Shown here: positions 1-64,000 of the stretch, piece after piece | Position numbering within the stretch: position 1 is the first letter of the stretch | Layout: every line of letters starts with the position of its first letter | Source: Candidatus Aminicenantes bacterium | GTDB lineage: Bacteria; Acidobacteriota; Aminicenantia; Aminicenantales; Aminicenantaceae | Direction: 5' to 3' | Assembly: GCA_011049545.1 (NCBI GenBank) | Contig: DRHQ01000083.1 | Location: 29,766 to 93,765, forward strand | DNA: 64,000 nucleotides | The notes under the pieces: generated by a model | What the model was told of the DNA's origin: nothing | The model's input: the letters and a program-made list of their open reading frames with translations, nothing else | Databases searched by the model: none | Program-made: the position numbers and the translations under genes

Positions 1-699
1 CGTATTGCTGAATTCTATGAGCGGGCAGGAAAAGTTATCTGCTTGGGCTCAGACAGGAGGCAAGGTGCCCTGAGTGTTATGGGTGCTGTTTCTCCTCCAG
101 GAGGAGATTTATCCGATCCAGTTGTTCAGGCTACACTCAAGGTAGTCAAAGTCTTCTGGGCATTGGATGATAAGCTGGCAAACACGCGGCACTTTCCCGC
201 CATTAACTGGCTTTTAAGCTATTCTCTGTATGTAGAGAACATAAAGAATTATATGAATAACAACGTAGCCGAAGAGTTTATCAGTCTCAGACAGGAAGCC
301 ATGGAGCTTCTTGAGGAGGAGTCGGAACTTCAAGAAATTGCCCGGCTTGTCGGCGTAGAATCCCTTTCAACCAAGGAAAGGCTTACCCTCGAGTCTACAA
401 GGTCGATCCGAGAAGACTTTCTCCATCAGAATGCCTTTCATCCGCAGGATACTTACACCTCCTTGAGGAAGCAGTATTTGATGCTTCGAACAATCCTGCA
501 TTTTCACAATTCAGGCCTTAAAGCTCTAGAGGAAGAAAAAAGCCTGGAAGAGATTTTAGCCCTTGGGGTCAGAGAGAAAATTTCAAAAATGAAATTCCTT
601 CCGGAAGGAGAATCTGATCTTCTCGAAGTTTATATCGAAATCGACAACGCCTTTAAAGAGCTGTTACAGAAGAAAGGAGTGAGTGAGGAAAATGTATAA
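1..699 (+). CDS. atpA: V-type ATP synthase catalytic subunit A, C-terminal portion (5' end lies outside window)
   Basis: ORF runs open from position 1 in frame 1. The translated C-terminal region (…NWLLSYSLY…, helical tail) looks like V/A-type ATPase A subunits. It is directly followed by the B and D subunit genes. Confidence 0.8.
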
Positions 700-2068
700 A
701 GAGTACCTGACTGTCTCCAATATTGTCGGACCTTTGGTTATTGTAGAGAAAATCAGGGATGTAAAGTTCGGCGAATTAGTAGAAATTGAAGCTGTGGGAG
801 GATCTTTACGCCGGGGCACGGTGCTTGATATTTCTACAGAAAGAGCAGTCGTTCAGGTTTTTGAAGGCACTATCGGCCTTGATGTGGCTAAATCTCGGGT
901 GAGGTTTTTAGGGCATTCCCAGCAGCTTGGCGTCTCAGAGGAGATTATCGGTCGAATTTTTGATGGTTCGGGAAGACCTAAAGACCACGGCCCTCAAATA
1001 ATTGCCAAAAAAATGATCGATATCAATGGGAATCCCATAAATCCTGATGCCCGGGACTACCCCTCTGAGTTCATCCAGACCGGAATATCTTCTATCGATG
1101 GAATGAATCCTCTGGTAAGGGGACAGAAACTTCCGTTGTTCTCAGGGAGCGGGCTGCCCCATGCCCGTATTGCTGCCCAGATTGCCCGACAGGCTACTGT
1201 GTTAGGGAAAGCAGAGAAATTTGCGGTAGTTTTTGGCGCAATGGGCATAACCTTTGAAGAGGCCAACTTTTTTATAGAAGATTTTCGTAACACAGGAGCA
1301 TTAGAGAGAGCGGTGCTTTTTCTCAATTTAGCTAACGAGCCTACGATCGAACGCATCGCCACACCACGTCTAGCTTTAACGTGTGCAGAGTATCTGGCAT
1401 TTGATCTGGATATGCACGTTCTGGTTATCTTAGTGGATATGACCTTCTATGCTGAGGCCCTTCGAGAAATCGCTGCGGCTCGAAAAGAAGTTCCAGGCCG
1501 AAGAGGATACCCGGGTTATCTCTATACAGACCTGGCTACTATGTATGAGAGAGCAGGAAGAATTAAAGACAAAAAGGGATCCATCACTCTGATCCCTATC
1601 CTCACGATGCCTGAGGATGATAAAACCCATCCTATTGCTGATTTGACGGGTTACATCACAGAAGGACAGATTATGATAAGTCGGGAGATTCATCGGAAGG
1701 GAATCTATCCTCCCATAGATGTGCTTCCCAGCCTTTCCCGGCTTAAGGATAAAGGGATTGGTGAAGGGAAAACACGGGAGGATCATGCCGATGTCCTCAA
1801 CCAGCTTTTTGCCTGTTATGCTCGAGGAAAAGAAGCCAGGGAGCTGGCGTTGATCCTGGGAGAGGCAGCCCTCAGTGATTTAGATAAGCTGTATTTAGAG
1901 TTTGCTGAGCATTACGAAGATGAGTTCGTTAGGCAGGGTGAGTTCGAATCTCGTTCTATCAACGACACCCTGGAACTGGGCTGGAAACTTCTCCATACAA
2001 TCCCGAGGGCAGAACTCAAGAGAATTCGTCCCGAATATCTAGAGAAATATTACCCTGAAAAGAAATGA
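683..2068 (+). CDS. atpB: V-type ATP synthase subunit B
   Basis: 461-aa ORF with regulatory-subunit nucleotide-binding fold motifs (…[11 protein letters not shown]…, …[14 protein letters not shown]…). GTG at 683 or ATG at 692 are both possible starts; the gene overlaps the end of subunit A. Confidence 0.9.
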
Positions 2069-2676
2069 GACTTTCTGTTAACCCTAATAGAATGGAGCTT
2101 ATGAAGCTCCGGAGACGTCTTGTTCTGGCTGAGAGAGGGCATAAACTTCTCAAGGGCAAGCTTGAAGAGATTATGCGCCGGTTTCTGCAGCTTATGAAAG
2201 AGCTTTATAATCTTCAAGAAATAGTGAGCTTGAAACTTAAAAAAGTCTTCCTTTCTTTTGTACTTGTCCGTTCCGGTAGCTCCCGTAAAGATCTGGAGAA
2301 GCTCATTCCGGAAGGGAAATTGATTTTAGCAACAAAGGAAGAAAAGATTCTCAATCTTACGATCCCTAGATTTGAGATAGAAGAAAAAGAAGTTTCTGAT
2401 TATGACTTTCTCAACACTGAAAGTGAGCTTGATGTCGGCCTAAAGAAAACACAGGAGTTACTCAAGGATTTGATGGAGATGTCCCGGCTCTGGAAGGCAG
2501 TGGAGCTTTTGTCCCACGAAATTGAGACCACACGCCGCCGAGTCAATGCTCTAGAGCATATTCTTATTCCCAGTATTAAAGAAACCATACGTTATATCTC
2601 CAGCCGTTTGGAAGAGATGGAGCGCTCCTATCAGGTCCAGCTCATGAGAGTTAAAGATATCGTCCGCCGCCATTAA
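2065..2676 (+). CDS. atpD: V-type ATP synthase subunit D
   Basis: 203-aa coiled-coil protein ([19 protein letters not shown]…) typical of V-type D subunits. Start overlaps the B stop (ATGA). Confidence 0.85.
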
Positions 2677-2759
2677 TCGGGACGTCCCTATCTGCACTAT
2701 CTATATTTTGTAACACTTTTTAAAATAACAACATTTCTGTATGCAGAGGTTTTTCTTAT

Positions 2760-3051
2760 GTAGGGGCTTGATTCATCAAGCCCACCTTATTTATATATGA
2801 ATTTACTTCTTGTCTGGATTTGGTTTTTCTTAAATGGTTTATTTCTTGTAGGGGCTTGATTCATCAAGCCCACCTTTTTGAATGTATAAATAAACTAAAG
2901 GGTTTTGTTTATCTTATGCAGGGGCATGATTCTTGTAGGGGCTTGATTCATCAAGCCCACCTTATTCATGTATGGATTTACTTCTTATCTGGATTTGGCT
3001 CTTCTGTAATGGTTTGCTTCTTGTAGGGGCTTGATTCATCAAGCCCACCTT
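2760..3051. repeat. Tandem array of 4 copies of a 29-bp hairpin repeat (GTAGGGGCTTGATTCATCAAGCCCACCTT; stem GGGCTTGA/TCAAGCCC) separated by ~59-bp spacers, two of which are ~80% identical to each other
   Basis: Copies at 2760-2788, 2848-2876, 2935-2963 and 3023-3051, with a degenerate copy at 2919-2933. The array lies between the convergent atpD and namZ-like genes. Confidence 0.85.
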
Positions 3052-3076
3052 TTAAAATCGATGAAATTATTTTTCC

Positions 3077-4366
3077 CTATTCATAGAGCAAATACTTCAG
3101 GCGCATCTGTCTGAATTGCTTTTCTTCTTCTTCCACTTGAGAAATTAATTTCTCATAGCTTATTTTTCCCTCAATATATTGGCTTAAAAGGTCATTTCCG
3201 AAGATCATGTTGAGGTAGCGCGGAGGGGCAGTGAATTTATATTGCTGTTGGTTTTTCAGGGCCTTAATGATTGCATACGAAAATCGAAGAGAGAAGAATT
3301 TTTCTTTTTGTAAGAACCGGACTCGTATTCCCTGGCACATTTTATTTTTATAAAGGGGATGAAGAGCTTTTCCGGGAAGAGAACGGGGAGTATAGTATAT
3401 AGCTTCAAGCTCAATCCCGAATTGTTCTCCTCCGTTTAATTCTTTAATCAGGGCTGAAGCGTCAAGCCAGGGTGCTCCGAATTGAAGAAAAGGGTAAGGT
3501 GTTCCCCTTCCTTCATTAAGTTTCAGGTTTCCTAGCAAGCTTGAGGCTGGATAAATGATGGCTGTTTCAGGCGATGGTATATTGGGGGAGGGGGCAATCC
3601 AGGGAAGACCTGTGTCTTCCCAGAAGTAGGCTCTCCTCCAGTTTTTCATTCTAACCACATGAAGGTCAACCTCTCTCGGGACCCATCCTTCGCCCTTCAT
3701 CATCATAGCCAGCTCGCCTGGAGTTAAACCATATCTCACAGGAATAGGTAATGCTCCGATGAAAGATTCGTATTCGGGACGCATAAGAGGACCCTCGATG
3801 ATATCGCCTCCGGTTGGATTGGGTCTGTCCAGAACATAGACCGGAATCTGAGCTTCCGCAGCTGCTTCGAGGACATATTTAAGGGTAGTGATGTAGGTGT
3901 AAAATCGGATTCCTACATCTTGGATATCATAAACAAAAGCATCAATTCCTTGAGTTTGCTCTGGTGTCGGCTTTTTGTTTTCTTCATAAAGGCTGTAAAT
4001 TATTATGTCTTTTAGCTGGCTGTCTTTTACTTCTGTTCCTGCTTCCACTGTTCCGGAGAACCCATGTTCCGGAGAAAAAATGGCTTGAATTTTTTGCCCT
4101 TTATCCAGAAGTGCCTGGACCAGAGACTTTCCTGGAGGGAGAACAGAGGAGTGATTGATAACAAGCCCCAGGGATTTTCCTTGAAGTTCGGATGAGAAGT
4201 TTTTAACGAACATTTCATTCCCGAGCTTCACTCTTCCTTTAGGTGCAAGAGAGATTTTTCTCGGGAAAGAACAAAAAAACAGGATTGCACTTATGAAAAA
4301 AATAGAAAGAACTCTTGCGGTATTTTTTCTCCTTTGCGCTTTTTTATTTTTATTGAGATGTAACAT
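3077..4366 (-). CDS. DUF1343 / NamZ-like exo-beta-N-acetylmuramidase family protein with N-terminal hydrophobic anchor or signal
   Basis: 429-aa ORF containing …GLVINHSSV…IFSPEHGFSG… (compared from memory with DUF1343 GLVTNQTG…FGPEHGF). The N-terminus is hydrophobic. Confidence 0.6.
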   Translation of the reverse strand: MLHLNKNKKAQRRKNTARVLSIFFISAILFFCSFPRKISLAPKGRVKLGNEMFVKNFSSELQGKSLGLVINHSSVLPPGKSLVQALLDKGQKIQAIFSPEHGFSGTVEAGTEVKDSQLKDIIIYSLYEENKKPTPEQTQGIDAFVYDIQDVGIRFYTYITTLKYVLEAAAEAQIPVYVLDRPNPTGGDIIEGPLMRPEYESFIGALPIPVRYGLTPGELAMMMKGEGWVPREVDLHVVRMKNWRRAYFWEDTGLPWIAPSPNIPSPETAIIYPASSLLGNLKLNEGRGTPYPFLQFGAPWLDASALIKELNGGEQFGIELEAIYYTPRSLPGKALHPLYKNKMCQGIRVRFLQKEKFFSLRFSYAIIKALKNQQQYKFTAPPRYLNMIFGNDLLSQYIEGKISYEKLISQVEEEEKQFRQMRLKYLLYE

Positions 4367-6518
4367 TTGAAAGATACTGGCTTAGTCCTGTTTCTTTTAC
4401 GATTTTTAAGGTCTTACTTCGTATGAGGCCTTTTTCTAGTCGAAAGGACTCAAGGATCCGAATAATAGAAAAGGCGACTTCTGCGGTCTGTCCCGACTCT
4501 TTCTTTTTGTTTTTGAGATAATTTATGGCATCAAACAAGACAGCGTTTGCTTCGCCGTAAGAAATTGGGTTTCGGATTCCATGAGGCCTTACCCATTGCG
4601 GATGCCTCAGGACGTCGTTGACATGGGATTGAATGAGGTATGTCGCCCGACCAATGAGCTTGAGATTACTGGGGCTGACGTTGGTCATTGTGTTTCCGAT
4701 GACCTTTCCCAGACGCGCCATGACCCCTGTTGAATGGGCGTTAAGCAGGATCTTGAGGGCAATCCGCTGATTGATGCCCAGTGGGTCGTTTGTCGTCCCG
4801 ATGTTCACAACGATAAAGGAGTTTTTCCCTTCAGCTGCGCCATCAGGTATTTTCCGGATGAGTCTTGATATTTTCCTCGAGGATTTGTCAGTTATAAGAA
4901 TAACGGCCACCCTCGCCCCCTTCTTCGAGAAGAGGTCGATGAATTTTCGGATATCAGAATTTTTCTTTCCAAGCTCAGCTTCTTCAGGACTGATAAGCAC
5001 TGCAACTCCCAGGTCTCCTTGTGTGGGTTCTCGATTCTTCAGGTTGAAATCAGCGAAAGAAAAATCGTACAGAAACTGCTGGTCATCTCCTGCGTTTTTA
5101 AGGCTTTCCAGGGCTGCTTTTTTTAAGTAGGCGTCATCTATTTCATCTTCAAATGGTTTTCTGTAGAATTCCGAGGAGAGTCCTCTGAATGGCCTTCCGA
5201 GAAATGCTTGCCAGGCATCCTGGAGATTGGCGGCGGGGGTCCAGACCTGAATCCAGCTTTTTCTTTTTGCTTGCTTGACTGTATCCAAGGGAAAAAGGCG
5301 AAACGTTGGGCTTCTTTCAGTGCTGTCGATAAAGACTGTGATCAAGCCTTTTTGGGCAAAATAGGTAGAGAAATTCCCTGTCTTATAAGTTTGGGCTTCA
5401 AGCTTTGTGAATTTGGCTATGGCCGAAAGGTTTTCTTTGACCTGTTTCAGAATATGAGAAAATTCCTTTAGTTTGTCTTCAAGATGAAGTTCACTTTTGA
5501 ATCCAAGGGCTGCCATTTCTTTTTTGGAGAGGAATTTTCTTAGAGAGCGATCAAGCGCTTGCTGTAGAATATTCCCCACGACAAAAGTTTCGATTGTTGT
5601 AGCCTGCATCCGGGTAGAGCCGGTTATCGACTGAGGTCCTGTTGTGAGATTTATTTTTGTGATTCCGGGTTCTTCAAGGACTCTTCGACTCCTATCGAAG
5701 GGGCGAAGTTTTTCGTCAGGGTTGTTGTAAATAAAATAGAGCTTCTTTTTTGTCTTTTCCGGGTCATAGGACTCGGCTGTTCTCCACTGGTCTAAAGCGG
5801 CTAAAATCGTTCCGATAACAGAAGAAGTTTCACCTCCTTCAGTCACGCAGATGACCACATCCCCTTTCTCGATTTTTCTGTCCTCAAGCTGGAGACGTCC
5901 TATAAGCAGCAGGTCTTCAAATCCTTCAAGAGAACTGATAAGGGCTCTGTCTCCGCCGGTCATCTCTCCGATGAGCTGATTCTCGACGTTATCCCCAAAA
6001 TGGAGCTGGATCTTTGACCAGATCTTTTTCTTTTTTCTGACTTTTTGCCAGAAAGGACGCCAGAAAGTGCTTTCCATCTGTTTGGCCAGACGGCCTGTGG
6101 CACCGCAGCCGTAGATGTATATTTTTTGCCCGGAGAAGAGGGCTTTTTCTATGGCCTGAACAGCTTGTTCCAGGGTATCTTTTTCTCCGGCCAGTGCTGT
6201 AAGTTTTCCCACAATATCTTCGTCTACAGAGAAAAGTAGACGAAGGCCGCTCTTGCAGTCCTTCTGTATTCTTTTGCTTAAATCCCAGGTTTTTGGATGA
6301 CGTTGTTCAGTAAGAAGCGTATGAAGCTGAAATTGAGTTTTATTATGGACATAATCTATGGATTCAGAAGAAGGGCTGATCCTCAGGAGATTAAGGATGC
6401 TGACCTTGGTTGTAGAGACTGCTTGCGTTTCCTGTTGGCCGATGGAAAAAACTTGAAACCCCAGTAGGAGAGATACCAGTACGAGGAAAAAGGTAAAGAA
6501 AATTAGGCGCGAGCTCAT
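4350..6518 (-). CDS. MurQ/GCKR-family SIS-domain protein (N-acetylmuramic acid 6-phosphate etherase-like), atypically long with a predicted signal peptide
   Basis: 722-aa ORF containing N-terminal LLTEQRHPKTWDL, mid GSTRMQATT and C-terminal STGVMARLGKVIGN, read here as MurQ/GCKR-family landmarks (etherase motifs recalled from memory), with large insertions. The N-terminus looks like a signal peptide. Its 3' end overlaps the namZ-like start. Confidence 0.55.
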   Translation of the reverse strand: MSSRLIFFTFFLVLVSLLLGFQVFSIGQQETQAVSTTKVSILNLLRISPSSESIDYVHNKTQFQLHTLLTEQRHPKTWDLSKRIQKDCKSGLRLLFSVDEDIVGKLTALAGEKDTLEQAVQAIEKALFSGQKIYIYGCGATGRLAKQMESTFWRPFWQKVRKKKKIWSKIQLHFGDNVENQLIGEMTGGDRALISSLEGFEDLLLIGRLQLEDRKIEKGDVVICVTEGGETSSVIGTILAALDQWRTAESYDPEKTKKKLYFIYNNPDEKLRPFDRSRRVLEEPGITKINLTTGPQSITGSTRMQATTIETFVVGNILQQALDRSLRKFLSKKEMAALGFKSELHLEDKLKEFSHILKQVKENLSAIAKFTKLEAQTYKTGNFSTYFAQKGLITVFIDSTERSPTFRLFPLDTVKQAKRKSWIQVWTPAANLQDAWQAFLGRPFRGLSSEFYRKPFEDEIDDAYLKKAALESLKNAGDDQQFLYDFSFADFNLKNREPTQGDLGVAVLISPEEAELGKKNSDIRKFIDLFSKKGARVAVILITDKSSRKISRLIRKIPDGAAEGKNSFIVVNIGTTNDPLGINQRIALKILLNAHSTGVMARLGKVIGNTMTNVSPSNLKLIGRATYLIQSHVNDVLRHPQWVRPHGIRNPISYGEANAVLFDAINYLKNKKKESGQTAEVAFSIIRILESFRLEKGLIRSKTLKIVKETGLSQYLSNVTSQ

Positions 6519-6583
6519 TTTAAATCCTCCGTATATATTCGAATATCATTCTGCAAATATCTGCAGAAGGGATTTAAATCATC

Positions 6584-7093
6584 TTAGCCATATTGGTGGC
6601 TATCATCGAGAATATCATTTTCCTGCCAATCCTTAGTCCAGTCGTTTAAATGGAACATTTTCATTTTACCATCTGCTGTAGAGCAGATTATACGGTTAAG
6701 GCCGGCATTTATAATCATTTTCTTGCAAATAAAACAGGGGAAAGCATCTATTGTTTCATTTTTTCCGAAAGCACTGCCGTAGATGTACATGTCGCCTCCC
6801 AGGAGGCTGACTCCAGCTCGGGCAGCATTGATGATAGCGTTTTGTTCTGCATGGACGCTCCGGCACAGCTCATAGCGCTGGCCGTGGGGTATTTTCAACT
6901 TATCCCTGAGGCAAAAGCCGTGTTCGAGGCTGCTCTTGGTTTTCCTCGGGGCACCCACGTATCCCGTGGAGATGATTTGGTCATCCCGGATGATGATGGC
7001 CCCTATGGATCGACGCCAGCAGGTGCTGCGCCGTCCAACTTCCTCTGCGATACCCAAATAGTACTCGTCTTTGGAAATTCTTTTCTTTTTCAT
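6584..7093 (-). CDS. dCMP/cytidine deaminase family zinc enzyme
   Basis: 169-aa ORF with the CRSVHAEQNAI (H-A-E) and PCFICKK (PCxxC) zinc-ligand motifs. Confidence 0.8.
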   Translation of the reverse strand: MKKKRISKDEYYLGIAEEVGRRSTCWRRSIGAIIIRDDQIISTGYVGAPRKTKSSLEHGFCLRDKLKIPHGQRYELCRSVHAEQNAIINAARAGVSLLGGDMYIYGSAFGKNETIDAFPCFICKKMIINAGLNRIICSTADGKMKMFHLNDWTKDWQENDILDDSHQYG

Positions 7094-7632
7094 AACAATC
7101 CCTCCAGCTTTCGGTACAAATCTTTGAAGGAACCATCATTGATCACGAGGAAATCTGCCATCTTCATGCAGTTATGAAGCTGCTGTCCTTTTTCGAGATC
7201 TGTCATCTCTTCTGCCTCTTTTTTGATGAATTCCTCAAGAGTTGAGGCTGACTCTGCTCTCCCTCTCTGTTTCGCTCTCTCATATCTTAAATCAACAGGC
7301 GCATCAACGGCCAGAAGGATAAAGTCTTTTTGCTTTCTCAAATATTCAATCTCTCCGGGGTTGCGAATGCTGTCAACTAAGGATTTGTCCTTGACCTTTT
7401 TCATAACAAGTTTAGCCAGGATATCATGGCCACCTTTTTCTCTCAACTCGTTTCCCATTTTTATCAAGTTGTCTCTGGTCGGGTCTTTTCCTATTTTTTG
7501 GAGTTCTTCGCGAATCAGGTCAGAGAGAGAGAAATAGGCGTAGCCCTTCTTGGCAAAGTAAGCAGCCACCTCTCCTTTTCCAGCGCAGTTTGTGCCTGTT
7601 AAACCTATAAGTCTCGTATCTTTTCTTTTCAT
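7090..7632 (-). CDS. P-loop nucleotide kinase family protein (CoaE / dNMP-kinase-like)
   Basis: 180-aa ORF with Walker A IGLTGTNCAGKGEV and a VDAP…RYERAKQRGR lid-like segment. Its stop overlaps the deaminase start. Confidence 0.5.
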   Translation of the reverse strand: MKRKDTRLIGLTGTNCAGKGEVAAYFAKKGYAYFSLSDLIREELQKIGKDPTRDNLIKMGNELREKGGHDILAKLVMKKVKDKSLVDSIRNPGEIEYLRKQKDFILLAVDAPVDLRYERAKQRGRAESASTLEEFIKKEAEEMTDLEKGQQLHNCMKMADFLVINDGSFKDLYRKLEGLL

Positions 7633-7637
7633 CCGGC

Positions 7638-8420
7638 CTACCCGGCTAAATCTTCTTCATCTTTTTTCTTTTTTTTCTTTCTCCTTTTTTCTGAAAAGAA
7701 GGCGATCAGAATACTCAAGCCGTAAAGGGCTAACATGGGGCCAGCGATGATACTTTGAGTTATCATGTCTGGAGTGGGAGTGATAATAGCAGCAATGATA
7801 AAAATAGCCAGGACTGCATACTTGAAGTTTTTTATCATCCATCTGGAGGTAATAAGTCCCATACGGGAGAGGAAGAAAACGAGAGTGGGTAACTCAAAAA
7901 CCAGAGCGATCCCCAGGAGCACCCGGAGAGCCAGACTGAAATATTGTTTGACGGTAATGACGGCCCGGAAGTCAGCTCCCATACCTATGAAAAATCGGCA
8001 GGCGAAGGGGAAGACCACAAGGTAGGCGAAAGCGCCTCCCAGGATGAAAAAGAACGTTGTTAAAAAAACAAAGGGAATAGCATATTTTTTTTCTTTCTTG
8101 TAGAGGCCGGGAGCAGTAAACAACCAGAATTGAAGAAAGATAAAGGGTGAAGTGGCAAAAATTGCAGTCAAAAACGAGACCTTGATGTAGAGCATAAAGG
8201 GTTCGGTCAGCGAGGTGAAAGCTAACATCTCCCCTTCAGGGAGGTACTGGATGACCGGGTGAGCTAAGAATCCGAAGATATCTTTACTGAAAAACCAGGC
8301 TGGGATGACAGCGAGGATGATGACAATGAAGGAGTAAAATATCCTTTTTCTGAGGTCATCGAGATGCTCGAGGAAGGTCATACGGTCAGGAGTCTTTTTT
8401 CCCTTCCTCATTTCCTTCAA
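7638..8420 (-). CDS. tatC: Twin-arginine translocase subunit TatC
   Basis: 260-aa polytopic membrane protein with a TatC-like N-terminus (…FLEHLDDLRKRI…). Confidence 0.9.
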   Translation of the reverse strand: MKEMRKGKKTPDRMTFLEHLDDLRKRIFYSFIVIILAVIPAWFFSKDIFGFLAHPVIQYLPEGEMLAFTSLTEPFMLYIKVSFLTAIFATSPFIFLQFWLFTAPGLYKKEKKYAIPFVFLTTFFFILGGAFAYLVVFPFACRFFIGMGADFRAVITVKQYFSLALRVLLGIALVFELPTLVFFLSRMGLITSRWMIKNFKYAVLAIFIIAAIITPTPDMITQSIIAGPMLALYGLSILIAFFSEKRRKKKKKKDEEDLAG

Positions 8421-8631
8421 TATCCTTTTTAAACTCTTCCTTTATGTCTTTAAACTCGTCAACTTGGATCTCTTCTTCAATCTTTTCTTTGATTTCGTCA
8501 GTTGTTCTTCTGAATTCTCGGAGGGCCTTACCAATAGACCTTCCTACCTCAGGGAGTTTTTTGGGCCCAAAGATGAGAAGAGCAACAGCGAGAATGATAA
8601 GTAATTCAGGGAATCCTATGTTTCCGAACAT
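8386..8631 (-). CDS. tatA: Twin-arginine translocase subunit TatA/E
   Basis: 81-aa ORF: MFGNIGFPELLIILAVALLIFGPKKLPEVGRSIGKALREF. Confidence 0.85.
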   Translation of the reverse strand: MFGNIGFPELLIILAVALLIFGPKKLPEVGRSIGKALREFRRTTDEIKEKIEEEIQVDEFKDIKEEFKKDIEGNEEGKKDS

Positions 8632-8723
8632 TTCTATCCTTTCTTTAGAGACCTGAAAGCGTATAGAAATATAGCCGTTCAGCCGGATTAAGTCAAGTTA
8701 ACATCTCCAAATCCATGATTGAG

Positions 8724-8748
8724 AAAAAATGGGGCCAGGCCCCATTTT
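8724..8748. repeat. Palindromic repeat family P1 (AAAATGGGGCCAGGCCCCATTTT)
   Basis: Perfect hairpin ATGGGGCC/GGCCCCAT. First of a pair flanking a 40-bp segment in the tatA/ctpA divergent region. Confidence 0.85.
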
Positions 8749-8788
8749 CTGCTGTTATGTCCTCAAGTTGAGAATGTCCTCTTTCTTA

Positions 8789-8814
8789 CAAAATGGGGCC
8801 TGGCCCCATTTTTT
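8789..8814. repeat. Palindromic repeat family P1
   Basis: aaatggggcctggccccatttttt. Confidence 0.85.
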
Positions 8815-8921
8815 CTTGAACAGAGCAACCAGTTATCACGGAAAAAAGAGGCGTCCCTAACTCATCAAGAACTTTACAAGAACAAGAGGCTCTGGTAAAA
8901 TTTGAGTGGACTGAAACAAGA

Positions 8922-10496
8922 ATGAAGAGAAAAATTTTCTTACTATTTACTTTGATTTTTGTGCTCATCCTTGTTCCTGCTCGGAATGAGGATACCTGGA
9001 GTTCATATTTTGATAAAGTATCCTCAATTGTTTTCCTCATAGAAGAAAACTATTTTCGGGATATTGACCAGGAGGAGCTTGCCTATTCCTCTATAAAAGG
9101 GATGCTTCAGACTTTGGATCCGCATTCTTATTTTCTTGATCCAAGTCATTTTTCTCGTTTGAGAGAAGAACACGTGGGGAAATATCACGGCCTGGGAATC
9201 ATAATCCAGAAGCAGGAACAGCGTTTGGTTGTGATCTCTCCTATAGAGGGAGGGCCTGCATACAGGCTGGGAATTCAGGCTGGAGATATTATTTCTCATA
9301 TCAACGGCGAGAGCACAAAGCCGATAACGAGTTACGAAGCAATGCTAAAGTTAAGGGGTATTAAGGGAACCAAGGTCAACATAACGGTCGTCCGCCATGG
9401 GATGGAAAAGCCTTTTGAGTTGACCATAGTGAGGGCGGAGATCCCTCTTTACAGTGTTCCCTATTCCTTTATGCTTCAAGACGAAATTGGATACATTTTC
9501 ATCCGAAATTTTGGTGGGACCACGACCAAGGAATTTGAAGAAAAAATGGAGTCGTTAATCAAGCAAGGAATGAAGGGCCTCATCCTTGATATGAGGTCGA
9601 ATGGTGGCGGCACTTTTGTTCAATCGATAGAGATTTCGGATGAATTTCTATCAAGAGGAACTCTTGTTGTTTCAGTGAAAGGGAAGAACAAGGAACTCAA
9701 TAGAGAATTCCGGGCTCTATACGACAATCAATATGAGGATATTCCCCTTGTAATACTGATAAATCGAGGAAGTGCCAGCGCTCCTGAAATCGTAAGCGGG
9801 GCCATAAAGGATAACGACAGAGGTTTTATCGTGGGCGAAACCTCCTTTGGAAAAGGGTTGGTCCAGACGGTTCATCCCCTTTCTATGAATACTGCGGTTG
9901 CCCTGACGACTGCAAAATATTTTACGCCGAGCGGCAGGTCAATCCAGCGAGATTATACTCGTCTTGAAGATTATAGGTTCACAAGAACAGTTCAAGGAGA
10001 AAGAGAAGTGAGGTATACTTCGGGAGGAAGAAAGGTCCTGGGCCAAGGAGGAATATCTCCCGATTATGAAGTGAAATTCTCTTTTAAGACTATTACGGCA
10101 AAACTGCTGATTAAGGGAGCATTTTTCTCCTATGCTCAAAAGTTCACAAACAAAAACACTCCTCTGTCGAAAAAAATCAGCTTTCCCCCTAAAAGCCAGA
10201 CGCAGGAAAAAGATTCTGGAAGAAAAAAAGTTGTTGGAAGAGATTTTATCGTTGGTTCTCTGGTAATGGAAGATTTCAAGGACTATCTTCGAGAAAGTAA
10301 AATTGATTATGATTCAGATCAATTTGAAAAGGCGAAAGAAGGAATAAAAAGAGAACTGGAAAGAGAGATATTTGGTTCACTCTGGGGTATTGAGGAAGGG
10401 GTAAAGGTTTACCGGAATAGCGATCCTGTTGTTTTAAAAGCTATAGAAGTTTTACCCGAAGCTTCAACCCTCATAGAAAAAGACGAAGCAAATTAA
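8922..10496 (+). CDS. S41 family carboxyl-terminal processing peptidase with PDZ domain
   Basis: 524-aa ORF with a signal peptide, a PDZ-like region and the S41 core (…GGGTFVQSIE…, …GSASAPEIVSGA…). Confidence 0.85.
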   Translation: MKRKIFLLFTLIFVLILVPARNEDTWSSYFDKVSSIVFLIEENYFRDIDQEELAYSSIKGMLQTLDPHSYFLDPSHFSRLREEHVGKYHGLGIIIQKQEQRLVVISPIEGGPAYRLGIQAGDIISHINGESTKPITSYEAMLKLRGIKGTKVNITVVRHGMEKPFELTIVRAEIPLYSVPYSFMLQDEIGYIFIRNFGGTTTKEFEEKMESLIKQGMKGLILDMRSNGGGTFVQSIEISDEFLSRGTLVVSVKGKNKELNREFRALYDNQYEDIPLVILINRGSASAPEIVSGAIKDNDRGFIVGETSFGKGLVQTVHPLSMNTAVALTTAKYFTPSGRSIQRDYTRLEDYRFTRTVQGEREVRYTSGGRKVLGQGGISPDYEVKFSFKTITAKLLIKGAFFSYAQKFTNKNTPLSKKISFPPKSQTQEKDSGRKKVVGRDFIVGSLVMEDFKDYLRESKIDYDSDQFEKAKEGIKRELEREIFGSLWGIEEGVKVYRNSDPVVLKAIEVLPEASTLIEKDEAN

Positions 10497-10518
10497 AATG
10501 GGGCCAGGCCCCAATTCC
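10495..10518. repeat. Palindromic repeat family P1
   Basis: aaaatggggccaggccccaatt immediately after the peptidase stop; a terminator-like hairpin. Confidence 0.8.
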
Positions 10519-10524
10519 CATCTT

Positions 10525-10553
10525 GTAGGGGCTTGATTCATCAAGCCCACCTT
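10525..10553. repeat. Hairpin repeat family P2 (GTAGGGGCTTGATTCATCAAGCCCACCTT)
   Basis: Identical to the 2760-3051 units, including the following …tttttgaat[ag]tat[ac]aataaact… flank. Confidence 0.85.
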
Positions 10554-10593
10554 TTTGAATATATCAATAAACTGTATGTCATTAAAATGGGGC

Positions 10594-10616
10594 CAGGCCC
10601 CATTTCCCAAAAAGTA
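10594..10616. repeat. Palindromic repeat family P1
   Basis: aaaatggggccaggccccattt. Confidence 0.8.
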
Positions 10617-10672
10617 AGCCATCTTAATGGGCACAACCCTCAATATTGATCTTTTTTTGTAGGCGTTTGATT

Positions 10673-10701
10673 GTAGGGGCTTGATTCATCAAGCCCACCT
10701 T
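10673..10701. repeat. Hairpin repeat family P2
   Basis: gtaggggcttgattcatcaagcccacctt, preceded by a degenerate half-copy (gtaggcgtttgat). Confidence 0.8.
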
Positions 10702-10795
10702 TTTAATATTAATAATTTATTTGTATTTTTGATAAATCAACCACCTTCACAAATAAAAGGAATCCAAACACCCATTGCCCTTCTACAAGACATTC

Positions 10796-10829
10796 TTGTG
10801 TTTAACACTCTTTAAAATATTGTTATAAT
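10796..10829 (+). promoter_or_regulatory. Candidate sigma70 promoter with extended -10 (TGtTATAAT) upstream of rpiB
   Basis: tgttataat at 10821-10829 with a weak -35 (tttaac or ttgtgt) 17-22 bp upstream, about 90 bp before the rpiB start. Confidence 0.4.
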
Positions 10830-10916
10830 GACAAATCAATAATTGCAGGAAAAAAGAATAAATCTTTCAGGAAGAATAAAGGGGATAGTCCCCATCCTTA
10901 ACAAGAGGAGGAATAG

Positions 10917-11381
10917 GTGAAAATTGCCACAGCCTCGGATCATGCAGGGTATGAGCTTAAAAAGGGAATCACAGCCTATCTTTCAGAGAAAGGTATAAAA
11001 TACGAGGATTTCGGCTGTGGTCCAGATGAAAAAGTTGATTATGTTGATTATGCGGAGAAGGCCGCAGAGAGGGTTTCTTCAGGTGAGTATGACCGGGCAA
11101 TCCTTGTTTGCGGGACAGGCCTTGGGATGGCTATCGTTGCCAACAAGCACAAAGGGATAAGAGCAACTTCCTGCCTGGATGATTATACGGCAGAAATGAG
11201 CCGCAAGCACAACGATTCAAACTGCCTTACTTTAGGAGCGAGGATCGTTCCCCTGGATGAGGGCCTCAACATTGTCCGGATATGGCTTGAAACAGAGTTT
11301 GAGGGTGAACGGCATCAAAAAAGAATCGATAAAATCTTCGATATAGAAGCGAGAAATTTTAAATCAGGCAGAGAGGAGTAA
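10917..11381 (+). CDS. rpiB: Ribose-5-phosphate isomerase B (RpiB/LacAB family)
   Basis: 154-aa ORF with MKIATASDHAGYELK…ILVCGTGLGMAIVANK. GTG start after an AGGAGG site. Confidence 0.85.
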   Translation: MKIATASDHAGYELKKGITAYLSEKGIKYEDFGCGPDEKVDYVDYAEKAAERVSSGEYDRAILVCGTGLGMAIVANKHKGIRATSCLDDYTAEMSRKHNDSNCLTLGARIVPLDEGLNIVRIWLETEFEGERHQKRIDKIFDIEARNFKSGREE

Positions 11382-11386
11382 GAACA

Positions 11387-12823
11387 ATGTCTTCATTTTA
11401 TGAAAAAATCCAAAATTTATCTCAAAAGATAATAGAGAATAATAACTGGAGGCAGCGGGAAACTTTCAACCTCATTCCCTCTGAAACGACTCCTTCTCCT
11501 CTGGTGAAGATGTGCGAGATATCTGATCCTTCCGGCCGTTATGCTGAACACAGGACTATGAAGGGAGAGGAAATCTATTTTTACCAGGGAATAGATTTCA
11601 TAAGGGATGTTGAAGAGGAAGCACGGCGCGAATTCCAGCGTTACTTTGATTGTACAGAAGTGGAATTAAGAACAATAAGCGGACAGATGGCCAACGAAGT
11701 TGTATTTAAAGGCTTGGTTCGTTTTCTCAATCGCGACCGCCCTCAGGGACAGCCGATGCGGAAGATGAAGCTGGTCATGAATAATGAACTTACCAAAGGA
11801 GGACATCTCAGCTCTCAGCCCATGGGATCCCTTTTCAACTTCGTGGAGGAAGATCCGGAAACAGGAAAGGAAAATGTCGTCAATTTTCCTGTTCTAAGCG
11901 AAAATCAGTACAAGCCTGACCTTGCCAGACTCGGAGAGCTTTTAGACCAGCACAAGCCTGAACTCATGGTGTTTGGCAAAAGCATGTTTCTCTACCAGGA
12001 GCCTGTCAAATTTGTTCATGATATTGTTAAAGACTGGGATGTGCCGCCCGTTATCATGGTTGATATGGCTCATGTTTTGGGGATATATGGCGCCTTTCAG
12101 ACACCCTTAAGCGAAGGAGCAAATGTTATAACCGGAAGCACCCATAAAACCTTTTTCGGTCCTCAACGTGGTGTAATAGCGGGCAACTTTCCCAAAGGGA
12201 GCCCGCTTCGGAAGTTATGGCTGGATATCAAAGGCCGTGCTTTTCCCGGTTCAACCAGCAACCATCATTTGGGAACCCTCCTCGCTCTCTTGATGGCTGC
12301 TTATGAAATGAATGAGTTTAAAGAAGAATACCAGAAACAGGTCAGAGCTAACGCCAAAGCTTTTGCCCGGGCTTTAAAGGACACGGGAATTCAGGTAGAG
12401 GGAGACGAAAAAGATGGATTTACAGAGACTCATCAAGTTCTTATCCGCATCAAAGCCCACGGCGACGGCCAGGAAATTGCCCGCCGTCTGGAAGAAAACA
12501 ATATTGTAACCAATTATCAGGCGCTGCCGGATGATGAGACCTTTCTCAAATCGAGTGGAATACGAATGGGCGCCCAGGAAATGACCCGCTTTGGGATGAA
12601 GGAGAAAGACTTTGAGAAGCTTTCAGGTTTCGTAGCAGATGTTATTGTCAGGAACAAAAATGTTAAGGAAGAGGTAAAAAAATATCGCGAAAACTTCCTC
12701 CAGATGAAATACTGCCTCTCTCCCCAGGAAGCACTCCCTATCGCAGCGAAAATAATTAAAAGCATCTTTCCCTACCCTGATTTTGCTGATTTGTTCATAG
12801 AGAACTTAGAGAAAAATATCTAA
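11387..12823 (+). CDS. glyA: Serine hydroxymethyltransferase family PLP enzyme (divergent GlyA-like)
   Basis: 478-aa ORF. Segments collinear with E. coli GlyA: NLIPSETTPSPLV/ELIASENYTSPRV, TKGGHLS/AHGGHLT, VDMAHVLG/VDMAHVAG, GSTHKTFFGPQRGVI/TTTHKTLAGPRGGLI, SGIRMG/SGIRVG. Confidence 0.7.
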   Translation: MSSFYEKIQNLSQKIIENNNWRQRETFNLIPSETTPSPLVKMCEISDPSGRYAEHRTMKGEEIYFYQGIDFIRDVEEEARREFQRYFDCTEVELRTISGQMANEVVFKGLVRFLNRDRPQGQPMRKMKLVMNNELTKGGHLSSQPMGSLFNFVEEDPETGKENVVNFPVLSENQYKPDLARLGELLDQHKPELMVFGKSMFLYQEPVKFVHDIVKDWDVPPVIMVDMAHVLGIYGAFQTPLSEGANVITGSTHKTFFGPQRGVIAGNFPKGSPLRKLWLDIKGRAFPGSTSNHHLGTLLALLMAAYEMNEFKEEYQKQVRANAKAFARALKDTGIQVEGDEKDGFTETHQVLIRIKAHGDGQEIARRLEENNIVTNYQALPDDETFLKSSGIRMGAQEMTRFGMKEKDFEKLSGFVADVIVRNKNVKEEVKKYRENFLQMKYCLSPQEALPIAAKIIKSIFPYPDFADLFIENLEKNI

Positions 12824-12830
12824 AACGGAG

Positions 12831-12919
12831 AAAAAGGGGACAGGCTACTTTTTCTGAAATAAAGAGGACAGTCGCTACTCGCGGAAAGAACATCAGGAAA
12901 AGTAGCCTGTCCCCTTTTT
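12831..12919. repeat. MITE-like inverted-repeat element (TIR AAAAAGGGGACAGGCTACTTTTTC … GAAAAGTAGCCTGTCCCCTTTTT) that also acts as a terminator-like hairpin after the SHMT-like gene
   Basis: ~24-bp perfect inverted arms around a 42-bp core. The same TIRs recur at 58331-58485. Confidence 0.8.
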
Positions 12920-12986
12920 CTCCTCTTTTATTGACGGATAGAGCCTTTTTTGTCAGAATGATTCAAAGAATAATGAGAGAGTCAAG

Positions 12987-14261
12987 ATGAAGATTTTAGT
13001 CATTGGTTCAGGCGGGAGAGAACATGCCCTTGCCTGGAAAATAGCTCAGAGCCCCCACCTTGAGAAACTTTTCTGCGTTCCGGGAAACCCAGGCACGATG
13101 AGCATCGCTGAAAATGTCGCCATCGATTCTTCTGATATAAAGGGACTAACTGATTTTGCCGCACAGGAGAAGATTGGTTTGACCGTCGTAGGCCCCGAGC
13201 TTCCTTTGACAATGGGCATAGTTGATGAGTTTGAGGAAAGAGGTTTAAAGATTTTCGGGCCAGATAAAAGAACAGCCGAGCTGGAAGGAAGCAAAGTATT
13301 TGCCAAGCAATTCATGGAACGCCACAAAATACCAACTGCCATATCCAAAATCGCAGAGTCTCCAGAGGAGGCAGCAGAAATCTTGAATTCAGGAAAATTT
13401 TCTTTTCCCCTGGTTGTAAAAGCAGACGGATTGGCTGCCGGCAAAGGAGTCATAATCTGTGAAAACCTGAAAGAAGCAGAGAAAGCTATCCACTTAATCA
13501 TGGTAGAGCGGAAATTCGGTGACGCAGGAAAAAGAGCTATTGTAGAAGAATGCTTGAGAGGAAAAGAGACTTCCTTCATAGTCCTATCAGATGGGAAAGA
13601 AGTAGTGCCGCTGGTCACGACCATGGACCATAAACCTGTCTATGAAGGCGATAAGGGCCCGAATACAGGAGGGATGGGAGCAATTTCCCCCTCTCCTTTT
13701 ATTGACGAAGAGCTGTTTTCAGAAATCATGAGTTCCATAGTGCTTCCGACAGTGACTCACATGCGTGAAGAGGGAAGAAAATATAAGGGTGTTCTTTATG
13801 TAGGATTGATGCTGACCGAGGAGGGGCCTAAGGTGCTCGAGTACAACTGCCGTTTTGGAGACCCGGAAACTCAACCCCAGATGTTAAGAATGGAGAGCGA
13901 CCTGGTGGATATTCTCCTGGCCATAATAGAAGAAGATGCGCAAGGAAAGGAAATACAATGGAGCCCTAAAGCTTCTGGCTGTGTGGTCCTGGCTTCAGGT
14001 GGTTATCCGCTCGCCTACGAGAAGGGAAAGCGGATAGAAGGCCTGAACCAGGCCTCAGAAACACCGGGCATTGCTATCTTCCACGCAGGCACAAAGTTCC
14101 AGGACGGAGAATATTACACAAACGGTGGCAGAGTGTTAGGGATCTGTGCCTCGGAGGAAAATCTAAGCGTTACTATGGAAAAGATATACAAAACCATCTC
14201 AGGAATATCTTTTGAGGGCATGCATTTCCGCAGGGATATCGGTGCTCTTAAGGAGGAATAA
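12987..14261 (+). CDS. purD: Phosphoribosylamine--glycine ligase
   Basis: 424-aa ORF: MKILVIGSGGREHALAWK…, ATP-grasp motifs. Confidence 0.9.
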   Translation: MKILVIGSGGREHALAWKIAQSPHLEKLFCVPGNPGTMSIAENVAIDSSDIKGLTDFAAQEKIGLTVVGPELPLTMGIVDEFEERGLKIFGPDKRTAELEGSKVFAKQFMERHKIPTAISKIAESPEEAAEILNSGKFSFPLVVKADGLAAGKGVIICENLKEAEKAIHLIMVERKFGDAGKRAIVEECLRGKETSFIVLSDGKEVVPLVTTMDHKPVYEGDKGPNTGGMGAISPSPFIDEELFSEIMSSIVLPTVTHMREEGRKYKGVLYVGLMLTEEGPKVLEYNCRFGDPETQPQMLRMESDLVDILLAIIEEDAQGKEIQWSPKASGCVVLASGGYPLAYEKGKRIEGLNQASETPGIAIFHAGTKFQDGEYYTNGGRVLGICASEENLSVTMEKIYKTISGISFEGMHFRRDIGALKEE

Positions 14262-14263
14262 GT

Positions 14264-14755
14264 ATGAAAGTTGCAATATTTATCGGGAGTGACTCGGATT
14301 ATGATGTTGTAAAGGATGCTCAGGCCATACTCAAAGAGTTTGAAGTCCCTTTCGCCCTGGAGGTTACATCAGCCCACCGTTCTCCTGCCAGAACCCTCAA
14401 ACTCATAAAGGATTATGAGGAGAAAGGAGTCGAGATTTTCATCGCTGTCGCAGGTAAAGCTGCTCATTTAGCGGGCATTGTGGCTGCGCACACCGTCAAG
14501 CCTGTGATCGGAGTTCCGGTAGAGAGTTCTTCTCTTGATGGTCTCGATGCTCTTCTCTCCACAGTTCAGATGCCCAAAGGAGTGCCAGTGGCAACTATGG
14601 GCCTGGGCAAATCCGGCGCTTCAAACTCGGCCCTCCTGGCCATCCAGATTTTAAGCCTCAATGACTCTTCCCTTGTAAGAAAATTGAAAGAATCCCGGGA
14701 GGAAATGGCCGCCCAGGTTGAAGCTAAGTCAAAAAAAATTCAGCAAAAATTATGA
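14264..14755 (+). CDS. purE: N5-carboxyaminoimidazole ribonucleotide mutase (PurE)
   Basis: 163-aa ORF: MKVAIFIGSDSDYDVV…GVPV…; immediately downstream of purD. Confidence 0.9.
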   Translation: MKVAIFIGSDSDYDVVKDAQAILKEFEVPFALEVTSAHRSPARTLKLIKDYEEKGVEIFIAVAGKAAHLAGIVAAHTVKPVIGVPVESSSLDGLDALLSTVQMPKGVPVATMGLGKSGASNSALLAIQILSLNDSSLVRKLKESREEMAAQVEAKSKKIQQKL

Positions 14756-16008
14756 CATCCTTTTCTATTCAAACCTTTGGCTGCCGTTCGAATCAAGCTG
14801 AGGCTTTTTTATGGGCAAATGAGTTTCAAAAGCATGGGCTGAAGTATGAAAAAGATTTTTCCCGAAGCGACTTAATCGTAGTAAACTCCTGTACACTTAC
14901 CGGACGAGCGGACAGCGATACAAGAAGCTTTATTAGAAGAGTTTCGCGCCTAAACCCAAAGGCAAGATTGATCGTTACCGGATGCTATGCCCAGCGTGCC
15001 CCTGAAGAATTAAAAAATATGCCCCAGGTCTCATGCCTTTTATCCAATACAGAAAAGAAAGATTTAGACGCAAAAATCCTCTCTTTTGCTGGTCCAGGGA
15101 AGGAAAGACAAATTTCACCTTTCCGTTCCCGTGCCTCTGTTAAAATTCAGGACGGGTGCAATTTTCAATGCACTTTTTGTATTATTCCCAGCGTCAGGGG
15201 GAAAAGTGTAAGCCTTGAAAAAAAAGAAATCCTCGCCCGAATAAAGGAGTTCATAAGCCAGGGTTCCAGGGAGATTGTTCTGACAGGAATTCATCTTTGT
15301 TCTTATGGCCTTGATCTTAACACTAAGAGCTCGCTGCTCGAGCTGCTCCAGGAAATAGAAAGCTTAAAAGAGCTCCGCAAATTGCGGTTGAGTTCTCTTG
15401 ACCCTCGATTTTTAAGCCCCTCCTTAATTGAGCACATCACAGCCAGCGGGAAAGTATGCCCTCATTTTCATCTTTCTTTACAGAGCGGATCCGATGATAT
15501 ACTGCATCGTATGGGGCGCAAGATACAAATTGAAGATTACACAAACATTCTCACTTTGTTGCGCGAGAAGTCTCCCCGGGCATCTTTGGGAGCGGACATT
15601 ATTGTGGGATTCCCTGGAGAAACCGGGGAAGATTTCAGCCAGACTTATAGCTTCCTGGAACAGTCACCGTTGACCTATCTTCATGTGTTCTCCTATTCTC
15701 CTCGCCCCGGGACCGCTGCTGCTTCCTGGCAGCAGGTAAACGGCAAGGTGAAGAAGGAGAGGGCGAGACTTTTGAGAGATTTGTCCAGCAGGAAGAATAC
15801 GAACTTTCGCCGGCTTTTTGTGGGGAAGGAATGCGAGGCAATTGTTATAAAAAAAGAAAAAGCAAGGACTGAAGTTTTGACGTCCAATTATTTTAAGGTT
15901 TTTATTCCTTCCTGTTCTCAAAATGAAGGAAAAGAAGTAAAAGTAAAAATCACGAAGGTGGATACTAAAAAAACAACAGGGCAAATAGTCAATTCATCCA
16001 GTTCTTAA
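14752..16008 (+). CDS. Radical-SAM methylthiotransferase, MiaB/RimO/MtaB family (MtaB-like) with C-terminal TRAM
   Basis: 418-aa ORF with an N-terminal MTTase domain (FGCRSNQAE), radical-SAM CxxxCxxC (CNFQCTFC) and a TRAM-like tail. Confidence 0.8.
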   Translation: MTSFSIQTFGCRSNQAEAFLWANEFQKHGLKYEKDFSRSDLIVVNSCTLTGRADSDTRSFIRRVSRLNPKARLIVTGCYAQRAPEELKNMPQVSCLLSNTEKKDLDAKILSFAGPGKERQISPFRSRASVKIQDGCNFQCTFCIIPSVRGKSVSLEKKEILARIKEFISQGSREIVLTGIHLCSYGLDLNTKSSLLELLQEIESLKELRKLRLSSLDPRFLSPSLIEHITASGKVCPHFHLSLQSGSDDILHRMGRKIQIEDYTNILTLLREKSPRASLGADIIVGFPGETGEDFSQTYSFLEQSPLTYLHVFSYSPRPGTAAASWQQVNGKVKKERARLLRDLSSRKNTNFRRLFVGKECEAIVIKKEKARTEVLTSNYFKVFIPSCSQNEGKEVKVKITKVDTKKTTGQIVNSSSS

Positions 16009-16011
16009 AAA

Positions 16012-16590
16012 ATGATACTCCCCGTTTCATTCTATTCCCGCTCAACGCTTAAAGTCTTGGTTGACCTGATTGGAAAGGTCTTGGTCAGGAAGTCAGAAGA
16101 TGGCTTGACTTCCGGAATTATCGTGGAAGCTGAGGCTTATTCAGGGGAAGATGACCCGGCTTCTTATGCCTTTAGTGGGAGAACGAAAAGAAGTGAAATA
16201 ATGTACGGGCCGCCGGGCAGGGCGTTCGTCCACTTTACCTACGGAATGCATCATATGCTTAATCTGGTAACAGAAAAAAAAGAGTTTCCGGCTGCAATTC
16301 TAATCCGGGCTCTCGAACCTCGTGATGGGATTTCGTTGATGAAGAAAAGGCGCCAGACTGAGGAGCCTTTTAATTTATGCTCAGGACCAGCCAAGATATG
16401 CCAGGCCTTTGCTATAGATCGGTCTCACAACGGTGTCTCGCTTTCCTCTTCAAACTCTCCAATTTTCATTAAAGAGGGAGAGAAAAGGAAAGAAGAGCTA
16501 ATCTGGACGTCAAGGATAGGAGTCAGTGAAGGAAAAGATAGGTTGTGGCGAGCCTATCTAAAGGGGAGTCCTTTCATCTCAGTTAAATAA
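16012..16590 (+). CDS. DNA-3-methyladenine glycosylase (AAG/Mpg family)
   Basis: 192-aa ORF: …IVEAEAYSGEDDPASYAFSGRTKRSEIMYGPPGRAFVHFTYGMHHMLNLV… — segments read here as typical of AAG/Mpg-family glycosylases. Confidence 0.8.
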   Translation: MILPVSFYSRSTLKVLVDLIGKVLVRKSEDGLTSGIIVEAEAYSGEDDPASYAFSGRTKRSEIMYGPPGRAFVHFTYGMHHMLNLVTEKKEFPAAILIRALEPRDGISLMKKRRQTEEPFNLCSGPAKICQAFAIDRSHNGVSLSSSNSPIFIKEGEKRKEELIWTSRIGVSEGKDRLWRAYLKGSPFISVK

Positions 16591-16732
16591 GAAGCCTTAT
16601 TATCTAGGTTGAACAACACAAGCATTGACAAGTGGTGTTAAATCAAGGTTTGCTTAATGATGAAGAGTTTATTTCTCCCCCTCCTTCGGCTTAAGCTCCA
16701 TGCCGAGTTGTTGCATTACCGCTGACTTCGAG

Positions 16733-16786
16733 AAAAAAGGGAATAATCCGTAACGTCCAGCTTCTGCTCGTTATTCCTTTTTTGGT
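16733..16786. terminator. Bidirectional Rho-independent terminator between convergent genes
   Basis: AAAAAAGGGAATAA…TTATTCCTTTTTTGG: a 14-bp stem flanked by A-run and T-run. Confidence 0.6.
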
Positions 16787-16797
16787 GGCGGAGGAGA

Positions 16798-17307
16798 CTA
16801 ATACAGGTCTGGTATGCGAGTGTCTATTGCGATGAGCCATGAGCCATCCTCTTGTTTTCGCAATATCTGTAAGAACTTCCCAGTGACTTGCGTGGGCTCC
16901 ATGGGCTCGGGTAAGCCTTCCGCTGTCATTGTGAGATAAGCCGTTCCTAGGACAAAGGCAAGGTTATCTCGCCCATCAATTTTCACGATTGTTTGGTTGA
17001 ATGCCGTGACGGTCGCAGATGCTTTACTGAGAGCCTTTCTTTCCTCCTTAAGTGCTTCTCGCCCCTGAATCATTGGCCCCCCTGCAACCACCATGATTGT
17101 ATCCTCGGTATAGAACTCTGTGGTTGCCTCCATACCGCCTTCCAGCGCAGCTTGCACATAAGCATCATTTGCTGTTTTAATTGCCGCCACATCCTCATCT
17201 GATAAACCTGCAATCCCAGCCTCCTCAGCTATCTCTTCACCCTGTTGGCAGCCAAAAGCAAAACAAAGCAGAATGACTAAAGGAATGACCATAAGTAGTT
17301 TATTCAT
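16798..17307 (-). CDS. Lipoprotein with NTF2-like/SnoaL-like (DUF4440-type) domain
   Basis: 169-aa ORF with a signal peptide and lipobox (…CFAFGCQQ). Paralogous to the adjacent upstream ORF. Confidence 0.5.
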   Translation of the reverse strand: MNKLLMVIPLVILLCFAFGCQQGEEIAEEAGIAGLSDEDVAAIKTANDAYVQAALEGGMEATTEFYTEDTIMVVAGGPMIQGREALKEERKALSKASATVTAFNQTIVKIDGRDNLAFVLGTAYLTMTAEGLPEPMEPTQVTGKFLQILRKQEDGSWLIAIDTRIPDLY

Positions 17308-17818
17308 TGTTCCTCCTTTTGTTTAGTTTTGCAAAAAGAGCAGAAATATGGACATGTCTGATTTTCCATTCGTCCTCTTCATAATTAAAGACCCATGTCC
17401 AAGCGTCTTTTCCCTCGAATGTATTATCTGATTTATCTTTCATCATATAGCTGTAAAATCCATAAAGAACTGCCACATCAGCCGAGAGTACATCCACTTC
17501 AATCTCACCCATTGTATATTTAAGCTCTACCATATTAGCCATCATCTCATGTGCAATCTTTTTGTGTTCCTCCCAAGAATAATCTATCATGCCATGTTCG
17601 ATGGTTATTGTGTTATCACTGAAATAGCTGAACATTCTATCTAGTTCATTATTGCTTCCCGCCTCGAAGGCTTCTTTGGTGATTTGTTTGATAGTCTCCG
17701 TTATTTCAGCTTTCTGTGATTCATCGAGTGTTACTTTCCTTTGTTGACAGCTGATACTAAAACATAGCAAGAAACAAAGAGAAATTACTAAGGATAATGG
17801 AGTGAGTAGTTTTTTCAT
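17300..17818 (-). CDS. Lipoprotein with NTF2-like/SnoaL-like domain (paralogue of 16798..17307)
   Basis: Start placed at the ATG (MKKLLTPL…) preceded by AAGGAGGG. The ORF-track TTG start at 17863 lacks an RBS. Lipobox FSISCQQ. Confidence 0.5.
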   Translation of the reverse strand: MKKLLTPLSLVISLCFLLCFSISCQQRKVTLDESQKAEITETIKQITKEAFEAGSNNELDRMFSYFSDNTITIEHGMIDYSWEEHKKIAHEMMANMVELKYTMGEIEVDVLSADVAVLYGFYSYMMKDKSDNTFEGKDAWTWVFNYEEDEWKIRHVHISALFAKLNKRRNNE

Positions 17819-18035
17819 TTTCCCTCCTTTTTTCTTATGAGAATGCCTATTTGCTTGTAACAATTAAACCTAACTTTACAATCCGTGTCAACTTGATTGT
17901 TGGTCATTCCATCTTATCTTATAATTGCCATTACGAGGAGGGAAGCGACGCGGCAATCTCAACCTGATTTTTTGAATTGACATCGCAAAATTTTTATCTG
18001 GTTATCAAATTAAAATAAGGATAAAATAATATCAG

Positions 18036-19757
18036 ATGAAAAAAATTATCGTTCTTCCGCCTGAAATATCCCTGAAAATTGCTGCGGGTGAAGTCATCGA
18101 GAGACCTTTTTCAGTTGTCAAGGAATTGGTGGAGAACTCTTTGGATGCCAGTGCTTCGGAGATAAAAGTCGAGCTTCTTTCCGGAGGAAAGAAACTGGTA
18201 AGAGTTACGGACAATGGCCATGGAATGAGACGAGAAGATGCCAATCTGTGTTTTGAAAGGCATTCAACCAGCAAGATTCGAAGTGTCGAAGACCTCAGCC
18301 TGATTGCAACCCTGGGTTTTAGAGGAGAGGCTCTGCCCAGTATCTCTGCTGTCTCCAGGGTTGTTTTAAAGACATCCGATGGCAAAGAGGAGAAAGGTAC
18401 TCTGATTGAAAAAGAAGGAGAGAAGATAATCCAAACTTCAGACGTCGCTTTTCCGCTGGGAACATCCGTTGAAGTCAGAGACCTATTCTTTAATTTACCT
18501 GCGAGGGAAAAATTTCTCCGCTCAGATAGATCTGAACTTAACCTGATTGTGAAATTCATGACTTTTGCTTCCATAGCTTACCCGGAAGTGAGGTTTTCTT
18601 TAATCCACGGTAAAAGGCAGGTCTTTGATTATCCACCTGTAAGCAGTCTCAAGGAAAGGATTTTTCAGGTTTTCGGGAAATCCATGTTAGAACGACTCCT
18701 GGAGATTGATTACAAGGAGGATGATAAGCAGCTTTATGGATATGCTTCTCTTCCGCCAGCAGGGCATCGAGATAGAACCCTCCAGCTCTTTTATGTGAAC
18801 AAAAGACCGGTAAGAGATCGAACTCTCCTGGCTGCCCTGAATCAAGCTTACAGAGGCTTTTTAGAAAAAGATAGATATGCCGAAGCTTTCCTTTTTCTCT
18901 CCTATCCCTATACTGAGGTCGACATAAATGTCCATCCAGCCAAAGCAGAAGTCAGGTTTAAAGATTCCCGCCCTGTTTTTCAGCTTGTATACCGGAGTAT
19001 CGAGCAGGCCATTCTCAGGGAGAAAGGAGTAAAAAAGATCTATCCTACTAAGGAAGAAGAAATGGGTTCCAGGATGGAGGAAAAAAGAAGCTTCGGCATA
19101 GGAGAGGAAAGAGATGGGCCTGCTGTTATGAGGATCGGGGAACGGAAGCGAGAATGGAAAGATTTGTTCACTCCCCTTGCCAAGCAGGAAGAGACATCCC
19201 CGCACCTCCTGGGGCAGTATCTGGATATATATATAGTTGCCTGTTCTGAAGAGGGCATACTTATCGTCGATCAGCACAATGCCCATGAGAGGATTCTTTT
19301 TGAAAAATATGAAGAAATAGATAAAGAAAAGAAATGGCCTCAAAAATTGGCTCTTCTTCCTATTCTTTTCGAGCTCTCTCCATCCCAGCTTTTGAGTTTT
19401 GAAAATAATCAAGCCATGCTGGAGGAGGCAGGATTCAGGGTGGAGGCCATGGGAGGGCAGAGCTTTGCCTTAAAAGAGTACCCTGATATATTTAAAGAGG
19501 AGGAAGCAAAGGATATATTTATCTCTCTTCTTGAAGAAAAGAAGGGAGAGCAAATCGAGGATAAAAAAAAGAGACTGTTAGCCACACTGGCCTGTAAGAC
19601 TGCTATAAAAGCAGGGCAGATTTTATCTTACGAAAAGATGAATTACCTGGTGGAAGAGCTTTTCAAAACATCAAATTCATCCCTCTGCCCTCATGGAAGG
19701 CCCATTATCGTCAAGATAGATAAGAAGGAAATAGAGCGGGGTTTAAAAAGGAGCTGA
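18036..19757 (+). CDS. mutL: DNA mismatch repair protein MutL
   Basis: 573-aa ORF. N-terminal GHKL ATPase motifs (…AAGEVIERPFSVVKELVENSLDA…) and a C-terminal dimerisation domain. Confidence 0.9.
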   Translation: MKKIIVLPPEISLKIAAGEVIERPFSVVKELVENSLDASASEIKVELLSGGKKLVRVTDNGHGMRREDANLCFERHSTSKIRSVEDLSLIATLGFRGEALPSISAVSRVVLKTSDGKEEKGTLIEKEGEKIIQTSDVAFPLGTSVEVRDLFFNLPAREKFLRSDRSELNLIVKFMTFASIAYPEVRFSLIHGKRQVFDYPPVSSLKERIFQVFGKSMLERLLEIDYKEDDKQLYGYASLPPAGHRDRTLQLFYVNKRPVRDRTLLAALNQAYRGFLEKDRYAEAFLFLSYPYTEVDINVHPAKAEVRFKDSRPVFQLVYRSIEQAILREKGVKKIYPTKEEEMGSRMEEKRSFGIGEERDGPAVMRIGERKREWKDLFTPLAKQEETSPHLLGQYLDIYIVACSEEGILIVDQHNAHERILFEKYEEIDKEKKWPQKLALLPILFELSPSQLLSFENNQAMLEEAGFRVEAMGGQSFALKEYPDIFKEEEAKDIFISLLEEKKGEQIEDKKKRLLATLACKTAIKAGQILSYEKMNYLVEELFKTSNSSLCPHGRPIIVKIDKKEIERGLKRS

Positions 19758-19759
19758 AA

Positions 19760-19788
19760 TTGACAACTTTTCCCTGTTTTGCTAAGAT
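19760..19788 (+). promoter_or_regulatory. Candidate sigma70 promoter for the tRNA-Pro/tRNA-Arg pair
   Basis: TTGACA(19760-19765)-N17-TAAGAT(19783-19788), about 80 bp upstream of tRNA-Pro. Confidence 0.4.
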
Positions 19789-19867
19789 TAACGGGGCCAA
19801 AAGCCAGGGCAAGAACGGGGACTGTTCCCTTTATCTCGCTTGGAATACACGCTCGTCTTACAAGTTT

Positions 19868-19942
19868 CGGGGAGTAGCGTAGCCTGGTTAGCGCGCCTGC
19901 TTTGGGAGCAGGAGGTCGTCGGTTCGAATCCGATCTCCCCGA
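19868..19942 (+). tRNA. tRNA-Pro (anticodon TGG)
   Basis: Manual fold: acceptor cggggag/ctccccg, D arm, anticodon stem cctgc/gcagg with loop ttTGGga, T arm gtcgg-ttcgaat-ccgat, discriminator A. No encoded CCA. Confidence 0.85.
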
Positions 19943-20011
19943 TTAAAACTTAAGACGGATAAAGGAACAATCGGATATAGAAGCCGATTGAGATAGAAAA
20001 ATATCAAGGAT

Positions 20012-20089
20012 GCGCCTGTAGCTCAGTCAGGATAGAGCAGCTGCCTTCTAAGCAGCGGGTCGGAGGTTCGAGTCCTTCCAGGCGTGCCA
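20012..20089 (+). tRNA. tRNA-Arg (anticodon TCT)
   Basis: Acceptor gcgcctg/caggcgt (G1·U72), anticodon stem gctgc/gcagc with loop ctTCTaa, T arm ggagg-ttcgagt-ccttc, encoded CCA. Confidence 0.8.
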
Positions 20090-20235
20090 CCCTTCCTCCT
20101 TATTTACCAATAGCTTTCCTTGGATTTTGATTTCATAGAGCCTATACTATTTTTAGTTTTTTTGACACAAAAATGTCAAAGGAGTGACAAATTCGACATC
20201 CCACTGTTACACGGGCTGATGTCTGGTTTTTTCTC

Positions 20236-20300
20236 ATTGACTTGAAACTTTTTCTTATGATATAAGTCAAAGAGTCACAGCTTAGGGACATCGTGAGCAA
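20236..20300 (+). promoter_or_regulatory. Repeated promoter + conserved leader module, copy 1 (TTGACt-N17-TGATATAAG-TCAAAGAGTCACAGCTTAGGGA)
   Basis: One of three near-identical modules (with 21192-21247 and 30104-30200), each ~120-150 bp after a tRNA or tRNA fragment and before an ORF. A possible 22-codon GTG-initiated leader ORF lies at 20293-20361. Confidence 0.45.
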
Positions 20301-20381
20301 CGCAAGAGGGAAGAACTTTTGCCTACATCATAAAGGCAGAATTCTATCTCCATATCTATAAACCAAAAAAGGAGGTATTTT

Positions 20382-20912
20382 ATGAAGAACAGAATTATCG
20401 TAGGAACAATTCTTTTTGCTTTTCTTCTTTCTGGAACTGTTTTTGCTCAAGAGAAAAAACAGAAAGTTGAAGCACCTCAATTAACAGTAGAGCAGAAATG
20501 GAAACGTGCTATGTCTAATCTGAATGCGATATTCATTGCAAGTATTGCCTATGCCAAATCTCAGGGAAAATCGCCATCACACTATGGTAAGTATATGGGA
20601 GAATTATTTGCGACAAGCTGGGAAGGAGTTAAAGGCGTAACAGATTTCATAGAGGCAATGCATTGGAATTGGCAAATGTGGGAAGATTTCCAGATTGAAG
20701 TCTTGGAAGAGTCTGAGAACTTTTATAAAGCGAAGATTAAAGGGATAGGCGAAAAATACATCACAGAAGGGTCGGAAGCAGGAGTCACATTAAACGAATA
20801 TTATGATTGCTGGGAACAACTTATGATGCCGATAACGAATTATTTAGGTCTGGAATACAAACAAAAAATAGAAGGAGATTGGATAGTATTTACAGTTAAA
20901 GAAAAGAAATAG
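20382..20912 (+). CDS. Hypothetical secreted protein (signal peptide)
   Basis: 176-aa ORF with a good RBS (AAAGGAGG). N-terminal signal MKNRIIVGTILFAFLLSGTVFAQ. No recognisable domain. Confidence 0.5.
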   Translation: MKNRIIVGTILFAFLLSGTVFAQEKKQKVEAPQLTVEQKWKRAMSNLNAIFIASIAYAKSQGKSPSHYGKYMGELFATSWEGVKGVTDFIEAMHWNWQMWEDFQIEVLEESENFYKAKIKGIGEKYITEGSEAGVTLNEYYDCWEQLMMPITNYLGLEYKQKIEGDWIVFTVKEKK

Positions 20913-21022
20913 ACACTCATAGCATACAAATCCAAGCCTTCCTGAGGTTGAGGATGCCAGGAAGAGGCTGGTTCCGTCCAGATCTTCTTATAAGCCCAAA
21001 GAAAAATAGGCTACGAAGGCCG

Positions 21023-21084
21023 AGCGGGTGGCTGTTAACCACTAGGTTGTAGGTTCGAGTCCTACCCGAGGAGCCATCTTTTTA
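21023..21084 (+). repeat. 3' fragment of a tRNA-Asn(GTT)-like gene (anticodon arm + T arm + acceptor 3' + CCA), direct repeat copy 1
   Basis: ggtgg-ctGTTaa-ccact…gtagg-ttcgagt-cctac-ccgagga-g-cca. No matching 5' acceptor or D arm upstream. ~95% identical to 29921-29982. Confidence 0.75.
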
Positions 21085-21191
21085 TGGGGTAAAAAGCTCT
21101 CGACTATTTAAGCAACCTTATCCGTAGTTAGGCAAGTTTAGGCATTTATTGACACACCACTGACACACAGGAATAGGTGTGTTTTTCTTGT

Positions 21192-21247
21192 TTGAATCTA
21201 ATTTTCCATTGTGAAATAAGTCAAAGAGTCACGGCTAGGGGAGCATA
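21192..21247 (+). promoter_or_regulatory. Repeated promoter + leader module, copy 2
   Basis: ttgaat-N16-gtgaaataag-tcaaagagtcacggctagggga, then the ATG of the 21248 ORF. Confidence 0.45.
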
Positions 21248-21691
21248 ATGAACCCAGCAAAGGAAGGAATCATGTTTGCCGCCCTTTACACTAAAAAGTG
21301 TATAAAGGAACAGGCACAAGATGAGCTTCAATATTTTCGTATGTATCCCACTGAAAGAGATGAAAGTGGGCGCACCATGTTGCTACCATTTGCATTCAAA
21401 GAGAGAGACTATTTCAATTGTCCAGAAAGAATGAAAGACGATGAGGTAAAAGTCGTAAAGGAGTATTCACCCCATCATGTATACACTTCTGACCCAAGAG
21501 AGTCATATCTAATTGACGAATGTAAATGGATTCCAACAGCAGACCAACTTAGGAAAGGTCTAGAAAGGATAGGTTATTCTATTGGAGATACTTCATATAT
21601 GAATGAAGAGCAAATACTTGATTTAATAATGAGAGAACGAAAAAAGATGAGGTGGAGTAGAGAAAAAGAAAACTGGGTAAAGGTTTTGTAG
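21248..21691 (+). CDS. Hypothetical protein
   Basis: 147-aa ORF with RBS AGGGGA. No recognisable domain. Confidence 0.5.
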   Translation: MNPAKEGIMFAALYTKKCIKEQAQDELQYFRMYPTERDESGRTMLLPFAFKERDYFNCPERMKDDEVKVVKEYSPHHVYTSDPRESYLIDECKWIPTADQLRKGLERIGYSIGDTSYMNEEQILDLIMRERKKMRWSREKENWVKVL

Positions 21692-21839
21692 AAGAGACTA
21701 TAATATACACCTACAATCGTAAACCCGTCGCTCCAGCGCACAATCTCACGACAAAACGACCTTCCTTGACTTCACGGATACCTGAGCATAAAATCATTTC
21801 GAGATTGTCAGTAATCAAAAGACTTAATGAGAAGGGGAG

Positions 21840-22280
21840 GTGAAAAAAATGGAACAACCCCTTTTAATATTACTTGGAGCATTATTAGCAATAGGAGGAG
21901 GTTTTATTAGCCAACACAACCAAAGCCGTCTTGATCAAAGGAGACAAGATAGAGAGTTTTTCCATCAGGCAGAAGAGATTTTAATTGAGATGCAGCCTTA
22001 TTTGGAAGAGGTCATGACTCCTCCTAGTAAAGAATTACATGAGTTAAGTAAAAAACTTCTTTATGCTGCTATGAGAATCAAAACAAAAGGCTATCTTGAC
22101 TTAGCATTAAAATTAGTTGAATTTGCTAGAATGGATGCCAAAAAGACTAAGGATGAAGCAATTAGTCTCATCCAGGAGGTTGCTGCGACAAGTAAAAGTG
22201 CGCTCGATATGCATCACAGAAAACGAAATGAAATTGTCAAAAAAGCCTGGGAAGAGCTAAAAAAGATTGGAAGGGGATAG
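21840..22280 (+). CDS. Hypothetical protein with N-terminal transmembrane helix
   Basis: 146-aa ORF with RBS GGGGAGG. TM segment LLILLGALLAIGGGFI, then a helical/charged region. Confidence 0.5.
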   Translation: MKKMEQPLLILLGALLAIGGGFISQHNQSRLDQRRQDREFFHQAEEILIEMQPYLEEVMTPPSKELHELSKKLLYAAMRIKTKGYLDLALKLVEFARMDAKKTKDEAISLIQEVAATSKSALDMHHRKRNEIVKKAWEELKKIGRG

Positions 22281-22474
22281 CGAAGAGAAGCATTGATTAA
22301 TACACTCCTAAAATTTAATAAATCTTTTGATCTCGATTTTTACTCCCTGCCTTTCAATACTCCCAATCTCGACTGGCGATCTGTGTCGCACGATGGGTAT
22401 TATGTAAACTTGCTACCTTGTAAAATGACCTTGAGAGCGGGAGAATAGATTATTGAGGGAAAAGGAGGGGGACA

Positions 22475-22620
22475 TGAAAAAACTTTGCATGATTATTCCT
22501 CTGATCCTGGTTCTATGTTTTATCGTCAGCTGTCAAAATCAGGAAGCAATGGCAGAGCTTGAAGAGATGAAGGCCCAGGCAGAGGTTGAGGAGCAGAATA
22601 AGGAAGTAATCGAAATTTAG
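22475..22620 (+). CDS. Possible small lipoprotein (48 aa), not in the ORF track
   Basis: ATG after AAGGAGGGGGA. MKKLCMIIPLILVLCFIVSCQNQ… has signal and lipobox features. Short and unverified. Confidence 0.3.
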
Positions 22621-22626
22621 TAAGAA

Positions 22627-24114
22627 ATGAGCGATATATATAGAAAGTTAGACAAAGTTTTCTTAGAACTAACTCAAGCCCTTTCTATCTATAGTAAATC
22701 AAAATTCTTGCAAGATTATTTTATAACTTCCTACATTTCATTTATATATGCAAATATTATTAAAAATTTTTTTATTAATTTGACAAGAGAGACTATAAAA
22801 AAATTAAATTTACCTAAAAGCCAAATAGGTGAAATCAAAAAAAAATATAAAGAAATACAGAAAGAAATAAATTTAGCAATATCTATTTCATTGAAGGGTA
22901 AAAAAATAGATGAAAAATATTACAGTAAATTTAAATCTAATATTAAAAAAGATTTCCCTGAATTTATAAAAATATTATCTACAGTTGAAAAAGAGATTAA
23001 AATTGCGAGGCTAAAGAAATTTATTAACAAAAAGAAAATAGAGATAAAAAGGGTAGGTCAAGATGAAGCAGATCTTCATAAAGATTTATTAACAAAAGCA
23101 TTAGAAGCGTATATTCAGGAAAAAAAAGAAATTCCGAGTATGATAAAAGTAAAAAACCTTATTAATACTATTGGAAGAGAAATCTTACCAAAATTTTCAG
23201 AAGCTTTAACGGCAGATCTTATTAAGGATAGACACGCGTTTTTATCAGATCAAAGAAAACTCCAAAAGGGATTTGAGACTCGATTATATGAAAGGTGGAA
23301 GGATCCTTTAGACCTCTTTGAATGCTTAATTCAAATTTCTTTAGAATCTGGAGAAAAACGTAAAAAAAAGTTAAATAATAAGAAAAATAATAAAAATAAT
23401 TCTAAATATGACGCGCTAATTAAACTTCATGCCAGAGCCTTACATATTTCTAACGAAATAGCTATTTTGCTGAAATCGGGTTATGCAGATGGTGCAAACG
23501 CCAGATGGAGGAGCCTCCATGAATTAGCTGTTATTTCTTTTTTCCTATGTGAAAATAATAATGATGCTTCAAAAAGATATTTAGAGCATAGCGTTATAAG
23601 AGCACTAAAAGAGGCAAAGGATTATAGAACCTATTATAAAAAATTGGGATATCCTCCTATAAAAAGAAAAGAGCTTCTGATGTTAGAAAAGGAAGCAGAG
23701 AGGCTATGCAAAAAGTATAGTGATAGATTTCAAGATGATTATGGTTGGATTCCCAGCTCCATATTAAAAGAAAGAAATTTTAAAGCTCTAGCACAATCTG
23801 TTAAGCTTGATAAATTACGTCCATACTATAACCTTGCTTGCGATTCTTCCCATGGAGGTTCAAAGGGGTTTTATAGACTTGGTTTAATGGATGATTCTCA
23901 AGACAAAATATTTCTTGTTGGTTCAAGTAATTATGGACTTGCTAGTCCTCTCCAAAATTCTGCTATTTCTTTATTACACGTTTCCTCTTGCTTATTAACT
24001 TTGGAGCCTGACTTTGAAAGCATTATACAAATATATGTGATGGGTAATTTTATGAACGAAATTTGTGATAAAGCAGTTGAAGTTCAAAGTAAGATTGAAA
24101 AGGAAACAGATTAA
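22627..24114 (+). CDS. Large Lys/Ile-rich hypothetical protein with a C-terminal HEPN-like R-x4-H motif (Abi-like candidate)
   Basis: 495-aa ORF in very AT-rich DNA. The C-terminal region has …GANARWRSLHELAV… (R-x4-H) inside a predicted helical domain. No other recognisable motif. Confidence 0.55.
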   Translation: MSDIYRKLDKVFLELTQALSIYSKSKFLQDYFITSYISFIYANIIKNFFINLTRETIKKLNLPKSQIGEIKKKYKEIQKEINLAISISLKGKKIDEKYYSKFKSNIKKDFPEFIKILSTVEKEIKIARLKKFINKKKIEIKRVGQDEADLHKDLLTKALEAYIQEKKEIPSMIKVKNLINTIGREILPKFSEALTADLIKDRHAFLSDQRKLQKGFETRLYERWKDPLDLFECLIQISLESGEKRKKKLNNKKNNKNNSKYDALIKLHARALHISNEIAILLKSGYADGANARWRSLHELAVISFFLCENNNDASKRYLEHSVIRALKEAKDYRTYYKKLGYPPIKRKELLMLEKEAERLCKKYSDRFQDDYGWIPSSILKERNFKALAQSVKLDKLRPYYNLACDSSHGGSKGFYRLGLMDDSQDKIFLVGSSNYGLASPLQNSAISLLHVSSCLLTLEPDFESIIQIYVMGNFMNEICDKAVEVQSKIEKETD

Positions 24115-24192
24115 TAGTAATTCTGCTTCTTTAATAATCATTATGTTAACTCGCTCCGTATGAAATGACCTTTATATATTTTAGGAGTAGAC

Positions 24193-24645
24193 ATGAGCAC
24201 AACTCAATTAATATTTCCTTGGTACCATAGGATAAGACATGTAGATTTAAAGAAAATAAAACACCCTACATCTTTGTTGGATTTTCAAGAATTATCATAT
24301 ACAGAAAGATATGATTCTCGATATTTTAAATATCTTAACTTGTCAAATAAGAAATTGTCTACAAACTGGCTAGACTCGTGGGAATCAATATTTGTAGTCG
24401 GTCCATTTATAGAAAGAAAACAGAAATATAATAAAATTCCGTTCATTGTCTTTATAACAGAGGGAAGCATTTATAGCCAATTGGTGGTTTTAAGCAGAAG
24501 ACTTGAGCTGCCTTATTATGAGTTCGGGATAATGCCAGATTTATATATATATCCTTCTAAGCTTCACAAATATTTCACTATGAAAAAGGATAAGCTTTGG
24601 CTTAGAACTGAAGCCGTTTCTATTAGACTTAAGAAAGGAGGATGA
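24193..24645 (+). CDS. Hypothetical protein, translationally coupled upstream partner of the HEPN-like ORF
   Basis: 150-aa ORF whose stop is 1 nt before the next ATG. No canonical nucleotidyltransferase G[SG]…D.D motif found. Confidence 0.5.
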   Translation: MSTTQLIFPWYHRIRHVDLKKIKHPTSLLDFQELSYTERYDSRYFKYLNLSNKKLSTNWLDSWESIFVVGPFIERKQKYNKIPFIVFITEGSIYSQLVVLSRRLELPYYEFGIMPDLYIYPSKLHKYFTMKKDKLWLRTEAVSIRLKKGG

Positions 24646-24646
24646 A

Positions 24647-25042
24647 ATGCCCAATCCAAACCAGTACAAAAAAATATCAGATAGATATCTAAATGCTTCG
24701 GATTTATTGGTTGATGATGTTCATGAGGCAGCAGGATTTTCTTTATATCATGCCTTTGAATCCATGGGAGCTGCATGGATAAGAACGAATGCTAGAGTTG
24801 TGCCTCATAGACATGAAAGCAAAATTAATATGTTCGTATCTTTAACGAGAGAAACTGGGCACAGAACTGGTATTGGGCTGGTAGGTATTTTATTAAACTC
24901 ATTGAGAAATAAGATGCTTTATCCAATTCCTGAAATTCCGTCAGGTTTTTCGATACCTCACATTAAATTCTCAGTCTCAGAAATAAAAAATTTGAGCCGA
25001 AGGGTAAAAGGTATTTTAAATATAATAAGACCTCTAATCTAA
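24647..25042 (+). CDS. HEPN-domain-like small protein
   Basis: 131-aa ORF. ASDLLVDDVHEAAGFSLYHAFESMGAAWIRTNARVVPHRHESKINMF follows the helical HEPN pattern (…A.DL…A..y.a.E…KA…p..H…L.). Confidence 0.45.
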   Translation: MPNPNQYKKISDRYLNASDLLVDDVHEAAGFSLYHAFESMGAAWIRTNARVVPHRHESKINMFVSLTRETGHRTGIGLVGILLNSLRNKMLYPIPEIPSGFSIPHIKFSVSEIKNLSRRVKGILNIIRPLI

Positions 25043-25059
25043 TTACTCAAGAATATTGT

Positions 25060-25560
25060 ATGGATAAAGATAGATTTCTTCGTGTTTTCAAGGAATCATT
25101 GGAAGTAATAACAGAAAAACGCTTCTTCTCATCTGAGCTAGGTTATCAAGGACAACTTGTATCTGAGCTAAATAAAAGATTAATAATGGAGTTGGTTTTT
25201 TCAAACAGGGCAGTCGTTGAGCAAGAATACCAAAAAAGATTGAAGGACCATGGTATCAGAATAAGGCCGGACATAATTATTCATGTCCCATACTCAGAAG
25301 GAATTCATTCCTCAAGGAAAGAAGATAATTACGTGGTTATCCAGCTAAAAAAGAACTCATCAAAAAAAGATGCTTTAGATGATTTAAAAAAAATTGACTT
25401 ATTATTTCAGAATTTAGATTATCCACTTGGTGTTTTTCTGAATATAGGTTCTGAGAAAAATTTTTATAGTTATTATTTAGGAGAATATAGAGATCGAATT
25501 CATTGTTTTGCAGTTCTATTGTCAGCAGAAGACAAGGTAATCATACACAAATCACCATAA
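25060..25560 (+). CDS. Hypothetical protein, possible PD-(D/E)xK nuclease-like fold
   Basis: 166-aa ORF 17 bp after the HEPN-like gene. Contains …E…RPDIIIH…VVIQLKK…, a weak E/PD/QxK arrangement. Confidence 0.45.
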   Translation: MDKDRFLRVFKESLEVITEKRFFSSELGYQGQLVSELNKRLIMELVFSNRAVVEQEYQKRLKDHGIRIRPDIIIHVPYSEGIHSSRKEDNYVVIQLKKNSSKKDALDDLKKIDLLFQNLDYPLGVFLNIGSEKNFYSYYLGEYRDRIHCFAVLLSAEDKVIIHKSP

Positions 25561-25647
25561 AACTTATTTGTCTAAGAGCTAATACCTCTAATGCTTTGCT
25601 ACCTTCTAAGATAAAGAGCCTAAAATAAAGATGGAAGTTTAGACAAG

Positions 25648-25700
25648 TGGAAGTCAAAAACCCTAAAGCCCTAGCTTCCCCGATTTCTGAAAAAGACAGT
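25648..25700 (+). repeat. Island hairpin motif family P5, copy A (GGAAG[CT]CAAA-N-CCTAAAGCC-YTRGCTTCCC-N-GAT[TT]GAAAAAG)
   Basis: Imperfect inverted repeat GGAAGCCAA/TTGGCTTCC followed by GATTGAAAAAG. Four copies, each 60-130 bp upstream of an ORF (25780, 28174, 31890, 32334). Confidence 0.7.
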
Positions 25701-25779
25701 AGAGCGAATTTAAAGCTAATTTCTCTTTCCCGGGAAGATTGTGCCGCACAATCGATATTATGTAAACTTATAAAAACCT

Positions 25780-26688
25780 ATGTCGAATCATAAAAAACAA
25801 CATTCTGTTCCCAAATGTTATCTCAGGGAATTTATTGACCCAGAAACTCCAGGTGGATATGAGCCTTTTATTTGGATTTTTGATAAAAACGGCAAGAACA
25901 AAAGAAAGAAGGCACCTAAAAATGTATTAACAAGTAACAATCTATACACTATTGAAGTCGAAGGGAAGGCTAGGGATTATTCTATTGAAAAAAGCCTCTC
26001 TTCTATTGAGAACGATTTTGCAATTTTGTTCAGACAGAAAATCAAAAATCTATTGCCATTATCAGAGGAGGAGCACATATCTTTGTGCATTTTTATAGCC
26101 ACTATGCTCCAGAGAACTGTTAGCCAGAAAGCTAATCTAGAACATTTCCTTGATGAGCTAATTTCACATGGCGAAAAATTAGCAGCACATCATGGAATTA
26201 AGTCGAGGACTGTTGAGAGCCTAAAAAACTACAAAAGAGATGCTCATAAACTCAATATTTTGAAGATGTTTCCAGAAGTGACTCAAATTTTATTAAATAT
26301 GAGCTTGGCATTCGTAATAGTGGGGAGAAGCAAATCTCGGTTTATTACCTCCGATGACCCATGCACCCTTTTTAATCCAAAATTAAGAGAGCAACGCCTT
26401 ATGGGTCCAGGATTGGGTCAGAAGGAAGTTGAATTGACTATTCCATTATCTCCTGAGATTGCACTCTGTTTGAGCTGGAGTAATTTTCGGGGATTTATTG
26501 AAATTGGAAAACGACAGATTGAAGAATTAAATAGAACAACGCGAGCCCATTGCTATGAACTCTTTATTTCCTCTAGTTCCCATAAAAAATTTAGATGGTT
26601 TTTAAAATACCCTTTGAGCCTAATTTTTGTCATGAAAGTTATCAGACAGAAGTTTAATTATAGAATTCATAGAAATTTTCACTCATGA
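25780..26688 (+). CDS. DUF4238-like protein
   Basis: 302-aa ORF whose N-terminus (HSVPKCYLREF) fits, to my recollection, the family signature H-x-V/I-P-x-x-YL-R/K-x-F. Preceded by a repeated tattatgtaaactt -10-like element. Confidence 0.55.
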   Translation: MSNHKKQHSVPKCYLREFIDPETPGGYEPFIWIFDKNGKNKRKKAPKNVLTSNNLYTIEVEGKARDYSIEKSLSSIENDFAILFRQKIKNLLPLSEEEHISLCIFIATMLQRTVSQKANLEHFLDELISHGEKLAAHHGIKSRTVESLKNYKRDAHKLNILKMFPEVTQILLNMSLAFVIVGRSKSRFITSDDPCTLFNPKLREQRLMGPGLGQKEVELTIPLSPEIALCLSWSNFRGFIEIGKRQIEELNRTTRAHCYELFISSSSHKKFRWFLKYPLSLIFVMKVIRQKFNYRIHRNFHS

Positions 26689-26697
26689 ATTCAAGTT

Positions 26698-27564
26698 ATG
26701 GCAAAAGAAGATAGATATTCACTCGCGTTATATTTAGCCTCTAAAGGCCAACTGGACAAAGCCTCATTCCTTCTGTGGAAGATAGTTGAGAAAACAAATA
26801 GTGCAGAGTTAATGCTGAACTCCATATTGGCTTTGGTTACTATGTTGGGGCGAAAAGAAAACAACGAAAAAATTATAAATCTATGTGATAAGGGAATTGA
26901 ACTCTCTTATAGACTCAATAATGAGAATGCCAAAGCATTTCTAATGGCGACTAAAGCTCTAAGCATAATAATTGAAGTCGAATTCAATCTACACAAGAAG
27001 AAGAATCTTGTTTTAGCACCGGGGTGGAAGGAATTTGCCTTGGAATCCATAAAGGAGGAGTTCACAGTCCTTACAAGAAAGATTGAGCAAAACCGGAGTG
27101 AATCACAACAATTGATAACTGAATCCTTCAAAGGAATCAGTTCAAGTCAAATTAGTGAAACACTAGCAGACGTTTTAATGATAAAAGGTGAATATCATTT
27201 TGATGAATACCTGAATTACAAAATAGAAAATATCAAAACTACAAAATTTAGACTGTTTCTAAAGAACGTCAGTAACATTGACTCTTTTCTTTATAATCAG
27301 AGTAGCCAAAAAACTACAAAAAGAATTTTAAAGGACTCAAAGAAGTGCATCATTGATGCAGCACAGATTTATAAGAATCTAGGAGATGAAATAAATCAAG
27401 CAAATGCTTATTTAAACTTAGCAAATCAAGCGATTTCGATAAATCGTAAAAAGGAAGCGAGGAAATATCTAAAAAAAGCAATTACTGAAGTTCAAAACAA
27501 TAAAAATTTGGAAATATTGAACAGAATTAGAAATTTGGAAGAACGATTAATGAAACATGATTAG
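26698..27564 (+). CDS. Hypothetical alpha-helical (TPR-like) protein, probably co-transcribed with the DUF4238-like gene
   Basis: 288-aa ORF 9 bp downstream of the previous stop. Repetitive helical hairpin pattern (…AYLNLANQAISINRKKEARKYLKKA…). Confidence 0.5.
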   Translation: MAKEDRYSLALYLASKGQLDKASFLLWKIVEKTNSAELMLNSILALVTMLGRKENNEKIINLCDKGIELSYRLNNENAKAFLMATKALSIIIEVEFNLHKKKNLVLAPGWKEFALESIKEEFTVLTRKIEQNRSESQQLITESFKGISSSQISETLADVLMIKGEYHFDEYLNYKIENIKTTKFRLFLKNVSNIDSFLYNQSSQKTTKRILKDSKKCIIDAAQIYKNLGDEINQANAYLNLANQAISINRKKEARKYLKKAITEVQNNKNLEILNRIRNLEERLMKHD

Positions 27565-28065
27565 TAGTATTGGAAATAGCACTTAGGAATATAACTCCCC
27601 GTTGGGGAATGTCATTTACAATGATTTAAGCGAAATGGAGACTCAACCATTTTGAAGTAGGTCCCCAATAAAGAAGCTTCAGTCCTTCGGTGTTTGGATG
27701 TTCAGATTGAGCTAAACATAGTAAAGAACACAAACTACTATACAAAGGTCACATATTAAAAGAAAAGCAATACTTCAGTTAGATCCATGCCCCATAATCA
27801 TATTCATCCCTGGATACTCCATTCTAATCTTCAGTTCTGAATATCCCTTCAACTTGTGATATAATATCCTCAAAAGTCCTTCATTCGGTTTGAAGGCGGC
27901 CTGAATAAGGCTCACTTCCGGTGAAGCCTTGGTGGCACATTTAAATAGCTGGTCCATTGTCCTCCAGGAACTTCTTACTTAATTCGTTTTTTTTGTACTA
28001 CAATTATGGCATTTTTTCAACATGGGGGATTTCCAAATTCTATACTAAAAAAATTTTAGGTAGAG

Positions 28066-28115
28066 CTTAAGCCAAATACCCTAAAGCCCTGGCTTCCCTA
28101 GATTGAAAAAGATAT
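28066..28115 (+). repeat. Island hairpin motif family P5, copy B
   Basis: aagccaaataccctaaagccctggcttccctagattgaaaaag. Confidence 0.7.
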
Positions 28116-28173
28116 CATTAAGGGTGGAAATTACCCTCAAGAACATAGACTGATTTTATAGGGGGACATTCTC

Positions 28174-29187
28174 GTGTTACTTTTTGATGACGGTTTATTT
28201 TCTCTTGATAGTCCGAAAGAGAGTTTTGCGGATGAAAGCTGGTCTGGAAATCTTTGGTATCGGACTAATGTAATTGCTCCTATAGAATCCCCTAAGGATT
28301 TAAGCTGGCTTTTTGAAATTGAACAAGAAGCAAGAAAGCTAGGTTATCTTGGAGAAGTAAAATCATATTTTGCTTATCAAATTATTATCCATTTAGATGT
28401 CAAAAGAAGAAATAGAATTTGGAGATTAATTCAAGATGTTCCTATTCTTATAATTGACCCAAAATATTATTTAAGAGAATTCGGAATAAAAATTATAAAT
28501 CAATACAGTTATTCATTTGAAATATATGGAGTAAAATTCCAAATAAATCGGTCAGACCAGATGTTTAAAAAATATGAAGAACTTCTTCAAGAATTATTAT
28601 CCCAGAGAGTACTCATTGATTCTCTTTTACCTGATTTAGAAAATGCCATAAGAAATATTTCAGCTCGCTATGATGTGTTTCCAGGCATATATGACTTCGA
28701 ACCGAAAAGAATATTGAAACAATTAAATTTCAAGAAACCAAAAAAGCAAATAATAAATGTTGTCAAACTCTCATCAAGGCTTCATAGCGCTTTTATTGAA
28801 CTGGGTGATAGAGATTCAATAAATTCTGCAATGGACGGATTATCATATTTTAAAATGGATTTACTGTTCCCATTATCTCACTTTTATAGGGATTTATTGA
28901 TTAAATCTATATCAAGAAACTGCTATTTTGATGAAGGTGACACGAAGTCCATTGAATTTATTAGAGGATTAATCAATAAAGTTAAGACTGGTTTAACTCA
29001 TGATATTTTTGGAAAATATTCGGCCATTCCAGAAGCAAAAATTGAAGAAATCAAATCTGAAGAAGATATAAGAATGCGCGCTTCAGATGTAATATCTGGG
29101 ATTGCCAGAATGATTTATGATTCTGAGGGGATAAGAGGTTTAAAGAACAAATTTTCTTATATATTTTTTAATGGTCGCAGAATATAG
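28174..29187 (+). CDS. Hypothetical protein
   Basis: 337-aa ORF with GTG start after AGGGGGAC. AT-rich, no recognisable domain. Confidence 0.5.
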   Translation: MLLFDDGLFSLDSPKESFADESWSGNLWYRTNVIAPIESPKDLSWLFEIEQEARKLGYLGEVKSYFAYQIIIHLDVKRRNRIWRLIQDVPILIIDPKYYLREFGIKIINQYSYSFEIYGVKFQINRSDQMFKKYEELLQELLSQRVLIDSLLPDLENAIRNISARYDVFPGIYDFEPKRILKQLNFKKPKKQIINVVKLSSRLHSAFIELGDRDSINSAMDGLSYFKMDLLFPLSHFYRDLLIKSISRNCYFDEGDTKSIEFIRGLINKVKTGLTHDIFGKYSAIPEAKIEEIKSEEDIRMRASDVISGIARMIYDSEGIRGLKNKFSYIFFNGRRI

Positions 29188-29484
29188 AATAAAGAAAATA
29201 TTTGGAAGGTATACACTTTACCCCAAGTATTTTGTTTGCCTTCTTTCCAGTTAATTGCACTCGTTCACTTTCTCATTCTATGTTTCTCGTTTGGGCAATA
29301 AAGCCAATCCTCAAGCCTTGAACATCAATCCACCCTGTCCCCAGGCGAAGGATTGCGTCGCATATCTATTATTATGTATACTACTATAACTCACATAATA
29401 TCAGTAAGTTGCGATGATTTAGATTTGAAATATTATCCCATTTTGGGCCAAAAAAAGGGGGTAAATTCCCGTTTTTCAAATAGG

Positions 29485-29575
29485 GGTGGCGTCTGACTGC
29501 GAATCAGAAGGTCGTCGGTTCGAATTCGATCTCCCCGATTAAAGCTTAAGACGGATAAAGGAACAATCGGATATA
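29485..29575 (+). repeat. tRNA 3'-fragment direct repeat (copy of tRNA-Pro T arm, acceptor 3' end and 37 bp of downstream flank)
   Basis: 29510-29575 matches 19914-19979 at 64/66 positions (…ggtcgtcggttcgaat[ct]cgatctccccgattaaa[ag]cttaagacggataaaggaacaatcggatata). It is preceded by an unrelated anticodon-arm-like hairpin and has no 5' tRNA half. Confidence 0.8.
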
Positions 29576-29659
29576 AAAATAAGTTCTTCCTGTCTTCTCA
29601 CCTTCAGCCAGATTTAGAGGGGTCTAAATGAATCTGATATTACCAAGCTCTGTAAGCCA

Positions 29660-29860
29660 TTACGGAATTACATCTTTAAACTTCTCTGAAGCAGGTTCTC
29701 CACCAATTCCCCAGTGTGATTTTTGGATTTCATGAATAATCACTTCTACAGCCTGAGTGGGAATCCCTAAATCTACAAAGACCTTAGTTATATTTTGGAT
29801 TGTGATTTTTGCTTTTTCCTGTCCGAAACCTTCCCAGACATTTACATGGATAACGGGCAT
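29660..29860 (-). CDS. Tautomerase family protein (4-oxalocrotonate tautomerase-like)
   Basis: 66-aa ORF starting MPVIHVNVWEG… with catalytic Pro1 after Met, at the typical tautomerase-family length. Confidence 0.6.
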   Translation of the reverse strand: MPVIHVNVWEGFGQEKAKITIQNITKVFVDLGIPTQAVEVIIHEIQKSHWGIGGEPASEKFKDVIP

Positions 29861-29920
29861 TTATTACCTCCAAAGTTTTGTTGATAATAATACTCTACTA
29901 TCTGGATTCTGAAAAATCAA

Positions 29921-29982
29921 AGCGGGTGGCTGTTAACCACTAGGTTGTAGGTTCGAGTCCTGCCCGAGGAGCCATCTTTTTA
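29921..29982 (+). repeat. 3' fragment of a tRNA-Asn(GTT)-like gene, direct repeat copy 2
   Basis: Same as 21023-21084 with one T-stem substitution (cctgc vs cctac). No 5' half present. Confidence 0.75.
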
Positions 29983-30103
29983 GGGGCCAGAGACAACCTC
30001 TCATTTACTCACCATTAGGCAATAGCGAGCAATTGTAGTCATTTTGTGTCATGCGGACGTCACCGGTCTATCACATGGCAGAAAACAGGTCATTATTACG
30101 TGG

Positions 30104-30200
30104 GCTTGACATTTGTCTTCCAACAATTGACCTCATTTTTTCCCTGTGATATAAGCCATAGAGAGTGTTAGCTTCAGCTAGTTGGTGGGATCGTTAATTC
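30104..30200 (+). promoter_or_regulatory. Repeated promoter + leader module, copy 3
   Basis: ttgacc-N17-tgatataag-ccatagagagtgttagcttcagctag, upstream of the 30276 ORF. Confidence 0.4.
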
Positions 30201-30275
30201 TGCTCCTGCTATTTTCATTAGGCTGATTTCACGAAAAATTAAATCTAGCTCAAAGATTAGGAGGGATAACCAGTA

Positions 30276-31760
30276 ATGAAGAAAAACTGGATGGCAGAAC
30301 TCACCTATCATTATGAAAAAACTCGGCGCCGATATCCTCAAGATCGGCTGATGATTCTTTTTGATATCGACGGTACAATTCTAGATATGCGCTATATGGT
30401 ATTTCATGTCCTGAAAGCCTTTGATAAAAAGCATGACACCCATTTTTTTCGAAAGCTTAATGTCTCTGATATTACTGTACACGAGAATCAAGTGGATAGT
30501 TTTTTAGCAGAGTTACGAATTCCATCAGAGGAACAGAGAGAGATCATAAAGTGGTATAATCAGCATCGCTGGTCTTCGGAGTATATCCTTCAGTCCCACC
30601 ATCCATTTTCTGGAGTGCTTGAGGTTATTCGATGGTTCCAACTCCAGCCAAATACCTTTGTTGGCTTGAATACTGGCCGGCCTGAATCAATTCTAAGCGA
30701 CACCTTGAGATCCCTGAATAAATTAGGTAAAGAGTATAAAGTTCAATTTAGTGATGAACTGTTGCGTATGAATCCTGGGGGCTGGGAACAAGAAGTAGAA
30801 AATTCGAAGGTTGCTGGAGTGCGCTATTTTCAAAAAAAAGGGTATCACATCTTCGCCTTTGTAGACAACGAGCCCAATAATTTGAAGGTGGTTTCCAATA
30901 TTGATCCAGATCAAGAAATTCTCCTACTTCATGCGAATACTATCTTCGAATCTAAAAGGACCAGATTACCTTCCCGTACGGTCAAAGGTAAAGCATACGA
31001 CATAACTGAACTAATTCCCGAGAAAGAACTGCCCCAGCATATTCAATTTGTTTGGCATGGTATAAACGACGAAGTGAACTTACGTCAATTTCTAGCTTCT
31101 GAGATTACTTGGGGGGAATGTGATGTTCGTATGGATCCCATAGCCAATGAGTTGATTCTTCGTCACGATTCCTTTGTAGAACTCCCTCTGGATGTAGACG
31201 AAGATTGGTTTAGTTTGGATCGTCTGCTCCATCGCTTGTTAAAAACAGGCAAGTCAATTAAGCTCGATTTAAAGTCAGGCGGTATTTTGGTAGATAAGGC
31301 TTTGAAATTCATTGAATCTTCCAGCTTTGATGAATCTCGCCTGTGGTTTAACGGCAATGTGGAAAGACTGCAAGAGCAAGGGTTCAGAAAATTAGCCAGT
31401 GCCCACCCCGATGCTATTTTGCAATGCCCTGTTGATTTTTTAGCTCCTCTGATTAGCAGTGCCCCAGAAAAAGCTCAGGAAATACTCGATATGTTTATAA
31501 AATGGGGTATCAACCGCTTTTCCATTAATTGGAAAACTCAGAACATGCGCAATTTCTTTGATCAGATGGATAAATGGGGATTTGAAGTCAATATTTACAA
31601 CGTTCCTGATTTAGAGTCATTCCTGGAGATGGTGCTTCTCATGCCGCGATCTATCACGTCCGATTTCAATTTTCCTAAATGGCATTATTATGGCAGAGGC
31701 TCAGGAGAAGATGGTAGCCATTATGAATATTCTATACGAAAGACGAAAGGAAGAAAGTAG
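30276..31760 (+). CDS. Fusion protein: N-terminal HAD-superfamily phosphatase domain + C-terminal GDPD/PLC-like phosphodiesterase (TIM-barrel) domain
   Basis: 494-aa ORF. Carries HAD motif I ILFDIDGTILD. The C-terminal half (FVWHGINDEVN…ECDVRMDPIANELILRHDSF) parallels the GDPD pattern H-R-G…E-N…E-x-D-V…H-D. Confidence 0.55.
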   Translation: MKKNWMAELTYHYEKTRRRYPQDRLMILFDIDGTILDMRYMVFHVLKAFDKKHDTHFFRKLNVSDITVHENQVDSFLAELRIPSEEQREIIKWYNQHRWSSEYILQSHHPFSGVLEVIRWFQLQPNTFVGLNTGRPESILSDTLRSLNKLGKEYKVQFSDELLRMNPGGWEQEVENSKVAGVRYFQKKGYHIFAFVDNEPNNLKVVSNIDPDQEILLLHANTIFESKRTRLPSRTVKGKAYDITELIPEKELPQHIQFVWHGINDEVNLRQFLASEITWGECDVRMDPIANELILRHDSFVELPLDVDEDWFSLDRLLHRLLKTGKSIKLDLKSGGILVDKALKFIESSSFDESRLWFNGNVERLQEQGFRKLASAHPDAILQCPVDFLAPLISSAPEKAQEILDMFIKWGINRFSINWKTQNMRNFFDQMDKWGFEVNIYNVPDLESFLEMVLLMPRSITSDFNFPKWHYYGRGSGEDGSHYEYSIRKTKGRK

Positions 31761-31802
31761 GTGCAACTAGAAGTTTACACACCATGAAAAATTATCCAGA
31801 GC

Positions 31803-31850
31803 AGGAAGCCAAAGACATTAAAGCCTTGGCTTCCCTGGATTGAAAAAGGA
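31803..31850 (+). repeat. Island hairpin motif family P5, copy C
   Basis: ggaagccaaagacattaaagccttggcttccctggattgaaaaag (best palindrome of the family). Confidence 0.7.
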
Positions 31851-31889
31851 CGCTGATCGAGTTAGAATTCTTATAAGGGAGTAAAAAAT

Positions 31890-32243
31890 ATGAAAGTTTT
31901 ACTCATTATTAACGATGCACCGTATGGGACAGAAAAAGCCTACAATGCTATGCGGCTAGCGATGATGATTCAAAAAGAACACGCTGATGCAGAGGTTCGT
32001 ATTTTCCTGCTGGCAGATGCAGTAACATGTGCGGTCCCAAAACAGTCAACTCCAGAGGGATACTACAATCTAGAACGGATGTTTAAATCGGTCATAAAAA
32101 AGGGTGGAGTAGTGAAGGCTTGTGGTACGTGTGCCAACGCTCGCGGAATCAAAGGAATAAACCTGATAGATGGTATTGAAATAAGCACAATGAGCCAATT
32201 GAGCCAATGGACAGTAAGTTCAGACAAAGTTTTAACCTTCTGA
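31890..32243 (+). CDS. DsrE/DsrF-like (TusD-like sulfur-relay fold) family protein
   Basis: 117-aa ORF: MKVLLIINDAPYGTEKAYNAMRLA…KACGTCANARGI… — length and motifs recalled as DsrE/DsrF-family-like. Confidence 0.55.
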   Translation: MKVLLIINDAPYGTEKAYNAMRLAMMIQKEHADAEVRIFLLADAVTCAVPKQSTPEGYYNLERMFKSVIKKGGVVKACGTCANARGIKGINLIDGIEISTMSQLSQWTVSSDKVLTF

Positions 32244-32296
32244 AGCTACAATATTAAAGTTATATAATCCTGAATTTTCATATCTTTTGAGGCGAG

Positions 32297-32330
32297 TGGA
32301 AGCCAAATCTCCTAAAGCCTTCGACTTCCC
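32297..32330 (+). repeat. Island hairpin motif family P5, copy D (degenerate)
   Basis: ggaagccaaatctcctaaagccttcgacttccc. Confidence 0.55.
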
Positions 32331-32333
32331 ATT

Positions 32334-32555
32334 ATGCAGGAGGTGGTTGAGAAGCACCCCGATTATAGCAATCCGAAGAATGGATTTGCGCAAATCTGGT
32401 ATTCGGAGCATTGTACGGAAGAGCTTTTATCCTTGGTAGCGCTGCGGAAGCCTAACTGCAAGGATCAGATGCGGTCTATTTGTTGCCTGCATCCGCTTGT
32501 TGGGCAGTCAGTGCGACGTAGATCACCGATGGAGTTTTCGAATCGTCTCGTTTGA
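32334..32555 (+). CDS. Possible small hypothetical ORF (73 aa) overlapping the 3' end of the convergent NYN gene
   Basis: ATG directly after P5 copy D with an AGGAGG-like site. Overlaps the opposite-strand gene by ~80 bp; may be spurious. Confidence 0.25.
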   Translation: MQEVVEKHPDYSNPKNGFAQIWYSEHCTEELLSLVALRKPNCKDQMRSICCLHPLVGQSVRRRSPMEFSNRLV

Positions 32556-33225
32556 GTGTAAATGTTTTGCGGCAATCCTTAATGAGCGACAGGAGACCTT
32601 TGTGACCAAATGTCCGGGGATCAAATGCCGGGTCCAATCGACGAAGAACAGACCCCATTGTCGACAGATTAATCCATTCTTCTTCCCTCGCAACCATCTC
32701 GAACGCTTTAAGAAGAAGAGGCTCAGGGTCAGACAGATCAGACTTCTCTTCCTTTTTCGTTATTTTGTTCGTTTCCTTTGTTTCAGTAAGGTTCTCGCAA
32801 TAGATAAATTGATTGCATGCGTTGGTGAAGGCTTCTGGAGTTTTCTTCTCCCCGACTCCAATGACAAAAAGCCCTTCCTCTCTTATTCTTGTTGCTAGTC
32901 GTGTGTAATCGCTATCACTGGAAACAATGCAAAAGCCGCCAACATCGTTGCTGTGGAGTAGATCCATCGCATCGATTATCATCGCGCTATCTGTTGCATT
33001 CTTGCCGACCGTATACCTGAACTGCTGAATCGGTTGAATAGCATGTTTGTGGAGTAATTTTTTCCAGCTATTCATGCTTGTAGTGGTCCAGTCTCCATAT
33101 ATCCGCTTGACTGTGATCATGCCGAATTTGCTAATTTCTGCCAAGATCTGAGGAAGAAGTGACGCTTGCGCATTGTCTCCATCAATGAGTACGGCAAACT
33201 TTTCTTGCTTAGATTGTTCATCCAT
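32476..33225 (-). CDS. NYN (LabA-like) nuclease domain protein with C-terminal OST-HTH/LOTUS domain
   Basis: Start chosen at the ATG preceded by GGAGGG (MDEQSKQEKFAVLIDGDNA…). Carries NYN acidic residues (D-x-D-N, …SSDSDY…) and a C-terminal LOTUS-like helix-turn-helix. Confidence 0.65.
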   Translation of the reverse strand: MDEQSKQEKFAVLIDGDNAQASLLPQILAEISKFGMITVKRIYGDWTTTSMNSWKKLLHKHAIQPIQQFRYTVGKNATDSAMIIDAMDLLHSNDVGGFCIVSSDSDYTRLATRIREEGLFVIGVGEKKTPEAFTNACNQFIYCENLTETKETNKITKKEEKSDLSDPEPLLLKAFEMVAREEEWINLSTMGSVLRRLDPAFDPRTFGHKGLLSLIKDCRKTFTLKRDDSKTPSVIYVALTAQQADAGNK

Positions 33226-33409
33226 TTTGTAGCCCTCCACTGGTCGATTTAGGCCCAACAATTACTATACCGCATGCAATAAAATGTGAAAACTGAAGCT
33301 CAAATAACATCTTGAATTAATGAACCCATGCATCATAGCAATGAAAACACAGTAATATTCTATCAATATCCTTGTTATGCTACAAGCCTCATATCTATTA
33401 TTATGTTAA

Positions 33410-33460
33410 CCTGTGATTTCAAAGTTATTGATTATCAAAAAATCAGAAAAATAATGAAAT
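33410..33460 (+). repeat. ~50-bp direct repeat (CCTGTGA[CT]TTCAAAGTTATTGATTATCAA…AATAATGAAA), left copy
   Basis: Matches 35026-35075 at ~85%. The two copies bracket the Zn-ribbon and membrane-protein genes. Confidence 0.7.
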
Positions 33461-33537
33461 TTGAAATCCGGAATTTGGGGCTGGAATTCAGGAATGCTCT
33501 CTCATCCTTCAGCAATTATTCTATGGAAATTGATCCG

Positions 33538-33559
33538 TAAATGGGGCCTGTCCCCATTT
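33538..33559. repeat. Palindromic repeat family P1 (variant aaatggggcctgtccccattt)
   Basis: Lies inside the ORF-track ORF 33461..33934, which argues that ORF's 5' part is non-coding. Confidence 0.75.
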
Positions 33560-33643
33560 CTCTACCCTGCTAGCGTAATCCTTACCTTGACTTCATGGCC
33601 CCCTGCGAATAAAATCTTCCCTCAATCAAAATGGAGATGGAAG

Positions 33644-33934
33644 ATGAGATGTAAACATTGTCTTAAAGATGTGACGCAATATGATCCTCTTGGCTACTGT
33701 GTTCAGTGTGGCGTATGGTACAAAGCCGAAGGCGAAGAAATAAAGGGTGTATACATGCGCTGTTCTACAAGAGACGACAATCCAGAAAAGTGCAATCTGG
33801 TAGTTCAAAGCCAGTTCAGAGGGGCTGAAGAATTGCCAGAAAGTAGAGAAAAACCTATTGCTACAGCAAGAATGCCCAACATTCGTAAAGCTGATAAGAT
33901 CTGTGCTTCTTGTGCGGATAAACACTTTGTTTAG
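33644..33934 (+). CDS. Small zinc-ribbon protein (two CxxC pairs)
   Basis: 96-aa ORF from the ATG after GGAG: MRCKHCLKDV…CVQCG…CASCADKHFV. The upstream part of the track ORF contains a palindromic repeat. Confidence 0.5.
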   Translation: MRCKHCLKDVTQYDPLGYCVQCGVWYKAEGEEIKGVYMRCSTRDDNPEKCNLVVQSQFRGAEELPESREKPIATARMPNIRKADKICASCADKHFV

Positions 33935-33957
33935 TAGTTTTTTAATTAGACCTTAGA

Positions 33958-33985
33958 GCGGTCAGATTCGTGGCCGTTTTTTTTT
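33958..33985 (+). terminator. Rho-independent terminator after the Zn-ribbon gene (part of a repeated 'agagcggtYagattYgYggccgTTTTTTT' module)
   Basis: Stem cggtca/tggccg followed by T9. A similar module recurs at 35262-35297. Confidence 0.55.
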
Positions 33986-34017
33986 ATCCGGAGAAAACCA
34001 TATCCTTTCACGGGTCC

Positions 34018-34040
34018 GAAAATGGGGCCAGGCCCCATTT
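34018..34040. repeat. Palindromic repeat family P1
   Basis: aaatggggccaggccccattt. Confidence 0.8.
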
Positions 34041-34090
34041 CTCTAACGATTATTGAGGAAGGATAAATGAATTATGTTTCCTATTGAGTC

Positions 34091-34885
34091 ATGATCGATA
34101 CGTTCATTATTAAGTTGGTCCTTTCCTTCATTGTGGGCGGTGCTTGGGTCACAATCGCGACTTTGATCGCTGATAAATATGGAACAAAATTAGGCGGTAT
34201 TATCATAGGTCTTCCCTCCACTCTGCTCGTGTCTCTGTTTTTCATCGGTTGGACGCAGTCTCCTGGTGTGGCAGTTGAAGCGACAACGATTGTGCCGATC
34301 ATCGGAGCTGTCAACGCGTTGTTTCTGGTTGCGTATATCGCCCTGGTCAGAGTGAACTTTTGGATGGCGTTATCTGGCTCGGCACTTTTTTGGGCTTTGT
34401 GTTCGTTTAGTTTGTTAGTTTTTAAGTTCAGCAATTTTTATCTTTCATTAATGATCTATGTCATCGTGGTGTTCATTTCGTATTTCATAATTGAAAAGGG
34501 AATTAGAGTAAAATCAAAGTCCGCCCGAGAGATAACGCACACTGTCGGCACTTTACTGTTCCGGGGACTCTTAAGCGGAACGATAATTGCTCTCGCAGTG
34601 GCGATGGGAAAGATCGGGGGCCCGCTGTTGGGCGGCATATTCGCCATGTTTCCAGCCATGTTCCTGAGCACTGTATTGATCACTTATTTTTCTCAGGGAC
34701 CGCTGTTTTCCTCTGCGGTGATGAAAGTTGCACTTTTCAGTGCAGTGAGCGTGGTTTTGTATGGAGTGCTTGTGAGGTCCACGTATATCCCGCTTGGGTT
34801 GGGGTGGGGGACTCTTGTATCGATCATCATTTCTTTTTCCACTGCGTTTTTTATTCATGTCCTTGTCATCAAGAGAATATCCTGA
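34091..34885 (+). CDS. Polytopic integral membrane protein (≥6 TM helices), unknown function
   Basis: 264-aa ORF that is hydrophobic throughout. The two halves look internally similar (…GGIIIGLPSTLLVS… / …GGIFAMFPAMFLST…). Confidence 0.6.
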   Translation: MIDTFIIKLVLSFIVGGAWVTIATLIADKYGTKLGGIIIGLPSTLLVSLFFIGWTQSPGVAVEATTIVPIIGAVNALFLVAYIALVRVNFWMALSGSALFWALCSFSLLVFKFSNFYLSLMIYVIVVFISYFIIEKGIRVKSKSAREITHTVGTLLFRGLLSGTIIALAVAMGKIGGPLLGGIFAMFPAMFLSTVLITYFSQGPLFSSAVMKVALFSAVSVVLYGVLVRSTYIPLGLGWGTLVSIIISFSTAFFIHVLVIKRIS

Positions 34886-35025
34886 TAACTCCGGGGAAAG
34901 AGATAAGGACAGGTATTTATGCTCAGTAATTAGGTAACATTTTTGCTCTATCTGTCGAAGAAAAAAGTGTCATTGCGGGCGTAATACTAAAAAATCGATG
35001 AGGAATATAATATAAATTATGTCTA

Positions 35026-35075
35026 CCTGTGACTTCAAAGTTATTGATTATCAAGAAGTCTATAAATAATGAAAG
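35026..35075 (+). repeat. ~50-bp direct repeat, right copy (pairs with 33410-33460)
   Basis: cctgtgacttcaaagttattgattatcaagaagtctataaataatgaaag. Confidence 0.7.
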
Positions 35076-35238
35076 ACGGGATAGTTTGACAATTTATGTT
35101 TAAAATTCGGTCCATCTTTAGGTGAAGATAGATTTTATTTTTCGGGAAGCACAAACTCATAATCAATGAAATATTTATATTTGTTCGTATGATAGTAAAC
35201 AAGATCTGGATTCATAGAGCCGACGCATAAAAGGCGTA

Positions 35239-35260
35239 AATGGGGCCTGGCCCCATTTCT
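35239..35260. repeat. Palindromic repeat family P1
   Basis: aaatggggcctggccccattt; a half copy also sits at 35296-35320. Confidence 0.8.
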
Positions 35261-35676
35261 CATAGAGCGGTTAGATTTGCGGCCGGTTTTTTTAAAAGCA
35301 GCCTGGCCCCATTTCCCAACACCTCATTTCCCAACATCTCCCAGTCTGTAGGGTGATTTTGGCTTGTATGTATCCTCGACTGCGGTGAACTTTTTAGCCT
35401 TTTCAGGTGAGGGAATGAATGCAAAATTCATCTTTCATATCCTCTCTACTGATGATTGACAGTATGAGAGCACTCTGCAACCATATGAGCTTGCTGTTAA
35501 TAACCTGTGGAGACTATTTGAAGAAACTGTTTTTGGGAAGAAGAGAAAAATAACCTGCAGTGACCGTCTATTATTTATGAATTATTTGAGAGCTGTTTCA
35601 AGAAAGACAAACTTGATAGGAGTTGACAAATATTGTCAAATTGTTTATTTTTAAAGGAACCTTTTGAGGATCAATA

Positions 35677-37431
35677 ATGGGATCAAACCTTGGCGAACTT
35701 CTTGTCCGTGAAAAAGTCATAAATAAAGACCAACTGAAGACTGCTTTTGATTATGAAAAGAAGAATAAAGTTTCTATCGGAAGTGCTCTAGTAACCTTAG
35801 GTCATGTTTCAGAAGAAGAAATGGCCCAGGCATTGAGCCGCCAGCTGGGCTATCCTTATATTGACCTCAGTCAATTCGAAGTCTACCCCGATGTCATCAA
35901 TCTTATCCCCGTCGACATTGCCAAAAAACACATGATTATGCCTATTCATAGAATTCGGTCTTTTTTAACAATGGCCATGGTCGACCCAACAGATTTGGAT
36001 GTCATCGAAAATGTCAGGTTTCGTACGAGCTTGAGCATCCAGCCTGTTATTGCCTCAGAGTCCGGGATTAATGATGCCATAAACAAATATTACGGCTCTA
36101 CTGATTCCGACCGTGTTAAAGAAATAATAGATGAAATCGCGCATGCTGATGACGGAGCAGTAGACGTCATTGAGGAAGAAGGGGAAGAGTATAGTATGGA
36201 GGAGCTGGTTCATTCCACAGAAGAAGCTCCTGTCATCACTCTTGTGAACACGATATTTATGGATGCCATAAGAAAAGGAGCCAGTGATGTCCATTTTGAG
36301 CCGTATGAGCGCTCCTTCCGAGTGAGATACCGCATTGACGGCATTCTTCATGAAATGATGGATCTAGCCATGAAGTTCAAAAATCCGGTGCTATCACGGG
36401 TAAAGATCCTCGCTACAATGGATATAGCAGAAAAGAGGCTGCCTCAGGACGGGCGGATAAAAATGAGAGTAAAATGGGGGGAGAACAATCGCAAAGAAGT
36501 TGATATGAGAGTATCTTGCATCCCAACGATTTTTGGGGAGAAAATTGTTTCCCGTATTCTTGACCGTGAAATGTTGCAGTTAGACCTTACGAAATTAGGT
36601 TTTGAGCGAGAATCTCTTGACGTTTTTGAGAAAGCTATCGTCAGGCCCTGGGGAATTATTCTGGTCACTGGACCTACAGGAAGCGGGAAGACAAATACTT
36701 TGTATTCCGCTATTTCCAATTTAAACGCCAAGGAAAAAAACATCATGACGGCTGAAGATCCTGTAGAGTTTTATATGCCTGGAATAAACCAGGTTAATAT
36801 AAAGGACGAGATTGGTTTAAATTTTGCTACTTCTCTTAGATCTTTCTTAAGACAGGATCCGGATATCATGCTCGTCGGTGAGATGAGGGATTATGAGACT
36901 GTTGATATTGCTATTAAAGCTGCGCTAACTGGCCATCTGGTCTTCTCCACTGTTCATACCAACGATGCAGCAGGCACAATTATGAGGCTGGTGAACATGG
37001 ATGTCGAACCCTTTTTGATCGCAGACTCTCTTGCTCTAATCGTAGCCCAAAGGCTTGTGAGACGCCTGTGCAAAAAATGCCGTGAAGAACAAAAACTTGC
37101 TCCTGAAGCCCTTGTTGACATTGGCTTTTCTCCAGAAGAAGCAGGGAAAGTGAAAGCCTTTAAAACCAAGGGTTGTTCTGCTTGCAATGACACAGGCTAC
37201 AAAGGAAGGACCGGTCTTTTTGAAGTCATGGAAATAACTGATCGTATAAGAGAGATTATTTTGAGTAAGGGGCAACCCAGGGAAATAAAAGCGGTAGCTA
37301 TCAAGAACGGAATGATCAGCTTGCGTCAAAGCGGGTTGACTAAGATAAAAGACGGAGTTACAACCATCGAGGAAGTTTTAAGAGAAACTGTAAAGGACGC
37401 GGAGACAAAAAATGACACAAACAATGCATGA
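35677..37431 (+). CDS. pilB: Type IV pilus assembly ATPase PilB (GspE family)
   Basis: 584-aa ORF with an N-terminal GSPII-type domain, Walker A GPTGSGKT, Asp/His boxes and a tetracysteine motif (CKKC…CSAC). Confidence 0.9.
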   Translation: MGSNLGELLVREKVINKDQLKTAFDYEKKNKVSIGSALVTLGHVSEEEMAQALSRQLGYPYIDLSQFEVYPDVINLIPVDIAKKHMIMPIHRIRSFLTMAMVDPTDLDVIENVRFRTSLSIQPVIASESGINDAINKYYGSTDSDRVKEIIDEIAHADDGAVDVIEEEGEEYSMEELVHSTEEAPVITLVNTIFMDAIRKGASDVHFEPYERSFRVRYRIDGILHEMMDLAMKFKNPVLSRVKILATMDIAEKRLPQDGRIKMRVKWGENNRKEVDMRVSCIPTIFGEKIVSRILDREMLQLDLTKLGFERESLDVFEKAIVRPWGIILVTGPTGSGKTNTLYSAISNLNAKEKNIMTAEDPVEFYMPGINQVNIKDEIGLNFATSLRSFLRQDPDIMLVGEMRDYETVDIAIKAALTGHLVFSTVHTNDAAGTIMRLVNMDVEPFLIADSLALIVAQRLVRRLCKKCREEQKLAPEALVDIGFSPEEAGKVKAFKTKGCSACNDTGYKGRTGLFEVMEITDRIREIILSKGQPREIKAVAIKNGMISLRQSGLTKIKDGVTTIEEVLRETVKDAETKNDTNNA

Positions 37432-38530
37432 AATGCTTAAAGTTGCATGTGATAGGAATGCAAGTGATTTACATATAACAACCAACATCCCACCACGGAT
37501 CCGAGTGGATGGCAGATTGATCTCGCTCGACCACCCACCTTTAACTGCGGTTGAAACCAAGAATCTTATCTATAGTTTATTAACAGATAAGCAGAAGAAA
37601 ACGTTTGAACAGAAATTGGAGCTTGATTTCTCTTTTGGCATAAAAGAGATGGGACGCTTTCGGGGGAATGTCTTCATGCAGAGAGGATCAGTTGCAGGAG
37701 CCTTTCGGAGATTTCTTAGCCAGATGTGGAGCTTTTCTAAGTTGGGCGTTCCGCCAAGAGTTGCCCAGCTTTGCGCTCTGCCCCGGGGATTGGTCTTGGT
37801 GACAGGGTCAACAGGCTGTGGGAAGTCAACAACTCTAGCTTGCATGATTGAACATATCAATGCAGAAAGAGGAGTTCATATAGTAACCATAGAAGATCCT
37901 ATTGAATATTTTTTCTCTGCTGGTAAGGCCATGATAAACCAAAGGGAACTCGGTTCTGACACATTGTCTTACCCCAACGCGCTTCGTTCTGTTTTAAGAG
38001 AAGATCCAGATGTTGTTTTTGTCGGGGAAATGAGAGATTTGGAGACCGTGGAAGCCACCTTGCACGTGGCCGAAACCGGGCATCTTACTCTCTCAACCCT
38101 TCATACTAATTCAGCATCTGAGACGGTTTCAAGGATTGTCGATATTTTCCCTGCTCAGTACCAGGCTCAAGTAAGAATCACACTTTCCATGTGCTTGGAA
38201 GCGGTGTTGACTCAGGCCCTCTTGCCTCGAGCGGACGGAAACGGAAGAGTTCTGGCTATGGAGATCCTCATCCCTAATGCAGCGATCAGGAATCTCATAA
38301 GAGAAAATAAACTCCACCAAATATACTCCGCCATGCAGATGGGCCAAGAGAAATATGGGATGATGACTTTTAACCAATCTTTGGCCAGCCTTTATACCAG
38401 AGGGCAAATCACCCTCGAGACCGCCATGAGAGTATCCTACAGACCGGAAGAATTGACAGAGATAATTGAAAGAGGAGGAGTCGGCAAAATGGCAACTGAA
38501 GGCTTTTCTCGATCTAATATGAGAAAATAA
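37412..38530 (+). CDS. pilT: Twitching motility ATPase PilT
   Basis: 372-aa ORF: GSTGCGKSTTLA… plus PilT family His box. Overlaps the pilB end. Confidence 0.9.
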   Translation: MTQTMHEMLKVACDRNASDLHITTNIPPRIRVDGRLISLDHPPLTAVETKNLIYSLLTDKQKKTFEQKLELDFSFGIKEMGRFRGNVFMQRGSVAGAFRRFLSQMWSFSKLGVPPRVAQLCALPRGLVLVTGSTGCGKSTTLACMIEHINAERGVHIVTIEDPIEYFFSAGKAMINQRELGSDTLSYPNALRSVLREDPDVVFVGEMRDLETVEATLHVAETGHLTLSTLHTNSASETVSRIVDIFPAQYQAQVRITLSMCLEAVLTQALLPRADGNGRVLAMEILIPNAAIRNLIRENKLHQIYSAMQMGQEKYGMMTFNQSLASLYTRGQITLETAMRVSYRPEELTEIIERGGVGKMATEGFSRSNMRK

Positions 38531-38543
38531 AAGGAGGAATGAG

Positions 38544-39746
38544 ATGGCTGTTTTTGTCTGGAAAGGTAAAAATCGTTATGGAGATGTTGTCAATGGAGAG
38601 CGTGTTGCTAAGTCCATAGCAGACTTGACAAGAACTCTGAAGAGAGAGCAGATAACCGTCTTTGATGTCTCAAAGAAAAGAGTTGAGATAAAGATCCCCT
38701 TTCTTAAAAGAGAAAAAGTCAATCTCAAAGAATTATCGATCTACAGCAGGCAAATTTCTGTTTTGGTAGACGCAGATCTTCCTTTGATTCAAAGCTTGAC
38801 CATGCTGGCCGATCAGACAAAGAACGTTTATTTTAAAACTGTAATTCAAACCATTAGGAAAGATGTTGAGTCTGGTTCCACTTTAAATGAGGCCAAAAGG
38901 AAATTTCCCAAGGTCTTTGATAACCTCTACTGCAATCTTGTGGCCTCAGGAGAGCAGAGCGGTTCGCTTGATGTTATGCTGCAGCGCTTAGCCGAGTATT
39001 TGGAAAGTATTGTCAAGTTAAAGGCCCAGATCAAACAGGCAATGACATACCCTGTGGCTGTTTTGATTTTTTCTATTGTAATTACGATTTTCATGATGTG
39101 GAAGGTTGTTCCGGTCTTTTCTAATATTTTTATCGAGTTGGGAGCAGATATGCCCCTCCTTACGTTGGTGGTTATGGTTATCAGTCAGTTTGTCGAGAAA
39201 TATATATTGTTCATCTTTCTCGGGTTTATAGGCGGTATTTTTCTTTTCAGGTATTTTAAGAAAACAAAGGTAGGAAGAAGGATCATTGATATATCGATGC
39301 TTAAAATGCCTCTTTTTGGACAATTGTTCCGGAAGGTTGCCTTCTCTCGAATCACGCGAACTTTAGCCACACTCCTTTCTGGAGGTGTGCCCATGCTGGA
39401 AAGTCTTAAAATCACCTCCACTACGGCTGGAAATGTTGTCTTAGAAGAGCGTATTGTTGCGGCCCGAACCATGGTCTCCGAGGGAGGAAATCTTACAGAT
39501 GCCCTTAGAGAAAAAGCTATGTTTCCCATAATGGTAACACAGATGGTAAGTGTGGGTGAAGCCACGGGAAATCTGGATTCAATGTTGGGGAAGGTAGCCG
39601 ATTTTTATGATGATGAGGTTGAAACTGCAGTGGGGTCCCTTCTTTCTATATTGGAGCCCATTCTTCTTATCTGCATCGGAGGATTAATCGGATCGATCGT
39701 TATTTCCATGTACCTGCCTGTCTTCAGTCTGATGCAGCAGTTTTAA
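38544..39746 (+). CDS. pilC: Type IV pilus platform protein PilC (GspF family)
   Basis: 400-aa ORF with two GspF repeats and 3 TM segments. Confidence 0.85.
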   Translation: MAVFVWKGKNRYGDVVNGERVAKSIADLTRTLKREQITVFDVSKKRVEIKIPFLKREKVNLKELSIYSRQISVLVDADLPLIQSLTMLADQTKNVYFKTVIQTIRKDVESGSTLNEAKRKFPKVFDNLYCNLVASGEQSGSLDVMLQRLAEYLESIVKLKAQIKQAMTYPVAVLIFSIVITIFMMWKVVPVFSNIFIELGADMPLLTLVVMVISQFVEKYILFIFLGFIGGIFLFRYFKKTKVGRRIIDISMLKMPLFGQLFRKVAFSRITRTLATLLSGGVPMLESLKITSTTAGNVVLEERIVAARTMVSEGGNLTDALREKAMFPIMVTQMVSVGEATGNLDSMLGKVADFYDDEVETAVGSLLSILEPILLICIGGLIGSIVISMYLPVFSLMQQF

Positions 39747-39820
39747 GGAGTAGATAGACAGAAGACAAAGATAATTTTCGCAAGACAGGGGGTCGAAAAG
39801 AATCAAGAAGAACATCCAAA

Positions 39821-41149
39821 ATGCAAAAAAGACGGGAAACTGAGGAGATAGATACAAAAAAAAAAGATATCTTATGGCTAATTCTCCTTCGTTTAATCAT
39901 AGTAACGTCTCTTGTAGTTTCAGCCGTTATAATTCAATACAGCACATCAGTTTTTCTCCCGCTTAATTCCTTTTACTACTTAATCCTCTTATTCTACGTT
40001 CTCTCAGTCATCTATTTTATTTTTTATATCTGGGGAAAATATCTTATCCCTCAGGCTTACTTACAAATATTCTTCGACCTCCTTTTGATTACAGCCCTTG
40101 TCTATATTTCTGGAGGATTACAAGGGTCTTTTTACTTCCTTTATATTTTAGGAATAATTGCAGCAAGCATCGTTCTCTCCAAGCGGGCTGCCTATCTGAC
40201 TGCGGCCCTCTCTGCCATCTTTTTTGGTTATCTTGTGGTTTTGATGTATCGGAGAATCATTCCTTCTTTTGCTCCCGAGGAAATTCCGGAAATTTCTCTG
40301 GGTCTTGTTATAAACAATATTTTTATTGCCTGGAGTGCCTTTTTCCTCGTGGCCTTTTTAATGAATTACCTGACCGGGAGTTTACAGAAAACGAGGGACG
40401 AGCTTCGCCTGATTCAAAAAGAGCTTGAAATAAAAAATCGGCTGGCAGTGGCTGGAGAGGTCTCAGCCCAACTGGCTCATGAAATCCGGAATCCCCTGGC
40501 AGCAATCTCAGGCTCTGTTCAGGTTCTGAAAGACGAATTAAACCTGCACGAAGAGCAAAAAGATCTGATGAATATCATTGTTAAAGAATCAGGGAGAGTT
40601 TCTCGATCCATTGAGCAATTCCTGAATTTAGCTTCCCCGGTCAAGCAAGCCTTTTCCTCTATCGACCTCTCAGCTATTTTAGAAGAAACCGTGGTCTTGC
40701 TTCAAAGCGGCGGCGAGCTAAACGGGAACTTTCGGGTTGAGGGGAATTTCAAATCAGTCCATGTTCGATATTTTGGAAGCGGCAGCCAGTTCAAGCAGTT
40801 GTTCTGGAATATCATTAAGAATTCGCTCAGAGCAATGCCCGATGGCGGGACGTTGACTGTTGATTTCAACCAGGAGAAAAAGGATGAAATCCAATTAAGG
40901 ATGGCCGATACCGGAAAGGGCATGACCGAAGAAGAAAAAGAAAGGATTTTTGAACCTTTCTATTCTGGTTTTGAGGGTGGGCAGGGAATTGGGATGGCTG
41001 TTGTTCACCGGATTGTGGGCGACTATAAAGGGGAAATCAAGATTGACTCTGAGCTTGATAAAGGAACAGAGATCGTCATAACTCTTCCCCTGAGGGGACC
41101 TGGAAATCCAAGAATACTGAAAAGTGTAAAGAAAAAGAAAGATGGATAA
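39821..41149 (+). CDS. Membrane sensor histidine kinase (PilS-like)
   Basis: 442-aa ORF with a multi-TM N-terminus, HisKA H-box (LAHEIRNPLAAISGS) and HATPase_c G-boxes. Confidence 0.85.
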   Translation: MQKRRETEEIDTKKKDILWLILLRLIIVTSLVVSAVIIQYSTSVFLPLNSFYYLILLFYVLSVIYFIFYIWGKYLIPQAYLQIFFDLLLITALVYISGGLQGSFYFLYILGIIAASIVLSKRAAYLTAALSAIFFGYLVVLMYRRIIPSFAPEEIPEISLGLVINNIFIAWSAFFLVAFLMNYLTGSLQKTRDELRLIQKELEIKNRLAVAGEVSAQLAHEIRNPLAAISGSVQVLKDELNLHEEQKDLMNIIVKESGRVSRSIEQFLNLASPVKQAFSSIDLSAILEETVVLLQSGGELNGNFRVEGNFKSVHVRYFGSGSQFKQLFWNIIKNSLRAMPDGGTLTVDFNQEKKDEIQLRMADTGKGMTEEEKERIFEPFYSGFEGGQGIGMAVVHRIVGDYKGEIKIDSELDKGTEIVITLPLRGPGNPRILKSVKKKKDG

Positions 41150-42509
41150 AATACTCATAATAGACGATGAAAAGAGCGTTCTCGATATGCTCAACGTAAT
41201 CTTTAAAAAGGAAGGCTACAGAGTAAAGAAATCCCTTTCTGCCCAAAAAGCCCTTGAATTGATAGATGAAGAAGACTTTGACCTTATTCTCTCCGATATA
41301 AGGCTCCCGCAGATAAGCGGAATGGAGCTTCTCCGCAAGGTCAAGGAGAAAAAGCCCGGGATTCCTGTCATCATGATAACAGCTTACGGGACAATCAAAC
41401 AGGCGGTGGAGGCTTTTAAAGCAGGGGCCATAGATTATGTGGTGAAGCCTTTTGACGTGGAAGAGCTGAAAATCATTGTTTCTCAAGGGCTGGAAAAGAT
41501 AAAGCTTAAAGAAGAGAATATTTTTCTTAAAAAAGAACTCAAGGAGAAATATAGTTTCAAGAACATGGTGGGCAAAAGTAAGAAAATGAAGGAGATCTAC
41601 AGCTTGATTGAAAAGCTTGCGGCAACAGATTCCACCGTACTTATAACTGGAGAAAGCGGTACGGGAAAAGAGATGGCTGCCAGAGCGGTTCATCTTCTCA
41701 GCCAGCGCTGGGATAATCGGTTTGTCTCCATAAACTGCGGCGCTCTTCCCGAAAATCTGCTGGAGAGCGAGCTTTTTGGCCATGTGAAGGGGTCTTTTAC
41801 AGGCGCAGTGGTTAATAAAAAAGGCATGTTCGAAGTGGCAGAGAAAGGAGTTTTATTTTTAGACGAGGTGGGAGAGATGTCTCCCTGGACTCAGGTGAAG
41901 CTCCTTGGGGCTATCCAGGATAAGAAGGTAAGAAGAGTGGGTGGGACTGAGGAAATTCCGGTTGATGTCCGGATCATCGCCGCTACCAATCAAAATTTAA
42001 AGAAGAAAATCGAGGAAGAGAAATTCAGGGAAGACCTCTTTTACCGCCTGAATGTCATTTCTTTTGAAATGCCCCCTTTAAGAGAGAAAAAAGAAGACCT
42101 GCCTCTCCTTGTCTCTCATTTCCTCAAGAAATACTGCAAAAAGATGGGAAAAAAGATGAAAAGAATTGTTCCCGAAGTGATGAATATCTTCGAATCCTAC
42201 CCTTGGCCAGGGAATGTCAGGGAGCTCGAGAATCTGATAGAAAGAATCGTCGCCATCGAGGATAGGGGGACAATAACAGAAGACAGCCTTCCTGAAGAAC
42301 TTTTAAAACCCCATAAAAAGCCGGAAACCAACCTCCTTTTTCAGCAGGGTTTTAACCTCAATTCACATCTTGATGAAATTGCCCAAAATTATATCAAAGA
42401 GGCTCGCCAGGCTGCCAACGGTAACCTCAAGGAAACAGCTTCTCACCTTGGCGTCAGCTACCGCACATTGCGGTACCTCATCGATAAATACGGTTTAAAA
42501 TCTTCCTGA
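41142..42509 (+). CDS. Sigma-54-dependent response regulator (NtrC family, PilR-like)
   Basis: 455-aa ORF with a receiver domain (DD…D…K), AAA+ sigma54-activator core (GESGTGKE, GAFTGA motif) and a C-terminal Fis-type HTH. Confidence 0.9.
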   Translation: MDKILIIDDEKSVLDMLNVIFKKEGYRVKKSLSAQKALELIDEEDFDLILSDIRLPQISGMELLRKVKEKKPGIPVIMITAYGTIKQAVEAFKAGAIDYVVKPFDVEELKIIVSQGLEKIKLKEENIFLKKELKEKYSFKNMVGKSKKMKEIYSLIEKLAATDSTVLITGESGTGKEMAARAVHLLSQRWDNRFVSINCGALPENLLESELFGHVKGSFTGAVVNKKGMFEVAEKGVLFLDEVGEMSPWTQVKLLGAIQDKKVRRVGGTEEIPVDVRIIAATNQNLKKKIEEEKFREDLFYRLNVISFEMPPLREKKEDLPLLVSHFLKKYCKKMGKKMKRIVPEVMNIFESYPWPGNVRELENLIERIVAIEDRGTITEDSLPEELLKPHKKPETNLLFQQGFNLNSHLDEIAQNYIKEARQAANGNLKETASHLGVSYRTLRYLIDKYGLKSS

Positions 42510-42670
42510 AAAACTCCATAAGAAGAAAAAGTAAAGGAGATAATAGAATTTTGCCTGATAAGTGACATATTTTGTCAAATGAGAGACAAAAGATGTCATT
42601 TTGGAGTAAGGAAATTGAGATCTTAAAATATAACCTATTTATTTTCAATAAGTTAATATTTTTTTTAATT

Positions 42671-42686
42671 TGGCACAGAAATTGCT
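42671..42686 (+). promoter_or_regulatory. Sigma-54 (-24/-12) promoter TGGCAC-N5-TTGCT upstream of the first pilin
   Basis: Exact GG-N10-GC consensus spacing, ~95 bp before the pilin start. The PilR-like activator gene is adjacent. Confidence 0.7.
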
Positions 42687-42781
42687 AAATAAAGATTGCA
42701 CATTAAATTTTAATAATGTCAAATTTAACATTCTCTGGCGGACTAGAACAATAAAGTCACCAGAGCCAAGGAGGTTTTTAA

Positions 42782-43318
42782 ATGTTAAAAAAAGTAAGAG
42801 GTTTTACACTGATTGAGCTGCTTATCGTTGTTGCTATCTTAGGAATTCTTGCCGCTCTTCTCATCCCCAACGCTATTACCGCCATTCAGAAAGCGAAGCA
42901 GAAAAGCACCATGAAAGATATCGTTGTCATTTCCACAGCTGTCACAGATTATGTTACTGATAACGGAGTCACTCCCACTCAAGATGGTACTTACACAGCC
43001 ACATCTGCCTTCTATACCGGGCTTTCCCCCTTCTACGTCAAAGTCCTTCCCCTTACCGACCAGTGGGGTACTTTTTATAATGCTTACTGTGGTACTGATG
43101 TAGACGGAAATTATGGAATTAGTGGAGCAGCTGGAGATGATTTCGTAATTGCTTCCTATGGACGTGCTGGAATATTAGAAAGTTTTACCTTCAGTCCTAC
43201 CAATCCAGAAGCGGGGTTGTTTGTGGTAAGCCAGTCAGCCCATTTCAACAATGATTTAGTAATGTGGAATGGTTCCTGGATTCGTGCGCCAAGGACTTCT
43301 GCTGCAGCCGGCACCTAA
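42782..43318 (+). CDS. pilA: Type IV pilin (prepilin-type N-terminal methylation motif)
   Basis: MLKKVRG|FTLIELLIVVAILGILAAL: class III leader with G-1/F+1/E+5. Confidence 0.85.
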   Translation: MLKKVRGFTLIELLIVVAILGILAALLIPNAITAIQKAKQKSTMKDIVVISTAVTDYVTDNGVTPTQDGTYTATSAFYTGLSPFYVKVLPLTDQWGTFYNAYCGTDVDGNYGISGAAGDDFVIASYGRAGILESFTFSPTNPEAGLFVVSQSAHFNNDLVMWNGSWIRAPRTSAAAGT

Positions 43319-43358
43319 TTTCAAGCTGGTACTCGCTAAAGTACTTTCCAAACTTGTA

Positions 43359-43398
43359 AGAGGGCGATACATCAAGCAGTGTATCGCCCTCTTCTTTT
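43359..43398 (+). terminator. Rho-independent terminator after pilA
   Basis: AGAGGGCGATAC-loop-GTATCGCCCTCT followed by TCTTTT. Confidence 0.7.
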
Positions 43399-43579
43399 AT
43401 CTAACGCAATATATATTTTTACAATGTAATTGCGAGCCCTGAAAGGGCGTGGCAATCTCATCCTATAAAGACGAGATCGCCACGTCGCTTCGCTCCTCGC
43501 GATGACACTGGAATAATTGCGTTTGTATTAGTAACAAAATATAGTATAATTTTTTCTCTGGAGCTGCTTTAAAAAGAGA

Positions 43580-44143
43580 ATGCAAATGTTGAAAAAAGCA
43601 AGGGGTTTCACATTGGTTGAATTAATCATCGTTGTTGCTATCGTCGGGATCCTCTCGGCGCTTGTAATCCCCAATGCCGTAGTCGCCATACAGAAAGCTA
43701 AACAAAAAGAAACGATGAAGCAAATTACACACCTGGCCACCGCCATTGCAGATTATGTAACTACGGTTGGATACGCTCCTGATGCTGGAAATCAATCAGG
43801 TGCTATTCAATCCAGCGGCAATTTCCTAAGTTCTATTTCCCCTATGTTTTTAAGAGTTTGTCCTATAAATGATCAATGGGGGAATCCTTTTCTAGTTTAT
43901 ACAGGCACAGCCGTAACCTCGGTTTACGATATTCCTGCAGAAGATATATATGATGATGACTTTTTAATTGTTTCCTTAGGACGAGACGGAGAGGACGGCG
44001 GAGATGATAGCTTTACTTATAATACCGCTAATCCTTTTGCCGGCATGTATCAGATAGAGTCTATTGCGGATTTCAATAATGATTTGATCAATTTGGATGG
44101 AGCTTGGCTTCATGCTCCTCGAATAATGTTAAGTGGTTCATGA
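43580..44143 (+). CDS. Second type IV pilin paralogue
   Basis: …MLKKARG|FTLVELIIVVAIVGIL… The true start may be the third codon (43586), giving the same 7-aa leader as pilA. Confidence 0.8.
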   Translation: MQMLKKARGFTLVELIIVVAIVGILSALVIPNAVVAIQKAKQKETMKQITHLATAIADYVTTVGYAPDAGNQSGAIQSSGNFLSSISPMFLRVCPINDQWGNPFLVYTGTAVTSVYDIPAEDIYDDDFLIVSLGRDGEDGGDDSFTYNTANPFAGMYQIESIADFNNDLINLDGAWLHAPRIMLSGS

Positions 44144-44167
44144 TTTAAATAATTTTTAGCTATGTCG

Positions 44168-44279
44168 CCTGGGGTCAGGCCTCCATAACTTCTATAACTT
44201 TGAGGTCAGGCCTTGCCATTGGGAAGAGATATTTTCCCGCATTCTTGCCCTTATGGCATCCCCTGGGATAAGACCCCAG
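44168..44279. repeat. MITE-like element with terminal inverted repeat CTGGGGTC…GACCCCAG and an internal GGTCAGGCC duplication
   Basis: Core …ggtcaggccttgccat[tc]g[ga]gaa[ga]agatattttcc[c]gca[tc]tcttg[ct]cc… is shared with 58374-58461. Confidence 0.65.
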
Positions 44280-44354
44280 ATAATGACCCCATACCTGACT
44301 GATCCCCGCTCTCCTTTTATTCAAGGACTTATGTTATAATCTCAGCAACAAGGA

Positions 44355-45050
44355 ATGCGAACAATTGTCCTTTTGATTACATATGCTCTTCTGACGATTC
44401 TTCTCATTCCTATTCTTCTTTTCTGCTCCCCGCTAAAGTTTGCTCAGCCTATTATCTTGGTCACCAGGTGGGCTTTGTGGGTTGGGCAGAAAATATTGGG
44501 GATTCGCCTTGATGCTTCCGGAATCGAGAGAATAAATAAAAGAGTGCCCTATGTTTTCATGGCTAACCATCAGAGTTTAATCGACGGTCCTTTGCTTTAT
44601 CTGATCATTCCTCAATTTGTTAGAGTTCTCCTGAAAAAAGAAGCTTTCAGGATCCCTGTTATCGGCCAGGCTATGAGACAGGTGGGTTTTGTTTCTGTTG
44701 ATAGAAAAGGTTTAAGGGGAGGAAAAAAGAGCATAGATCGAGCCACTTGCATGATAAAAGAGAAGGGCATTTCCTTCCTGATATTTTCCGAAGGCACGAG
44801 GAGTCGAGACGGGAAACTTCAGCCATTCAAGCGGGGAGGATTCTTCCTGGCGGTCAACAGCCAGGTTCCCATCTTTCCTGTGAGCATAAAGGGAAGCTAC
44901 GCACTCCTACCCAAAGGTTCTTTTTTTGCTAAAAAAGGAAAAGTGGGCGTGATATTTCATCCGCCCGTTTCTGTCCAGGGATTTGACAGGAACAACCTCT
45001 CCCAGCTCATGGGTAAAGTCAGAAGCGTCATACAGAGTGGATTAGATTGA
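44355..45050 (+). CDS. plsC: 1-acyl-sn-glycerol-3-phosphate acyltransferase (PlsC family)
   Basis: 231-aa ORF with the HxxxxD motif (ANHQSLIDG) and FSEGTRS box. Confidence 0.8.
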   Translation: MRTIVLLITYALLTILLIPILLFCSPLKFAQPIILVTRWALWVGQKILGIRLDASGIERINKRVPYVFMANHQSLIDGPLLYLIIPQFVRVLLKKEAFRIPVIGQAMRQVGFVSVDRKGLRGGKKSIDRATCMIKEKGISFLIFSEGTRSRDGKLQPFKRGGFFLAVNSQVPIFPVSIKGSYALLPKGSFFAKKGKVGVIFHPPVSVQGFDRNNLSQLMGKVRSVIQSGLD

Positions 45051-45088
45051 AAATTTTCAAGAAACTTTATTATTAGCCAGGAGGGAAG

Positions 45089-45649
45089 ATGGATTATCAA
45101 AATGTTATCGAGGAATGGAGACAAATTGCCGGGGATTTTTTTGCAGCCAGGAGTGATCTTTTCGAAAAAGTGGTGAGCCTTTTGGTCGAAAAGCTAAGAG
45201 CCGGGCATAAGATTCTGATTTTTGGTAACGGCGGAAGCGCTGCCCAGGCTCAACATTTTGCTGCAGAGCTTGTGAATAAATTTCTAAAGGAGAGGGCTCC
45301 TATTCGAGCAATCTCCTTAACCACAGACACATCTACCCTCACGTCTATCGCTAATGATATATCTTACGACTATGTCTTCAGCCGCCAGACAGAAGCCCTT
45401 GGGGACAAAGGGGATGTTGTCCTTGGCCTTTCCACAAGCGGAAACTCACCCAACGTAATGGAAGCCATGAAAGTTGCCAAAGAGAGAGGATTGCTAACCG
45501 TGGCCTTCACCGGAAAGGGAGGAGGAAAGCTCAGCTCTCTCGTTGATTATCTCCTTGATGTGCCTTCAGAGAGCACTCCCAGGATTCAGGAGGTTCATCT
45601 TCTCCTGCTTCATCTTTTAGCTCAGGAGATAGAGAAAAGGTTGGAATAA
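45089..45649 (+). CDS. gmhA: SIS-domain phosphoheptose isomerase (GmhA/DiaA family)
   Basis: 186-aa ORF: ILIFGNGGSAAQAQHFAAEL…GLSTSGNSPNV…. Confidence 0.8.
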   Translation: MDYQNVIEEWRQIAGDFFAARSDLFEKVVSLLVEKLRAGHKILIFGNGGSAAQAQHFAAELVNKFLKERAPIRAISLTTDTSTLTSIANDISYDYVFSRQTEALGDKGDVVLGLSTSGNSPNVMEAMKVAKERGLLTVAFTGKGGGKLSSLVDYLLDVPSESTPRIQEVHLLLLHLLAQEIEKRLE

Positions 45650-45853
45650 AACTCTTTACCTTGACCGCCAGAACCTCTCCCTGTGCGGTCTGGATTTGGA
45701 TTCCCTGAACGTGAGGGGCTTTTCCTCCGCAACTGGGCTTTCAGGCCCGGGTGAAAAACCGGCAGAGCAGAGTATCATTGAAGCTTAAGACTTGGTGGAA
45801 TCGGATTTTTATCCGAAAGGCTTCTTTTTTATGCCTTTTGCCCCTCGGTCATG

Positions 45854-47515
45854 TTATCCTTTTGATAGCCTTTTTGGTCCGGCATCAATCACTATTTGCG
45901 AGCAACCACTTTTGAAGAGTTTAAAATTCTCAATAAACCGTGCCGCTAATGCATCATATTTTTTCCAATACTCGTCTTTTTCACCCCAAGAATTGGATGG
46001 TTCAAGAACATCATCGGGAACATCCGGGCAAACAATAGGAACTTCAAAGCCAAACAGCTTATCCTTACGGTATTCTACATCATTCAGCTTGCCTTCCAGG
46101 GTTGCATTAAGGAGGTTACGTGTGTGGCGAATACTAATGCGTTTACCAACACCGAATCGTCCCCCCACCCAGCCGGTATTAACCAGCCAGCATTGAGAAT
46201 CGTGTTTAAGCATTCGTTGTTTAAGCATCTCGGCGTATTCAAACGGAGGCCGTACCATGAACGGGGCGCCAAAACATGCACTGAAAGTGATCTGTGGTTC
46301 AATACCAAGTCCGATTTCGGTTCCTGCTATTTTGGAAGTGTAACCGCTGATAAAATGATACTGGGCCTGTTCTGGGGTAAGTCGGGCTATTGGCGGCATA
46401 ACACCGGATGCATCACATGTTAGAAAAATAATGTTCTTAGGATGAGAATTTACCATTTTCTCGGGTACTACATTGGGAATAAACTCAAGCGGATATGAAG
46501 CACGTGTGTTTTCAGTAATTATGTCATCGTCCAGGTCAATCCTGCGAGTAACTGAATCATAAACTACATTTTCTAGAATGGTGCCAAAACTTCTGGTGCA
46601 AGCATAAATTTGTGGTTCATGTTCAGCGGAAAGACGAATAACTTTGGCATAACAACCGCCTTCAAAATTAAACACACCGTTTGAACTCCAGCCATGCTCG
46701 TCATCACCAATGAGCCTTCTTTTAGGATCTGCAGAAAGGGAGGTTTTTCCTGTTCCGCTGAGTCCGAAAAAAAGAGCCACATCCCCAGCCTTCCCTACAT
46801 TGGCGGAACAGTGCATAGGAAGCACATTATCGAATGTCAAAAGGAAATTCAAAACAGTAAAGAGCGATTTTTTGATTTCGCCACCATATAGGGAATTTGC
46901 TATTATAGCCATCCGTTCCGCGAAATTAATTACGATTGCCGTGTTGGTTCTTGTGCCGTCTATTTTGGGGTCCAATTTAAAGCCAGGTACGGAAATTATG
47001 GTAAACTCTGGAATAAAATGTTTAAGCTTGTCTTGATTATTTGTAGTAATAAACATATTGCGGGCGAACAAACTATGCCACGCTTTCTCTGTAATAATTC
47101 TCACCTGTATACGGTATTCGGGATCAGCCCCGGCGTAGCAATCCTGAACAAATAATTCTTTGTCCTGTGCAAAGGCCTGCACCCGTGTTAACAGTGCATT
47201 GAATTTTTCAACACTGATGGGACGGTTGTATTCACCCCACCAAATTTTGTCTTCGGTGGTTTCTTCCCTTACAACAAATTTATCTGCAGCCGCACGTGCT
47301 GTGTGTTTTCCGGTATTTACCAGTAAGGGTCCAGCATGAGCGATATGTCCTTCATTCCGAAAAACAATTTCCTCATAAAGAGCGGATTCAGGCAGATTCC
47401 AGTAAACTCTCTCAAGATGAACCAGTCCGTGATTCTTAAGACTGTAGTCCGAAGCCAGTTCCTTGGCCTCTTTAATGGCGGGTGTATTGAATTCAAGGTA
47501 TTTGCTCATGTCCAA
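45854..47515 (-). CDS. pckA: Phosphoenolpyruvate carboxykinase (ATP)
   Basis: 553-aa ORF with kinase-1a P-loop (GLSGTGKTSLS) and PEPCK-ATP N-terminal motifs. Confidence 0.9.
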   Translation of the reverse strand: MDMSKYLEFNTPAIKEAKELASDYSLKNHGLVHLERVYWNLPESALYEEIVFRNEGHIAHAGPLLVNTGKHTARAAADKFVVREETTEDKIWWGEYNRPISVEKFNALLTRVQAFAQDKELFVQDCYAGADPEYRIQVRIITEKAWHSLFARNMFITTNNQDKLKHFIPEFTIISVPGFKLDPKIDGTRTNTAIVINFAERMAIIANSLYGGEIKKSLFTVLNFLLTFDNVLPMHCSANVGKAGDVALFFGLSGTGKTSLSADPKRRLIGDDEHGWSSNGVFNFEGGCYAKVIRLSAEHEPQIYACTRSFGTILENVVYDSVTRRIDLDDDIITENTRASYPLEFIPNVVPEKMVNSHPKNIIFLTCDASGVMPPIARLTPEQAQYHFISGYTSKIAGTEIGLGIEPQITFSACFGAPFMVRPPFEYAEMLKQRMLKHDSQCWLVNTGWVGGRFGVGKRISIRHTRNLLNATLEGKLNDVEYRKDKLFGFEVPIVCPDVPDDVLEPSNSWGEKDEYWKKYDALAARFIENFKLFKSGCSQIVIDAGPKRLSKG

Positions 47516-48723
47516 TCCCTCACTAATTTGCGGTCACCGATATAAAGTTCGTTTGGAGAATTCGGATCTAATGCCCATTTCATACGTTCGACGCCTTCAG
47601 TGATGTCTTTTATTGAACCGCAGAAGCTCATTCTCAGATAACCTTCCATACCAAACTCAACTCCAGGCACGGCTAATACCAGAACCTTATTAATTAAAAA
47701 TTCTGAAATTTTAGTTGATTCTTTTCCATAAACGCTAAAATCTGCAAAACAATAGAAAGCACCATCGGGTTTTGTGACTTTAATTCCCTCAAATGAATTC
47801 AGATTTTCTATCATAACATTACGATTGTTCTCTAAGGTTACCCGAAGGTTCTCTACACTGGATTGTATTCCATTAATAGCCCCGACTGCAGCTTTTTGAA
47901 GTACTACCGAAGGGCCCCCAGTTTGATGTCCTTGAATATTGGTCATGACCTCTATAAGCTTTTTATTTGCTACTGCCCAGCCGATTCTGAAACCGGTCAT
48001 TGCATACTGCTTAGAAATCCCATTGATTACAATTAGCTTTGAATTCTCTGATAAATCTTTGGCGTATTCATAGCAGTTAATCGGTCTTCTGTTATCAAAA
48101 ATCAGCCGGTGGTAAATGTCATCCATTATTAGATATAAATCCCGTTTTTCACATAAGTCCACTACATCGGCGATGAACTCTTTCGAATACATTGCTCCTG
48201 TTGGATTATTGGGGCTGTTAATTAGGATTGCTTTTGTATAAGATCCCACCTTTTGTTCTATATCCTGAATTCTGGGATAAAAAGTGCCATCTTCGGGCAG
48301 AACGGGCACTCCAATAGCTCCGCATAACTTAGCCATCTCAGGATAACTTACCCAATATGGTGCAGGATAAATGACTTCCTCTTGAGGATTAAGAATAGCC
48401 TGCAATGCTACCATGATCGCCTGCTTAGCACCTCCGGAGGCCATAACATTTTCAGGCTCCACAAGACGATTATAATGCTCTTCTGTATAATGGATTATGG
48501 CCTTTTTCAACGCGGGAACACCATCAGCAGGCGCATATCTGATTTCCCCGGTGTTCAGATGTGCTGCTGCCGCCATAATGGCATCCATGGGTGCTTTGCT
48601 CTTTGGTTCGCCGGCGCCCAGATGAATGACAGGTTCTCCTTTTTCACGAAGGATAGCCGCTTTTTCGTTTAGCGTGAGGGTGGGTGATGCACTAATTGTT
48701 CTGGCAATTTGACTTATGCTCAT
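47506..48723 (-). CDS. Class I/II pyridoxal-phosphate aminotransferase (aspartate aminotransferase-like)
   Basis: 405-aa ORF: …NSPNNPTGAMY…, Lys in …NGISKQYAMTG… Overlaps the pckA start, suggesting an operon. Confidence 0.85.
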   Translation of the reverse strand: MSISQIARTISASPTLTLNEKAAILREKGEPVIHLGAGEPKSKAPMDAIMAAAAHLNTGEIRYAPADGVPALKKAIIHYTEEHYNRLVEPENVMASGGAKQAIMVALQAILNPQEEVIYPAPYWVSYPEMAKLCGAIGVPVLPEDGTFYPRIQDIEQKVGSYTKAILINSPNNPTGAMYSKEFIADVVDLCEKRDLYLIMDDIYHRLIFDNRRPINCYEYAKDLSENSKLIVINGISKQYAMTGFRIGWAVANKKLIEVMTNIQGHQTGGPSVVLQKAAVGAINGIQSSVENLRVTLENNRNVMIENLNSFEGIKVTKPDGAFYCFADFSVYGKESTKISEFLINKVLVLAVPGVEFGMEGYLRMSFCGSIKDITEGVERMKWALDPNSPNELYIGDRKLVRDWT

Positions 48724-48955
48724 TTCTAATCCTTAGATTAAATAACCAATTTTTTGCAAAAATGAAAGATTGCCTATCAATCCTTTTTTATCCTAATTGA
48801 ATTTTAAAGCAATACATTGTTATTTGTCAAAGGGATAAGAATTTGGCTTTTATCGGGATGGCATAAAATGCATCTCTGTCCCGATTTTCCCTTCCAATCA
48901 TAATGGGGAATTATAAATTTGGCCTCAAAAGATGTCAAGGACCTGGCTCTGTTAC

Positions 48956-48981
48956 AAAAATTGGGGCCAGGCACCAATTTT
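48956..48981. repeat. Palindromic repeat family P1 variant (aaaaattggggccaggcaccaatttt)
   Basis: Same GGGCC core with TT/AA variant arms. Confidence 0.6.
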
Positions 48982-49164
48982 CGTAACTCAAAACCCATAC
49001 TTTGTACGTGGGACTCAAGTCTCAATATTTAACATATCCTCCATTCTTTTAAAATTGATAATTAGTGCTTTCCTCCTGATAAATATGTCAAATGTTGCTT
49101 TCGTTGATACCTGTCTCCTTGATTAAACTTCGCTAAGTAAAATTTGTGCCTGATAATAGGGGGG

Positions 49165-50109
49165 CTATCTTTTCTTAATGTCCAGTTTTTCTCTAAAGTA
49201 GGCGATGGTTTTGAGCAGTCCCTCCTCTAGACCTATTTTTGGCTGCCAGCCGAGTTTTTCTTTGGCTAATGAGATATCCGGACATCGTCGCACAGGGTCA
49301 TCCGAGGGCAGAGGCTTGCGGATGATCTTGGAAGAGCTTTTGGTGAGCGTGATTATTTTTTCGGCTAATTCAAGGATAGTGGATTCTGCTGGATTTCCCA
49401 GGTTCACAGGCTGTGTAAAACCTTCTTTATCCATCGTCAATATGAAAGCATCAATGAGGTCTGAGACATAGCAAAAGGAGCGTGTTTGAGTTCCGTCTCC
49501 GTAAACGGTGACTGGTTCTCCTCTTAGTGCCTGAACGATAAAGTTGCTGACAACCCTTCCGTCATTTATGGCCATCCGCGGCCCGTAGGTGTTAAATATA
49601 CGGACTATTCTGGTGTCAACGTTGTTCTGACGGTGGTAGTCCATCATCAGCGTTTCAGCCACTCTTTTTCCTTCGTCATAGCAGCTTCGGACACCGACAG
49701 GATTAACGTTTCCCCAGTAACTTTCTTTTTGAGGGTGAACTGCCGGATTCCCGTAAACTTCAGATGTGGAAGCGAGGAGGATGCGGGCTTTTATCCTCTT
49801 GGCCATGCCCAGCATATTTATGGTCCCCATGACGCTGGTCTTTACCGTTTTTATCGCATTGTTCTGGTAGTAGAGTGGTGAGGCAGGGCAAGCGAGATTA
49901 TAAATTTTATCAACCTCTAAAAAGAGAGGATGGATAATGTCGTGGCGGATCAGTTCGAAATAAGAGTGGGAAAAGAGATGCCGGATATTATCTTTGTAGC
50001 CTGAGAAAAAATTGTCGACACAGACCACATCCGCCCCCCTTTCTAAAAGAGCGTCGCAAAGATGGCTGCCTAAAAAACCGGCTCCTCCTGTTATAAGGAT
50101 TCGATTCAT
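49165..50109 (-). CDS. NAD-dependent UDP-glucuronate decarboxylase (UDP-xylose synthase-like SDR)
   Basis: 314-aa ORF with Rossmann [10 protein letters not shown] and catalytic YxxxK, similar to UXS1 family. Confidence 0.8.
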
Positions 50110-50124
50110 ATTTTTTTCTCCTTT

Positions 50125-50868
50125 TTACATGTAAGCCATGAAGAGAATGCTCTTTTTTTTGAGGGCGTCCTTCTGAACTTGGGCTATTTCTTTTATTCCT
50201 TTATAGGCTAAGTTTAAAAGAGTGCTCAGTTCTTTTCTTGAAAATGGATTTTTCTCTGCTGTTGCCTGTAATTCCACGAGCTGCTCCTTCTCTGTACCGA
50301 CAACATTCATGTCAATTTCTGCATTTGAATCCTCGGAGTAATCGAGGTCAAGGAGGACTTCTCGTTCCACAATGCCCACACTGATGCCGCTGACAAGGTA
50401 TTTGAGGGGCATCCGGTCGATGATCTTTTCGTCCATCATCTTTTTCAAGGCGAGGGCTAAGGCAAGGCAGGCGGCTGTTACCGAAGCTGTTCTTGTCCCC
50501 CCGTCAGCCTGGAGGACGTCACAGTCAAGGATGATAGTCCTCTCTCCAAGGACGCTAAGATCTGTCACGGCACGAAGTGAGCGTCCTATGAGGCGCTGAA
50601 TTTCCTGACTTCGGCCCGAAATACGAGCATGTGTTCTTTCTCTAATATTTCTTTTTTTAGTGGAGCGGGGAAGCATGGAGTATTCGGCCGTGATCCAGCC
50701 AGTTCCGCTTTTCTTAAGGAAGGGCGGAACCTTCTCTTCAATTGTAGCTGCAGCAACGATCCTGGTTTTGCCGATCTCTATGAAAGCAGAACCGTCAGCA
50801 AAATCCAGATAATCTAGCTTGATTTTTATCGGCCTTAATTCATCGAAAGATCTCTTATTGGCTCTCAT
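50125..50868 (-). CDS. rph: Ribonuclease PH
   Basis: 247-aa ORF: …[13 protein letters not shown]…[12 protein letters not shown]…[12 protein letters not shown]…. Confidence 0.9.
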
Positions 50869-50968
50869 TTTCCCGTTTCCTTTAGAATCCTCGCATCCAC
50901 TCGGATATGCTTGTTGAAATTTTAGTTTTTCTTTCCTTATATATCAAGGATTTGACCATTTTCAAAAT

Positions 50969-51868
50969 TCAAGCCTCCTCTTCCTCTGGTCTCGTTTTCC
51001 ACCTATTGTGGAACCAAAGCCAATAATCTGGATTCTTCCGTATCTGATTTTCTATAATCTTAGTGCATATTTGGGTAATTTTCAATACATCCTGGTTGTA
51101 ATTTCCTTCCAAGGTGATGCTTAGAGGGCTGAATATTTTAATGTGATAGGCATGGGATGATGTAGGATAGCAAAATACCGGGATTAGAGGTGATTTTGTC
51201 TTGAGGGAAAAAGATGCCAGGCTTGGGGTTGTGGCTGCTTTCTTGCCAAAAAAATCGACAAAGACAGCTTGTCTTCTGAGAACATTCTGATCTATCAAAA
51301 AGGCAACCATTTCTCCTGCCTGCAGAGATCGAAGAATCTTTTTTGCTGCCTGATGTTTGTAGATGATGCGGGATCCATGGCTTGTTCTGAGCTTGAGGAG
51401 CTCTTTCTCCAGGAGCTTGTTATCCAAGGCGCGGGCAACGCCACTTAGTTTTCCCTTTGTGGTGAAAAAACTCATAGCGATTTCCCAGCTTCCATAATGA
51501 GCAGAAAAGGGGAGCACTCCTTTTTTTTCTCGAAGAGCTTTAAGCAGATTTTCTTCGCCTTCGACATTTATCAGGGTATTTATTTTCTCTTCTTTAAGTT
51601 GAGGAAGCTTTATGATATCCATGAGGGTCTTTCCGAAATGCATAAAGGAGTTGCGGGCTATTCTTTTAAGCTCAGAAGAGGGCAATTCCTTTCCAAAAGC
51701 GATTTTCAGGTTGGCTAAGGCAATCAGGCGATGCTTTTTATCCAGGTAATAAAAGGCTAACCCTAAGGTTTGTCCCAAAGCGAGACACAGTTTCCGGGAA
51801 AGAATGGACAAAGGAGCTTTGGCTATTTTAAAGAGTGAAAATTCAAATAATTCTTTTAAACTTGCCAT
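50969..51868 (-). CDS. Lipid A biosynthesis acyltransferase (LpxL/HtrB family)
   Basis: 299-aa ORF with a Lip_A_acyltrans-like layout and HxxxxD-type motif (SAHYGSWE). Confidence 0.75.
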   Translation of the reverse strand: MASLKELFEFSLFKIAKAPLSILSRKLCLALGQTLGLAFYYLDKKHRLIALANLKIAFGKELPSSELKRIARNSFMHFGKTLMDIIKLPQLKEEKINTLINVEGEENLLKALREKKGVLPFSAHYGSWEIAMSFFTTKGKLSGVARALDNKLLEKELLKLRTSHGSRIIYKHQAAKKILRSLQAGEMVAFLIDQNVLRRQAVFVDFFGKKAATTPSLASFSLKTKSPLIPVFCYPTSSHAYHIKIFSPLSITLEGNYNQDVLKITQICTKIIENQIRKNPDYWLWFHNRWKTRPEEEEA

Positions 51869-51877
51869 TTTAGAATA

Positions 51878-52870
51878 TTATACCCAATTTTGGAGTAGAT
51901 TTGATATTCTAGCGTAAAATTTATCCTCCACTTCGAGGTCGATCTTTAAATAAAAAACAGGGATTTTTTTAAGGCTGTTGCTGTGAATAATCTTCAAGGC
52001 ATCTTTCTCAGTAGTGATGATTGCTTCAGCGTTGATTTCTTTGTATTTTTTTGTGATTTTTTCTAGGGAAGATTTGGGATAGGGATGATGATCAGGAAAT
52101 TTAAAGAAAAACGATGGCTTTATGCCTTCCTCATGCAGGGTGGATAAGAATCTTTCAGGCCGGGCTATTCCGCAAAAAGCGAGAACTTTTTTTCTTTTAA
52201 GCTTTTCACCCGGCTCTCTCTCTTTCTCTGCTAACTTGAAGAAACCCCTATTTTTAACAGAGTATTCAAAGACGGTTGATTCAGGAAAGCGTTCCCTTAT
52301 TCTTTTTTTTCTCTGAGGATCGACTCCTTTCTTCATCAAAAGAATGTTGGCTCTTTTAAGGGAAGAGATAGGTTCGCGAAATGCAATTTTCTCTGCCGGA
52401 GTGTAAAGAACAATGTCCAAATCTCTGTGGAGGCGGCGATGCTGGAAGCCGTCATCCAGCACAGCAAGCTCGAAACCCAGGCTCTTTGCTTTTTGGCAAG
52501 AGAGAAGACGATTTTTACCGATGAAAACTCCAGCCTGAGGAATGCTTTGGGCGACCATAAATGGCTCATCACCGGAATCCTCCCAGGCAGCCTGAATGCT
52601 TTTTCCGTCAGAGAGAATGCCTCCGCTCTTTTCCCATCTCCCTTTATATCCACGGGAGATCAGGGCAGGTTTGAAGCCGTGTTTAATGAGATAGGTTATC
52701 AGATTTATGACTAATGGTGTTTTTTCTGTCCCCCCAAAGGCGATGCTTCCCACGCTGATAACGGACAAAGGCGCTTTTTTTGGTGTTGATATTTTCTTTT
52801 TGTAAAACCAATTTTTAATCTGGCATCCTGAGCGGTTGAAAAGAGAAAGAAGGAATATGAGGAATTTCAT
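51878..52870 (-). CDS. lpxK: Tetraacyldisaccharide 4'-kinase
   Basis: 330-aa ORF with P-loop SVGSIAFGGTEKTP and the LpxK fold. Confidence 0.85.
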   Translation of the reverse strand: MKFLIFLLSLFNRSGCQIKNWFYKKKISTPKKAPLSVISVGSIAFGGTEKTPLVINLITYLIKHGFKPALISRGYKGRWEKSGGILSDGKSIQAAWEDSGDEPFMVAQSIPQAGVFIGKNRLLSCQKAKSLGFELAVLDDGFQHRRLHRDLDIVLYTPAEKIAFREPISSLKRANILLMKKGVDPQRKKRIRERFPESTVFEYSVKNRGFFKLAEKEREPGEKLKRKKVLAFCGIARPERFLSTLHEEGIKPSFFFKFPDHHPYPKSSLEKITKKYKEINAEAIITTEKDALKIIHSNSLKKIPVFYLKIDLEVEDKFYARISNLLQNWV

Positions 52871-53292
52871 CCTCTGGGGAATATACTATATTCGATTTCC
52901 TCTTTCAAGAAGTCATTAATGAGCGTGCCCCTTGAAAGCATCTCCAAATCCTTTATTGCTTAATAAGAGTATTTGGGAATGGTCTCGCTCCCAAAAGATT
53001 TTTAACGCCATTCAAATTCCGCTCTTCTCGGTGGCTGCGTAACTCACCCATAAATGGGTTCAGACATACTTGCCAGTCCACTGCGTGGACTCCCCTCGAA
53101 GAACGGAATTTGAAGGCTAAATCTTTTAAGGTCGCCTCACCCATCCCCAAATACTCTTACCTTATGAATGACTATTTATTCATCGCGGAAATGGAGATGC
53201 TTACCCGGTCCCCATTTTTGCTTTGACTTTTTTCTTTGGCTTATGGTAGTTTTTGCTTTCCATTCAAAACATAAGATGAGTATTTTGGCATA

Positions 53293-56200
53293 ATGCTCGT
53301 TCATCACAAGGATAAAGGAGGATATGATATGAAAAAAAGAATATTTTCGTCCAGGGTTCTATTGGTTCTGTGTCTGGGATTAGCCGTAAGCCTTTTCCTC
53401 GGTGCGAAAAAAGCAAAGAAAGAACCTGAACCTCTTATAAAGGAATCAATCCTTGACGGGATGAAATGGAGATGTATCGGCCCATCCAATATGGGAGGAC
53501 GGATTGATGATTTTGCTGTTGTGGAAAGCAATCCTAAAATCATTTATGCAGGGACTGCCTCAGGGGGAGTGTGGAAGACCACCAATAATGGCGTAACCTG
53601 GGAATCCATTTTCGACGACCAGATTACTAGCTCCATCGGCGATGTGACCGTGGCGCCTTCCAATCCGGGTATAATCTGGGTTGGCACTGGAGAACCGAAC
53701 AATCGTCAGAGTTCTTCCTGGGGAGACGGGGTTTATAAATCTACTGACAGCGGCAGGACATGGAAAAATATGGGACTTCGTGATACCCATCATATTGGTC
53801 GCATTGTCATCCATCCCACCAATCCGGATATAGTTTATGTTGCAGCCTTGGGGCATCTTTGGGGTCCGAACAAAGAAAGGGGCCTGTTTCGAACCATGGA
53901 CGGCGGAAAAACCTGGACCAATACCAAGTTTATTGATAAGAATACAGGTTTTGTGGATGTTGCTATAGACTTTGAGAATCCCAATGTTTTATATGCAGCA
54001 GCTTACCAGAGGCGCCGCCGCGGCTGGGGTTTTAATGGGGGAGGACTTGGCAGTGGTCTTTACAGGACGACCGATAGCGGAGAAACATGGGCCCGTCTGA
54101 CAAATGGACTGCCTTCGGGTAACATAGGACGTATCGGAATCGATATTTACCAAAGAAACTCCAGCATTGTCTATGCCGTTATTGAACACAAACAGGGAGG
54201 ATTTTTTCGTTCTGAAAATAAAGGCTTAACCTGGAAAAAGATGTCAAGCACCAATCCCCGGCCCATGTATTACAGCAAAATACGCATCGACCCGAACAAT
54301 GAGCAGAAGATCTGGGTTCTCGGAGGTTCTATGTATGTATCTGAGGACGGAGGGAAGACTTTCCGCACGGATATTGTAAGGGGGGAGGTCCATGAAGACC
54401 ATCATGCCCTGTGGATTGATCCTTCTGATTCCGATCACATGGTTCTCGGCTCAGATGGAGGGATTTATTTTTCCTATGATTGCGGCAAATCATGGGATTT
54501 TGTCAATACTCTCCCTCTTGGACAGTTTTACGAAATAGGCTTTGACATGCGCAAACCTTATTATGTCTATGGAGGCTTGCAGGATAACGGAAGCTGGGGA
54601 GGGCCGAGTGCAACCTGGCATATGGGGGGAATCACCAACGAAGATTGGATCTTAATCGGGTGGGGAGATGGCTTTTACGCTAAAGTCGATCCAACGGACT
54701 ACAACACCATTTATGCCGAAATGCAGAATGGCAACCTCTTTCGGTTTGATTTAAGGTCAGGAGAGACCAAGTCAATAAGACCTGATCCTGAGGATGAGAA
54801 AGAGGTTTATAGGTTCAACTGGAACTCTCCGATTTTAATATCTCCCCATGATCCCAAGACAATCTATTATGGGGGTAACAAACTATTTAAATCTAAAAAC
54901 AGAGGAGAGACTTGGGAAGCCTCGATTGATCTGACCACTCAGCAGGACAGAGAAAAGCTTCCGCTTATGGGAGTGCTTCTAGGCAAAGACACCCTTTCCC
55001 GACATGACGGCATTTCCTATTACGGCGATATCACAACAGTTTCTGAGTCCCCTCTTAAAGAAGGCCTCATCTATGCAGGCACAGATGACGGTAACCTACA
55101 GGTCTCCCGCGATGGCGGGAAGAATTGGAAGAATGTGATCAGCAAAGTTCCTCGGGTGCCCAAGTATACCTATGTCACCAGGGTTGTAGCTTCCCGCTTT
55201 AAAGAAGGGACAGCCTATGCCACATTTGACGGCCACCGCAATAATGATTTCAAAGCCTATGTCTTTATGACAACCGATTATGGTGAAAGCTGGAAGAGTA
55301 TCTCTTTCAATCTGCCTCAAGGCGGAATTGTCAATGTTATAAGAGAGCATCACCGGAACCCCAATCTTCTTTTTATCGGAACAGAACGAGGCGCCTACTT
55401 CTCTATTGACAGGGGAAAGAAGTGGGTGAAATTTAAGAGCAACTTCCCTACCGTTCCCGTTGATGACATTGCCATTCATCCTCGAGAGAATGACCTGATT
55501 TTCGCCACCCATGGCCGGAGTGTATGGATTTTAGATGACATCACACCTTTAGAACAGCTTACGAAAAATACCCTGGCCTCTCCTGCATCTCTTTTTGACA
55601 TACGCCAAGCGACAATCTTTAATCCTTACCGCCACAGGGAGAGTCTTGGTCACAAATTATTTGTCGCTCCAAATCCGCCTTTTGGGGCTATGATAAGTTA
55701 CTACCTGAAAGAAGAAGCAAAAGAAGATGTAAAGATAATCATTCAGGATAGCACAAGTGGAGCAATAAGGGAGCTCGAGGGTTCGAAGAGTGCTGGAATC
55801 AATCGCATTACTTGGGATTTGAGGTATGGGCTTCCAGAGGTCCCTGGAGAGCAAAGGGCAGGTCGTAGATTCAGAGTTCGAGCCCCTTTTGTTCTTCCCG
55901 GAGAGTATCAGGTGAAATTGAAAGCGGCAGGTCAGGAGATGACAAAGGCTGTTCAGGTTGAAGGAGATCCAAGGATTGATATTTCCTTCGAAGACAGGAA
56001 AACTCAGCATGATGCCCTCTTAAGTATTTATAAGCTCTCCCCGTCTCTTTCAGCAGCGAGCCGTGCTTCAGATAGTATAAGAAAGGAGATAAAAAAGCAG
56101 GAAGGCGCTCTAAAAAAGATACCTAGCGCCCCCGAGTCAATTCATGAATCACTTAAGGCTATTTCCAAAGAGATCGATGACATTCGGCTTAAATTGTTAG

Positions 56201-56460
56201 GGAATCCGGAATTAGGTCGGAGGGGGATGCGCTTTTCAGTCAGGGGACGACTCCTCGGTCTAGGGAGGTCTATCGGAGGATATACAGGTGCTCCTTCTGA
56301 ACGTCAGGTTCAGCAGATAAGCAAGGATTCTGAAGTATTAAAGACACTTATTGAGAGGATAAACAAGATAATAGAAGTGGATATTCCCAAACTGAATGAG
56401 TTGATGAACAAAAACAGCATCCCCCGTATATTTGCTGGAAAAAAAATAAGAATTAACTAG
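53293..56460 (+). CDS. Large secreted BNR/Asp-box repeat protein (sortilin/VPS10- or GH74-like beta-propeller tandem)
   Basis: 1055-aa ORF with a signal peptide and at least 11 S-x-D-x-G-x-T-W Asp-box motifs (STDSGRTWKN, TMDGGKTWTN, SRDGGKNWKN, …). Confidence 0.75.
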   Translation: MLVHHKDKGGYDMKKRIFSSRVLLVLCLGLAVSLFLGAKKAKKEPEPLIKESILDGMKWRCIGPSNMGGRIDDFAVVESNPKIIYAGTASGGVWKTTNNGVTWESIFDDQITSSIGDVTVAPSNPGIIWVGTGEPNNRQSSSWGDGVYKSTDSGRTWKNMGLRDTHHIGRIVIHPTNPDIVYVAALGHLWGPNKERGLFRTMDGGKTWTNTKFIDKNTGFVDVAIDFENPNVLYAAAYQRRRRGWGFNGGGLGSGLYRTTDSGETWARLTNGLPSGNIGRIGIDIYQRNSSIVYAVIEHKQGGFFRSENKGLTWKKMSSTNPRPMYYSKIRIDPNNEQKIWVLGGSMYVSEDGGKTFRTDIVRGEVHEDHHALWIDPSDSDHMVLGSDGGIYFSYDCGKSWDFVNTLPLGQFYEIGFDMRKPYYVYGGLQDNGSWGGPSATWHMGGITNEDWILIGWGDGFYAKVDPTDYNTIYAEMQNGNLFRFDLRSGETKSIRPDPEDEKEVYRFNWNSPILISPHDPKTIYYGGNKLFKSKNRGETWEASIDLTTQQDREKLPLMGVLLGKDTLSRHDGISYYGDITTVSESPLKEGLIYAGTDDGNLQVSRDGGKNWKNVISKVPRVPKYTYVTRVVASRFKEGTAYATFDGHRNNDFKAYVFMTTDYGESWKSISFNLPQGGIVNVIREHHRNPNLLFIGTERGAYFSIDRGKKWVKFKSNFPTVPVDDIAIHPRENDLIFATHGRSVWILDDITPLEQLTKNTLASPASLFDIRQATIFNPYRHRESLGHKLFVAPNPPFGAMISYYLKEEAKEDVKIIIQDSTSGAIRELEGSKSAGINRITWDLRYGLPEVPGEQRAGRRFRVRAPFVLPGEYQVKLKAAGQEMTKAVQVEGDPRIDISFEDRKTQHDALLSIYKLSPSLSAASRASDSIRKEIKKQEGALKKIPSAPESIHESLKAISKEIDDIRLKLLGNPELGRRGMRFSVRGRLLGLGRSIGGYTGAPSERQVQQISKDSEVLKTLIERINKIIEVDIPKLNELMNKNSIPRIFAGKKIRIN

Positions 56461-56469
56461 AGTTGCAGG

Positions 56470-57366
56470 ATGGCAAGCCTGGATTATTCACGGATCGAGA
56501 TTATAAGGAAGGTAGCAGGAATCTTTCTAGTTGTGCAGATAGCATTTGTCTCTTTCAGCTGCAAGAAGCAGACGCAGATCAGGGGGGTCGAACTCGAGGT
56601 GAGCTTTTCTGAAGCGACTTTATCAGATGACCTGATTACTGATATCCAGTATAGATGGAAGACGAAGAAGGACTTTGTAGGGATAAAAGAAGACTACAAT
56701 GCTTATGTGCATTTTTGGCATAGATATAACCTTATTTTCTATGATAATCATTCCCCCGAAATTCCAACATCTCAATGGGAGCCGGAAAAAGAATACACTT
56801 ATTCACGAAGAATATATATTCCCGCCTTTATTGATAAGTCTGGCCCTGTGTTCAAGGGAGAAGATATTTTAAGATTGTCTATCGGATTGAACTCTCCTTA
56901 TGACAGGTCCGGGAAACTACCAGAGCCTCTTCTTGAAAAAAGATTAAAGTTTTCGCCTGCTCCTCCCGATATTCCCAAAATCAGCTACGAGGACGGATGG
57001 TATGATTTAGAAATAAGCCCGGGGACTTCTCTTAAAAGGTGGAGATGGACAGCCAATGAAGCCAGATGCAAAATTGATAATCCCCGTCAGGATGCACTGC
57101 TGTTTATAAAAGGGGGGGTGAATCTGGGAGTATTGAATAATCAAAAAGTTGTCTTCAAAGTCAACGATTCGATTATAGATGAATTCATCCCAGAAGAAAG
57201 TCAATTCGAGAAATCATACAGGATAAAAAAAGAAATACTTGGCGAGGCGGATAAATTTTATCTCGTTATCTCTACAGATAAAACGTTTATCCCGAAGCAG
57301 GTTATACTTCGTTCTAAGGATGAGAGAGAGTTAGGGATCCAGATTTCTTTTATTTATTTTAGATAG
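56470..57366 (+). CDS. Hypothetical protein (N-terminal TM/lipoprotein-like), possibly co-transcribed with the BNR protein
   Basis: 298-aa ORF 10 bp after the BNR gene stop. …VSFSCKKQ… is lipobox-like. Confidence 0.5.
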   Translation: MASLDYSRIEIIRKVAGIFLVVQIAFVSFSCKKQTQIRGVELEVSFSEATLSDDLITDIQYRWKTKKDFVGIKEDYNAYVHFWHRYNLIFYDNHSPEIPTSQWEPEKEYTYSRRIYIPAFIDKSGPVFKGEDILRLSIGLNSPYDRSGKLPEPLLEKRLKFSPAPPDIPKISYEDGWYDLEISPGTSLKRWRWTANEARCKIDNPRQDALLFIKGGVNLGVLNNQKVVFKVNDSIIDEFIPEESQFEKSYRIKKEILGEADKFYLVISTDKTFIPKQVILRSKDERELGIQISFIYFR

Positions 57367-57442
57367 GTAAACGCAAATAAAGGAGAGCGGAACACCTTAG
57401 AGAACTTTCTCTTTCCCCTTATTCTTGATTTTCTTGTTAGGG

Positions 57443-58012
57443 CTATCTTCTCTTTCTGGCTCCGGTCCTTGCCTTCTGATATTCTTTCCTGGCCTTGGCT
57501 TCCTCTTCTTTAGCTTTCTGAAGTCTCAGAGAAGTTTCGCTTATATTTCTCTGAATGTTTTCTCTGGAACTCATGTCATCCATGCTGTAAAATTCTTGCC
57601 ATAGACCGTTCACTCTCGTGGTGAATAAACCTACTTGCTCTCTCGCGCTCTTCCATTTCTGCTCGAGTTCATCTGGTGTATTTTCTTGAGGCTTCGCTCT
57701 GTCCTGGCTTCTAGCCACTGATGATCTTGCTCTGGCTCTTGATGGCTCCGCTTTATCTTGTGCAGACATCTCAGATGAAGATCCTGCCGTTGCGCTTCCT
57801 TCGGAGTAGTCTGCTTGTCTTGAAATGGTAAGAGCCGGCCCTCTTTTAATATTTGACAGATCAGCATTGGTAACAACTGTCTTTTCTTGATTCTTTAGTT
57901 TTTCTCTTCTTTCTTTTTCCTTTTTGGCTAAATCAACCAAACTTTGGGAAGAAAGGACACAGGTAAGGAATAAAGGGAGAGAAATTGCTACGATAATTTT
58001 TTTAAAACTCAT
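57443..58012 (-). CDS. Hypothetical secreted low-complexity (Arg/Ser/Glu/Lys-rich) protein
   Basis: 189-aa ORF with a signal peptide, then charged coiled-coil-like sequence. Confidence 0.45.
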   Translation of the reverse strand: MSFKKIIVAISLPLFLTCVLSSQSLVDLAKKEKERREKLKNQEKTVVTNADLSNIKRGPALTISRQADYSEGSATAGSSSEMSAQDKAEPSRARARSSVARSQDRAKPQENTPDELEQKWKSAREQVGLFTTRVNGLWQEFYSMDDMSSRENIQRNISETSLRLQKAKEEEAKARKEYQKARTGARKRR

Positions 58013-58330
58013 TTTTCCTTCTCTTTAAAATTTATTTTATACATCAGAACTTTTTATGTCAATCAAACGAATAACTAACGCTCGCCAAGAATTACTGGCT
58101 CTTTCACACCTCTATTTGGCAATAAATACCGTCGGAGATTCATTATTGCCGCAAACATAATGTAATAAAAACCCTGATATAAGTAAATACCCCTTTGAGG
58201 TGATTTGGGGAATGATTTTGTTTCTTTTTTTCCTCACCTAAAAAGATGACCTACCCTCACCATTTCAGTTTACCTGATTTATTCATAAATTATGCCGACA
58301 CCAATATTCATTTTCATTGATATCTGGTAA

Positions 58331-58624
58331 AAAAAGGGGACAGGCTACTTTTTCTATAAGAAACAGGACAGCTCTGGGGTCAGGCCTTGCCATCGAGAAA
58401 AGATATTTTCCGCACTCTTGTCCCTGCAGCATTCCCTCGGACAAGGTCTGGCCCCAAAAGGCCCATCAGAAAAAGTAGCCTGTTGTACTAGCTCAATAAT
58501 TCGGTAACACTTTTTAGATGTCATTGCCACACTCCCTTCGGTCGCTCGCAATGACACTTCTGTCTTCAATATCATTACAGAAAGTGTTACCTAATTACTG
58601 AGCATAAACACCTGTCCCCTTTTA
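58331..58624. repeat. Composite nested MITE-like element: outer TIRs AAAAAGGGGACAGGCTACTTTTTC / GAAAAAGTAGCCTGT (family of 12831-12919) enclosing a CTGGGGTC…GGTCTGGCCCC unit (family of 44168-44279) and a GGTAACACTTT…AAAGTGTTACC / GTCATTGC…GCAATGAC hairpin
   Basis: Direct comparison of the arms against 12831-12919 and 44168-44279. A terminal CACCTGTCCCCTTTT (58610-58624) again complements the left arm. Confidence 0.7.
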
Positions 58625-58632
58625 TTTGTTTT

Positions 58633-61002
58633 CTACTGAGCTGTCCGAATAAAAATTGTCCGCCCATCTGAGGAGACTTCTACGGCTCCATGAACATCGG
58701 TGCGGAAGACTTTGGCTCCTATTTTTTTGTACCTTCCTAAAATTTCTTGATCTGGAAAGCCGTACCTGTTGCCCGCGCCCAGGGAGATCACAACGATTTC
58801 AGGAGATATCCTGAGGAGAAACGCTTCGGTGCTTGAAGATAGGCTTCCGTGGTGAGGAGATTTGAGCACCTGGCTTTTGATTTGCCCGGGGCTTTCTAAA
58901 ATCTTTTTTTCAGCATCCATGCCGATATCACCTGAGAGAAGAAATGAAATTTGATTATAGGAGAGTCTGAGTACAAGAGAGTGGTCATTGCTTATAGTGT
59001 AAACATAAGGCTCTCCTTTATCAGGATGAAGAACTTCGATTCTCACCTTTCTTTCATGATGGGAGTAGCCACGGAAAAGCCTTTTGCGAGAGACAGATGA
59101 AGAGAGCGATCTTGTGAATTCCGTGTATGGATCACTTTCCAAGGGACTGAAAGCTTCCCAGTATTCACCTATTTTAAAATTTCTGGCAACTGCTAGTAAG
59201 CCGTTTAGATGATCGGGATGTGCATGGGTTAAAACAAGGTAATCAATTTTTTTTATTCCTTTCTCCCAAAGGAAAGGAGAAACTACATGTTCGCCTATAT
59301 CAAAAGTTCCCCCTGGATGACCGCCTCCATCGATAAGCATTTTTTTACGGCCTGGAAATTCAACCAATATAGACTCTCCCTGTCCGACATCGATAAAAGT
59401 GAGCTTAAGGTTTTTGGAAAAAGAGGGAAAAGGATAGGATATCAGAACAGTAAAGAAGACAAGAAAAAGGAAGATAAAGACCAATTTTTGTCTCCTTATT
59501 TTGGAAGGAAGGAGCAAGAGAAGCAAAAAAAGGAAATAGCCGATTATGGTGAGGAGATGGGGTGTGGGTATTCGGTAGGAAATGAAAGAGACTTTTTCAA
59601 AGAGATGTGAACAACTGATAAGAAGGTTTATGAAAGATTCCATGCCTTTGGCAAGAAATTGGGACAGGAAAGAGCTTGCGAAGGAAAGGGGGAAGAATAT
59701 ATAACCGCCGGCCATGATCAGCCCTACCAGAGGTAACGCGACATAGTTAAGGATAAGAGAGGAGAAAGTCACCCTGTTAAAAGAGCTGGCAATAAAAGGG
59801 AGAACTCCGAGTTGGGCTGTAAGGGAGAGAACAAGGATCTCGCTGATTCTGAAGGGAAGGCGGGGGAAGTATTTAATGATCCTGGGAAAAAAGAGAATGA
59901 TGGAAAAGGTGGCAGCAAAAGTAAGCTGGAAACCTACATTAAACAGACTAAAGGGATTGAAAACAAGAAGGATAACGGCGCTGATGGAGATCGTGTTGAT
60001 GAGGTTGACATTCCTCCAGATGAGTTTCCCCAGGAGAAATGCCACAGCCATTATTGTAGCCCTCATTACAGATGGCCTGCCTTCCACCAAAAAGGCATAA
60101 AAAACAAGAAAGAAAATCACGAACAGATAAGAGAGGCGTGTGGGCACTCTCGAAAGCTTCAAAAGAGAGAAAAGAAAGAAGGAAATAATTGCAATATGAG
60201 CTCCAGAAATAGCAAAAAGATGATAAATTCCCGCCTTTTGGAGAGACTGGGTGATAGAAGGATCCATTCTTGATCTTTCACCCAAGAGGAGCGCTTCAAG
60301 AACAGCTCCCTGAGAAGAAAGTGCGCTTGTTTCAGAGGAAAAGTAATTTTCGATTTTTTGCTGTAATTTTTGGCGAATAACAGATACTAAATGTAAGGGA
60401 GAGTACTTTTTTCCGGATTCTAATCTTTCTACAAGAAGCGCGCTTTTGGAAAAAGCCCTGTTGTGTATGTTCTGGCTCTTGAGATATGCATTCATGGAAG
60501 ATGCTTTAAAGTTTCTAAAACCTCTGGAAGAAAGAAGACGGGCAGAAACCTTGATTTTATCATGGATAAAAAGGTTGAGAGAGGAGGAAGACTCTGAGGA
60601 ATGAGGCACTGTGATCCTCAGATTCCCTCTGATTTTTTCCTCCTTATTCTCGTAAAAAACTTTTTTTACTTTTATGAAGAGAACGTCCCTGTCAAGTCCA
60701 CGAGAGGGAGATTTGTATAAAGTGCCGTAAAAATCGGCATAATTTGAGAGCTTTAGCCTCTGAAGAGAATTTTCTTCGAAATTTCTGTTGGAGAGAGAAT
60801 AGAGACTTGCACCGAAAAGAAAAGTAGAGAGGAGAATTACAAGGAAAGAGTGTCTTTCTTTTCTGATGATAAAGAAGAGCCAGGCACAAGCGAGAGATGT
60901 TACCAAGGATAAGATCCAGGTTAGCAAGGAGAAGGAGAGAAAAGAAGATAGTAAAATTCCTGATGCCAGCGATAAAGCCAGGAAGAGGAACGGAAAAAGC
61001 AT
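58633..61002 (-). CDS. comEC: DNA internalisation competence protein ComEC/Rec2
   Basis: 789-aa ORF with a polytopic Competence domain plus C-terminal metallo-beta-lactamase motif (LVLTHAHPDHLNGL). Confidence 0.85.
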   Translation of the reverse strand: MLFPFLFLALSLASGILLSSFLSFSLLTWILSLVTSLACAWLFFIIRKERHSFLVILLSTFLFGASLYSLSNRNFEENSLQRLKLSNYADFYGTLYKSPSRGLDRDVLFIKVKKVFYENKEEKIRGNLRITVPHSSESSSSLNLFIHDKIKVSARLLSSRGFRNFKASSMNAYLKSQNIHNRAFSKSALLVERLESGKKYSPLHLVSVIRQKLQQKIENYFSSETSALSSQGAVLEALLLGERSRMDPSITQSLQKAGIYHLFAISGAHIAIISFFLFSLLKLSRVPTRLSYLFVIFFLVFYAFLVEGRPSVMRATIMAVAFLLGKLIWRNVNLINTISISAVILLVFNPFSLFNVGFQLTFAATFSIILFFPRIIKYFPRLPFRISEILVLSLTAQLGVLPFIASSFNRVTFSSLILNYVALPLVGLIMAGGYIFFPLSFASSFLSQFLAKGMESFINLLISCSHLFEKVSFISYRIPTPHLLTIIGYFLFLLLLLLPSKIRRQKLVFIFLFLVFFTVLISYPFPSFSKNLKLTFIDVGQGESILVEFPGRKKMLIDGGGHPGGTFDIGEHVVSPFLWEKGIKKIDYLVLTHAHPDHLNGLLAVARNFKIGEYWEAFSPLESDPYTEFTRSLSSSVSRKRLFRGYSHHERKVRIEVLHPDKGEPYVYTISNDHSLVLRLSYNQISFLLSGDIGMDAEKKILESPGQIKSQVLKSPHHGSLSSSTEAFLLRISPEIVVISLGAGNRYGFPDQEILGRYKKIGAKVFRTDVHGAVEVSSDGRTIFIRTAQ

Positions 61003-61016
61003 CGGTTTAATGAAGA

Positions 61017-62321
61017 CTAAGGTGAATATGATTCAAGATGGCCCTGACGCTCAAGACAATCCAAGAGAAGGTGGCACATAATTTTGATGCCCAGGGTTAT
61101 GCTTCCTTCATCAGGATTAAAATAAGGATTGTGAAGCGGAGCCACGGTTTCTTGTCCGGGGTTTTTAACACCCAAGAAAAAATAGAAACCTGGAATTTCC
61201 TGGCAGTAATACGAGAAATCCTCAGCTACCATCTGCGGAGCTAGCTCTTTGACGTGCTCTTCTCCCAGGACTTTCAAAAGAGTGGGGAGCATGATTTTTG
61301 CCAATTCTGGATGGTTGTATAGAGATGGGGCGCCTTTTCTATAGTTAAAAGTGTAGTCTGCTCCGAACGAATGAGTGATTCCTTTTACTATATTTTCCAT
61401 CAATTGTGGAATTTTTTCCCTGTTCCTTTCACTCAGAGTCCTAACCGTTCCCTCAAGAATAACTTTTTGAGCAATAATATTAGATCTTGTTCCTCCATTG
61501 ATCTTTCCGATAGTCAACACAGCAGGGTCAGTGGGATTGGTTGTGCGGCTGATAACAGATTGGAGACTCATCACTATATTAGAAGCCAGGGCAATGGAAT
61601 CAACTCCCTTGTGAGGCTGGGCTCCATGAGAGCTTTTTCCTTTGATGACGATTTGAAACCAGTCTGAGCTTGCCATCATATGGCCTGGGATAAAGTATGC
61701 TTTTCCTAGATCTTCAGGCCAAACGTGAAGCCCAAAAATCGCTCCAACAGAAGGCTCTTGCAGAACGCCTTCTTTTATCATCAGACTCGCCCCGCCCTCC
61801 TCGCCGGGAGGGGGCCCCTCTTCGGCAGGCTGGAAGATAAATTTGATGTTGCCTTTGATTTTGTCTCTCAGCCCAGTCAGGACCATGGCTGTGCCTAGAG
61901 CAATGGAGGTATGGATATCGTGACCGCAGGCGTGCATGACTCCTGGATTTAGCGATTTAAAAGGAACGTCCGTCAATTCCTGGATGGGTAAAGCATCCAT
62001 ATCTGCTCTTATGCCCACTGTGGCTCCTTGCTGAGAGCCGCGGAGCAAAGCCACCACACCAGTTTTAGCGATTCCTTTTTTGACTTCCAGGCCTAAGGAT
62101 ATGAGCTTAGCACCCACGAGTTTAGCCGTCTCATACTCACGATTGCTTAGTTCTGGGTTCATGTGTAAGAAGCGTCGCATTTTTATGATTTCAAGGTTAT
62201 GTTTTTGGATTTCTTTTTCTATCCGAAGTGCTGTGGTTTTATCAACTGTGATGCCTTTTAGGGGAAAAAGAAGCAGGGCAAATGAGAGCAATAAAATTTT
62301 ATACCTGAGATTCCCTTGCAT
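61017..62321 (-). CDS. M20D family amidohydrolase/peptidase (signal peptide)
   Basis: 434-aa ORF with metal ligands …HACGHD…; read here as aminoacylase/hippurate-hydrolase-like. Carries an N-terminal signal. Confidence 0.75.
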   Translation of the reverse strand: MQGNLRYKILLLSFALLLFPLKGITVDKTTALRIEKEIQKHNLEIIKMRRFLHMNPELSNREYETAKLVGAKLISLGLEVKKGIAKTGVVALLRGSQQGATVGIRADMDALPIQELTDVPFKSLNPGVMHACGHDIHTSIALGTAMVLTGLRDKIKGNIKFIFQPAEEGPPPGEEGGASLMIKEGVLQEPSVGAIFGLHVWPEDLGKAYFIPGHMMASSDWFQIVIKGKSSHGAQPHKGVDSIALASNIVMSLQSVISRTTNPTDPAVLTIGKINGGTRSNIIAQKVILEGTVRTLSERNREKIPQLMENIVKGITHSFGADYTFNYRKGAPSLYNHPELAKIMLPTLLKVLGEEHVKELAPQMVAEDFSYYCQEIPGFYFFLGVKNPGQETVAPLHNPYFNPDEGSITLGIKIMCHLLLDCLERQGHLESYSP

Positions 62322-62374
62322 GGATTTATCTTAGATTTGCTGCAGGATAAAGTCAAGAAATCATATAAGATGGC

Positions 62375-63982
62375 TCAGATGGCGATTGTTTCCTTAAAAG
62401 TGCCGTAAGCATCTTTGAGGACGGAAGATATTTCCCCGAGAGTGGCCATTGCTTTTACAGCATTCATTATATAAGGAAAAAGGTTCTTTTCAGCCTCAAG
62501 CGCCTCTCTTAATGCCTGCAACTGCTTTTTCACATGTTCTGCTGACCTTTTATCTTTTAAGAGATTGAGTTTTTTTATTTGAGCCTTTTCTAACTTTTTT
62601 GGAGGATAATAGAGCCTAAAGCGAATTTTTTCTTCCTTATTTTTGTACTCGTTAAGACCAACGATAATCTGTTCTTTGCTTTCAATTTGTTTTTGATATT
62701 TATAGGCACTTTCTTGAATTTCCTTCTGAATAAATCCTTTTTCAATAGCGGCGAGCATTCCTCCCCATTCTTCTATTTTCTGGAGATATTCCATTACTTT
62801 TTCCTCAATCTGGTTAGTCAAGCTCTCTATAAAATAAGAGGATCCTAAAGGATCTACTGTATTAGCCACTCCACTTTCGTGGGCAATGATTTGTTGTGTC
62901 CGGAGCGCTATTTGGACCGATTCCTCGCTGGGGAGAGCCAGGGCCTCGTCCCTGGAGTTTGTGTGAAGAGATTGTGTGCCTCCCAAGATTGCGGCTAGAG
63001 CTTGAAGGGTGATCCTGATGACGTTGTTTTCAGGCTGTTGGGCTAAAAGAGCCACTCCGCTTGTCTGAGTGTGGAACCTGAATTTCCAGGAGAGAGGATT
63101 TTTCGCCTTATACTTTTCTCTCATGAGCTTGGCCCATATTCGCCTTGCAGCGCGAAACTTGGCAATCTCTTCAAAGAAGTTATTATGGGATGCCAGAAAA
63201 AAAGAAAGGCGAGGGGCGAAGGTGTCCACCTCAAGGCCTGCTTTTCGAGCAGCCTCGACATAGGTGATAGCATTAGCCAAGGTGAAAGCCAGTTCCTGAA
63301 CAGCCGTAGCTCCCGCTTCTCTGATATGGTAGCCGCTGATGCTCATCGTGTTCCATTGAGGAACATTTTTTTGGCAGAAGGCAAGAATGTCTGTGATGAT
63401 TTTAAGAGAAGCATGAGGAGGGTATATATAGGTTCCTCGCGCGATATATTCTTTGAGAATATCGTTTTGGATTGTCCCTGAGAGCTTGCTCCATTCAATC
63501 CCTTTTTTTTCTGCTAAGGCCAAGTACATGGCGAGAATAATGGCTGCTGTGGAGTTGATTGTCATGGAAACGCTGACTTTATCGAGGGGAATGTGGTTGA
63601 AAAGTATTTCCATATCATCGAGGGAGTCGATAGCCACTCCTACTTTGCCCACTTCCCCACTGGCAAGAGGATGGTCCGAATCAAAACCAAGCTGGGTTGG
63701 AAGATCAAAAGCCACACTTAGTCCTGTCTGGCCTTGGGAGAGGAGAAAGCGGTATCTTCTGTTGGACTCTTCCGCTGTTCCAAAACCAGCATACTGGCGC
63801 ATAGTCCACAGCTTTCCCCTGTACATAGTTGGATAAATGCCCCGGGTAAAAGGATATTTACCGGGATCACCCAGATCCTGAGAGAAGTTGAAGTTCGTTA
63901 GATCTTTTTCGCTGTAGATATTTTTAATTTCAATCCGGGAAGGAGTTGAAAATTTATCTTTTCTTTCTTTATCTGAGGCCAT
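62375..63982 (-). CDS. Methylmalonyl-CoA mutase family large subunit (catalytic TIM-barrel domain only; B12-binding domain not in this ORF)
   Basis: 535-aa ORF: …[37 protein letters not shown]…; looks like acyl-CoA mutase N-terminal domains. The start lies 18 bp from the window edge. Confidence 0.8.
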
Positions 63983-64000
63983 AATCCGCTCAGACTTCTA

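What the first reader, a model, noticed from the sequence alone, without database searches (positions are those of the whole stretch)
19868..35676. ~15.7-kb tRNA-associated accessory region between mutL/tRNA-Pro/tRNA-Arg and the pilBTC operon
Conserved housekeeping DNA on both sides brackets a stretch with a different gene content. Inside it are uncharacterised, mostly same-strand ORFs, two pairs of tRNA 3'-fragment direct repeats, three copies of a promoter/leader module and several private repeat families. That is the layout expected of a tRNA-targeted genomic island or integration hot-spot.
Basis: partly seen in the sequence, partly recalled or inferred. Interest (0 to 1): 0.7.

Follow-up and report, generated by a model that had tools for sequence, protein, structure and literature searches.

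The report
Variable tRNA-linked island in Aminicenantes
The stretch between mutL plus two tRNA genes and the pilus operon holds different genes in every related genome; here it includes a foreign low-GC block with likely anti-phage genes, bounded by leftover tRNA pieces from old integrations, which makes it an ordinary kind of genomic island newly seen in an uncultured sediment bacterium.

Summary
tRNA-Pro (19867-19943) and tRNA-Arg (20012-20089) follow mutL. Two pairs of tRNA-3'-fragment direct repeats exist: 21023-21088/29921-29986 (97% identical) and 19893-19982/29489-29578 (88%). GC falls from 0.433 to 0.31-0.35 at 22-29 kb.

Eight related Candidatus Aminicenantes genomes keep mutL-tRNA-Pro-tRNA-Arg on one side and pilBTC on the other. 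The interval between them runs from 6.5 to 15.9 kb and its genes differ in each genome. Homology always breaks about 35-100 nt after tRNA-Arg and resumes about 330-410 nt before pilB. One relative (L027) lacks exactly the 8.9-kb block bounded by the Asn-like fragments.

The interval is therefore a hypervariable, tRNA-linked hotspot. It is a mosaic of decayed integrated elements and promoter-plus-gene cassettes, not one intact island. No integrase or transposase occurs in the 64-kb window or in the interval of any variant examined.

Cargo is defence-like: DUF4238 here, and AbiE, ParE, PycTM or Ymh in relatives. The other low-GC genes have no assigned function. The 96-aa gene at 33644-33934 is conserved next to pilB in most relatives, and DUF3147 (33986-35262) is a separate small insertion.

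This is a new member of a known kind, of modest interest.

The parts
19867..19943 (+). tRNA-Pro(tgg). Part of the conserved left flank and a target of past integration.
   Evidence: ARAGORN; Rfam 66.8 bits; conserved in L001-L003, L046, L047 and L060.
20012..20089 (+). tRNA-Arg(tct), the last conserved gene of the left flank. About 34 nt after it (to ~20123) are also conserved in all relatives.
20124..21022 (+). Cassette 1: a post-tRNA stretch with TGACAC/GTGACA repeats, the D5 promoter (20228-20288), and a 176-aa secreted protein gene (20382-20912). L002 and L060 share it to 20192, L047 to 20377, and L027 shares 20597-21008. It is absent from L001, L003, L044 and L046.
21023..21088 (+). tRNA-Asn(GTT)-like 3' fragment, copy 1. 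It is the left direct repeat of the 8.9-kb block (attL-like).
21089..29920 (+). 8.9-kb block bounded by the Asn-like repeats and absent from L027. It is composite. Its parts are 147-aa and 146-aa genes with D5 and D9 promoters, the low-GC cargo, a chimeric tRNA scar, and a tautomerase gene.
   Evidence: L027 shares w20597-21008 and then w29944 onward, with unrelated DNA between. Repeats. Alignment A2.
22400..29300 (+). Low-GC foreign segment (GC 0.21-0.37).
22627..24114 (+). DUF5677 protein (495 aa). A horizontally mobile stand-alone gene of unproven function.
   Evidence: Pfam 2e-29; phrog_27456 3.5e-54; homologues at 45-66% identity in distant archaeal and bacterial MAGs; neighbours not conserved.
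24193..25560 (+). Three small ORFs of 150, 131 and 166 aa. The 166-aa protein has a weak PD-Lambda-3_A match; the other two have no match.
25651..27564 (+). Unit made of the D2 promoter module (25651-25693), a DUF4238 gene (25780-26688) and a TPR gene (26698-27564).
   Evidence: Pfam DUF4238 2e-37; PADLOC DUF4238-Pers 3.3e-11. A DUF4238 protein gave strong T7 resistance in E. coli (bioRxiv 10.1101/2021.01.21.427644).
28069..29281 (+). Unit made of the D2 promoter module (28069-28111) and an orphan 337-aa gene (28174-29187). It is found as a unit elsewhere.
   Evidence: L056 shares exactly w28069-29281 at 84% identity. Only 8 homologues exist. Their contexts include integrase fragments, a methyltransferase, Fic and proteases.
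29489..29578 (+). Chimeric tRNA 3' scar (attR-like). It joins a tRNA-Arg(ACG)-like anticodon arm to the tRNA-Pro T-arm and acceptor, followed by 38 nt of the native Pro-Arg spacer.
   Evidence: L044 has the same junction type, followed by the intact spacer and tRNA-Arg.
29660..29860 (-). 4-oxalocrotonate tautomerase-family gene (66 aa).
   Evidence: Pfam 1.1e-10.
29921..29986 (+). tRNA-Asn-like 3' fragment, copy 2 (attR-like). Its right flank is the resident one, shared with L046 and L027.
30004..31863 (+). HAD-like cassette. It comprises a ~70-nt post-tRNA module (30004-30075), a promoter, a 494-aa HAD/Menorin-like gene (30276-31760) and a D2 module (31806-31848). It occurs at 97% identity in other contexts, for example directly after tRNA-Glu in L006 and L007.
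31890..33261 (.). DsrE-like gene (31890-32243, +), a fourth D2-like copy (32300-32342), and a NYN/OST-HTH gene (32476-33261, -). None was seen in the interval of any relative.
33400..33564 (+). Portable intergenic module made of D8 plus the D4 hairpin. It is also present in L013, L026, L028, L046, L047 and L060.
33644..33934 (+). 96-aa Cys-rich (zinc-ribbon-like) gene. It is a conserved neighbour of pilB in L042, L044, L045, L046 and L047, and also occurs in L003.
33986..35262 (+). Window-specific 1.28-kb insertion carrying the DUF3147 membrane-protein gene (34091-34885). It is flanked by about 30-nt D4 hairpin repeats.
   Evidence: In relatives the homology jumps from w33985 to w35263. Pfam.
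35677..37431 (+). pilB, the first gene of the conserved right flank (pilB, pilT, pilC, pilS/R, pilins).

Best explanation
The mutL-tRNA-Pro-tRNA-Arg to pilB interval is a hypervariable chromosomal hotspot, a tRNA-linked flexible genomic island, in a marine-sediment Candidatus Aminicenantes lineage. The window's 15.7-kb version is a mosaic made in several steps.

(a) Integrative elements inserted by site-specific recombination at tRNA or tRNA-like T-arm sites. They left an attR-like chimeric tRNA-Pro scar at 29489 and a pair of 66-nt tRNA-Asn-like direct repeats around an 8.9-kb block. This step is inferred from anatomy and from the presence/absence polymorphism.

(b) Those elements then lost their integrases and decayed. 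The absence of integrases is shown; the loss is inferred.

(c) Small promoter-plus-gene cassettes were swapped in and out at short conserved intergenic modules (D2, D8/D4, and the post-tRNA module). The mechanism was probably homologous or short-homology recombination of incoming DNA. The homology breaks at module edges are shown; the mechanism is inferred.

The 22.4-29.3 kb low-GC segment is the most recent foreign acquisition. It probably serves anti-phage defence, since it carries DUF4238 and mobile orphan genes. The locus is not now an autonomous mobile element.
For: Flanks conserved, content variable. W is the window. Intervals are about 15.9 kb (W), 13.3 kb (L001/L042), 8.6 kb (L060), 6.7 kb (L046) and 6.45 kb (L047). 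L002, L003 and L044 are different again. L046 and L047 encode an identical PilB yet differ in the left half of the interval.

Composition. z scores reach -5.2 and tetranucleotide distance is doubled.

Polymorphism at the repeats. L027 lacks w21009-29943. L046 carries a single Asn-like site directly after tRNA-Arg, with the same right flank as window copy 2.

attR-type junctions. The same Arg(ACG)-like arm is fused to the tRNA-Pro T-arm in W and L044, and to the Asn-like T-arm in L027. In L044 the junction follows AbiE cargo and precedes the native spacer and tRNA-Arg.

Other tRNA scars. Fragments of other identities occur in relatives, for example an Ala-like fragment in L002.

Arm-site-like repeats. 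Locus-specific short direct repeats lie 60-120 nt after each tRNA end.

Cassette mobility. The D2 plus 337-aa unit recurs in L056. The HAD cassette recurs behind tRNA-Glu in L006 and L007. Only the 74-nt D2 is shared with L042, at 94.6% identity.

Integrase association elsewhere. Homologues of the 337-aa gene sit beside integrase fragments and a tRNA-Lys-like scar in L054.

Defence or toxin-antitoxin content. DUF4238 is present in W. AbiEi/AbiEii, RHH-ParE, PycTM and Ymh are present in relatives.

Assembly. The arrangement recurs on contigs from several separate assembly records of the same population.
Against: No integrase, excisionase or transposase was found in the 64-kb window or in the interval of any of the eight variants. 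Site-specific integration is therefore inferred only from scars.

The att-like ends of the putative elements do not match each other: Asn-like on the left and Pro-like on the right in W, and a different fragment on the left and Asn-like on the right in L027. No single clean integration event can be reconstructed.

No intact tRNA-Asn is present at the locus.

The variable DNA begins about 35 nt after tRNA-Arg rather than inside it.

Defence function is untested. DUF5677 was tested in a preprint and is not among the genes reported as active. Most of the cargo has no assignable function, and the structure prediction for the 337-aa protein failed.
Confidence: 0.75

Rival explanations
1. Pure homologous-recombination replacement. 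The interval varies only because DNA taken up from relatives recombines in the conserved flanks (mutL/tRNAs and pilB). The organism encodes ComEC and type IV pili. On this view the tRNA fragments are passive hitch-hikers with no role in insertion.
For: There is no integrase in any variant. The flanks are conserved at about 90-95% DNA identity. ComEC lies at 58633-61002 and pilBTC is adjacent. Cassette homology breaks at short conserved modules.
Against: The 8.9-kb block is bounded precisely by 66-nt direct repeats, and L027 lacks exactly that block. Chimeric junctions share one element-derived arm fused to two different tRNA T-arms. Flank recombination alone does not predict either feature.
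Confidence: 0.15
2. Tn7-like or CRISPR-associated-transposon-type homing. Elements insert at a fixed distance downstream of tRNA-Arg, and the GTGACA/TGACAC repeats are transposase-binding end repeats.
For: Variable DNA begins about 35 nt after the tRNA-Arg 3' end in all variants. Short repeats such as TGACAC, GTGACA and TGTCA follow. The resemblance to Tn7-like ends is recalled from memory only.
Against: No TnsA, TnsB, TnsC, TniQ or Cas12k gene occurs in the window or in any variant. No TGT...ACA termini or 5-bp target duplications were seen at the breakpoints. The repeat motifs differ from locus to locus.
Confidence: 0.03
3. Integron-like cassette array (a cluster of attC sites without an integrase). 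On this view the same-strand ORFs are promoterless cassettes separated by attC sites.
For: The ORFs are mostly same-strand and uncharacterised, and conserved elements lie at cassette junctions.
Against: No IntI is present. ORFs in the low-GC block are spaced by -1 to 17 nt, which leaves no room for attC sites. The junction element D2 carries a sigma-70-type promoter (TTGAAA-N17-TAGAAT) and a short palindrome. It is not an attC-like imperfect hairpin, and it shows no structural covariation.
Confidence: 0.02
4. Intact, currently mobile island, prophage or integrative conjugative element.
For: The region is adjacent to tRNA genes, has direct repeats, and has atypical GC.
Against: There are no integrase, excisionase, replication, conjugation or virion genes. 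PHROGs gives only two families of unknown function. Viral-contig scans found no relatives.
Confidence: 0.03
5. Assembly artefact: a chimeric metagenomic contig that joins unrelated DNA at the repeats.
For: Some contigs break at the 66-nt repeats, at w21052 and w29932.
Against: Several long contigs from separate assembly records (ENA, JGI, NCBI, Logan) span the junctions at 100% identity.
Confidence: 0.02

Closest known systems
tRNA-associated genomic islands built by tandem accretion and decay. The reference case is the integrase-less cis-mobilizable elements (CIMEs) left by integrative elements in streptococci (from my own knowledge, not a paper read here).
   Same: The region is next to tRNA genes and has several att-like direct repeats made of tRNA 3' ends. 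It also has atypical composition, composite structure, loss of recombinase genes, and presence/absence polymorphism at the repeats.
   Different: No integrase was seen in any of eight variants. The repeats are of a tRNA (Asn-like) that is not intact at the locus. Left and right scars of a putative element do not match. Trans-mobilisation is untested.
Prochlorococcus-type hypervariable genomic islands with repeated tRNA 3' fragments (Coleman et al. 2006, recalled from memory).
   Same: Flanks are conserved and content is strain-specific. tRNA genes sit at the border and partial tRNA repeats lie inside, read as remnants of repeated integration.
   Different: The phylum and habitat differ, the cargo differs, and the comparison rests on metagenome-assembled contigs only.
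Defence islands and core defence hotspots, for example the P2/P4 hotspots described in bioRxiv 10.1101/2021.01.21.427644.
   Same: A fixed chromosomal position is occupied by different short defence or toxin-antitoxin modules in different genomes. These are DUF4238 here and AbiE, ParE, PycTM or Ymh in relatives. DUF4238 is an experimentally supported anti-T7 gene family.
   Different: The hotspot is chromosomal, not inside a prophage or satellite. Much of the cargo is not recognisably defensive (HAD-like, DsrE, tautomerase, peptidase, MacB). No function has been tested.
Additive flexible genomic islands of marine bacteria (Alteromonas-type; from my own knowledge).
   Same: The region is tRNA-adjacent, gene cassettes are gained and lost between close relatives, and it is a mosaic.
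   Different: Those islands usually retain integrases or transposases somewhere in the array; none is seen here.

Membership tests
tRNA-integrated genomic island (tyrosine-integrase type) | Located at or next to a tRNA gene | tested here: met
   tRNA-Pro and tRNA-Arg lie at the left border. The same holds in all relatives.
tRNA-integrated genomic island (tyrosine-integrase type) | Flanked by direct repeats that contain a tRNA 3' end (attL/attR) | tested here: met
   A 66-nt Asn-like repeat pair lies at 21023 and 29921, and a 90-nt Pro repeat pair at 19893 and 29489. The Asn-like pair does not derive from an intact tRNA at this locus.
tRNA-integrated genomic island (tyrosine-integrase type) | Encodes an integrase or recombinase | tested here: not met
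   No hit in Pfam, PHROGs, NCBIfam or PADLOC for any interval ORF. None in the rest of the window or in the interval of any relative.
tRNA-integrated genomic island (tyrosine-integrase type) | Atypical base composition | tested here: met
   The 22-29 kb stretch has GC z scores of -3.4 to -5.2, GC3 of 0.21-0.33, and doubled tetranucleotide distance. The 30-36 kb stretch is near background.
tRNA-integrated genomic island (tyrosine-integrase type) | Presence/absence polymorphism among related genomes with breakpoints at the att repeats | tested here: met
   L027 lacks w21009-29943. L046 has a single site.
Defence island / defence hotspot | Contains genes of experimentally supported defence families | tested here: inconclusive
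   DUF4238 matches Pfam at 2e-37 and PADLOC DUF4238-Pers at 3.3e-11, and the family has literature support. The PD-Lambda-3_A match is weak at 7.6e-6. DUF5677 is unproven. The other genes have no match.
Defence island / defence hotspot | Same position occupied by different defence or toxin-antitoxin systems in related genomes | tested here: met
   AbiEi/AbiEii occurs in L042, L044, L046 and L047. RHH-ParE and PycTM occur in L042. A Ymh-family gene occurs in L060.
Defence island / defence hotspot | Protects against phage | not testable with these tools
   This needs expression of the genes in a host followed by phage challenge.
Integron / attC cassette array | IntI integrase and attC recombination sites between cassettes | tested here: not met
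   No IntI is present. ORF spacing of -1 to 17 nt in the low-GC block leaves no room for attC. The junction element D2 is promoter-like, with no conserved folded structure. No dedicated attC model was run.
Tn7-like / CRISPR-associated transposon | tnsA/B/C and tniQ genes (with or without cas genes) and TGT...ACA ends with a 5-bp duplication | tested here: not met
   No such genes occur in the window or in any variant. No such termini were seen at the breakpoints.
Prophage | Virion, packaging or lysis genes | tested here: not met
   PHROGs matched only two families of unknown function. Viral-contig scans were negative.

The most novel reading that the evidence does not exclude
The interval is an integrase-free cassette-exchange locus. 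On this reading, small promoter-plus-gene cassettes carry a limited vocabulary of conserved linker modules: the 70-nt D2 palindrome-promoter, the D8/D4 module, and a ~70-nt 'post-tRNA' module. These cassettes are captured next to tRNA 3' ends or tRNA-3'-half mimics by a trans-acting recombinase encoded elsewhere, or by transformation-driven short-homology recombination. That would make it a tRNA-mimic-based analogue of an integron. D2 would also define a co-regulated set of accessory and defence genes.
Probability: 0.1. Interest if true: 0.6.

Novelty: new member of a known kind. Interest (0 to 1): 0.3.

Why it matters
It documents a well-bounded, recurrently remodelled accessory locus in Candidatus Aminicenantes, an abundant but uncultured sediment phylum whose mobile-element and defence biology is little described. 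It supplies concrete boundaries (mutL-tRNA-Pro-tRNA-Arg on one side and the 96-aa gene plus pilB on the other) that can be used to mine further variants from metagenomes. It also flags a few candidates worth testing: the DUF4238-TPR pair, the cross-domain mobile ~500-aa DUF5677 protein, the orphan 337-aa gene that elsewhere sits beside a methyltransferase, and the portable D2 promoter module. In itself it does not change any concept.

Tried and rejected
Hidden recombinase. Pfam, PHROGs, NCBIfam and PADLOC on all interval ORFs, including relaxed thresholds, and Pfam on the rest of the window found none.

337-aa protein. PDB sequence search gave nothing meaningful. It has only 8 close homologues. 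The AlphaFold model was unusable at pLDDT 34, so no fold search was run. A restriction-enzyme role is suggested only by an adjacent methyltransferase in L054 and L055.

DUF5677. There is no PDB relative, and its neighbours are not conserved. The four-gene run 22627-25560 is therefore not a conserved system.

131-aa protein. My by-eye guess that it is HEPN-like got no support.

Search for an attP-bearing element in viral contigs. The Asn-fragment pattern gave 0 hits. The Arg(ACG)-arm pattern hit only ordinary phage tRNA-Arg genes. That was useful only for identifying the arm.

Close relatives of DUF5677, DUF4238 and the 337-aa protein in viral contigs: none.

D2 as a structured RNA. There was no Rfam hit and no consensus structure or covariation (my slices clipped the 5' arm, but by-eye comparison showed only degenerative changes). 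It is better read as a promoter with an upstream palindrome. The promoter scan as a whole is not above chance (49 found against 48 expected).

Empty site. No genome was found in which tRNA-Arg abuts pilB.

Same-population contigs gave no alternative junctions.

Full report
OBSERVATION. Throughout, W means the window and L-numbers are loci fetched from related genomes. ARAGORN finds only two tRNA genes in the 64-kb window: tRNA-Pro(tgg) at 19867-19943 and tRNA-Arg(tct) at 20012-20089. They lie just after mutL (18036-19757; Pfam). pilB starts at 35677 and is followed by pilT, pilC, pilS/R and pilin genes. Between these flanks the ORFs are mostly on the + strand and mostly unannotatable.

The repeat finder confirms two pairs of tRNA-derived direct repeats. 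The first is 21023-21088 vs 29921-29986, 66 nt at 97% identity. Its anticodon loop CTGTTAA and its ...CCGAGGAGCCA end make it tRNA-Asn-like. The second is 19893-19982 vs 29489-29578, 90 nt at 88% identity, covering the tRNA-Pro 3' part plus 40 nt of the Pro-Arg spacer. Reading the sequence shows that the extra copies lack 5' halves. Rfam's tRNA model still scores them at 26-29.5 bits. A simple T-arm scan finds such motifs only at the two genes, these three fragments, and one probable chance site in 64 kb.

GC is 0.433 +/- 0.023 outside the region. It falls to 0.31-0.35 at 22-29 kb (z scores of -3.4 to -5.2). GC3 there is 0.21-0.33 against about 0.45, and tetranucleotide distance is doubled. 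The 30-36 kb stretch is close to background.

The promoter/leader module D5 has two clear copies (20228, 21182) and a weak third near 30130. Repeat families D2, D5, D7, D8 and D9 are confined to the interval. The D4 hairpin also occurs at 8.7 and 10.5 kb, so it is a genome-wide REP-like element.

Contigs from ENA, JGI, NCBI and Logan assembly records of the same marine-sediment population reproduce the arrangement at 99.8-100% identity. Mis-assembly is therefore very unlikely. Some short contigs simply break inside the 66-nt repeat.

WHO AND WHERE. MutL is 87-93% identical to proteins of MAGs labelled Candidatus Aminicenantes. PilB relatives carry the same label.

COMPARATIVE TEST. Anchoring on MutL, on the HAD-like gene and on PilB relatives gave eight distinct versions of the locus. 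In every one, DNA homology to the window runs through mutL, tRNA-Pro and tRNA-Arg. It stops at window 20105-20124 in L001, L003, L044 and L046, at 20192 in L002 and L060, and at 20377 in L047. On the other side it resumes at 35263 or 35350 and continues for more than 8 kb through pilBTC. A small conserved patch at 33424-33985 holds the 96-aa Cys-rich gene, which lies directly upstream of pilB in L042, L044, L045, L046 and L047.

The interval is about 15.9 kb here, 13.3 kb in L001/L042, 8.6 kb in L060, 6.7 kb in L046 and 6.45 kb in L047. Its genes are different each time:
- L042 has unknown ORFs, PycTM, a beta-propeller, AbiEi/AbiEii, RHH-ParE, MacB and PadR.
- L044 has AbiE, CMD, AbiEi and several unknown ORFs.
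- L046 has small unknown ORFs plus AbiE.
- L047 has an M4 peptidase plus AbiE.
- L060 has FG-GAP, HD, CBS and Ymh genes.
- L003 has an esterase, MacB, an amidohydrolase and others.

L046 and L047 encode the identical PilB protein yet differ in the left half of the interval, so turnover is recent. No genome has the tRNAs abutting pilB.

ANATOMY OF THE WINDOW'S VERSION. L027 carries the 3' end of the 176-aa gene (w20597-21008, 94% identity). It then has 0.94 kb of unrelated DNA, and then homology from w29944 onward. It thus lacks exactly the block bounded by the two Asn-like fragments. L046 has a single Asn-like site 63 nt after tRNA-Arg, with the same right flank as the window's copy 2. Copy 1's right flank is the start of the inserted block (alignment A2). 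This is the signature of insertion into a pre-existing site with duplication of a 66-nt core.

The 'Pro-like' fragment at 29489 is chimeric. Its anticodon arm (GCGTCTGACTGCGAATCAGAAG) is of tRNA-Arg(ACG) type; a viral scan with that pattern hit only phage tRNA-Arg(acg) genes. Its T-arm, acceptor and the next 38 nt are those of the resident tRNA-Pro and spacer.

L044 has the same arm fused to a decayed tRNA-Pro T-arm. There it follows AbiE cargo and precedes the intact spacer and tRNA-Arg, a textbook attR arrangement. L027 has the same arm fused to the Asn-like T-arm. One element-derived arm joined to two different T-arms points to site-specific recombination with crossover at the variable-loop/T-stem boundary. 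Other scars exist in relatives: an Ala-like fragment in L002 and a further fragment in L027. Short locus-specific direct repeats lie 60-120 nt after each tRNA end, as integrase arm sites would. Examples are TTAGGCA x2 plus TGACACAC x2 in the window, and GAGTGGCAAAT x3 in L001.

However, the left and right scars of any one putative element do not match. No intact tRNA-Asn is present. No integrase or transposase is found in the interval, in the rest of the window, or in the interval of any variant. The locus is best seen as a graveyard of integrations, not a live element.

CASSETTES AND LINKERS. The HAD-like gene recurs at 97% identity in several metagenome contigs, with its upstream ~70-nt module (from w30004) and a downstream D2 copy (to w31863). 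Its flanks there are unrelated. In L006 and L007 it sits 55 nt after tRNA-Glu at a different chromosomal site. The D2 plus 337-aa unit (w28069-29281) recurs at 84% identity in L056, behind Fic, protease and integrase-fragment genes. L042 shares only the 74-nt D2 (94.6% identity) between unrelated genes.

D2 is always on the coding strand, 20-100 nt before a start codon. It contains an AAGCCnnGGCTT palindrome followed by a good sigma-70 promoter, TTGAAA-N17-TAGAAT. It shows no structural covariation and has no Rfam family. I read it as a portable regulated promoter that also serves as a patch of homology at which cassettes are exchanged. The DUF3147 gene (33986-35262) is a further small insertion flanked by D4 hairpins.

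CARGO. DUF4238 matches Pfam at 2e-37 and PADLOC DUF4238-Pers at 3.3e-11. It belongs to a family shown to give strong T7 resistance when cloned from a P2 hotspot (bioRxiv 10.1101/2021.01.21.427644).

The 495-aa DUF5677 protein matches a PHROG of unknown function. It has homologues at 45-66% identity in Heimdallarchaeota, Methanoperedens, Bathyarchaeota, Aenigmatarchaeota and Actinobacteria MAGs, with non-conserved neighbours. It is therefore a mobile stand-alone gene. A preprint tested a DUF5677 gene for defence and did not list it among the active ones.

The 337-aa gene is a narrow orphan. In L054 and L055 it follows a DNA methyltransferase inside an island that has an integrase fragment at one end and a tRNA-Lys-like scar at the other. 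Its structure could not be predicted. The remaining small ORFs have no matches. With AbiE, ParE, PycTM and Ymh in the relatives, the hotspot looks defence- and toxin-antitoxin-rich, but it also carries metabolic and transport genes.

VERDICT. It is a new member of a known kind: a tRNA-linked flexible or defence island with att scars. The least ordinary aspect is the integrase-free cassette shuffling at conserved linker modules next to tRNA mimics. That is not excluded as a distinct mechanism, but it is not demonstrated. I give it about 0.1 probability.

Noticed in passing
window 2759-3055: An 88-nt tandem array of 3.4 copies. Each unit has the hairpin GGGCTTGA-TTCA-TCAAGCCC. A copy also lies in L046's variable interval (L046 4591-4657). 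It looks like a REP/BIME-type element.
   Followed up: partly
window 8727-8811, 10496-10606, 33534-33564, 34015-34045, 35233-35319: The palindrome AAATGGGGCCWGGCCCCATTT (D4) is dispersed genome-wide. It is a REP-like or terminator-like hairpin and is not private to the island.
   Followed up: partly
window 16601-17985: Two SnoaL/DUF4440-like genes on the minus strand (one at GC 0.358) are absent from L046 and L047 and are replaced by other genes in L001. This is a second small variable spot just upstream of mutL.
   Followed up: partly
window ~16250 (L035 5764-5869): A contig from the same population has 104 extra nt inside the Pur_DNA_glyco ORF and splits it. This is either a population-level indel or a small insertion element.
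   Followed up: no
window 30177: The window lacks about 200 nt that L005, L006, L007 and L027 carry in the leader of the HAD-like gene, between the promoter module and the ribosome-binding site.
   Followed up: no
window 22627-24114: The ~500-aa DUF5677 protein has homologues at 45-66% identity across distant archaeal and bacterial phyla with unrelated neighbours. This points to cross-domain horizontal transfer of a single gene of unknown function.
   Followed up: partly
L054 1-8168: A comparator island. It has an integrase gene fragment, a ParG-like gene, an N6/N4 methyltransferase, the 340-aa homologue, a Ser/Thr kinase and unknown ORFs, and it ends in a tRNA-Lys(ctt)-like 3' fragment at about 8060-8110.
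   Followed up: partly
L007 2167-3405: A group II intron reverse transcriptase/maturase lies just upstream of the tRNA-Glu that precedes the HAD cassette.
   Followed up: no
window 58633-61002: A ComEC competence channel gene lies in the same window as the pilBTC, pilS/R and pilin cluster. The organism may be naturally transformable, which bears on how the hotspot is remodelled.
   Followed up: no
window 25740-25769, 22382-22411, 29354-29383: The D7 family (TGTGYCGCAC...TATTATGTAAACTT) has three copies, each in an intergenic gap of the low-GC block or at its edges. It may be another promoter type and was not characterised.
   Followed up: no

Follow-up and report, generated by a model that had tools for sequence, protein, structure and literature searches.

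What do two copies of a tRNA-Pro 3′ end, lying 9.6 kb apart in a marine-sediment Candidatus Aminicenantes lineage, actually bracket? We analyzed the 64-kb stretch of DNA that contains them (hereafter the window). A preliminary description had reported a direct repeat at 19914–19979 and 29510–29575 with two mismatches; we confirmed it, with limits extended to 19913–19979 and 29509–29575. A 67-mer taken from 19913 matches the window only at these two places (0 and 2 mismatches, respectively) and never in 100 dinucleotide-preserving shuffles (0 expected by chance). It comprises the variable loop, T arm and acceptor end of tRNA-Pro followed by 37 bp of downstream DNA, and diluted similarity reaches beyond this core (19893–19982 versus 29489–29578, 88%). 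In the spacer, where the copies differ at A19950/G29546, it is the right one that has the base common to all relatives. Several short dispersed hairpin families (D1, D2, D7) are present in the window, and a reading of the 66-bp sequence as a REP- or MITE-like dispersed family, unrelated to tRNA-Pro, draws on them. We consider this reading extremely improbable: there are two copies only in 64 kb, one of them is the functional tRNA-Pro itself, and related loci match only at the native tRNA-Pro or at the hybrid site beside a tautomerase gene (see below). The repeat is tRNA-derived, as had been proposed, and no dispersed family.

We then considered the left copy (19913–19979, + strand), which spans the tRNA-Pro 3′ portion and 37 bp of the Pro–Arg spacer. 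ARAGORN calls tRNA-Pro(TGG) at 19867–19943 and tRNA-Arg(TCT) at 20012–20089, both on the + strand, and no further tRNA. The tRNA-Pro is intact and native (Rfam tRNA, 66.8 bits) and stands beside mutL in L001, L002, L003, L006, L008 and L037. The tRNA-Arg, also intact by ARAGORN, Rfam and comparison with relatives, follows after 69 bp as in all relatives. This order is uninterrupted in seven of seven related genomes (the window and the six just named), none of which has an insertion at tRNA-Pro, and it is ancestral. The presence of an intact tRNA-Arg inside the bracketed segment, which had been described as unusual, simply reflects the native neighbor of tRNA-Pro. Synteny is lost only past tRNA-Arg, with strain breakpoints around the first leader copy at 20104, 20120, 20192/3 and 20387, placing the left edge of variable DNA at 20104–20387.

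These observations bear on whether the segment is a single genomic island inserted in the 3′ end of tRNA-Pro, with the 66-bp copies as attL and attR and an integrase that was later lost. The direct repeat does include a tRNA 3′ end, the bracketed DNA is partly GC-poor (0.31–0.35 at 22–29 kb versus 0.40–0.47 elsewhere), and we found no integrase, as previously noted, either by Pfam among the ORFs of 16.8–34.9 kb or by tblastn of the element family's integrase against the whole window. However, an insertion at tRNA-Pro would have shifted tRNA-Arg(TCT) and the spacer to the right of attR, so the conserved Pro–Arg pair, with its full 69-bp spacer following the left copy as in island-free genomes, contradicts a single island. 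Neither an insertion at tRNA-Pro nor an empty site was found in any genome compared, and the predicted junction of tRNA-Pro directly with 29576 onward is absent from every contig compared. In strain comparisons the DNA becomes variable only past tRNA-Arg, excision via the repeat would remove tRNA-Arg(TCT), and the interior holds further att-like sites (an Asn fragment with its leader) as well as a separate low-GC block beginning within a truncated SnoaL gene. A single island is therefore very unlikely. From the tRNA 3′-end integration signature claimed earlier, the tRNA derivation and the att-scar anatomy stand, and the bracketed DNA is strain-variable, but the 9.6 kb is not one element in tRNA-Pro. 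It is a mosaic in which three or more units are combined with the separate low-GC block.

Downstream of mutL, the Pro–Arg pair serves as the anchor for an array about 13.5 kb long that varies between strains (window ∼20104–33584). Within it, a conserved leader of about 150–200 bp occurs three times, each time directly 3′ of a tRNA or tRNA fragment. Leader copy 1 (20147–20298, +; nhmmer 2.1e-31) follows tRNA-Arg and carries direct repeats, a promoter (TTGACTT-N17-ATATAA) and a conserved 5′ UTR; its cargo is ORF176 (20382–20912, +), which has no Pfam or PADLOC match and, by eye only, a signal-peptide-like N-terminus. Next come an arm-like stretch (20965–21022), found again in L042, L044 and L045, and the left tRNA-Asn(GTT) 3′ fragment (21023–21076) with a T-run, the whole spanning 20965–21088 (+); the fragment has no 5′ half and scores as a partial Rfam match of 29.5 bits. 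Leader copy 2 (21104–21247, +; nhmmer 1e-36), with block C repeats TGACACA-N4-TGACACA, precedes the cassette pair ORF147 and ORF146 (21248–22280, +; blastn 89% over 21192–21795), a pair that stands behind another leader type in L040 and L043. The N-terminus of a truncated SnoaL-like lipoprotein gene (22475–22621, +; blastn to SnoaL gene starts in L031, L036, L039 and L050) marks the left edge of the low-GC block (22627–29187; GC profile, Pfam, PADLOC). Every gene of this block lies on the + strand: a DUF5677 gene (22627–24114) followed by three small ORFs, a DUF4238 gene (25780–26688), a TPR protein gene (26698–27564), all three by Pfam, and ORF337 (28174–29187). The cargo of the block is defence-like, with PADLOC matches to DUF4238-Pers (3.3e-11) and PD-Lambda-3_A (7.6e-06).

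To the right of the second repeat copy lies a backbone gene encoding a 4-oxalocrotonate-tautomerase-like protein (29660–29860, −; PF01361, 1.1e-10), and at least 22 contigs share the identical protein. Then comes the right tRNA-Asn 3′ fragment (29921–29986, +; repeat alignment, Rfam). The two tRNA-Asn(GTT) fragments (21023–21088 and 29921–29986) are 97% identical and interleaved with the Pro pair, and the sequence before the right one (ctgaaaaatcaa) resembles the integrase-proximal arm of L051 and L053 rather than the 5′ half of a tRNA. A diverged leader copy 3 (30002–30198, +; nhmmer 8.2e-27) follows. Further array units fill 30276–33584, with a HAD-like gene (30276–31760), DsrE (31890–32243), an NYN/LOTUS gene (32476–33261, −), all by Pfam, and ORF73. 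The conserved core starts again at about 33585, where L003 and L006 rejoin the window, with modules rearranged in L006.

Between the same flanks, cargo differs from strain to strain: DUF5677 and DUF4238 in the window, AIPR in L008, two AbiE pairs plus SnoaL in L006, and RelA_SpoT, C5 methylase, PRTase-CE and ORC-CDC6-like genes in L037. The right edge of this variable DNA falls at 29333, 29489 or 29576–29580. L008 matches the window from 29333 at 99%, similarity of L011 and L013 starts exactly at 29489, and that of L006 and L014 starts at 29576–29580, the hybrid fragment being missing there.

These edges delimit the parts of the right repeat copy. From left to right, it consists of a conserved arm of about 160 bp (29333–29488, +), common to L008 (99%) and L037 (89%), whose cargo differs; a tRNA-Arg(ACG)-type anticodon arm (29489–29508, +), its anticodon mutated to GCG in the window and ACG in L010, L011, L013, L037 and L038; and the tRNA-Pro-derived T arm and acceptor end with a native spacer of 37–40 bp (29509–29575 with 37 bp of spacer, +; repeat search and alignment). 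The preliminary description rightly saw that this copy has no tRNA 5′ half: the D arm is missing and the Rfam tRNA score (26.3 bits) falls below the gathering threshold of 29. The hairpin it took to be unrelated is the Arg(ACG)-type arm: genuine tRNA-Arg(ACG) genes have GCGTCTGACT(A/G)CGAATCAG as their anticodon arm. An Arg(ACG)-type left half is fused to the tRNA-Pro 3′ end and spacer in the window, L008, L011 and L013, and a complete Arg(ACG) 3′ fragment is present in L037 and L038, preceded in L037 by the same arm as in the window and then followed by a leader. Breakpoints fall at both edges of the hybrid and, within its Arg(ACG)-type part, in the T loop, where blastn matches of L010, L037 and L038 stop at 29524/5; past this point L010 continues into a different 3′ end and the other two into their own Arg(ACG)-type T arm. 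The right copy is a hybrid of two different tRNA genes, a recombination scar in a fast-changing cassette region rather than the edge of a single tRNA-Pro insertion. The 5′ strand of its T stem is Pro-type in the window versus GGGGG in L011; the position of the crossover is therefore ambiguous, or gene conversion changed it afterwards.

We next examined what could have joined the two tRNAs. With no integrase detected in the window, the event cannot be attributed to any particular enzyme. An intact, integrase-bearing relative is L047, ordered tRNA-Asn, leader, cargo, tyrosine integrase and a 62-nt Asn repeat. Homologous integrases are found in L051–L054, with Asn fragments about 75 bp further on, and in L055, followed by a tRNA fragment and leader; they measure about 400–500 aa and most carry an N-terminal HTH_17 domain. 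The hybrid could also have been made without a site-specific recombinase, by RecA-dependent or microhomology-mediated unequal exchange, template switching or short-patch gene conversion between the near-identical T arms (AGGTCG..GGTTCGAAT) that a resident Arg(ACG) fragment and the tRNA-Pro gene nearby have. The partners have only about 10–19 bp in common around the T loop, enough for microhomology-mediated events; the window lacks a detected integrase, its already Pro-type T-stem strand fits gene conversion, and leaders are mosaics in which block C and block D types are reassorted, suggesting general recombination among units. Against such a route, the T loop is where each of four distinct chimeras changes partner (ArgACG|Pro, ArgACG|X in L010, ArgTCG|X in L046 and an Asn|Leu-like one in L039), and it is a classical crossover position for tRNA-targeting tyrosine integrases; the sublocation classes reportedly described by Williams (2002) place crossovers in the T loop or the anticodon loop. 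Moreover, the hybrid retains a full element-type arm on its left, as attR would, and integrase-bearing relatives with the same site architecture exist. We regard a recombinase-free origin as a minority possibility, with a probability slightly above one in five.

We favor, at a probability of roughly 60%, the view that integrase-less cassettes, partly defence-like, form a strain-variable array that is anchored at tRNA genes and bears scars of recombination between att sites of tRNA origin; the hybrid would have arisen from an Arg(ACG)-type att site and tRNA-Pro. Starting from what was observed (the anatomy, the breakpoints between strains, the family of elements and one relative with an integrase), we infer the enzyme and the order of events as follows. 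A family of small tyrosine-integrase integrative elements would have left the units, each with a tRNA-derived attachment core first, then the conserved leader, then cargo, which includes DUF4238 and DUF5677 genes of defence-like character and members of the SnoaL and ORF147 families. All window units would have lost their integrase and become CIME-like cassettes. The right copy is a hybrid attachment site, whose Arg(ACG)-type arm and anticodon arm would have been joined to the tRNA-Pro 3′ part and 37–40 bp of spacer by a crossover in or beside the T-arm sequence GGTTCGAATCC, common to both partners. One partner would be an Arg(ACG)-type att site, either resident or incoming, and the other a tRNA-Pro gene copy. 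This may have occurred by unequal sister-chromosome exchange or by re-integration of an excised circle, either of which would leave the native tRNA-Pro intact. The reciprocal product, a tRNA-Pro 5′ half with an Arg(ACG) 3′ end, is absent. Because the spacer behind the hybrid is only 37–40 bp long, one further step at least has to be postulated, a deletion that would have taken the rest of the duplicated spacer and the second tRNA-Arg.

Several known systems resemble parts of this arrangement. In classical tRNA-targeting islands and prophages (P4-like and others), the 3′ portion of the tRNA is part of attP, the tRNA is restored at attL, and a 3′ fragment stays behind at attR. L047 conforms to this in full, whereas the window pair brackets no insertion into its own tRNA and its right copy joins two different tRNAs. 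As in integron arrays, the cassettes are short, mostly on the same strand and without a recombinase of their own, with strain-specific content and a recombination site at each boundary. Yet there is no IntI-type integrase, attI or attC, the boundaries being tRNA-derived cores plus leader, and every unit comes with a promoter, which most integron cassettes lack. CIMEs of the ICESt1 family of Streptococcus thermophilus have lost integration genes, keep att sites and remain as cassettes, and ICEs and IMEs form tandem arrays when newcomers integrate into residents' att sites (PMC5704250). The window units likewise lack an integrase and keep att-like sites, as judged from sequence, but they are very small (1–9 kb), we saw no conjugation or mobilisation genes, and their att cores derive from many different tRNAs. 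Int-pTN3 of Thermococcus nautili recombines non-cognate similar sequences, including two different tRNA genes, thereby rearranging the chromosome (PMC5495485). The integrase of a tRNA-targeting element, it offers a possible parallel for the Aminicenantes integrases; it differs in being an archaeal SSV-type integrase that makes large inversions, not cassette arrays. Finally, Prochlorococcus tycheposons are tyrosine-recombinase elements with cargo beside tRNA genes, in tRNA-seeded islands where newcomers push older elements inward and partial tRNAs and decayed elements lie scattered (Hackl et al., bioRxiv 10.1101/2020.12.28.424599). The window array is similarly tRNA-adjacent and strain-variable and holds partial tRNAs and decayed elements. 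Unlike those islands, arrays of the window type occur in Aminicenantes, mix fragments of several tRNAs, two-tRNA hybrids and inverted fragments, bear a conserved promoter-bearing leader in every unit, and relate to integrases of a different kind (about 400–500 aa, mostly fused to HTH_17). Such mixed tRNA identities within one array are not accounted for by elements simply integrating one after another at a single tRNA.

The leader is not confined to this locus. It is carried by about 20 other sediment metagenome contigs and was not detected by nhmmer in L001–L004. Upstream of most metagenome copies there is a complete tRNA or part of one (Asn, Arg-TCT, Arg-CCG, Arg-TCG, Leu), in some cases inverted (Arg-CCT and a tRNA fragment of uncertain identity); those of L031, L040 and L043 have no recognisable tRNA piece there. 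The leader contains two direct-repeat sets spaced by roughly one helical turn, as well as an outward-facing promoter, a 5′ UTR and a Shine-Dalgarno sequence. The direct repeats co-vary, with an identity of 6.11/8 within a copy versus 4.76/8 between copies (reached in 0 of 10000 permutations, a test that overstates independence because the copies are related by descent). They are predicted binding sites for a recombinase or accessory protein, and could equally be transcription factor operators, 7-bp repeats with a 4-bp spacer fitting OmpR/PhoB-type sites. The promoter, 5′ UTR and Shine-Dalgarno sequence would drive the cargo placed behind them.

The locus is a strain-variable array anchored at tRNA genes, whose units consist of tRNA-derived cores and a leader module. 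The 66-bp direct repeat of tRNA-Pro origin is genuine: positions 19913-19979 and 29509-29575 (+ strand) differ at two positions, have no further match in the window when up to 3 mismatches are allowed, and were matched 0 times in 100 shuffles of the window. ARAGORN calls two tRNA genes in the window, tRNA-Pro(TGG) at 19867-19943 and tRNA-Arg(TCT) at 20012-20089. The left copy comprises the variable loop, T arm and acceptor end of the former plus 37 bp downstream. The right copy indeed lacks a 5' tRNA half and is no functional tRNA gene by these tools: its D arm is deleted, ARAGORN makes no call, and its Rfam score (26.3 bits) falls below the threshold of 29.

The preliminary description took this repeat for the scar of one 9.6-kb element integrated at the tRNA-Pro 3' end. 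The repeat is indeed an att-type scar, and it lies in a decayed and integrase-less island region, but it does not mark the insertion of one element into tRNA-Pro. The proximal copy is still followed by the host spacer and tRNA-Arg(TCT), and the genomes examined all read tRNA-Pro, 69 bp, tRNA-Arg (7/7), with no insertion at tRNA-Pro. Deletion through the 66-bp pair would cost the genome tRNA-Arg(TCT), so the two copies probably do not function as attL and attR. The predicted empty site did not materialize, as no contig joins tRNA-Pro to the sequence from 29576 onward. Nor does the segment 19914-29575 come and go as a unit: left breakpoints between strains fall at 20104-20387, and right ones at 29333, 29489 and 29576-29580. 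An att-like repeat may mark something other than the element it appears to bracket.

Comparison with related strains locates the variable DNA. A MutL scan recovered three Candidatus Aminicenantes MAG contigs (L001-L003; MutL identity 87-93%), all of which read mutL, tRNA-Pro, 69 bp, tRNA-Arg(TCT) with a conserved spacer and lose similarity to the window shortly past tRNA-Arg (window 20120-20192). Exact look-up of MutL gave no further contexts, the other assemblies ending right after mutL. In L003, a 4.7-kb island without an integrase carries an esterase and a MacB/FtsX permease between tRNA-Arg(TCT) 3' repeats (3043-3082 and 7807-7846), directly followed by the equivalent of the window gene at 33585, at the same hotspot. 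This layout implies that the ancestral junction ran from tRNA-Arg to ~33585 and that ~13.5 kb of the window is accessory.

Closer strains were found through exact look-up of the tautomerase protein (29660-29860, - strand). L008 matches the window at 17805-20193 and 29333-32344 (99%), with an AIPR gene and ORF236 between these shared flanks, and L006 matches until 20387 and resumes at 29580, without the Pro-derived fragment and with two AbiE pairs, SnoaL and other genes in between. The match begins exactly at 29489 in L011 and L013, which carry AbiE, and at 29576 in L014, which carries a SnoaL-like gene; in L010, with SnoaL, the fragment is matched only to 29524, inside the T loop. Another version of the hotspot, L037, came from a metagenome scan; it leaves the window at 20104 and has the same arm as window 29353-29488. 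Across these strains, cargo varies between identical flanks, variable DNA starts downstream of tRNA-Arg, and breakpoints fall at both edges of the right copy and in the T loop of its Arg(ACG)-type part. The differing cargo is indirect evidence that an integrase, acting in cis or in trans, may excise or integrate the units.

The breakpoint at 20192/20193 falls inside the leader after tRNA-Arg. At this position or within ~20 bp of it lie an inverted tRNA-fMet 5' fragment in L008 (7075-7144) and a tmRNA-end-like fragment in L002 (5759-5819). The cargo of L037 at the same hotspot (reverse complement, ~2900-10500) is an 8-kb operon encoding RelA_SpoT-like, C5 DNA methylase, PRTase-CE, ORC-CDC6-like and HhH-GPD proteins and one unannotated protein, and looks like a defence system.

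The hairpin fused to the right copy, first described as unrelated, turned out to be a tRNA-Arg(ACG)-type anticodon arm. With its anticodon G changed to A, this left part, GCGTCTGACTGCGAATCAGA, is identical to the anticodon arm in genuine tRNA-Arg(ACG) genes; the matches of a viral-contig scan with the arm, ordinary tRNA-Arg(ACG) sequences, served to identify it. The ACG version is carried by L010, L011, L013, L037 and L038, and the last two have a complete Arg(ACG) 3' fragment, from the 3' strand of the D stem to CCA. In L037, this fragment stands behind the window's same ~160-bp arm and is followed by a leader, and the whole is an attP-like site. The window, L008, L011 and L013 share this left half but continue with the tRNA-Pro T arm, acceptor end and 37-40 bp of native Pro-Arg spacer, after which comes the tautomerase flank. 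The T-stem 5' strand is GGGGG and non-Pro-type in L011 and L013, where the switch lies within GGTTCGAATCC; it is Pro-type in the window and L008, which is why identity there extends to 66 bp. At the spacer mismatch A19950/G29546, the right copy has the base of all relatives, and a lineage-specific GGAAC occurs both in the right copy and in the window's own spacer. Together, these two features indicate that the right copy derives from this lineage's own tRNA-Pro locus. Its composition of element arm, Arg(ACG)-type half core, tRNA-Pro half core and native flank makes it a hybrid attachment-type site. The T loop is also where the partner changes in other hybrids, namely ArgACG|X (L010), ArgTCG|X (L046) and Asn|Leu-like (L039).

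The T loop is a classical crossover position for tRNA-targeting integrases, and the hybrids probably arose by integrase-mediated exchange within the T-loop sequence common to both partners. Because the native tRNA-Pro is intact, the routes we favour are an unequal crossover between sister chromosomes and the renewed integration of a circle that had been excised; by each, the 3' end of tRNA-Pro and its spacer would have been copied to a place behind the Arg(ACG)-type arm. A later deletion would then have trimmed the remainder of the duplicated spacer and the second tRNA-Arg. The hybrid could instead have formed by a recombinase-independent route, through microhomology or gene conversion, which we consider rather unlikely.

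A repeat search revealed a second tRNA-derived pair at 21023-21088 and 29921-29986 (+ strand), 97% identical and interleaved with the Pro pair. Each of its copies consists of 54 nt of the 3' portion of tRNA-Asn(GTT) plus ~12 nt. One variable region, lying after an intact tRNA-Pro and tRNA-Arg, thus contains both Asn fragments as well as the ArgACG|Pro hybrid, forming an array like a CIME, an element with att sites and no integration genes. Related arrays occur in L037, L038, L039, L045 and L050.

Three stretches of the window carry a conserved leader of ~150-200 bp: 20147-20298 after tRNA-Arg, 21104-21247 after the left Asn fragment and 30002-30198 after the right one. The leader opens with a T-run straight after the tRNA end, continues with block B (TATCCRTARTTAGGCAAGTTTAGGCA) and block C (a pair of direct repeats, each 7-8 bp long, at 11-bp spacing, then GGGRAGAGGTCT), and ends with a promoter, TTGACTT-N17-(G)ATATAAG, a conserved 5' UTR and a Shine-Dalgarno sequence. 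It holds two direct-repeat sets in all, spaced by about one helical turn. By HMM, the leader is absent from the rest of the 64-kb window and from L001-L004, which leaves a general promoter of the genome unsupported as an explanation. It is present in L006, L008, L010, L011, L014 and the complete genome L055, as well as in 20 sediment contigs (L031-L050) retrieved by a metagenome scan with the promoter/UTR pattern. Most of these 20 have a full tRNA or tRNA fragment upstream of the leader: Asn, Arg(TCT), Arg(CCG), Arg(TCG) or Leu(CAA) in direct orientation, and Arg(CCT) and one fragment of uncertain identity in inverted orientation. Some leader copies in L031, L040 and L043 have no recognizable upstream tRNA piece. 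In several contigs, one leader is truncated just past block C and is followed by the next tRNA fragment with its own leader. In viral contigs, the 17-mer of block B gave chance-level matches and a marginal nhmmer match (E = 0.16).

Block C comes in about six types (TGACACA, GTTACAT, GTGACGT/C, GTGACAA, CGTCAC and TGTCCC), and block C and promoter types are reassorted among leader copies. Its two repeats, extracted by hmmalign-based alignment, are more alike within a copy (6.11/8) than between copies (4.76/8), a value that 0/10000 permutations reached; as the leader copies are non-independent, this co-variation is supportive rather than conclusive.

We found no integrase gene in the window, in agreement with the preliminary description: Pfam detected none among all ORFs of at least 60 aa at 20.3-33.3 kb, and a whole-window tblastn search at E <= 10 with the integrase of a related element returned no gene or remnant better than E = 5.8. 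Intact integrase-bearing relatives with the same att architecture do exist (L047, and L051-L055 with an integrase ahead of a tRNA fragment). Pfam annotation of 54 ORFs from the leader contigs identified many SnoaL-type proteins, the defence-associated domains C5 methylase, PRTase-CE, ORC-CDC6-like, FRG, SLFN/AlbA_2 and RelA_SpoT, and one tyrosine integrase, on L036/L047. In leader orientation, L047 reads tRNA-Asn, leader, an ATC_hydrolase-like gene, SnoaL, ORF166 and integrase (406 aa), then ~60 bp and a second Asn copy (62 nt identical) with a different flank. This apparently intact 3.7-kb element (reverse complement 1-3786) is also found in L036. A circular contig was ruled out for L047, the flanks beyond the Asn copies being ACTTTTT and CTAT.

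A search with the L047 integrase gave 56 homologues at E <= 1e-20; where a source is named, it is an Aminicenantes or Desulfaltia MAG, and most of the proteins are ~475 aa long with an N-terminal HTH_17 domain. In L051-L054, an Asn 3' fragment lies ~75 bp past the integrase, and the sequence just before it, gatgaaatttttcaa, resembles that before the window's right Asn fragment, ctgaaaaatcaa. L055 lies on the complete genome of an Aminicenantes bacterium (CP070825.1), and past its integrase come an inverted 5' piece of a tRNA (Glu-like by eye) and a leader; a leader or its start also follows integrase and tRNA fragment in L053/L054. We considered whether the right Asn fragment is a decayed full tRNA-Asn gene and rejected this: although strains share its "5' half", that stretch matches the arm next to the integrase in L051/L053 and not a tRNA. 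The similarity to the L051-L054 arms argues that the right Asn site of the window is the integrase-side att remnant of an element whose integrase is gone.

Downstream of mutL (18036-19757, + strand) and the tRNA genes, the plus strand encodes ORF176 (20382-20912), ORF147 (21248-21691), ORF146 (21840-22280), a DUF5677 protein (22627-24114), three small ORFs (24193-25560), a DUF4238 protein (25780-26688; PADLOC DUF4238-Pers), a TPR protein (26698-27564) and ORF337 (28174-29187). Beyond the right copy, the tautomerase and the right Asn fragment lie a HAD-like protein (30276-31760, +), DsrE (31890-32243, +) and an NYN/LOTUS protein (32476-33261, -). PADLOC returned two matches for ten island ORFs, both weak or partial, so that calling this region a defence island stays a matter of inference. 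GC content drops from 0.40-0.47 to 0.31-0.35 across 22-29 kb. Directly left of this low-GC block, at 22475-22621, lies a SnoaL-like lipoprotein gene cut down to its N-terminus (48 codons), which suggests that the remainder of a SnoaL cassette gave way to the block. Intact SnoaL and DUF4440 paralogues are found at 16798-17863.

Several other repeats occur in the window. A hairpin family, GGAAGCCAAA..CCCTAAAGCC..TGGCTTCC, recurs 45-90 nt past stop codons, in and out of the low-GC block, at 25651-25680, 28069-28098, 31806-31835 and 32300-32329, and in L001 at 16012, 16322 and 17548; in the window, those at 31806 and 32300 fall on module breakpoints in the comparison with L006. A motif that may be a promoter, CGCATATCTATTATTATGT(W)AAC..., occurs between genes at 29353-29377, within the arm left of the hybrid site, at 33390-33466 and 35016-35074, in L001 at 17663-17767 and in L041 at 5336-5430. 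At 2756-3071, a unit is repeated four times in tandem at a period of 87-88 bp, and two more units lie 7.5 kb away, at 10521-10721; each contains the palindrome GGGCTTGAT-TCA-TCAAGCCC, and the units could be REP-like or array-like. Another palindrome, AAAATGGGGCC(A/T)GGCCCCATTTT, is dispersed over nine window sites (e.g., 8723, 8787, 10492, 10581, 33535, 34016, 35234 and 48955) and is probably a bidirectional terminator or a REP-like family. The segments 34907-34981 and 58543-58617, 23.6 kb apart, share two adjacent inverted-repeat stretches (37 nt, 95%; 25 nt, 88%).

A tRNA-derived repeat beside an island is routine by itself. The array matches the decay-and-accretion scheme of CIMEs, ICEs and IMEs, and Int-pTN3 of Thermococcus is a precedent for an element integrase that recombines different tRNA genes. 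Compared by architecture alone, Prochlorococcus tycheposons present the same general picture of tRNA-seeded islands, serial integration and scattered partial tRNAs. Their hallmarks are a tyrosine recombinase and a replication module, and they integrate at the tRNA or tmRNA genes beside the islands of that genus. In L051, a protein beside the integrase has a weak match to a DnaG-type (CHC2) zinc ribbon (E 1.2e-4, below the Pfam threshold). The array is no integron: the window has no detectable integrase and no IntI, attI or attC, and its unit boundaries are tRNA fragments and leaders. What appears unusual is the gathering of fragments from many tRNAs, hybrid and inverted ones included, in one array, the promoter-bearing leader with co-varying repeats at each unit, and the scarcity of integrases. 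The literature we searched on Aminicenantes with integrase and tRNA contained no description of such elements.

A bolder reading, to which we give a probability of about one in four, is that Aminicenantes possess an integron-like but mechanistically distinct cassette system, in which promoter-bearing units bounded by a tRNA-derived core and a leader with co-varying cognate repeats are shuffled via the T loop by mostly HTH_17-fused integrases. If so, these integrases would capture, shuffle, invert and exchange units by crossover in a nearly universal tRNA T-loop sequence, and att sites of different tRNA origin could recombine among themselves as well as with bona fide tRNA genes. The outcome would be hybrid tRNA scars and arrays of several tRNAs, concentrating defence genes and lipoprotein gene families.

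Altogether, our analysis describes a family of mobile elements in Aminicenantes, a lineage that is abundant in sediment and uncultivated. This family has scars that are hybrids of two tRNAs and, at every unit, a conserved leader comprising a promoter and binding-site-like repeats. Were shuffling driven by integrases via the shared T loop, it would provide natural recombination sites with graded specificity and explain the turnover of defence and surface-protein genes between near-identical flanks.

Follow-up and report, generated by a model that had tools for sequence, protein, structure and literature searches.

Integron cassettes lack promoters of their own, have their attC hairpin sites at the 3′ end and rely on a neighboring intI/attI/Pc platform. 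In the Borrelia erp/ospEF-related lipoprotein loci, the upstream homology box is presumably a conserved promoter/operator block standing before unrelated lipoprotein genes on recombining replicons. Islander-type islands integrate into tRNA genes by means of tyrosine integrases, including by tandem accretion (PMC4383910). What defines the tycheposons of Prochlorococcus is a tyrosine recombinase and a replication module of their own, and the text that describes them gives no standard promoter-leader, the word "promoter" occurring in it zero times (bioRxiv 10.1101/2020.12.28.424599). Putative mobile promoters have mostly been described in families of two that move by means not known (PMC3575422), and bicistronic design (BCD) elements have a layout that makes expression less dependent on downstream sequence (PMC5995908, PMC8601185, PMC13285730).

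We analysed three modules (M1, M2, and M3) in a 64,000-nt stretch of an Aminicenantes genome, hereafter the window, together with related copies elsewhere. The reading we favor is that they represent a portable expression-and-attachment module heading small gene cassettes stacked beside tRNA genes in Aminicenantes; the anatomy, copy number, fixed spacing, cargo diversity, tandem arrays, tRNA association, and breaks at tRNA fragments on which it is based were observed directly. As in Islander-type islands, the inserts of the window arrays lie between direct repeats formed by displaced tRNA 3′ fragments, an intact tRNA heads the array, the window island has a low GC content, inter-strain breaks lie at the fragment, and a repeat-rich arm adjoins the core; unlike those islands, the Aminicenantes units have no integrase inside or adjacent to them, are mostly single ~1-kb genes, place the same arm after many different tRNAs in both orientations, and all carry one common promoter-leader that runs up to the start codon of the cargo. 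The arrays also resemble tycheposon islands in being hypervariable, seeded at tRNA genes, and occupied by adaptive cargo (bioRxiv 10.1101/2020.12.28.424599), with scattered partial tRNAs tracing successive integrations in which newer elements push older ones inward; in contrast to tycheposons, neither a tyrosine recombinase nor a replication module was seen with the cassettes, and the phylum differs. Like integron cassettes, they form strain-variable arrays of mostly ~1-kb single-gene units with diverse cargo, each with a recombination-site-like sequence and no recombinase within; unlike integron cassettes, they have a 5′-terminal tRNA fragment as their site-like element, bring a promoter and a leader each, and were seen with no IntI platform. 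The Borrelia box is comparable to the module as a conserved block before genes that are not related; the two differ in organism and sequence, and the module has in addition a tRNA-fragment link and cassette arrays. Highly similar upstream regions before non-homologous genes, within and between genomes, recall putative mobile promoters and Correia elements (PMC3575422); the Aminicenantes family departs from the former in its dozens of copies, fixed start-codon junction, whole 5′ UTR, and tie to tRNA fragments, and from the latter in having no terminal inverted repeats. Finally, the order SD1, short ORF, embedded SD2, and a stop overlapping or abutting the gene start is that of synthetic BCD elements and natural uORF coupling (PMC5995908, PMC8601185, PMC13285730); unlike BCD, the putative Aminicenantes coupler is natural and variable, and 17 of roughly 30 short leaders end in TAAATG (n = 9) or in an ATGA overlap (n = 8), about 11 being in frame with the cargo.

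The original prediction was of three copies of a promoter and leader, each downstream of a tRNA or tRNA fragment. All three were located where it had placed them, and the observation was borne out: a 17-nt degenerate pattern (TGWRATAAGYCAWAGAG) matched the window three times against 0.25 expected, with three or more matches in 0 of 100 shuffles, a 19-mer (AAGTCAAAGAGTCACRGCT) matched twice against 0.02 expected, and a tRNA piece precedes every module (tRNA-Arg(tct) for M1 and Asn fragments for M2 and M3). M1 and M2 can be aligned over ~95 nt, including a terminator-like hairpin and T-run just 5′ of the −35 element, whereas the M3 core gave a weak profile match (nhmmer, 19 bits) and its leader is not that of the family. 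Because the upstream arm of M3 is ~85% identical to the arms of other family members despite this weak core match, M3 is, judged from its sequence, a diverged member in which arm and promoter match and the leader is its own. The M3 arm proper, which extends to ~30085, shows this ~85% identity to the L081 arm and is followed by an extra TTGACA-containing segment; the M3 leader is conserved together with the 494-aa gene in L074, a related Aminicenantes MAG. Profile matches within the window were confined to the three copies, which lie in its tRNA-linked variable region, and the search found no module at the other ~45 genes. A sigma-70 scan of the window did not call the module sites because their −10 elements end in G, not T. 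The gene start predicted at 21248 had to be revised, since the first 24 nt of that ORF are conserved leader; the true start of cargo 2 is the ATG at 21272.

Searches beyond the window found further copies, with similarity extending past the −35 and −10 hexamers. An exact 19-nt pattern was present in 5 species-level genomes (MAG species) out of 185,579 searched and matched 56 metagenome contigs, 55 of them clearly homologous, and a profile search gave 76 matches with 59 distinct cores. The family thus has at least 59 distinct copies, from marine-sediment metagenomes and the five MAG species, and none on viral contigs. The organism is placed in Aminicenantes by an ortholog of 96% identity that bears this name, and L003 is an Aminicenantes MAG. 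In our judgment, the three window modules probably represent a portable unit that is specific to the lineage of uncultured Aminicenantes. Conservation reached its maximum, ~100%, over TGATATAAGTCAAAGAGTCAC, and a few copies (L031, L001, and L060) keep only the part from −10 onward.

The full unit is ~250 bp long. At its 5′ end is a tRNA or the displaced 3′ tail fragment of one; a repeat-rich arm comes next, then a small hairpin and T-run, then a promoter-like site, and finally a translation leader. A constant distance of ~10 nt separates the start of the arm from the CCA end of the tRNA; the arm has a conserved length of ~118 nt and contains phased direct repeats, three of TAG(G/T)CA, all in the same orientation, and two of CTGA(C/T)ACA 11 nt apart. 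The promoter-like consensus is TTGAAT or TTGACA, 17–18 nt, and TGnTATAAG, in which the −10 hexamer is without the usually critical final T; we regard it as a putative extended −10 sigma-70-type promoter. Its leader contains the nearly invariant TCAAAGAGTCAC, SD1 (GGGGGA), an AUG conserved in 55–58 of 59 copies, and a second SD (AAGGAGGGA); two more AGTCA repeats lie in its almost invariant first 16 nt. The prediction of a promoter and leader unit upstream of unrelated first genes was upheld, as the unit is conserved, oriented, and at a fixed distance from them, with 48–53 nt (short leader) or 109–121 nt (long leader, with hairpin) between leader start and cargo start codon. The features of the window are collected in Table 1.

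Table 1. Features of the three modules and their surroundings in the window
Feature	Position	Strand	Remarks
Promoter-like site 5′ of tRNA-Pro	19760..19788	+	TTGACA, 17 nt, TG + TAAGAT; context only
Intact tRNA-Pro(tgg) and tRNA-Arg(tct)	19867..20089	+	19867-19943 and 20012-20089; chromosomal anchor of the cassette array
M1 arm	20090..20236	+	Atypical type; GACA/GTTACAC-type repeats; small hairpin and T-run 20212-20234 just 5′ of −35; orthologous to L057
M1 promoter-like site	20237..20266	+	TTGACT 20237-20242, 18-nt spacer, TGa+TATAAG 20258-20266, then TCAAAGAGTCACAGCTTAGGGAC
M1 long leader	20267..20381	+	Holds invariant TCAAAGAGTCAC
M1 uORF	20293-20361	+	GTG start, 22 codons; inside M1 long leader
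M1 leader hairpin	20308-20351	+	First SD-like GGGAAG paired with UCUAUCUCC
M1 leader SD	20370-20375	+	A-rich spacer, SD AGGAGG
Cargo 1	20382..20912	+	176 aa, signal peptide, no Pfam family
3′-end remnant of unrelated cargo gene	20940..21003	+	..GGCTGGTTCCGTCCAGATCTTCTTATAAGCCCAAAGAAAAATAG similar to L035 cargo end; looks like a scar left by an earlier cassette
Displaced tRNA-Asn(gtt) 3′ fragment 1	21023..21076	+	Anticodon arm to CCA
M2 arm	21077..21191	+	Alpha type; GGGGTAAAAAG.., TTAGGCA-agt-TTAGGCA, TGACACA-ccac-TGACACA, hairpin and T-run 21162-21190
M2 promoter-like site	21192..21220	+	TTGAAT 21192-21197, 17-nt spacer, TGa+AATAAG 21212-21220, then TCAAAGAGTCACGGCTAGGGGAG
M2 short leader	21221..21271	+	TCAAAGAGTCACGGCT, SD1 AGGGGAG, upstream AUG 21248 (in frame with cargo start, no intervening stop), SD2 AAGGAAGGA
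Cargo 2	21272..21691	+	139 aa, no Pfam family; first gene of low-GC island
Remainder of low-GC island	21692..29920	+	32-35% GC vs ~43%
DUF5677 and DUF4238 proteins	within 21692..29920		Island content
Chimeric tRNA fragment	29489-29578		Within low-GC island
Tautomerase gene	29660-29860	−	Within low-GC island
Displaced tRNA-Asn 3′ fragment 2	29921..29974	+	97% identical to fragment 1; breakpoint relative to L040/L006
M3 arm	29975..30126	+	Gamma type; TAGGCA-a-TAGCGA..TAGTCA, then GTGTCAT..ACGTCAC
M3 promoter-like site	30127..30155	+	TTGACC 30127-30132, 17-nt spacer, TGa+TATAAG 30147-30155, then CCATAGAGAGTG
M3 leader	30156..30275	+	Unlike family leader
HAD-like gene 3′ of M3	30276..31760	+	494 aa

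A tRNA T-arm lay within 300 nt of 23 of 47 copies, compared with 7% expected (about 7-fold enrichment), at a fixed distance of ~155 or ~187 nt; the clusters span 143–188 nt in the same orientation and 185–199 nt in the opposite one. Further copies adjoin degenerate or chimeric tRNA fragments, for example one in which an Asn anticodon arm is fused to an acceptor end of Arg or Leu/Ser type, and about a third have no tRNA piece nearby (e.g., L022 and L050). Overall, the copies are strongly associated with tRNA 3′ ends or fragments. At their 5′ ends the fragments have differing limits, and a conserved second (P) arm was not visible. The units are mostly ~1-kb single-gene cassettes in tandem next to tRNA genes; arrays of fragment, module, and gene, repeated with a period of 0.75–1.6 kb, occur in L051, L040, L006, L046, L001, L020, and the window. 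At the locus with the tautomerase gene and Asn fragment, there are no cassettes in the window, one in L006, and two in L040, whole ~0.9-kb cassettes being present or absent. L006 and L040 are 100% identical from the fragment end onward and unrelated before it, the window and L040 are ~95% identical up to the Asn fragment and diverged beyond, and the breakpoints among these three genomes at one chromosomal locus fall inside the tRNA-Asn fragment. Strain differences that break exactly at a tRNA fragment would be expected of an integrative element's end. The predicted integrative-element end is therefore supported by the tRNA association and these breaks; however, no integrase was found and the units are ~1-kb tandem cassettes, not classical islands. 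Cassette gain and loss between direct repeats of ~170 nt can equally result from ordinary homologous recombination, with insertion and deletion indistinguishable. Mosaicism was also seen: orthology between M1 and L057 extends from tRNA-Arg to GCTTRGGGAC, beyond which leader type and cargo differ, and in L053 an identical promoter of 75 nt is combined with a different tRNA and a different cargo.

The 58 distinct downstream ORFs fell into ~32 families unrelated to each other, and mostly encode exported proteins. The same cargo was found behind short or long leaders and different arms (L004, L051, and L058; likewise window M2 vs L038/L046 and L081), and distant homologs outside the lineage (L076 and L078) are without the module. 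We consider it probable that the module supplies transcription and translation start signals to any gene placed behind it. Part of its spread could be due to gene duplication because many cargo proteins are paralogous SnoaL-like lipoproteins sharing a signal peptide. One alternative agrees with our explanation on regulation and differs only on how the module spread, namely that it is the shared promoter/operator of a regulon of mostly envelope and exported-protein genes, with one regulator binding the AGTCA/TAGGCA repeats, which spread by duplication and homologous recombination while the tRNA fragments were bystanders of an island hot spot with no dedicated mobility. We find this doubtful. 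In its favor, near-100% conservation of +1 to +16 (TCAAAGAGTCAC) exceeds what a promoter needs and is operator-like, and the arm has the AGTCA-type motif three times over, always in one orientation. Signal peptides or membrane helices are present in ~70% of the cargo proteins, and the SnoaL-like lipoproteins, 21 of the 58, have signal peptides that are nearly identical. M3 and its gene retain the promoter in a genome without an adjacent tRNA fragment, and the lack of a recombinase in the window or beside the arrays also fits. A regulon does not account, however, for some 30 unrelated cargo families that include cytoplasmic proteins, or for the fixed distance to the tRNA 3′ end and the enrichment of tRNA pieces; the breakpoints exactly at the fragment, the chimeric fragments, and the presence or absence of whole cassettes likewise argue against it.

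The leader was also predicted to be a shared regulatory RNA, and could in principle act chiefly as a cis-regulatory RNA or leader-peptide attenuator, in which ligand sensing, or ribosome stalling on a short ORF (MNPARR.. or M.NARGKNFCLHHKG..SPYL), switches the downstream SD. This is quite improbable as the main function. The leader had no Rfam family match even at E up to 5, RNAalifold gave no consensus structure for its proximal 47 nt, and a GCUGG/CCAGC stem there was not significant. What stood of the prediction is the long-form hairpin, which pairs the first SD-like GGGAAG with UCUAUCCCC and was 92% paired compared with 48–67% in slid controls; four pairs have double changes, some compensatory changes are present, and the covariation score, reached by only 4 of 500 shuffles, is modest. 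The AUG and SD1 are conserved, which speaks for this reading; against it, the uORF is in differing frames in the leader subtypes, and its first six codons show no codon-position bias (56/49/51 mismatches). The predicted 22-codon leader ORF of M1 has its frame and stop kept in 5 of 6 related copies, with 80 synonymous vs 121 non-synonymous codon differences, only a mild coding signature. The cargo functions have no common theme for one ligand, and the arm and tRNA association would be left unexplained.

No integrase or recombinase gene was found in the window or beside any array examined, and the sole tyrosine integrase seen, in L043 beside tRNA-His, has an att site without the module arm. A transposon end or MITE-like mobile promoter (Tn7-like or CRISPR-associated homing 3′ of tRNA genes, or a Correia-type repeat), with the arm repeats as transposase-binding sites, would suit the constant arm start, the several phased same-orientation repeats, and the occurrence of the arm beside reversed tRNA fragments too, but is the least credible reading, as the inverted repeats of the region include no partner end, an informal reading of copies turned up no target-site duplication, the window and the locus ORFs checked contain no transposase or Cas genes, the duplicated segments are tRNA 3′ fragments of 50–66 nt, as site-specific integration but not transposition typically leaves, and on its 3′ side the unit is bounded by the start codon of the cargo instead of a terminus.

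We propose, returning to a portable module that heads small cassettes, that an att-like recombination core is provided by the displaced 3′ fragment of a tRNA or, at the head of an array, by the intact tRNA, and that the arm repeats may bind the arm-binding domain of a recombinase or a regulator. The hairpin and T-run would insulate the promoter from tRNA read-through, and the extended −10 sigma-70-type promoter would transcribe the cargo through the standard leader, in which SD1 and the AUG would open a short uORF with SD2 (AAGGAGGGA) embedded in it. In the short form, where SD2 lies 4–8 nt before the cargo start codon, the uORF would stop on the cargo start, overlap it, or run in frame into the cargo, making it a natural counterpart of the translational coupler known as "bicistronic design". 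The long form has its uORF stop 13–30 nt before the cargo start; here the hairpin would sequester SD2, and a third SD after the A-rich spacer would serve the cargo. A presumed enzyme would recombine the tRNA fragments, and also the conserved module, so that cassettes are gained, lost, and reshuffled. As a separate observation, the site 5′ of tRNA-Pro indicates that extended −10 sigma-70-type sites do occur in the Aminicenantes genome of the window.

Search of the window with the shared patterns returned three matches where 0.25 were expected and two where 0.02 were expected, and the copies behind tRNA-Arg (M1) and behind the first tRNA-Asn fragment (M2) were also alike over about 40 nt upstream of the −35 element, including a terminator-like hairpin and a T-run. 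These results confirmed the original prediction that a promoter and leader are repeated three times after tRNA pieces, the third copy (M3) following the second Asn fragment. Each promoter-like site lies 118-155 nt past its tRNA piece and is followed by an ORF on the same strand; downstream of the M1 and M2 sites is TCAAAGAGTCAC(A/G)GCT(T)AGGG, and downstream of the M3 site is CCATAGAGAGTG. The two Asn fragments are 97% identical and flank an island of low GC content (32-35% between the fragments vs about 43% around them) encoding a DUF5677 protein, a DUF4238 protein, a TPR protein and several ORFs without a family; no intact tRNA-Asn occurs anywhere in the window, although the island is flanked by Asn fragments. 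When the whole 64-kb window was searched with a core profile, nothing matched outside the tRNA-linked region with its three copies. By this search the module is absent from the roughly 45 housekeeping genes of the window, and therefore it is not simply the consensus promoter of the organism.

Positions of tRNA pieces, module elements and neighboring features in the window
Feature	Position	Remark
SnoaL-like lipoprotein genes	16798-17863	minus strand
tRNA-Pro promoter	19760-19788	extended −10 style
tRNA-Pro	19867-19943	downstream of mutL
tRNA-Arg(tct)	20012-20089	downstream of mutL
M1 promoter-like site	20237-20266	TTGACT-18-TGaTATAAG
22-codon ORF of M1	GTG 20293 to TAA 20361	
Long-leader hairpin of M1	20308-20351	
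Cargo remnant	20940-21003	between cargo 1 and Asn fragment 1
tRNA-Asn(gtt) 3' fragment 1	21023-21076	anticodon arm to CCA
M2 promoter-like site	21192-21220	TTGAAT-17-TGaAATAAG
Low-GC island	21272-29187	
Third repeat family	22382-22411, 25740-25769, 29354-29383	
Truncated SnoaL-like lipoprotein copy	22453-22620	inside island
DUF5677 gene	22627-24114	
Second repeat family	25651-25693, 28069-28111, 31806-31848	
DUF4238 gene	25780-26688	
Chimeric tRNA piece	29489-29578	88% identical to 19893-19982
Tautomerase gene and Asn fragment	29660-29974	
tRNA-Asn(gtt) 3' fragment 2	29921-29974	anticodon arm to CCA
M3 arm proper	29975 to about 30085	
M3 promoter-like site	30127-30155	TTGACC-17-TGaTATAAG
494-aa HAD-like protein gene	30276-31760	

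The further copies that the original prediction had proposed looking for were found in number. The exact pattern TAAGTCAAAGAGTCACNGCT occurred in 5 of 185,579 species-representative genomes, one of them named Candidatus Aminicenantes, and in 56 metagenome contigs, all but one clearly homologous over 100-250 nt. The core profile, spanning −45 to +52 and run on 290 kb of collected sequence (loci given L numbers below), yielded 76 matches representing 59 distinct cores, often two per short contig. There was no sign of a phage-borne module, as the core patterns had no match on viral contigs. The exact protein encoded by the first gene behind M1 (cargo 1) was also present on marine-sediment contigs and in MAG GCA_011050515.1, in the window's strain only, and an exact-protein look-up of the 494-aa gene behind M3 likewise returned the same strain only. 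In the literature on Aminicenantes with islands or promoters we found no description of the module.

Extended −10 promoters of the sigma-70 type have a TTGACA-like −35 element, a spacer of 16-18 nt, and TGn joined to a TATAAT-like −10 element whose second base is A and whose sixth is T. The module consensus is TTGAAT or TTGACA, 17 nt (18 in M1) and TGnTATAAG; across the 59 copies conservation covers the −35, spacer and TG together with five −10 positions, the sixth being G. A simple sigma-70 scan did not call the module sites, whose −10 ends in G; the same scan called the tRNA-Pro promoter, which is of the same extended −10 style. Conservation in the 59 cores is about 100% from TGATATAAG through TCAAAGAGTCAC, approximately −12 to +16, a stretch that contains two further AGTCA repeats, and this exceeds what a promoter needs.

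The full unit runs, in order, from a tRNA or tRNA 3' fragment through an arm, a hairpin and the promoter-like site to the leader. The arm starts about 10 nt after the tRNA piece with (T)nATGGGGTAG and has a conserved length of about 118 nt. At least three sequence types of arm exist, alpha (window M2), beta (locus L049) and gamma (window M3, L081 and L034), and all share one layout, in which three TAG(G/T)CA-like repeats in the same orientation precede two CTGA(C/T)ACA-like repeats 11 nt apart. Between arm and −35 lies a short, variable hairpin with a GTCTG loop, in many cases with a T-run on its downstream side. Eight loci (L003 at 2353-2470, L007, L014, L018, L019, L025, L047 and L058) carry a variant, absent from the window, in which about 170 nt are inserted between arm and promoter; the insert holds a conserved long hairpin, GCGGGCUGAUGUCAGCAAAAGGGGGGUUGAUGGGAAC..CUCUCCAGCCCGC, without an Rfam match, which could be a structured RNA or a small gene.

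Association with tRNA 3' pieces, which the original prediction had proposed to check in further copies, was found in much of the family. A T-arm lay within 300 nt in 23 of the 47 copies with enough upstream sequence, compared with 7% expected from the T-arm density in the same data; both figures come from a relaxed T-arm detector, because a strict regular expression undercounts degenerate fragments. Distances were tightly clustered: same-orientation fragments lay 143-188 nt away, most of them at 154-157, and reversed ones 185-199 nt away. Inclusion of degenerate, truncated and chimeric pieces seen by inspection raised the tRNA-linked copies to about two thirds. Displaced 3' fragments like those of the window recur in L051, L040 and L009, while an intact tRNA precedes M1 (Arg) and the modules of L020 (Asn), L004 (Ala) and L034 (Met). 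In L051 the units are stacked in tandem (T-arm 455, module 580, ORF, T-arm 1264, module 1378, ORFs, T-arm 2438); in L040, L006, L046, L001, L020 and the window itself the units are stacked similarly, repeating every 0.75-1.6 kb. There is no second conserved arm before the fragments, and the 5' limits of the fragments vary. Several pieces are chimeric, which points to recombination within shared T-arm sequence. In L051 and L033 an Asn anticodon arm runs into the acceptor end of a tRNA of another kind, Arg or Leu/Ser-type. The chimera in the window, an Arg(ACG)-like anticodon arm followed by the T-arm, acceptor and 39-nt downstream spacer of tRNA-Pro, looks like the scar of another recombination event at the Pro-Arg tRNA pair. 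The remnant between cargo 1 and Asn fragment 1 comprises the last ~20 codons (..GWLRPDLSYKPKEK*) of a cargo of the L035/L001 family, and a C-terminal remnant of another gene type (..PEVEDA.KRLAGL..) recurs before the fragments in L001, L012 and L031.

Comparison of one locus, a tautomerase gene with its Asn fragment, in three genomes (the window, L006 and L040) showed 0, 1 or 2 cassettes past the fragment. The window continues with M3 and the 494-aa gene; L006 has a single cassette of alpha arm, module and 'MTIQKF' cargo; and L040 has a cassette of about 0.9 kb (arm, module and a 167-aa SnoaL-like cargo), then a longer second Asn fragment and the MTIQKF cassette. As far as the end of the Asn fragment the window and L040 share about 95% identity, and beyond it they diverge, whereas L006 and L040 are unrelated before the fragment end and 100% identical from it onward, indicating that whole cassettes bounded by tRNA fragments have been gained or lost. 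Such changes, lying between direct repeats of about 170 nt, could have come about by ordinary homologous recombination. Exchange has occurred within the conserved core as well: M1 and L057 share an orthologous stretch that begins at tRNA-Arg and reaches GCTTRGGGAC, beyond which leader type and cargo differ, and L053 has the identical 75-nt promoter with a different tRNA, arm and cargo.

M3 gave only a weak core match (19 bits in the profile). Its arm proper shares about 85% identity with the arm, of gamma type, in L081, a locus with the family core and an M2-type cargo, and its promoter and own leader both accompany the 494-aa gene in conserved form in L074, a related Aminicenantes MAG in which no tRNA fragment is adjacent. 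By this likeness and this conservation, M3 is an older, diverged family member that would now be the resident promoter of the 494-aa gene. The 494-aa protein has a 96%-identical ortholog named Aminicenantes, which identifies the organism of the window as belonging there too. It has 1630 homologs at E <= 1e-20, and the 120 best listed are 62-79% identical, the few named ones coming from MAGs labelled Planctomycetota, Anaerolineae, Calditrichaeota, Oscillatoria and Desulfobacterales, a cross-phylum conservation unusually high for a protein with such faint Pfam matches. Three independent assemblies of the window's strain (L070, L072 and L073) end 340-345 nt upstream of this gene, at the Asn fragment/arm repeat, which fits assembly breaks induced by repeats or strain variation at cassette boundaries.

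The ORFs behind the modules were, as predicted, unrelated: 58 distinct downstream ORFs fell into about 32 families, the largest (21 members) being SnoaL/NTF2-like lipoproteins. Signal peptides or membrane helices occur in about 70% of the cargo, and clearly cytoplasmic proteins are also among it. The spacing to the cargo start codon is fixed: with the T of TCAAAGAG as origin, it is 48-53 nt for short leaders and 109-121 nt for long ones. Behind the long leader of M1, the cargo is a secreted protein of 176 aa that belongs to no Pfam family. The leader of M2 is short; its ORF had been taken to start at 21248, but the first 24 nt are conserved leader, and orthologs in L038, L046 and L081 begin at the ATG corresponding to 21272. 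One cargo family (L004, L051 and L058) stands behind short or long leaders with different arms and tRNAs, and the M2-type cargo likewise has different contexts in the window and in L046 and L081. The module is missing from more distant homologs of the M2 cargo (L078) and of the 494-aa gene (L076), indicating that it is attached to genes once these have arrived in this lineage. L078 lies in a defence island with an SduA_C (Shedu-type) protein and restriction-modification genes; the homolog in L081 has a TIR protein, a prohead protease and a large serine recombinase in its neighborhood. Just outside the window's array are SnoaL-like lipoprotein genes that have the signal peptide of the commonest cargo family (MKKLLMVIPLVILLCF..C) and no module, and a truncated copy lies inside the island.

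Beyond its near-invariant start, the leader continues with GCTGGGGGAC, an SD-like site, followed by AAA-ATG-AATCCAGC and then AAGGAGGGA. An AUG at +26, 4 nt past GGGGGA, is present in 55-58 of the 59 copies. In the short leaders (about 30) it opens an ORF, MNPARR.., which closes with TAA-ATG in 9 copies, shares an ATGA overlap with the cargo start in 8, and reads on in frame through the cargo start in about 11, window M2 among them; it thus stops on or overlaps the cargo start in 17. In long leaders, including M1, it usually ends 13-30 nt upstream. We define a bicistronic coupler as SD1 and a short ORF that contains SD2 and ends on or overlaps the downstream start codon. The layout, present in those 17 short leaders, is that of synthetic bicistronic designs (PMC5995908, PMC8601185), with SD1, short ORF and SD2, and of natural coupled uORFs (PMC13285730), and would make them putative couplers. 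The leader peptide does not appear to be conserved as a peptide, with mismatches of 56/49/51 by codon position and frameshifts separating the leader subtypes. The 22-codon ORF noted originally in M1 gave a mild signal: its frame and stop are kept in 5 of 6 related 'type II' leaders, with 80 synonymous vs 121 non-synonymous codon differences, which is only suggestive of coding conservation.

A structure scan of the leader, as the original prediction had proposed, supported a hairpin in the long form but no structured RNA in the proximal leader. The hairpin pairs GGGAAGAA..UGC with GCA..UUCUAUCCC; it was 92% paired, compared with 48-67% when the partner was slid, both sides had changed in four pairs, and the covariation score was reached by 4 of 500 shuffles, a modest support. 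It would sequester the first SD-like site, leaving an A-rich spacer and a new AGGAGG to serve the cargo. The proximal 47 nt matched no Rfam family and had no consensus structure by RNAalifold. A proximal GCUGG/CCAGC stem, plausible on inspection, was rejected as a conserved structure: RNAalifold predicts none, 80% of cells pair, and covariation was no better than in controls.

On balance we think it probable that the module is a portable expression-and-attachment unit heading small cassettes, which build up at tRNA genes. Its recombination end would be marked by the tRNA fragment with the arm, the promoter and two-SD leader would make any first gene expressible, and the conserved module could double as a homology handle for shuffling. 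That the copies are ends of integrative elements, as first proposed, agrees with the breakpoints at tRNA fragments between genomes, but no integrase was found in the window or beside the arrays. No recombinase was recognised among the window's ORFs read by eye or by Pfam searches of ten ORFs of 20.4-29.2 kb, including the island. Scans of the ten largest locus ORFs gave one tyrosine integrase (L043, 955-2334), beside tRNA-His and without an arm of the module family; the large serine recombinase of L081 lies about 9 kb downstream of the module, where the contig ends and no link can be drawn. Displaced tRNA 3' fragments are shared with tRNA-targeted islands (PMC4383910), whose integrase gene, usually beside one att site, we did not find in the cassettes, and partial tRNAs scattered in an island with tycheposons (10.1101/2020.12.28.424599), which integrate at specific tRNAs and whose own tyrosine recombinase and replication/packaging module were not found in the window or loci. 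Integrons are alike in array form, but their intI/attI/Pc platform, promoterless cassettes and attC hairpins are not those seen here, where each cassette has its own promoter-like site and 5' tRNA fragment and no 3' attC. It is nevertheless a tentative possibility that Aminicenantes have an integron-like capture system, in which circularisable cassettes would use the tRNA 3' fragment and arm as recombination site with a recombinase encoded elsewhere, each bringing a standard promoter and bicistronic coupler by which a captured gene would be expressed at once.

The main rival, which we consider rather unlikely though conceivable, is that the module is the control region of a regulon, spread by duplication and homologous recombination, with the AGTCA repeats as operators and the regulatory part kept. 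A riboswitch or attenuator is improbable and fits the data poorly: Rfam 15 returned tRNAs alone at gathering score and nothing meaningful under permissive cutoffs, E ≤ 5 for the window and E ≤ 1 for five loci. A transposon end, which also fits poorly, or a MITE/Correia-like repeat is most improbable, there being no inverted partner of the module in 19-32 kb, a unit that ends at the cargo start codon, and no target-site duplication noticed in the copies read.

In the Nijveen/Matus-Garcia definition, which uses a −150 to −50 window, putative mobile promoters share 80% identity or more across 50 nt or more upstream of non-paralogous genes (PMC3575422). Within the window M1 and M2 are 72% identical over 61 nt ungapped; between contigs, M1, L053 and L057 reach this level, being identical over about 75 nt before three unrelated cargos. 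By these alignments the module appears to be a large and well-delimited case, but those described (PMC3575422) lack its fixed start-codon junction and its physical link to tRNA fragments. If the portable-unit reading is correct, the cassettes show the way in which a globally common, uncultured sediment phylum assembles its accessory genome and has it expressed, as strings of one-gene cassettes at tRNA genes behind a natural standard expression part that precedes arbitrary genes, and they join tRNA-targeted integration, mobile promoters and uORF-mediated translational coupling, which are usually treated apart. If the spread reflects homologous recombination and regulon control only, the family is more ordinary, yet still an unusually large and well-defined set of mobile promoters. 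In practice, a 55-nt signature flags accessory cassettes in Aminicenantes MAGs, and a phylum without genetic tools gains a portable promoter and RBS as candidates.

Two other repeat families occur in the region. The second, AAGCCAAAnACCCTAAAGCCCTGGCTTCCC..ATTGAAAAAG with core AAAGCCYTGGSTYCC, has three copies in the window and others in L008, L012, L018, L020, L028, L030, L037, L041 and elsewhere; it usually lies shortly past stop codons, was found on 10 contigs of other samples and strains, some with two copies, and may represent, in these same genomes, a REP-like element or one resembling a 3' terminator. The third, TGYGYCGCA-N7-ATTATGTAAACTT, lies just upstream of ORFs of the low-GC island, had exact matches in contigs of the same strain only, has a similar sequence in L074 (TGCGTCGCATATCTATTACTACGG), and could be another shared promoter or operator.
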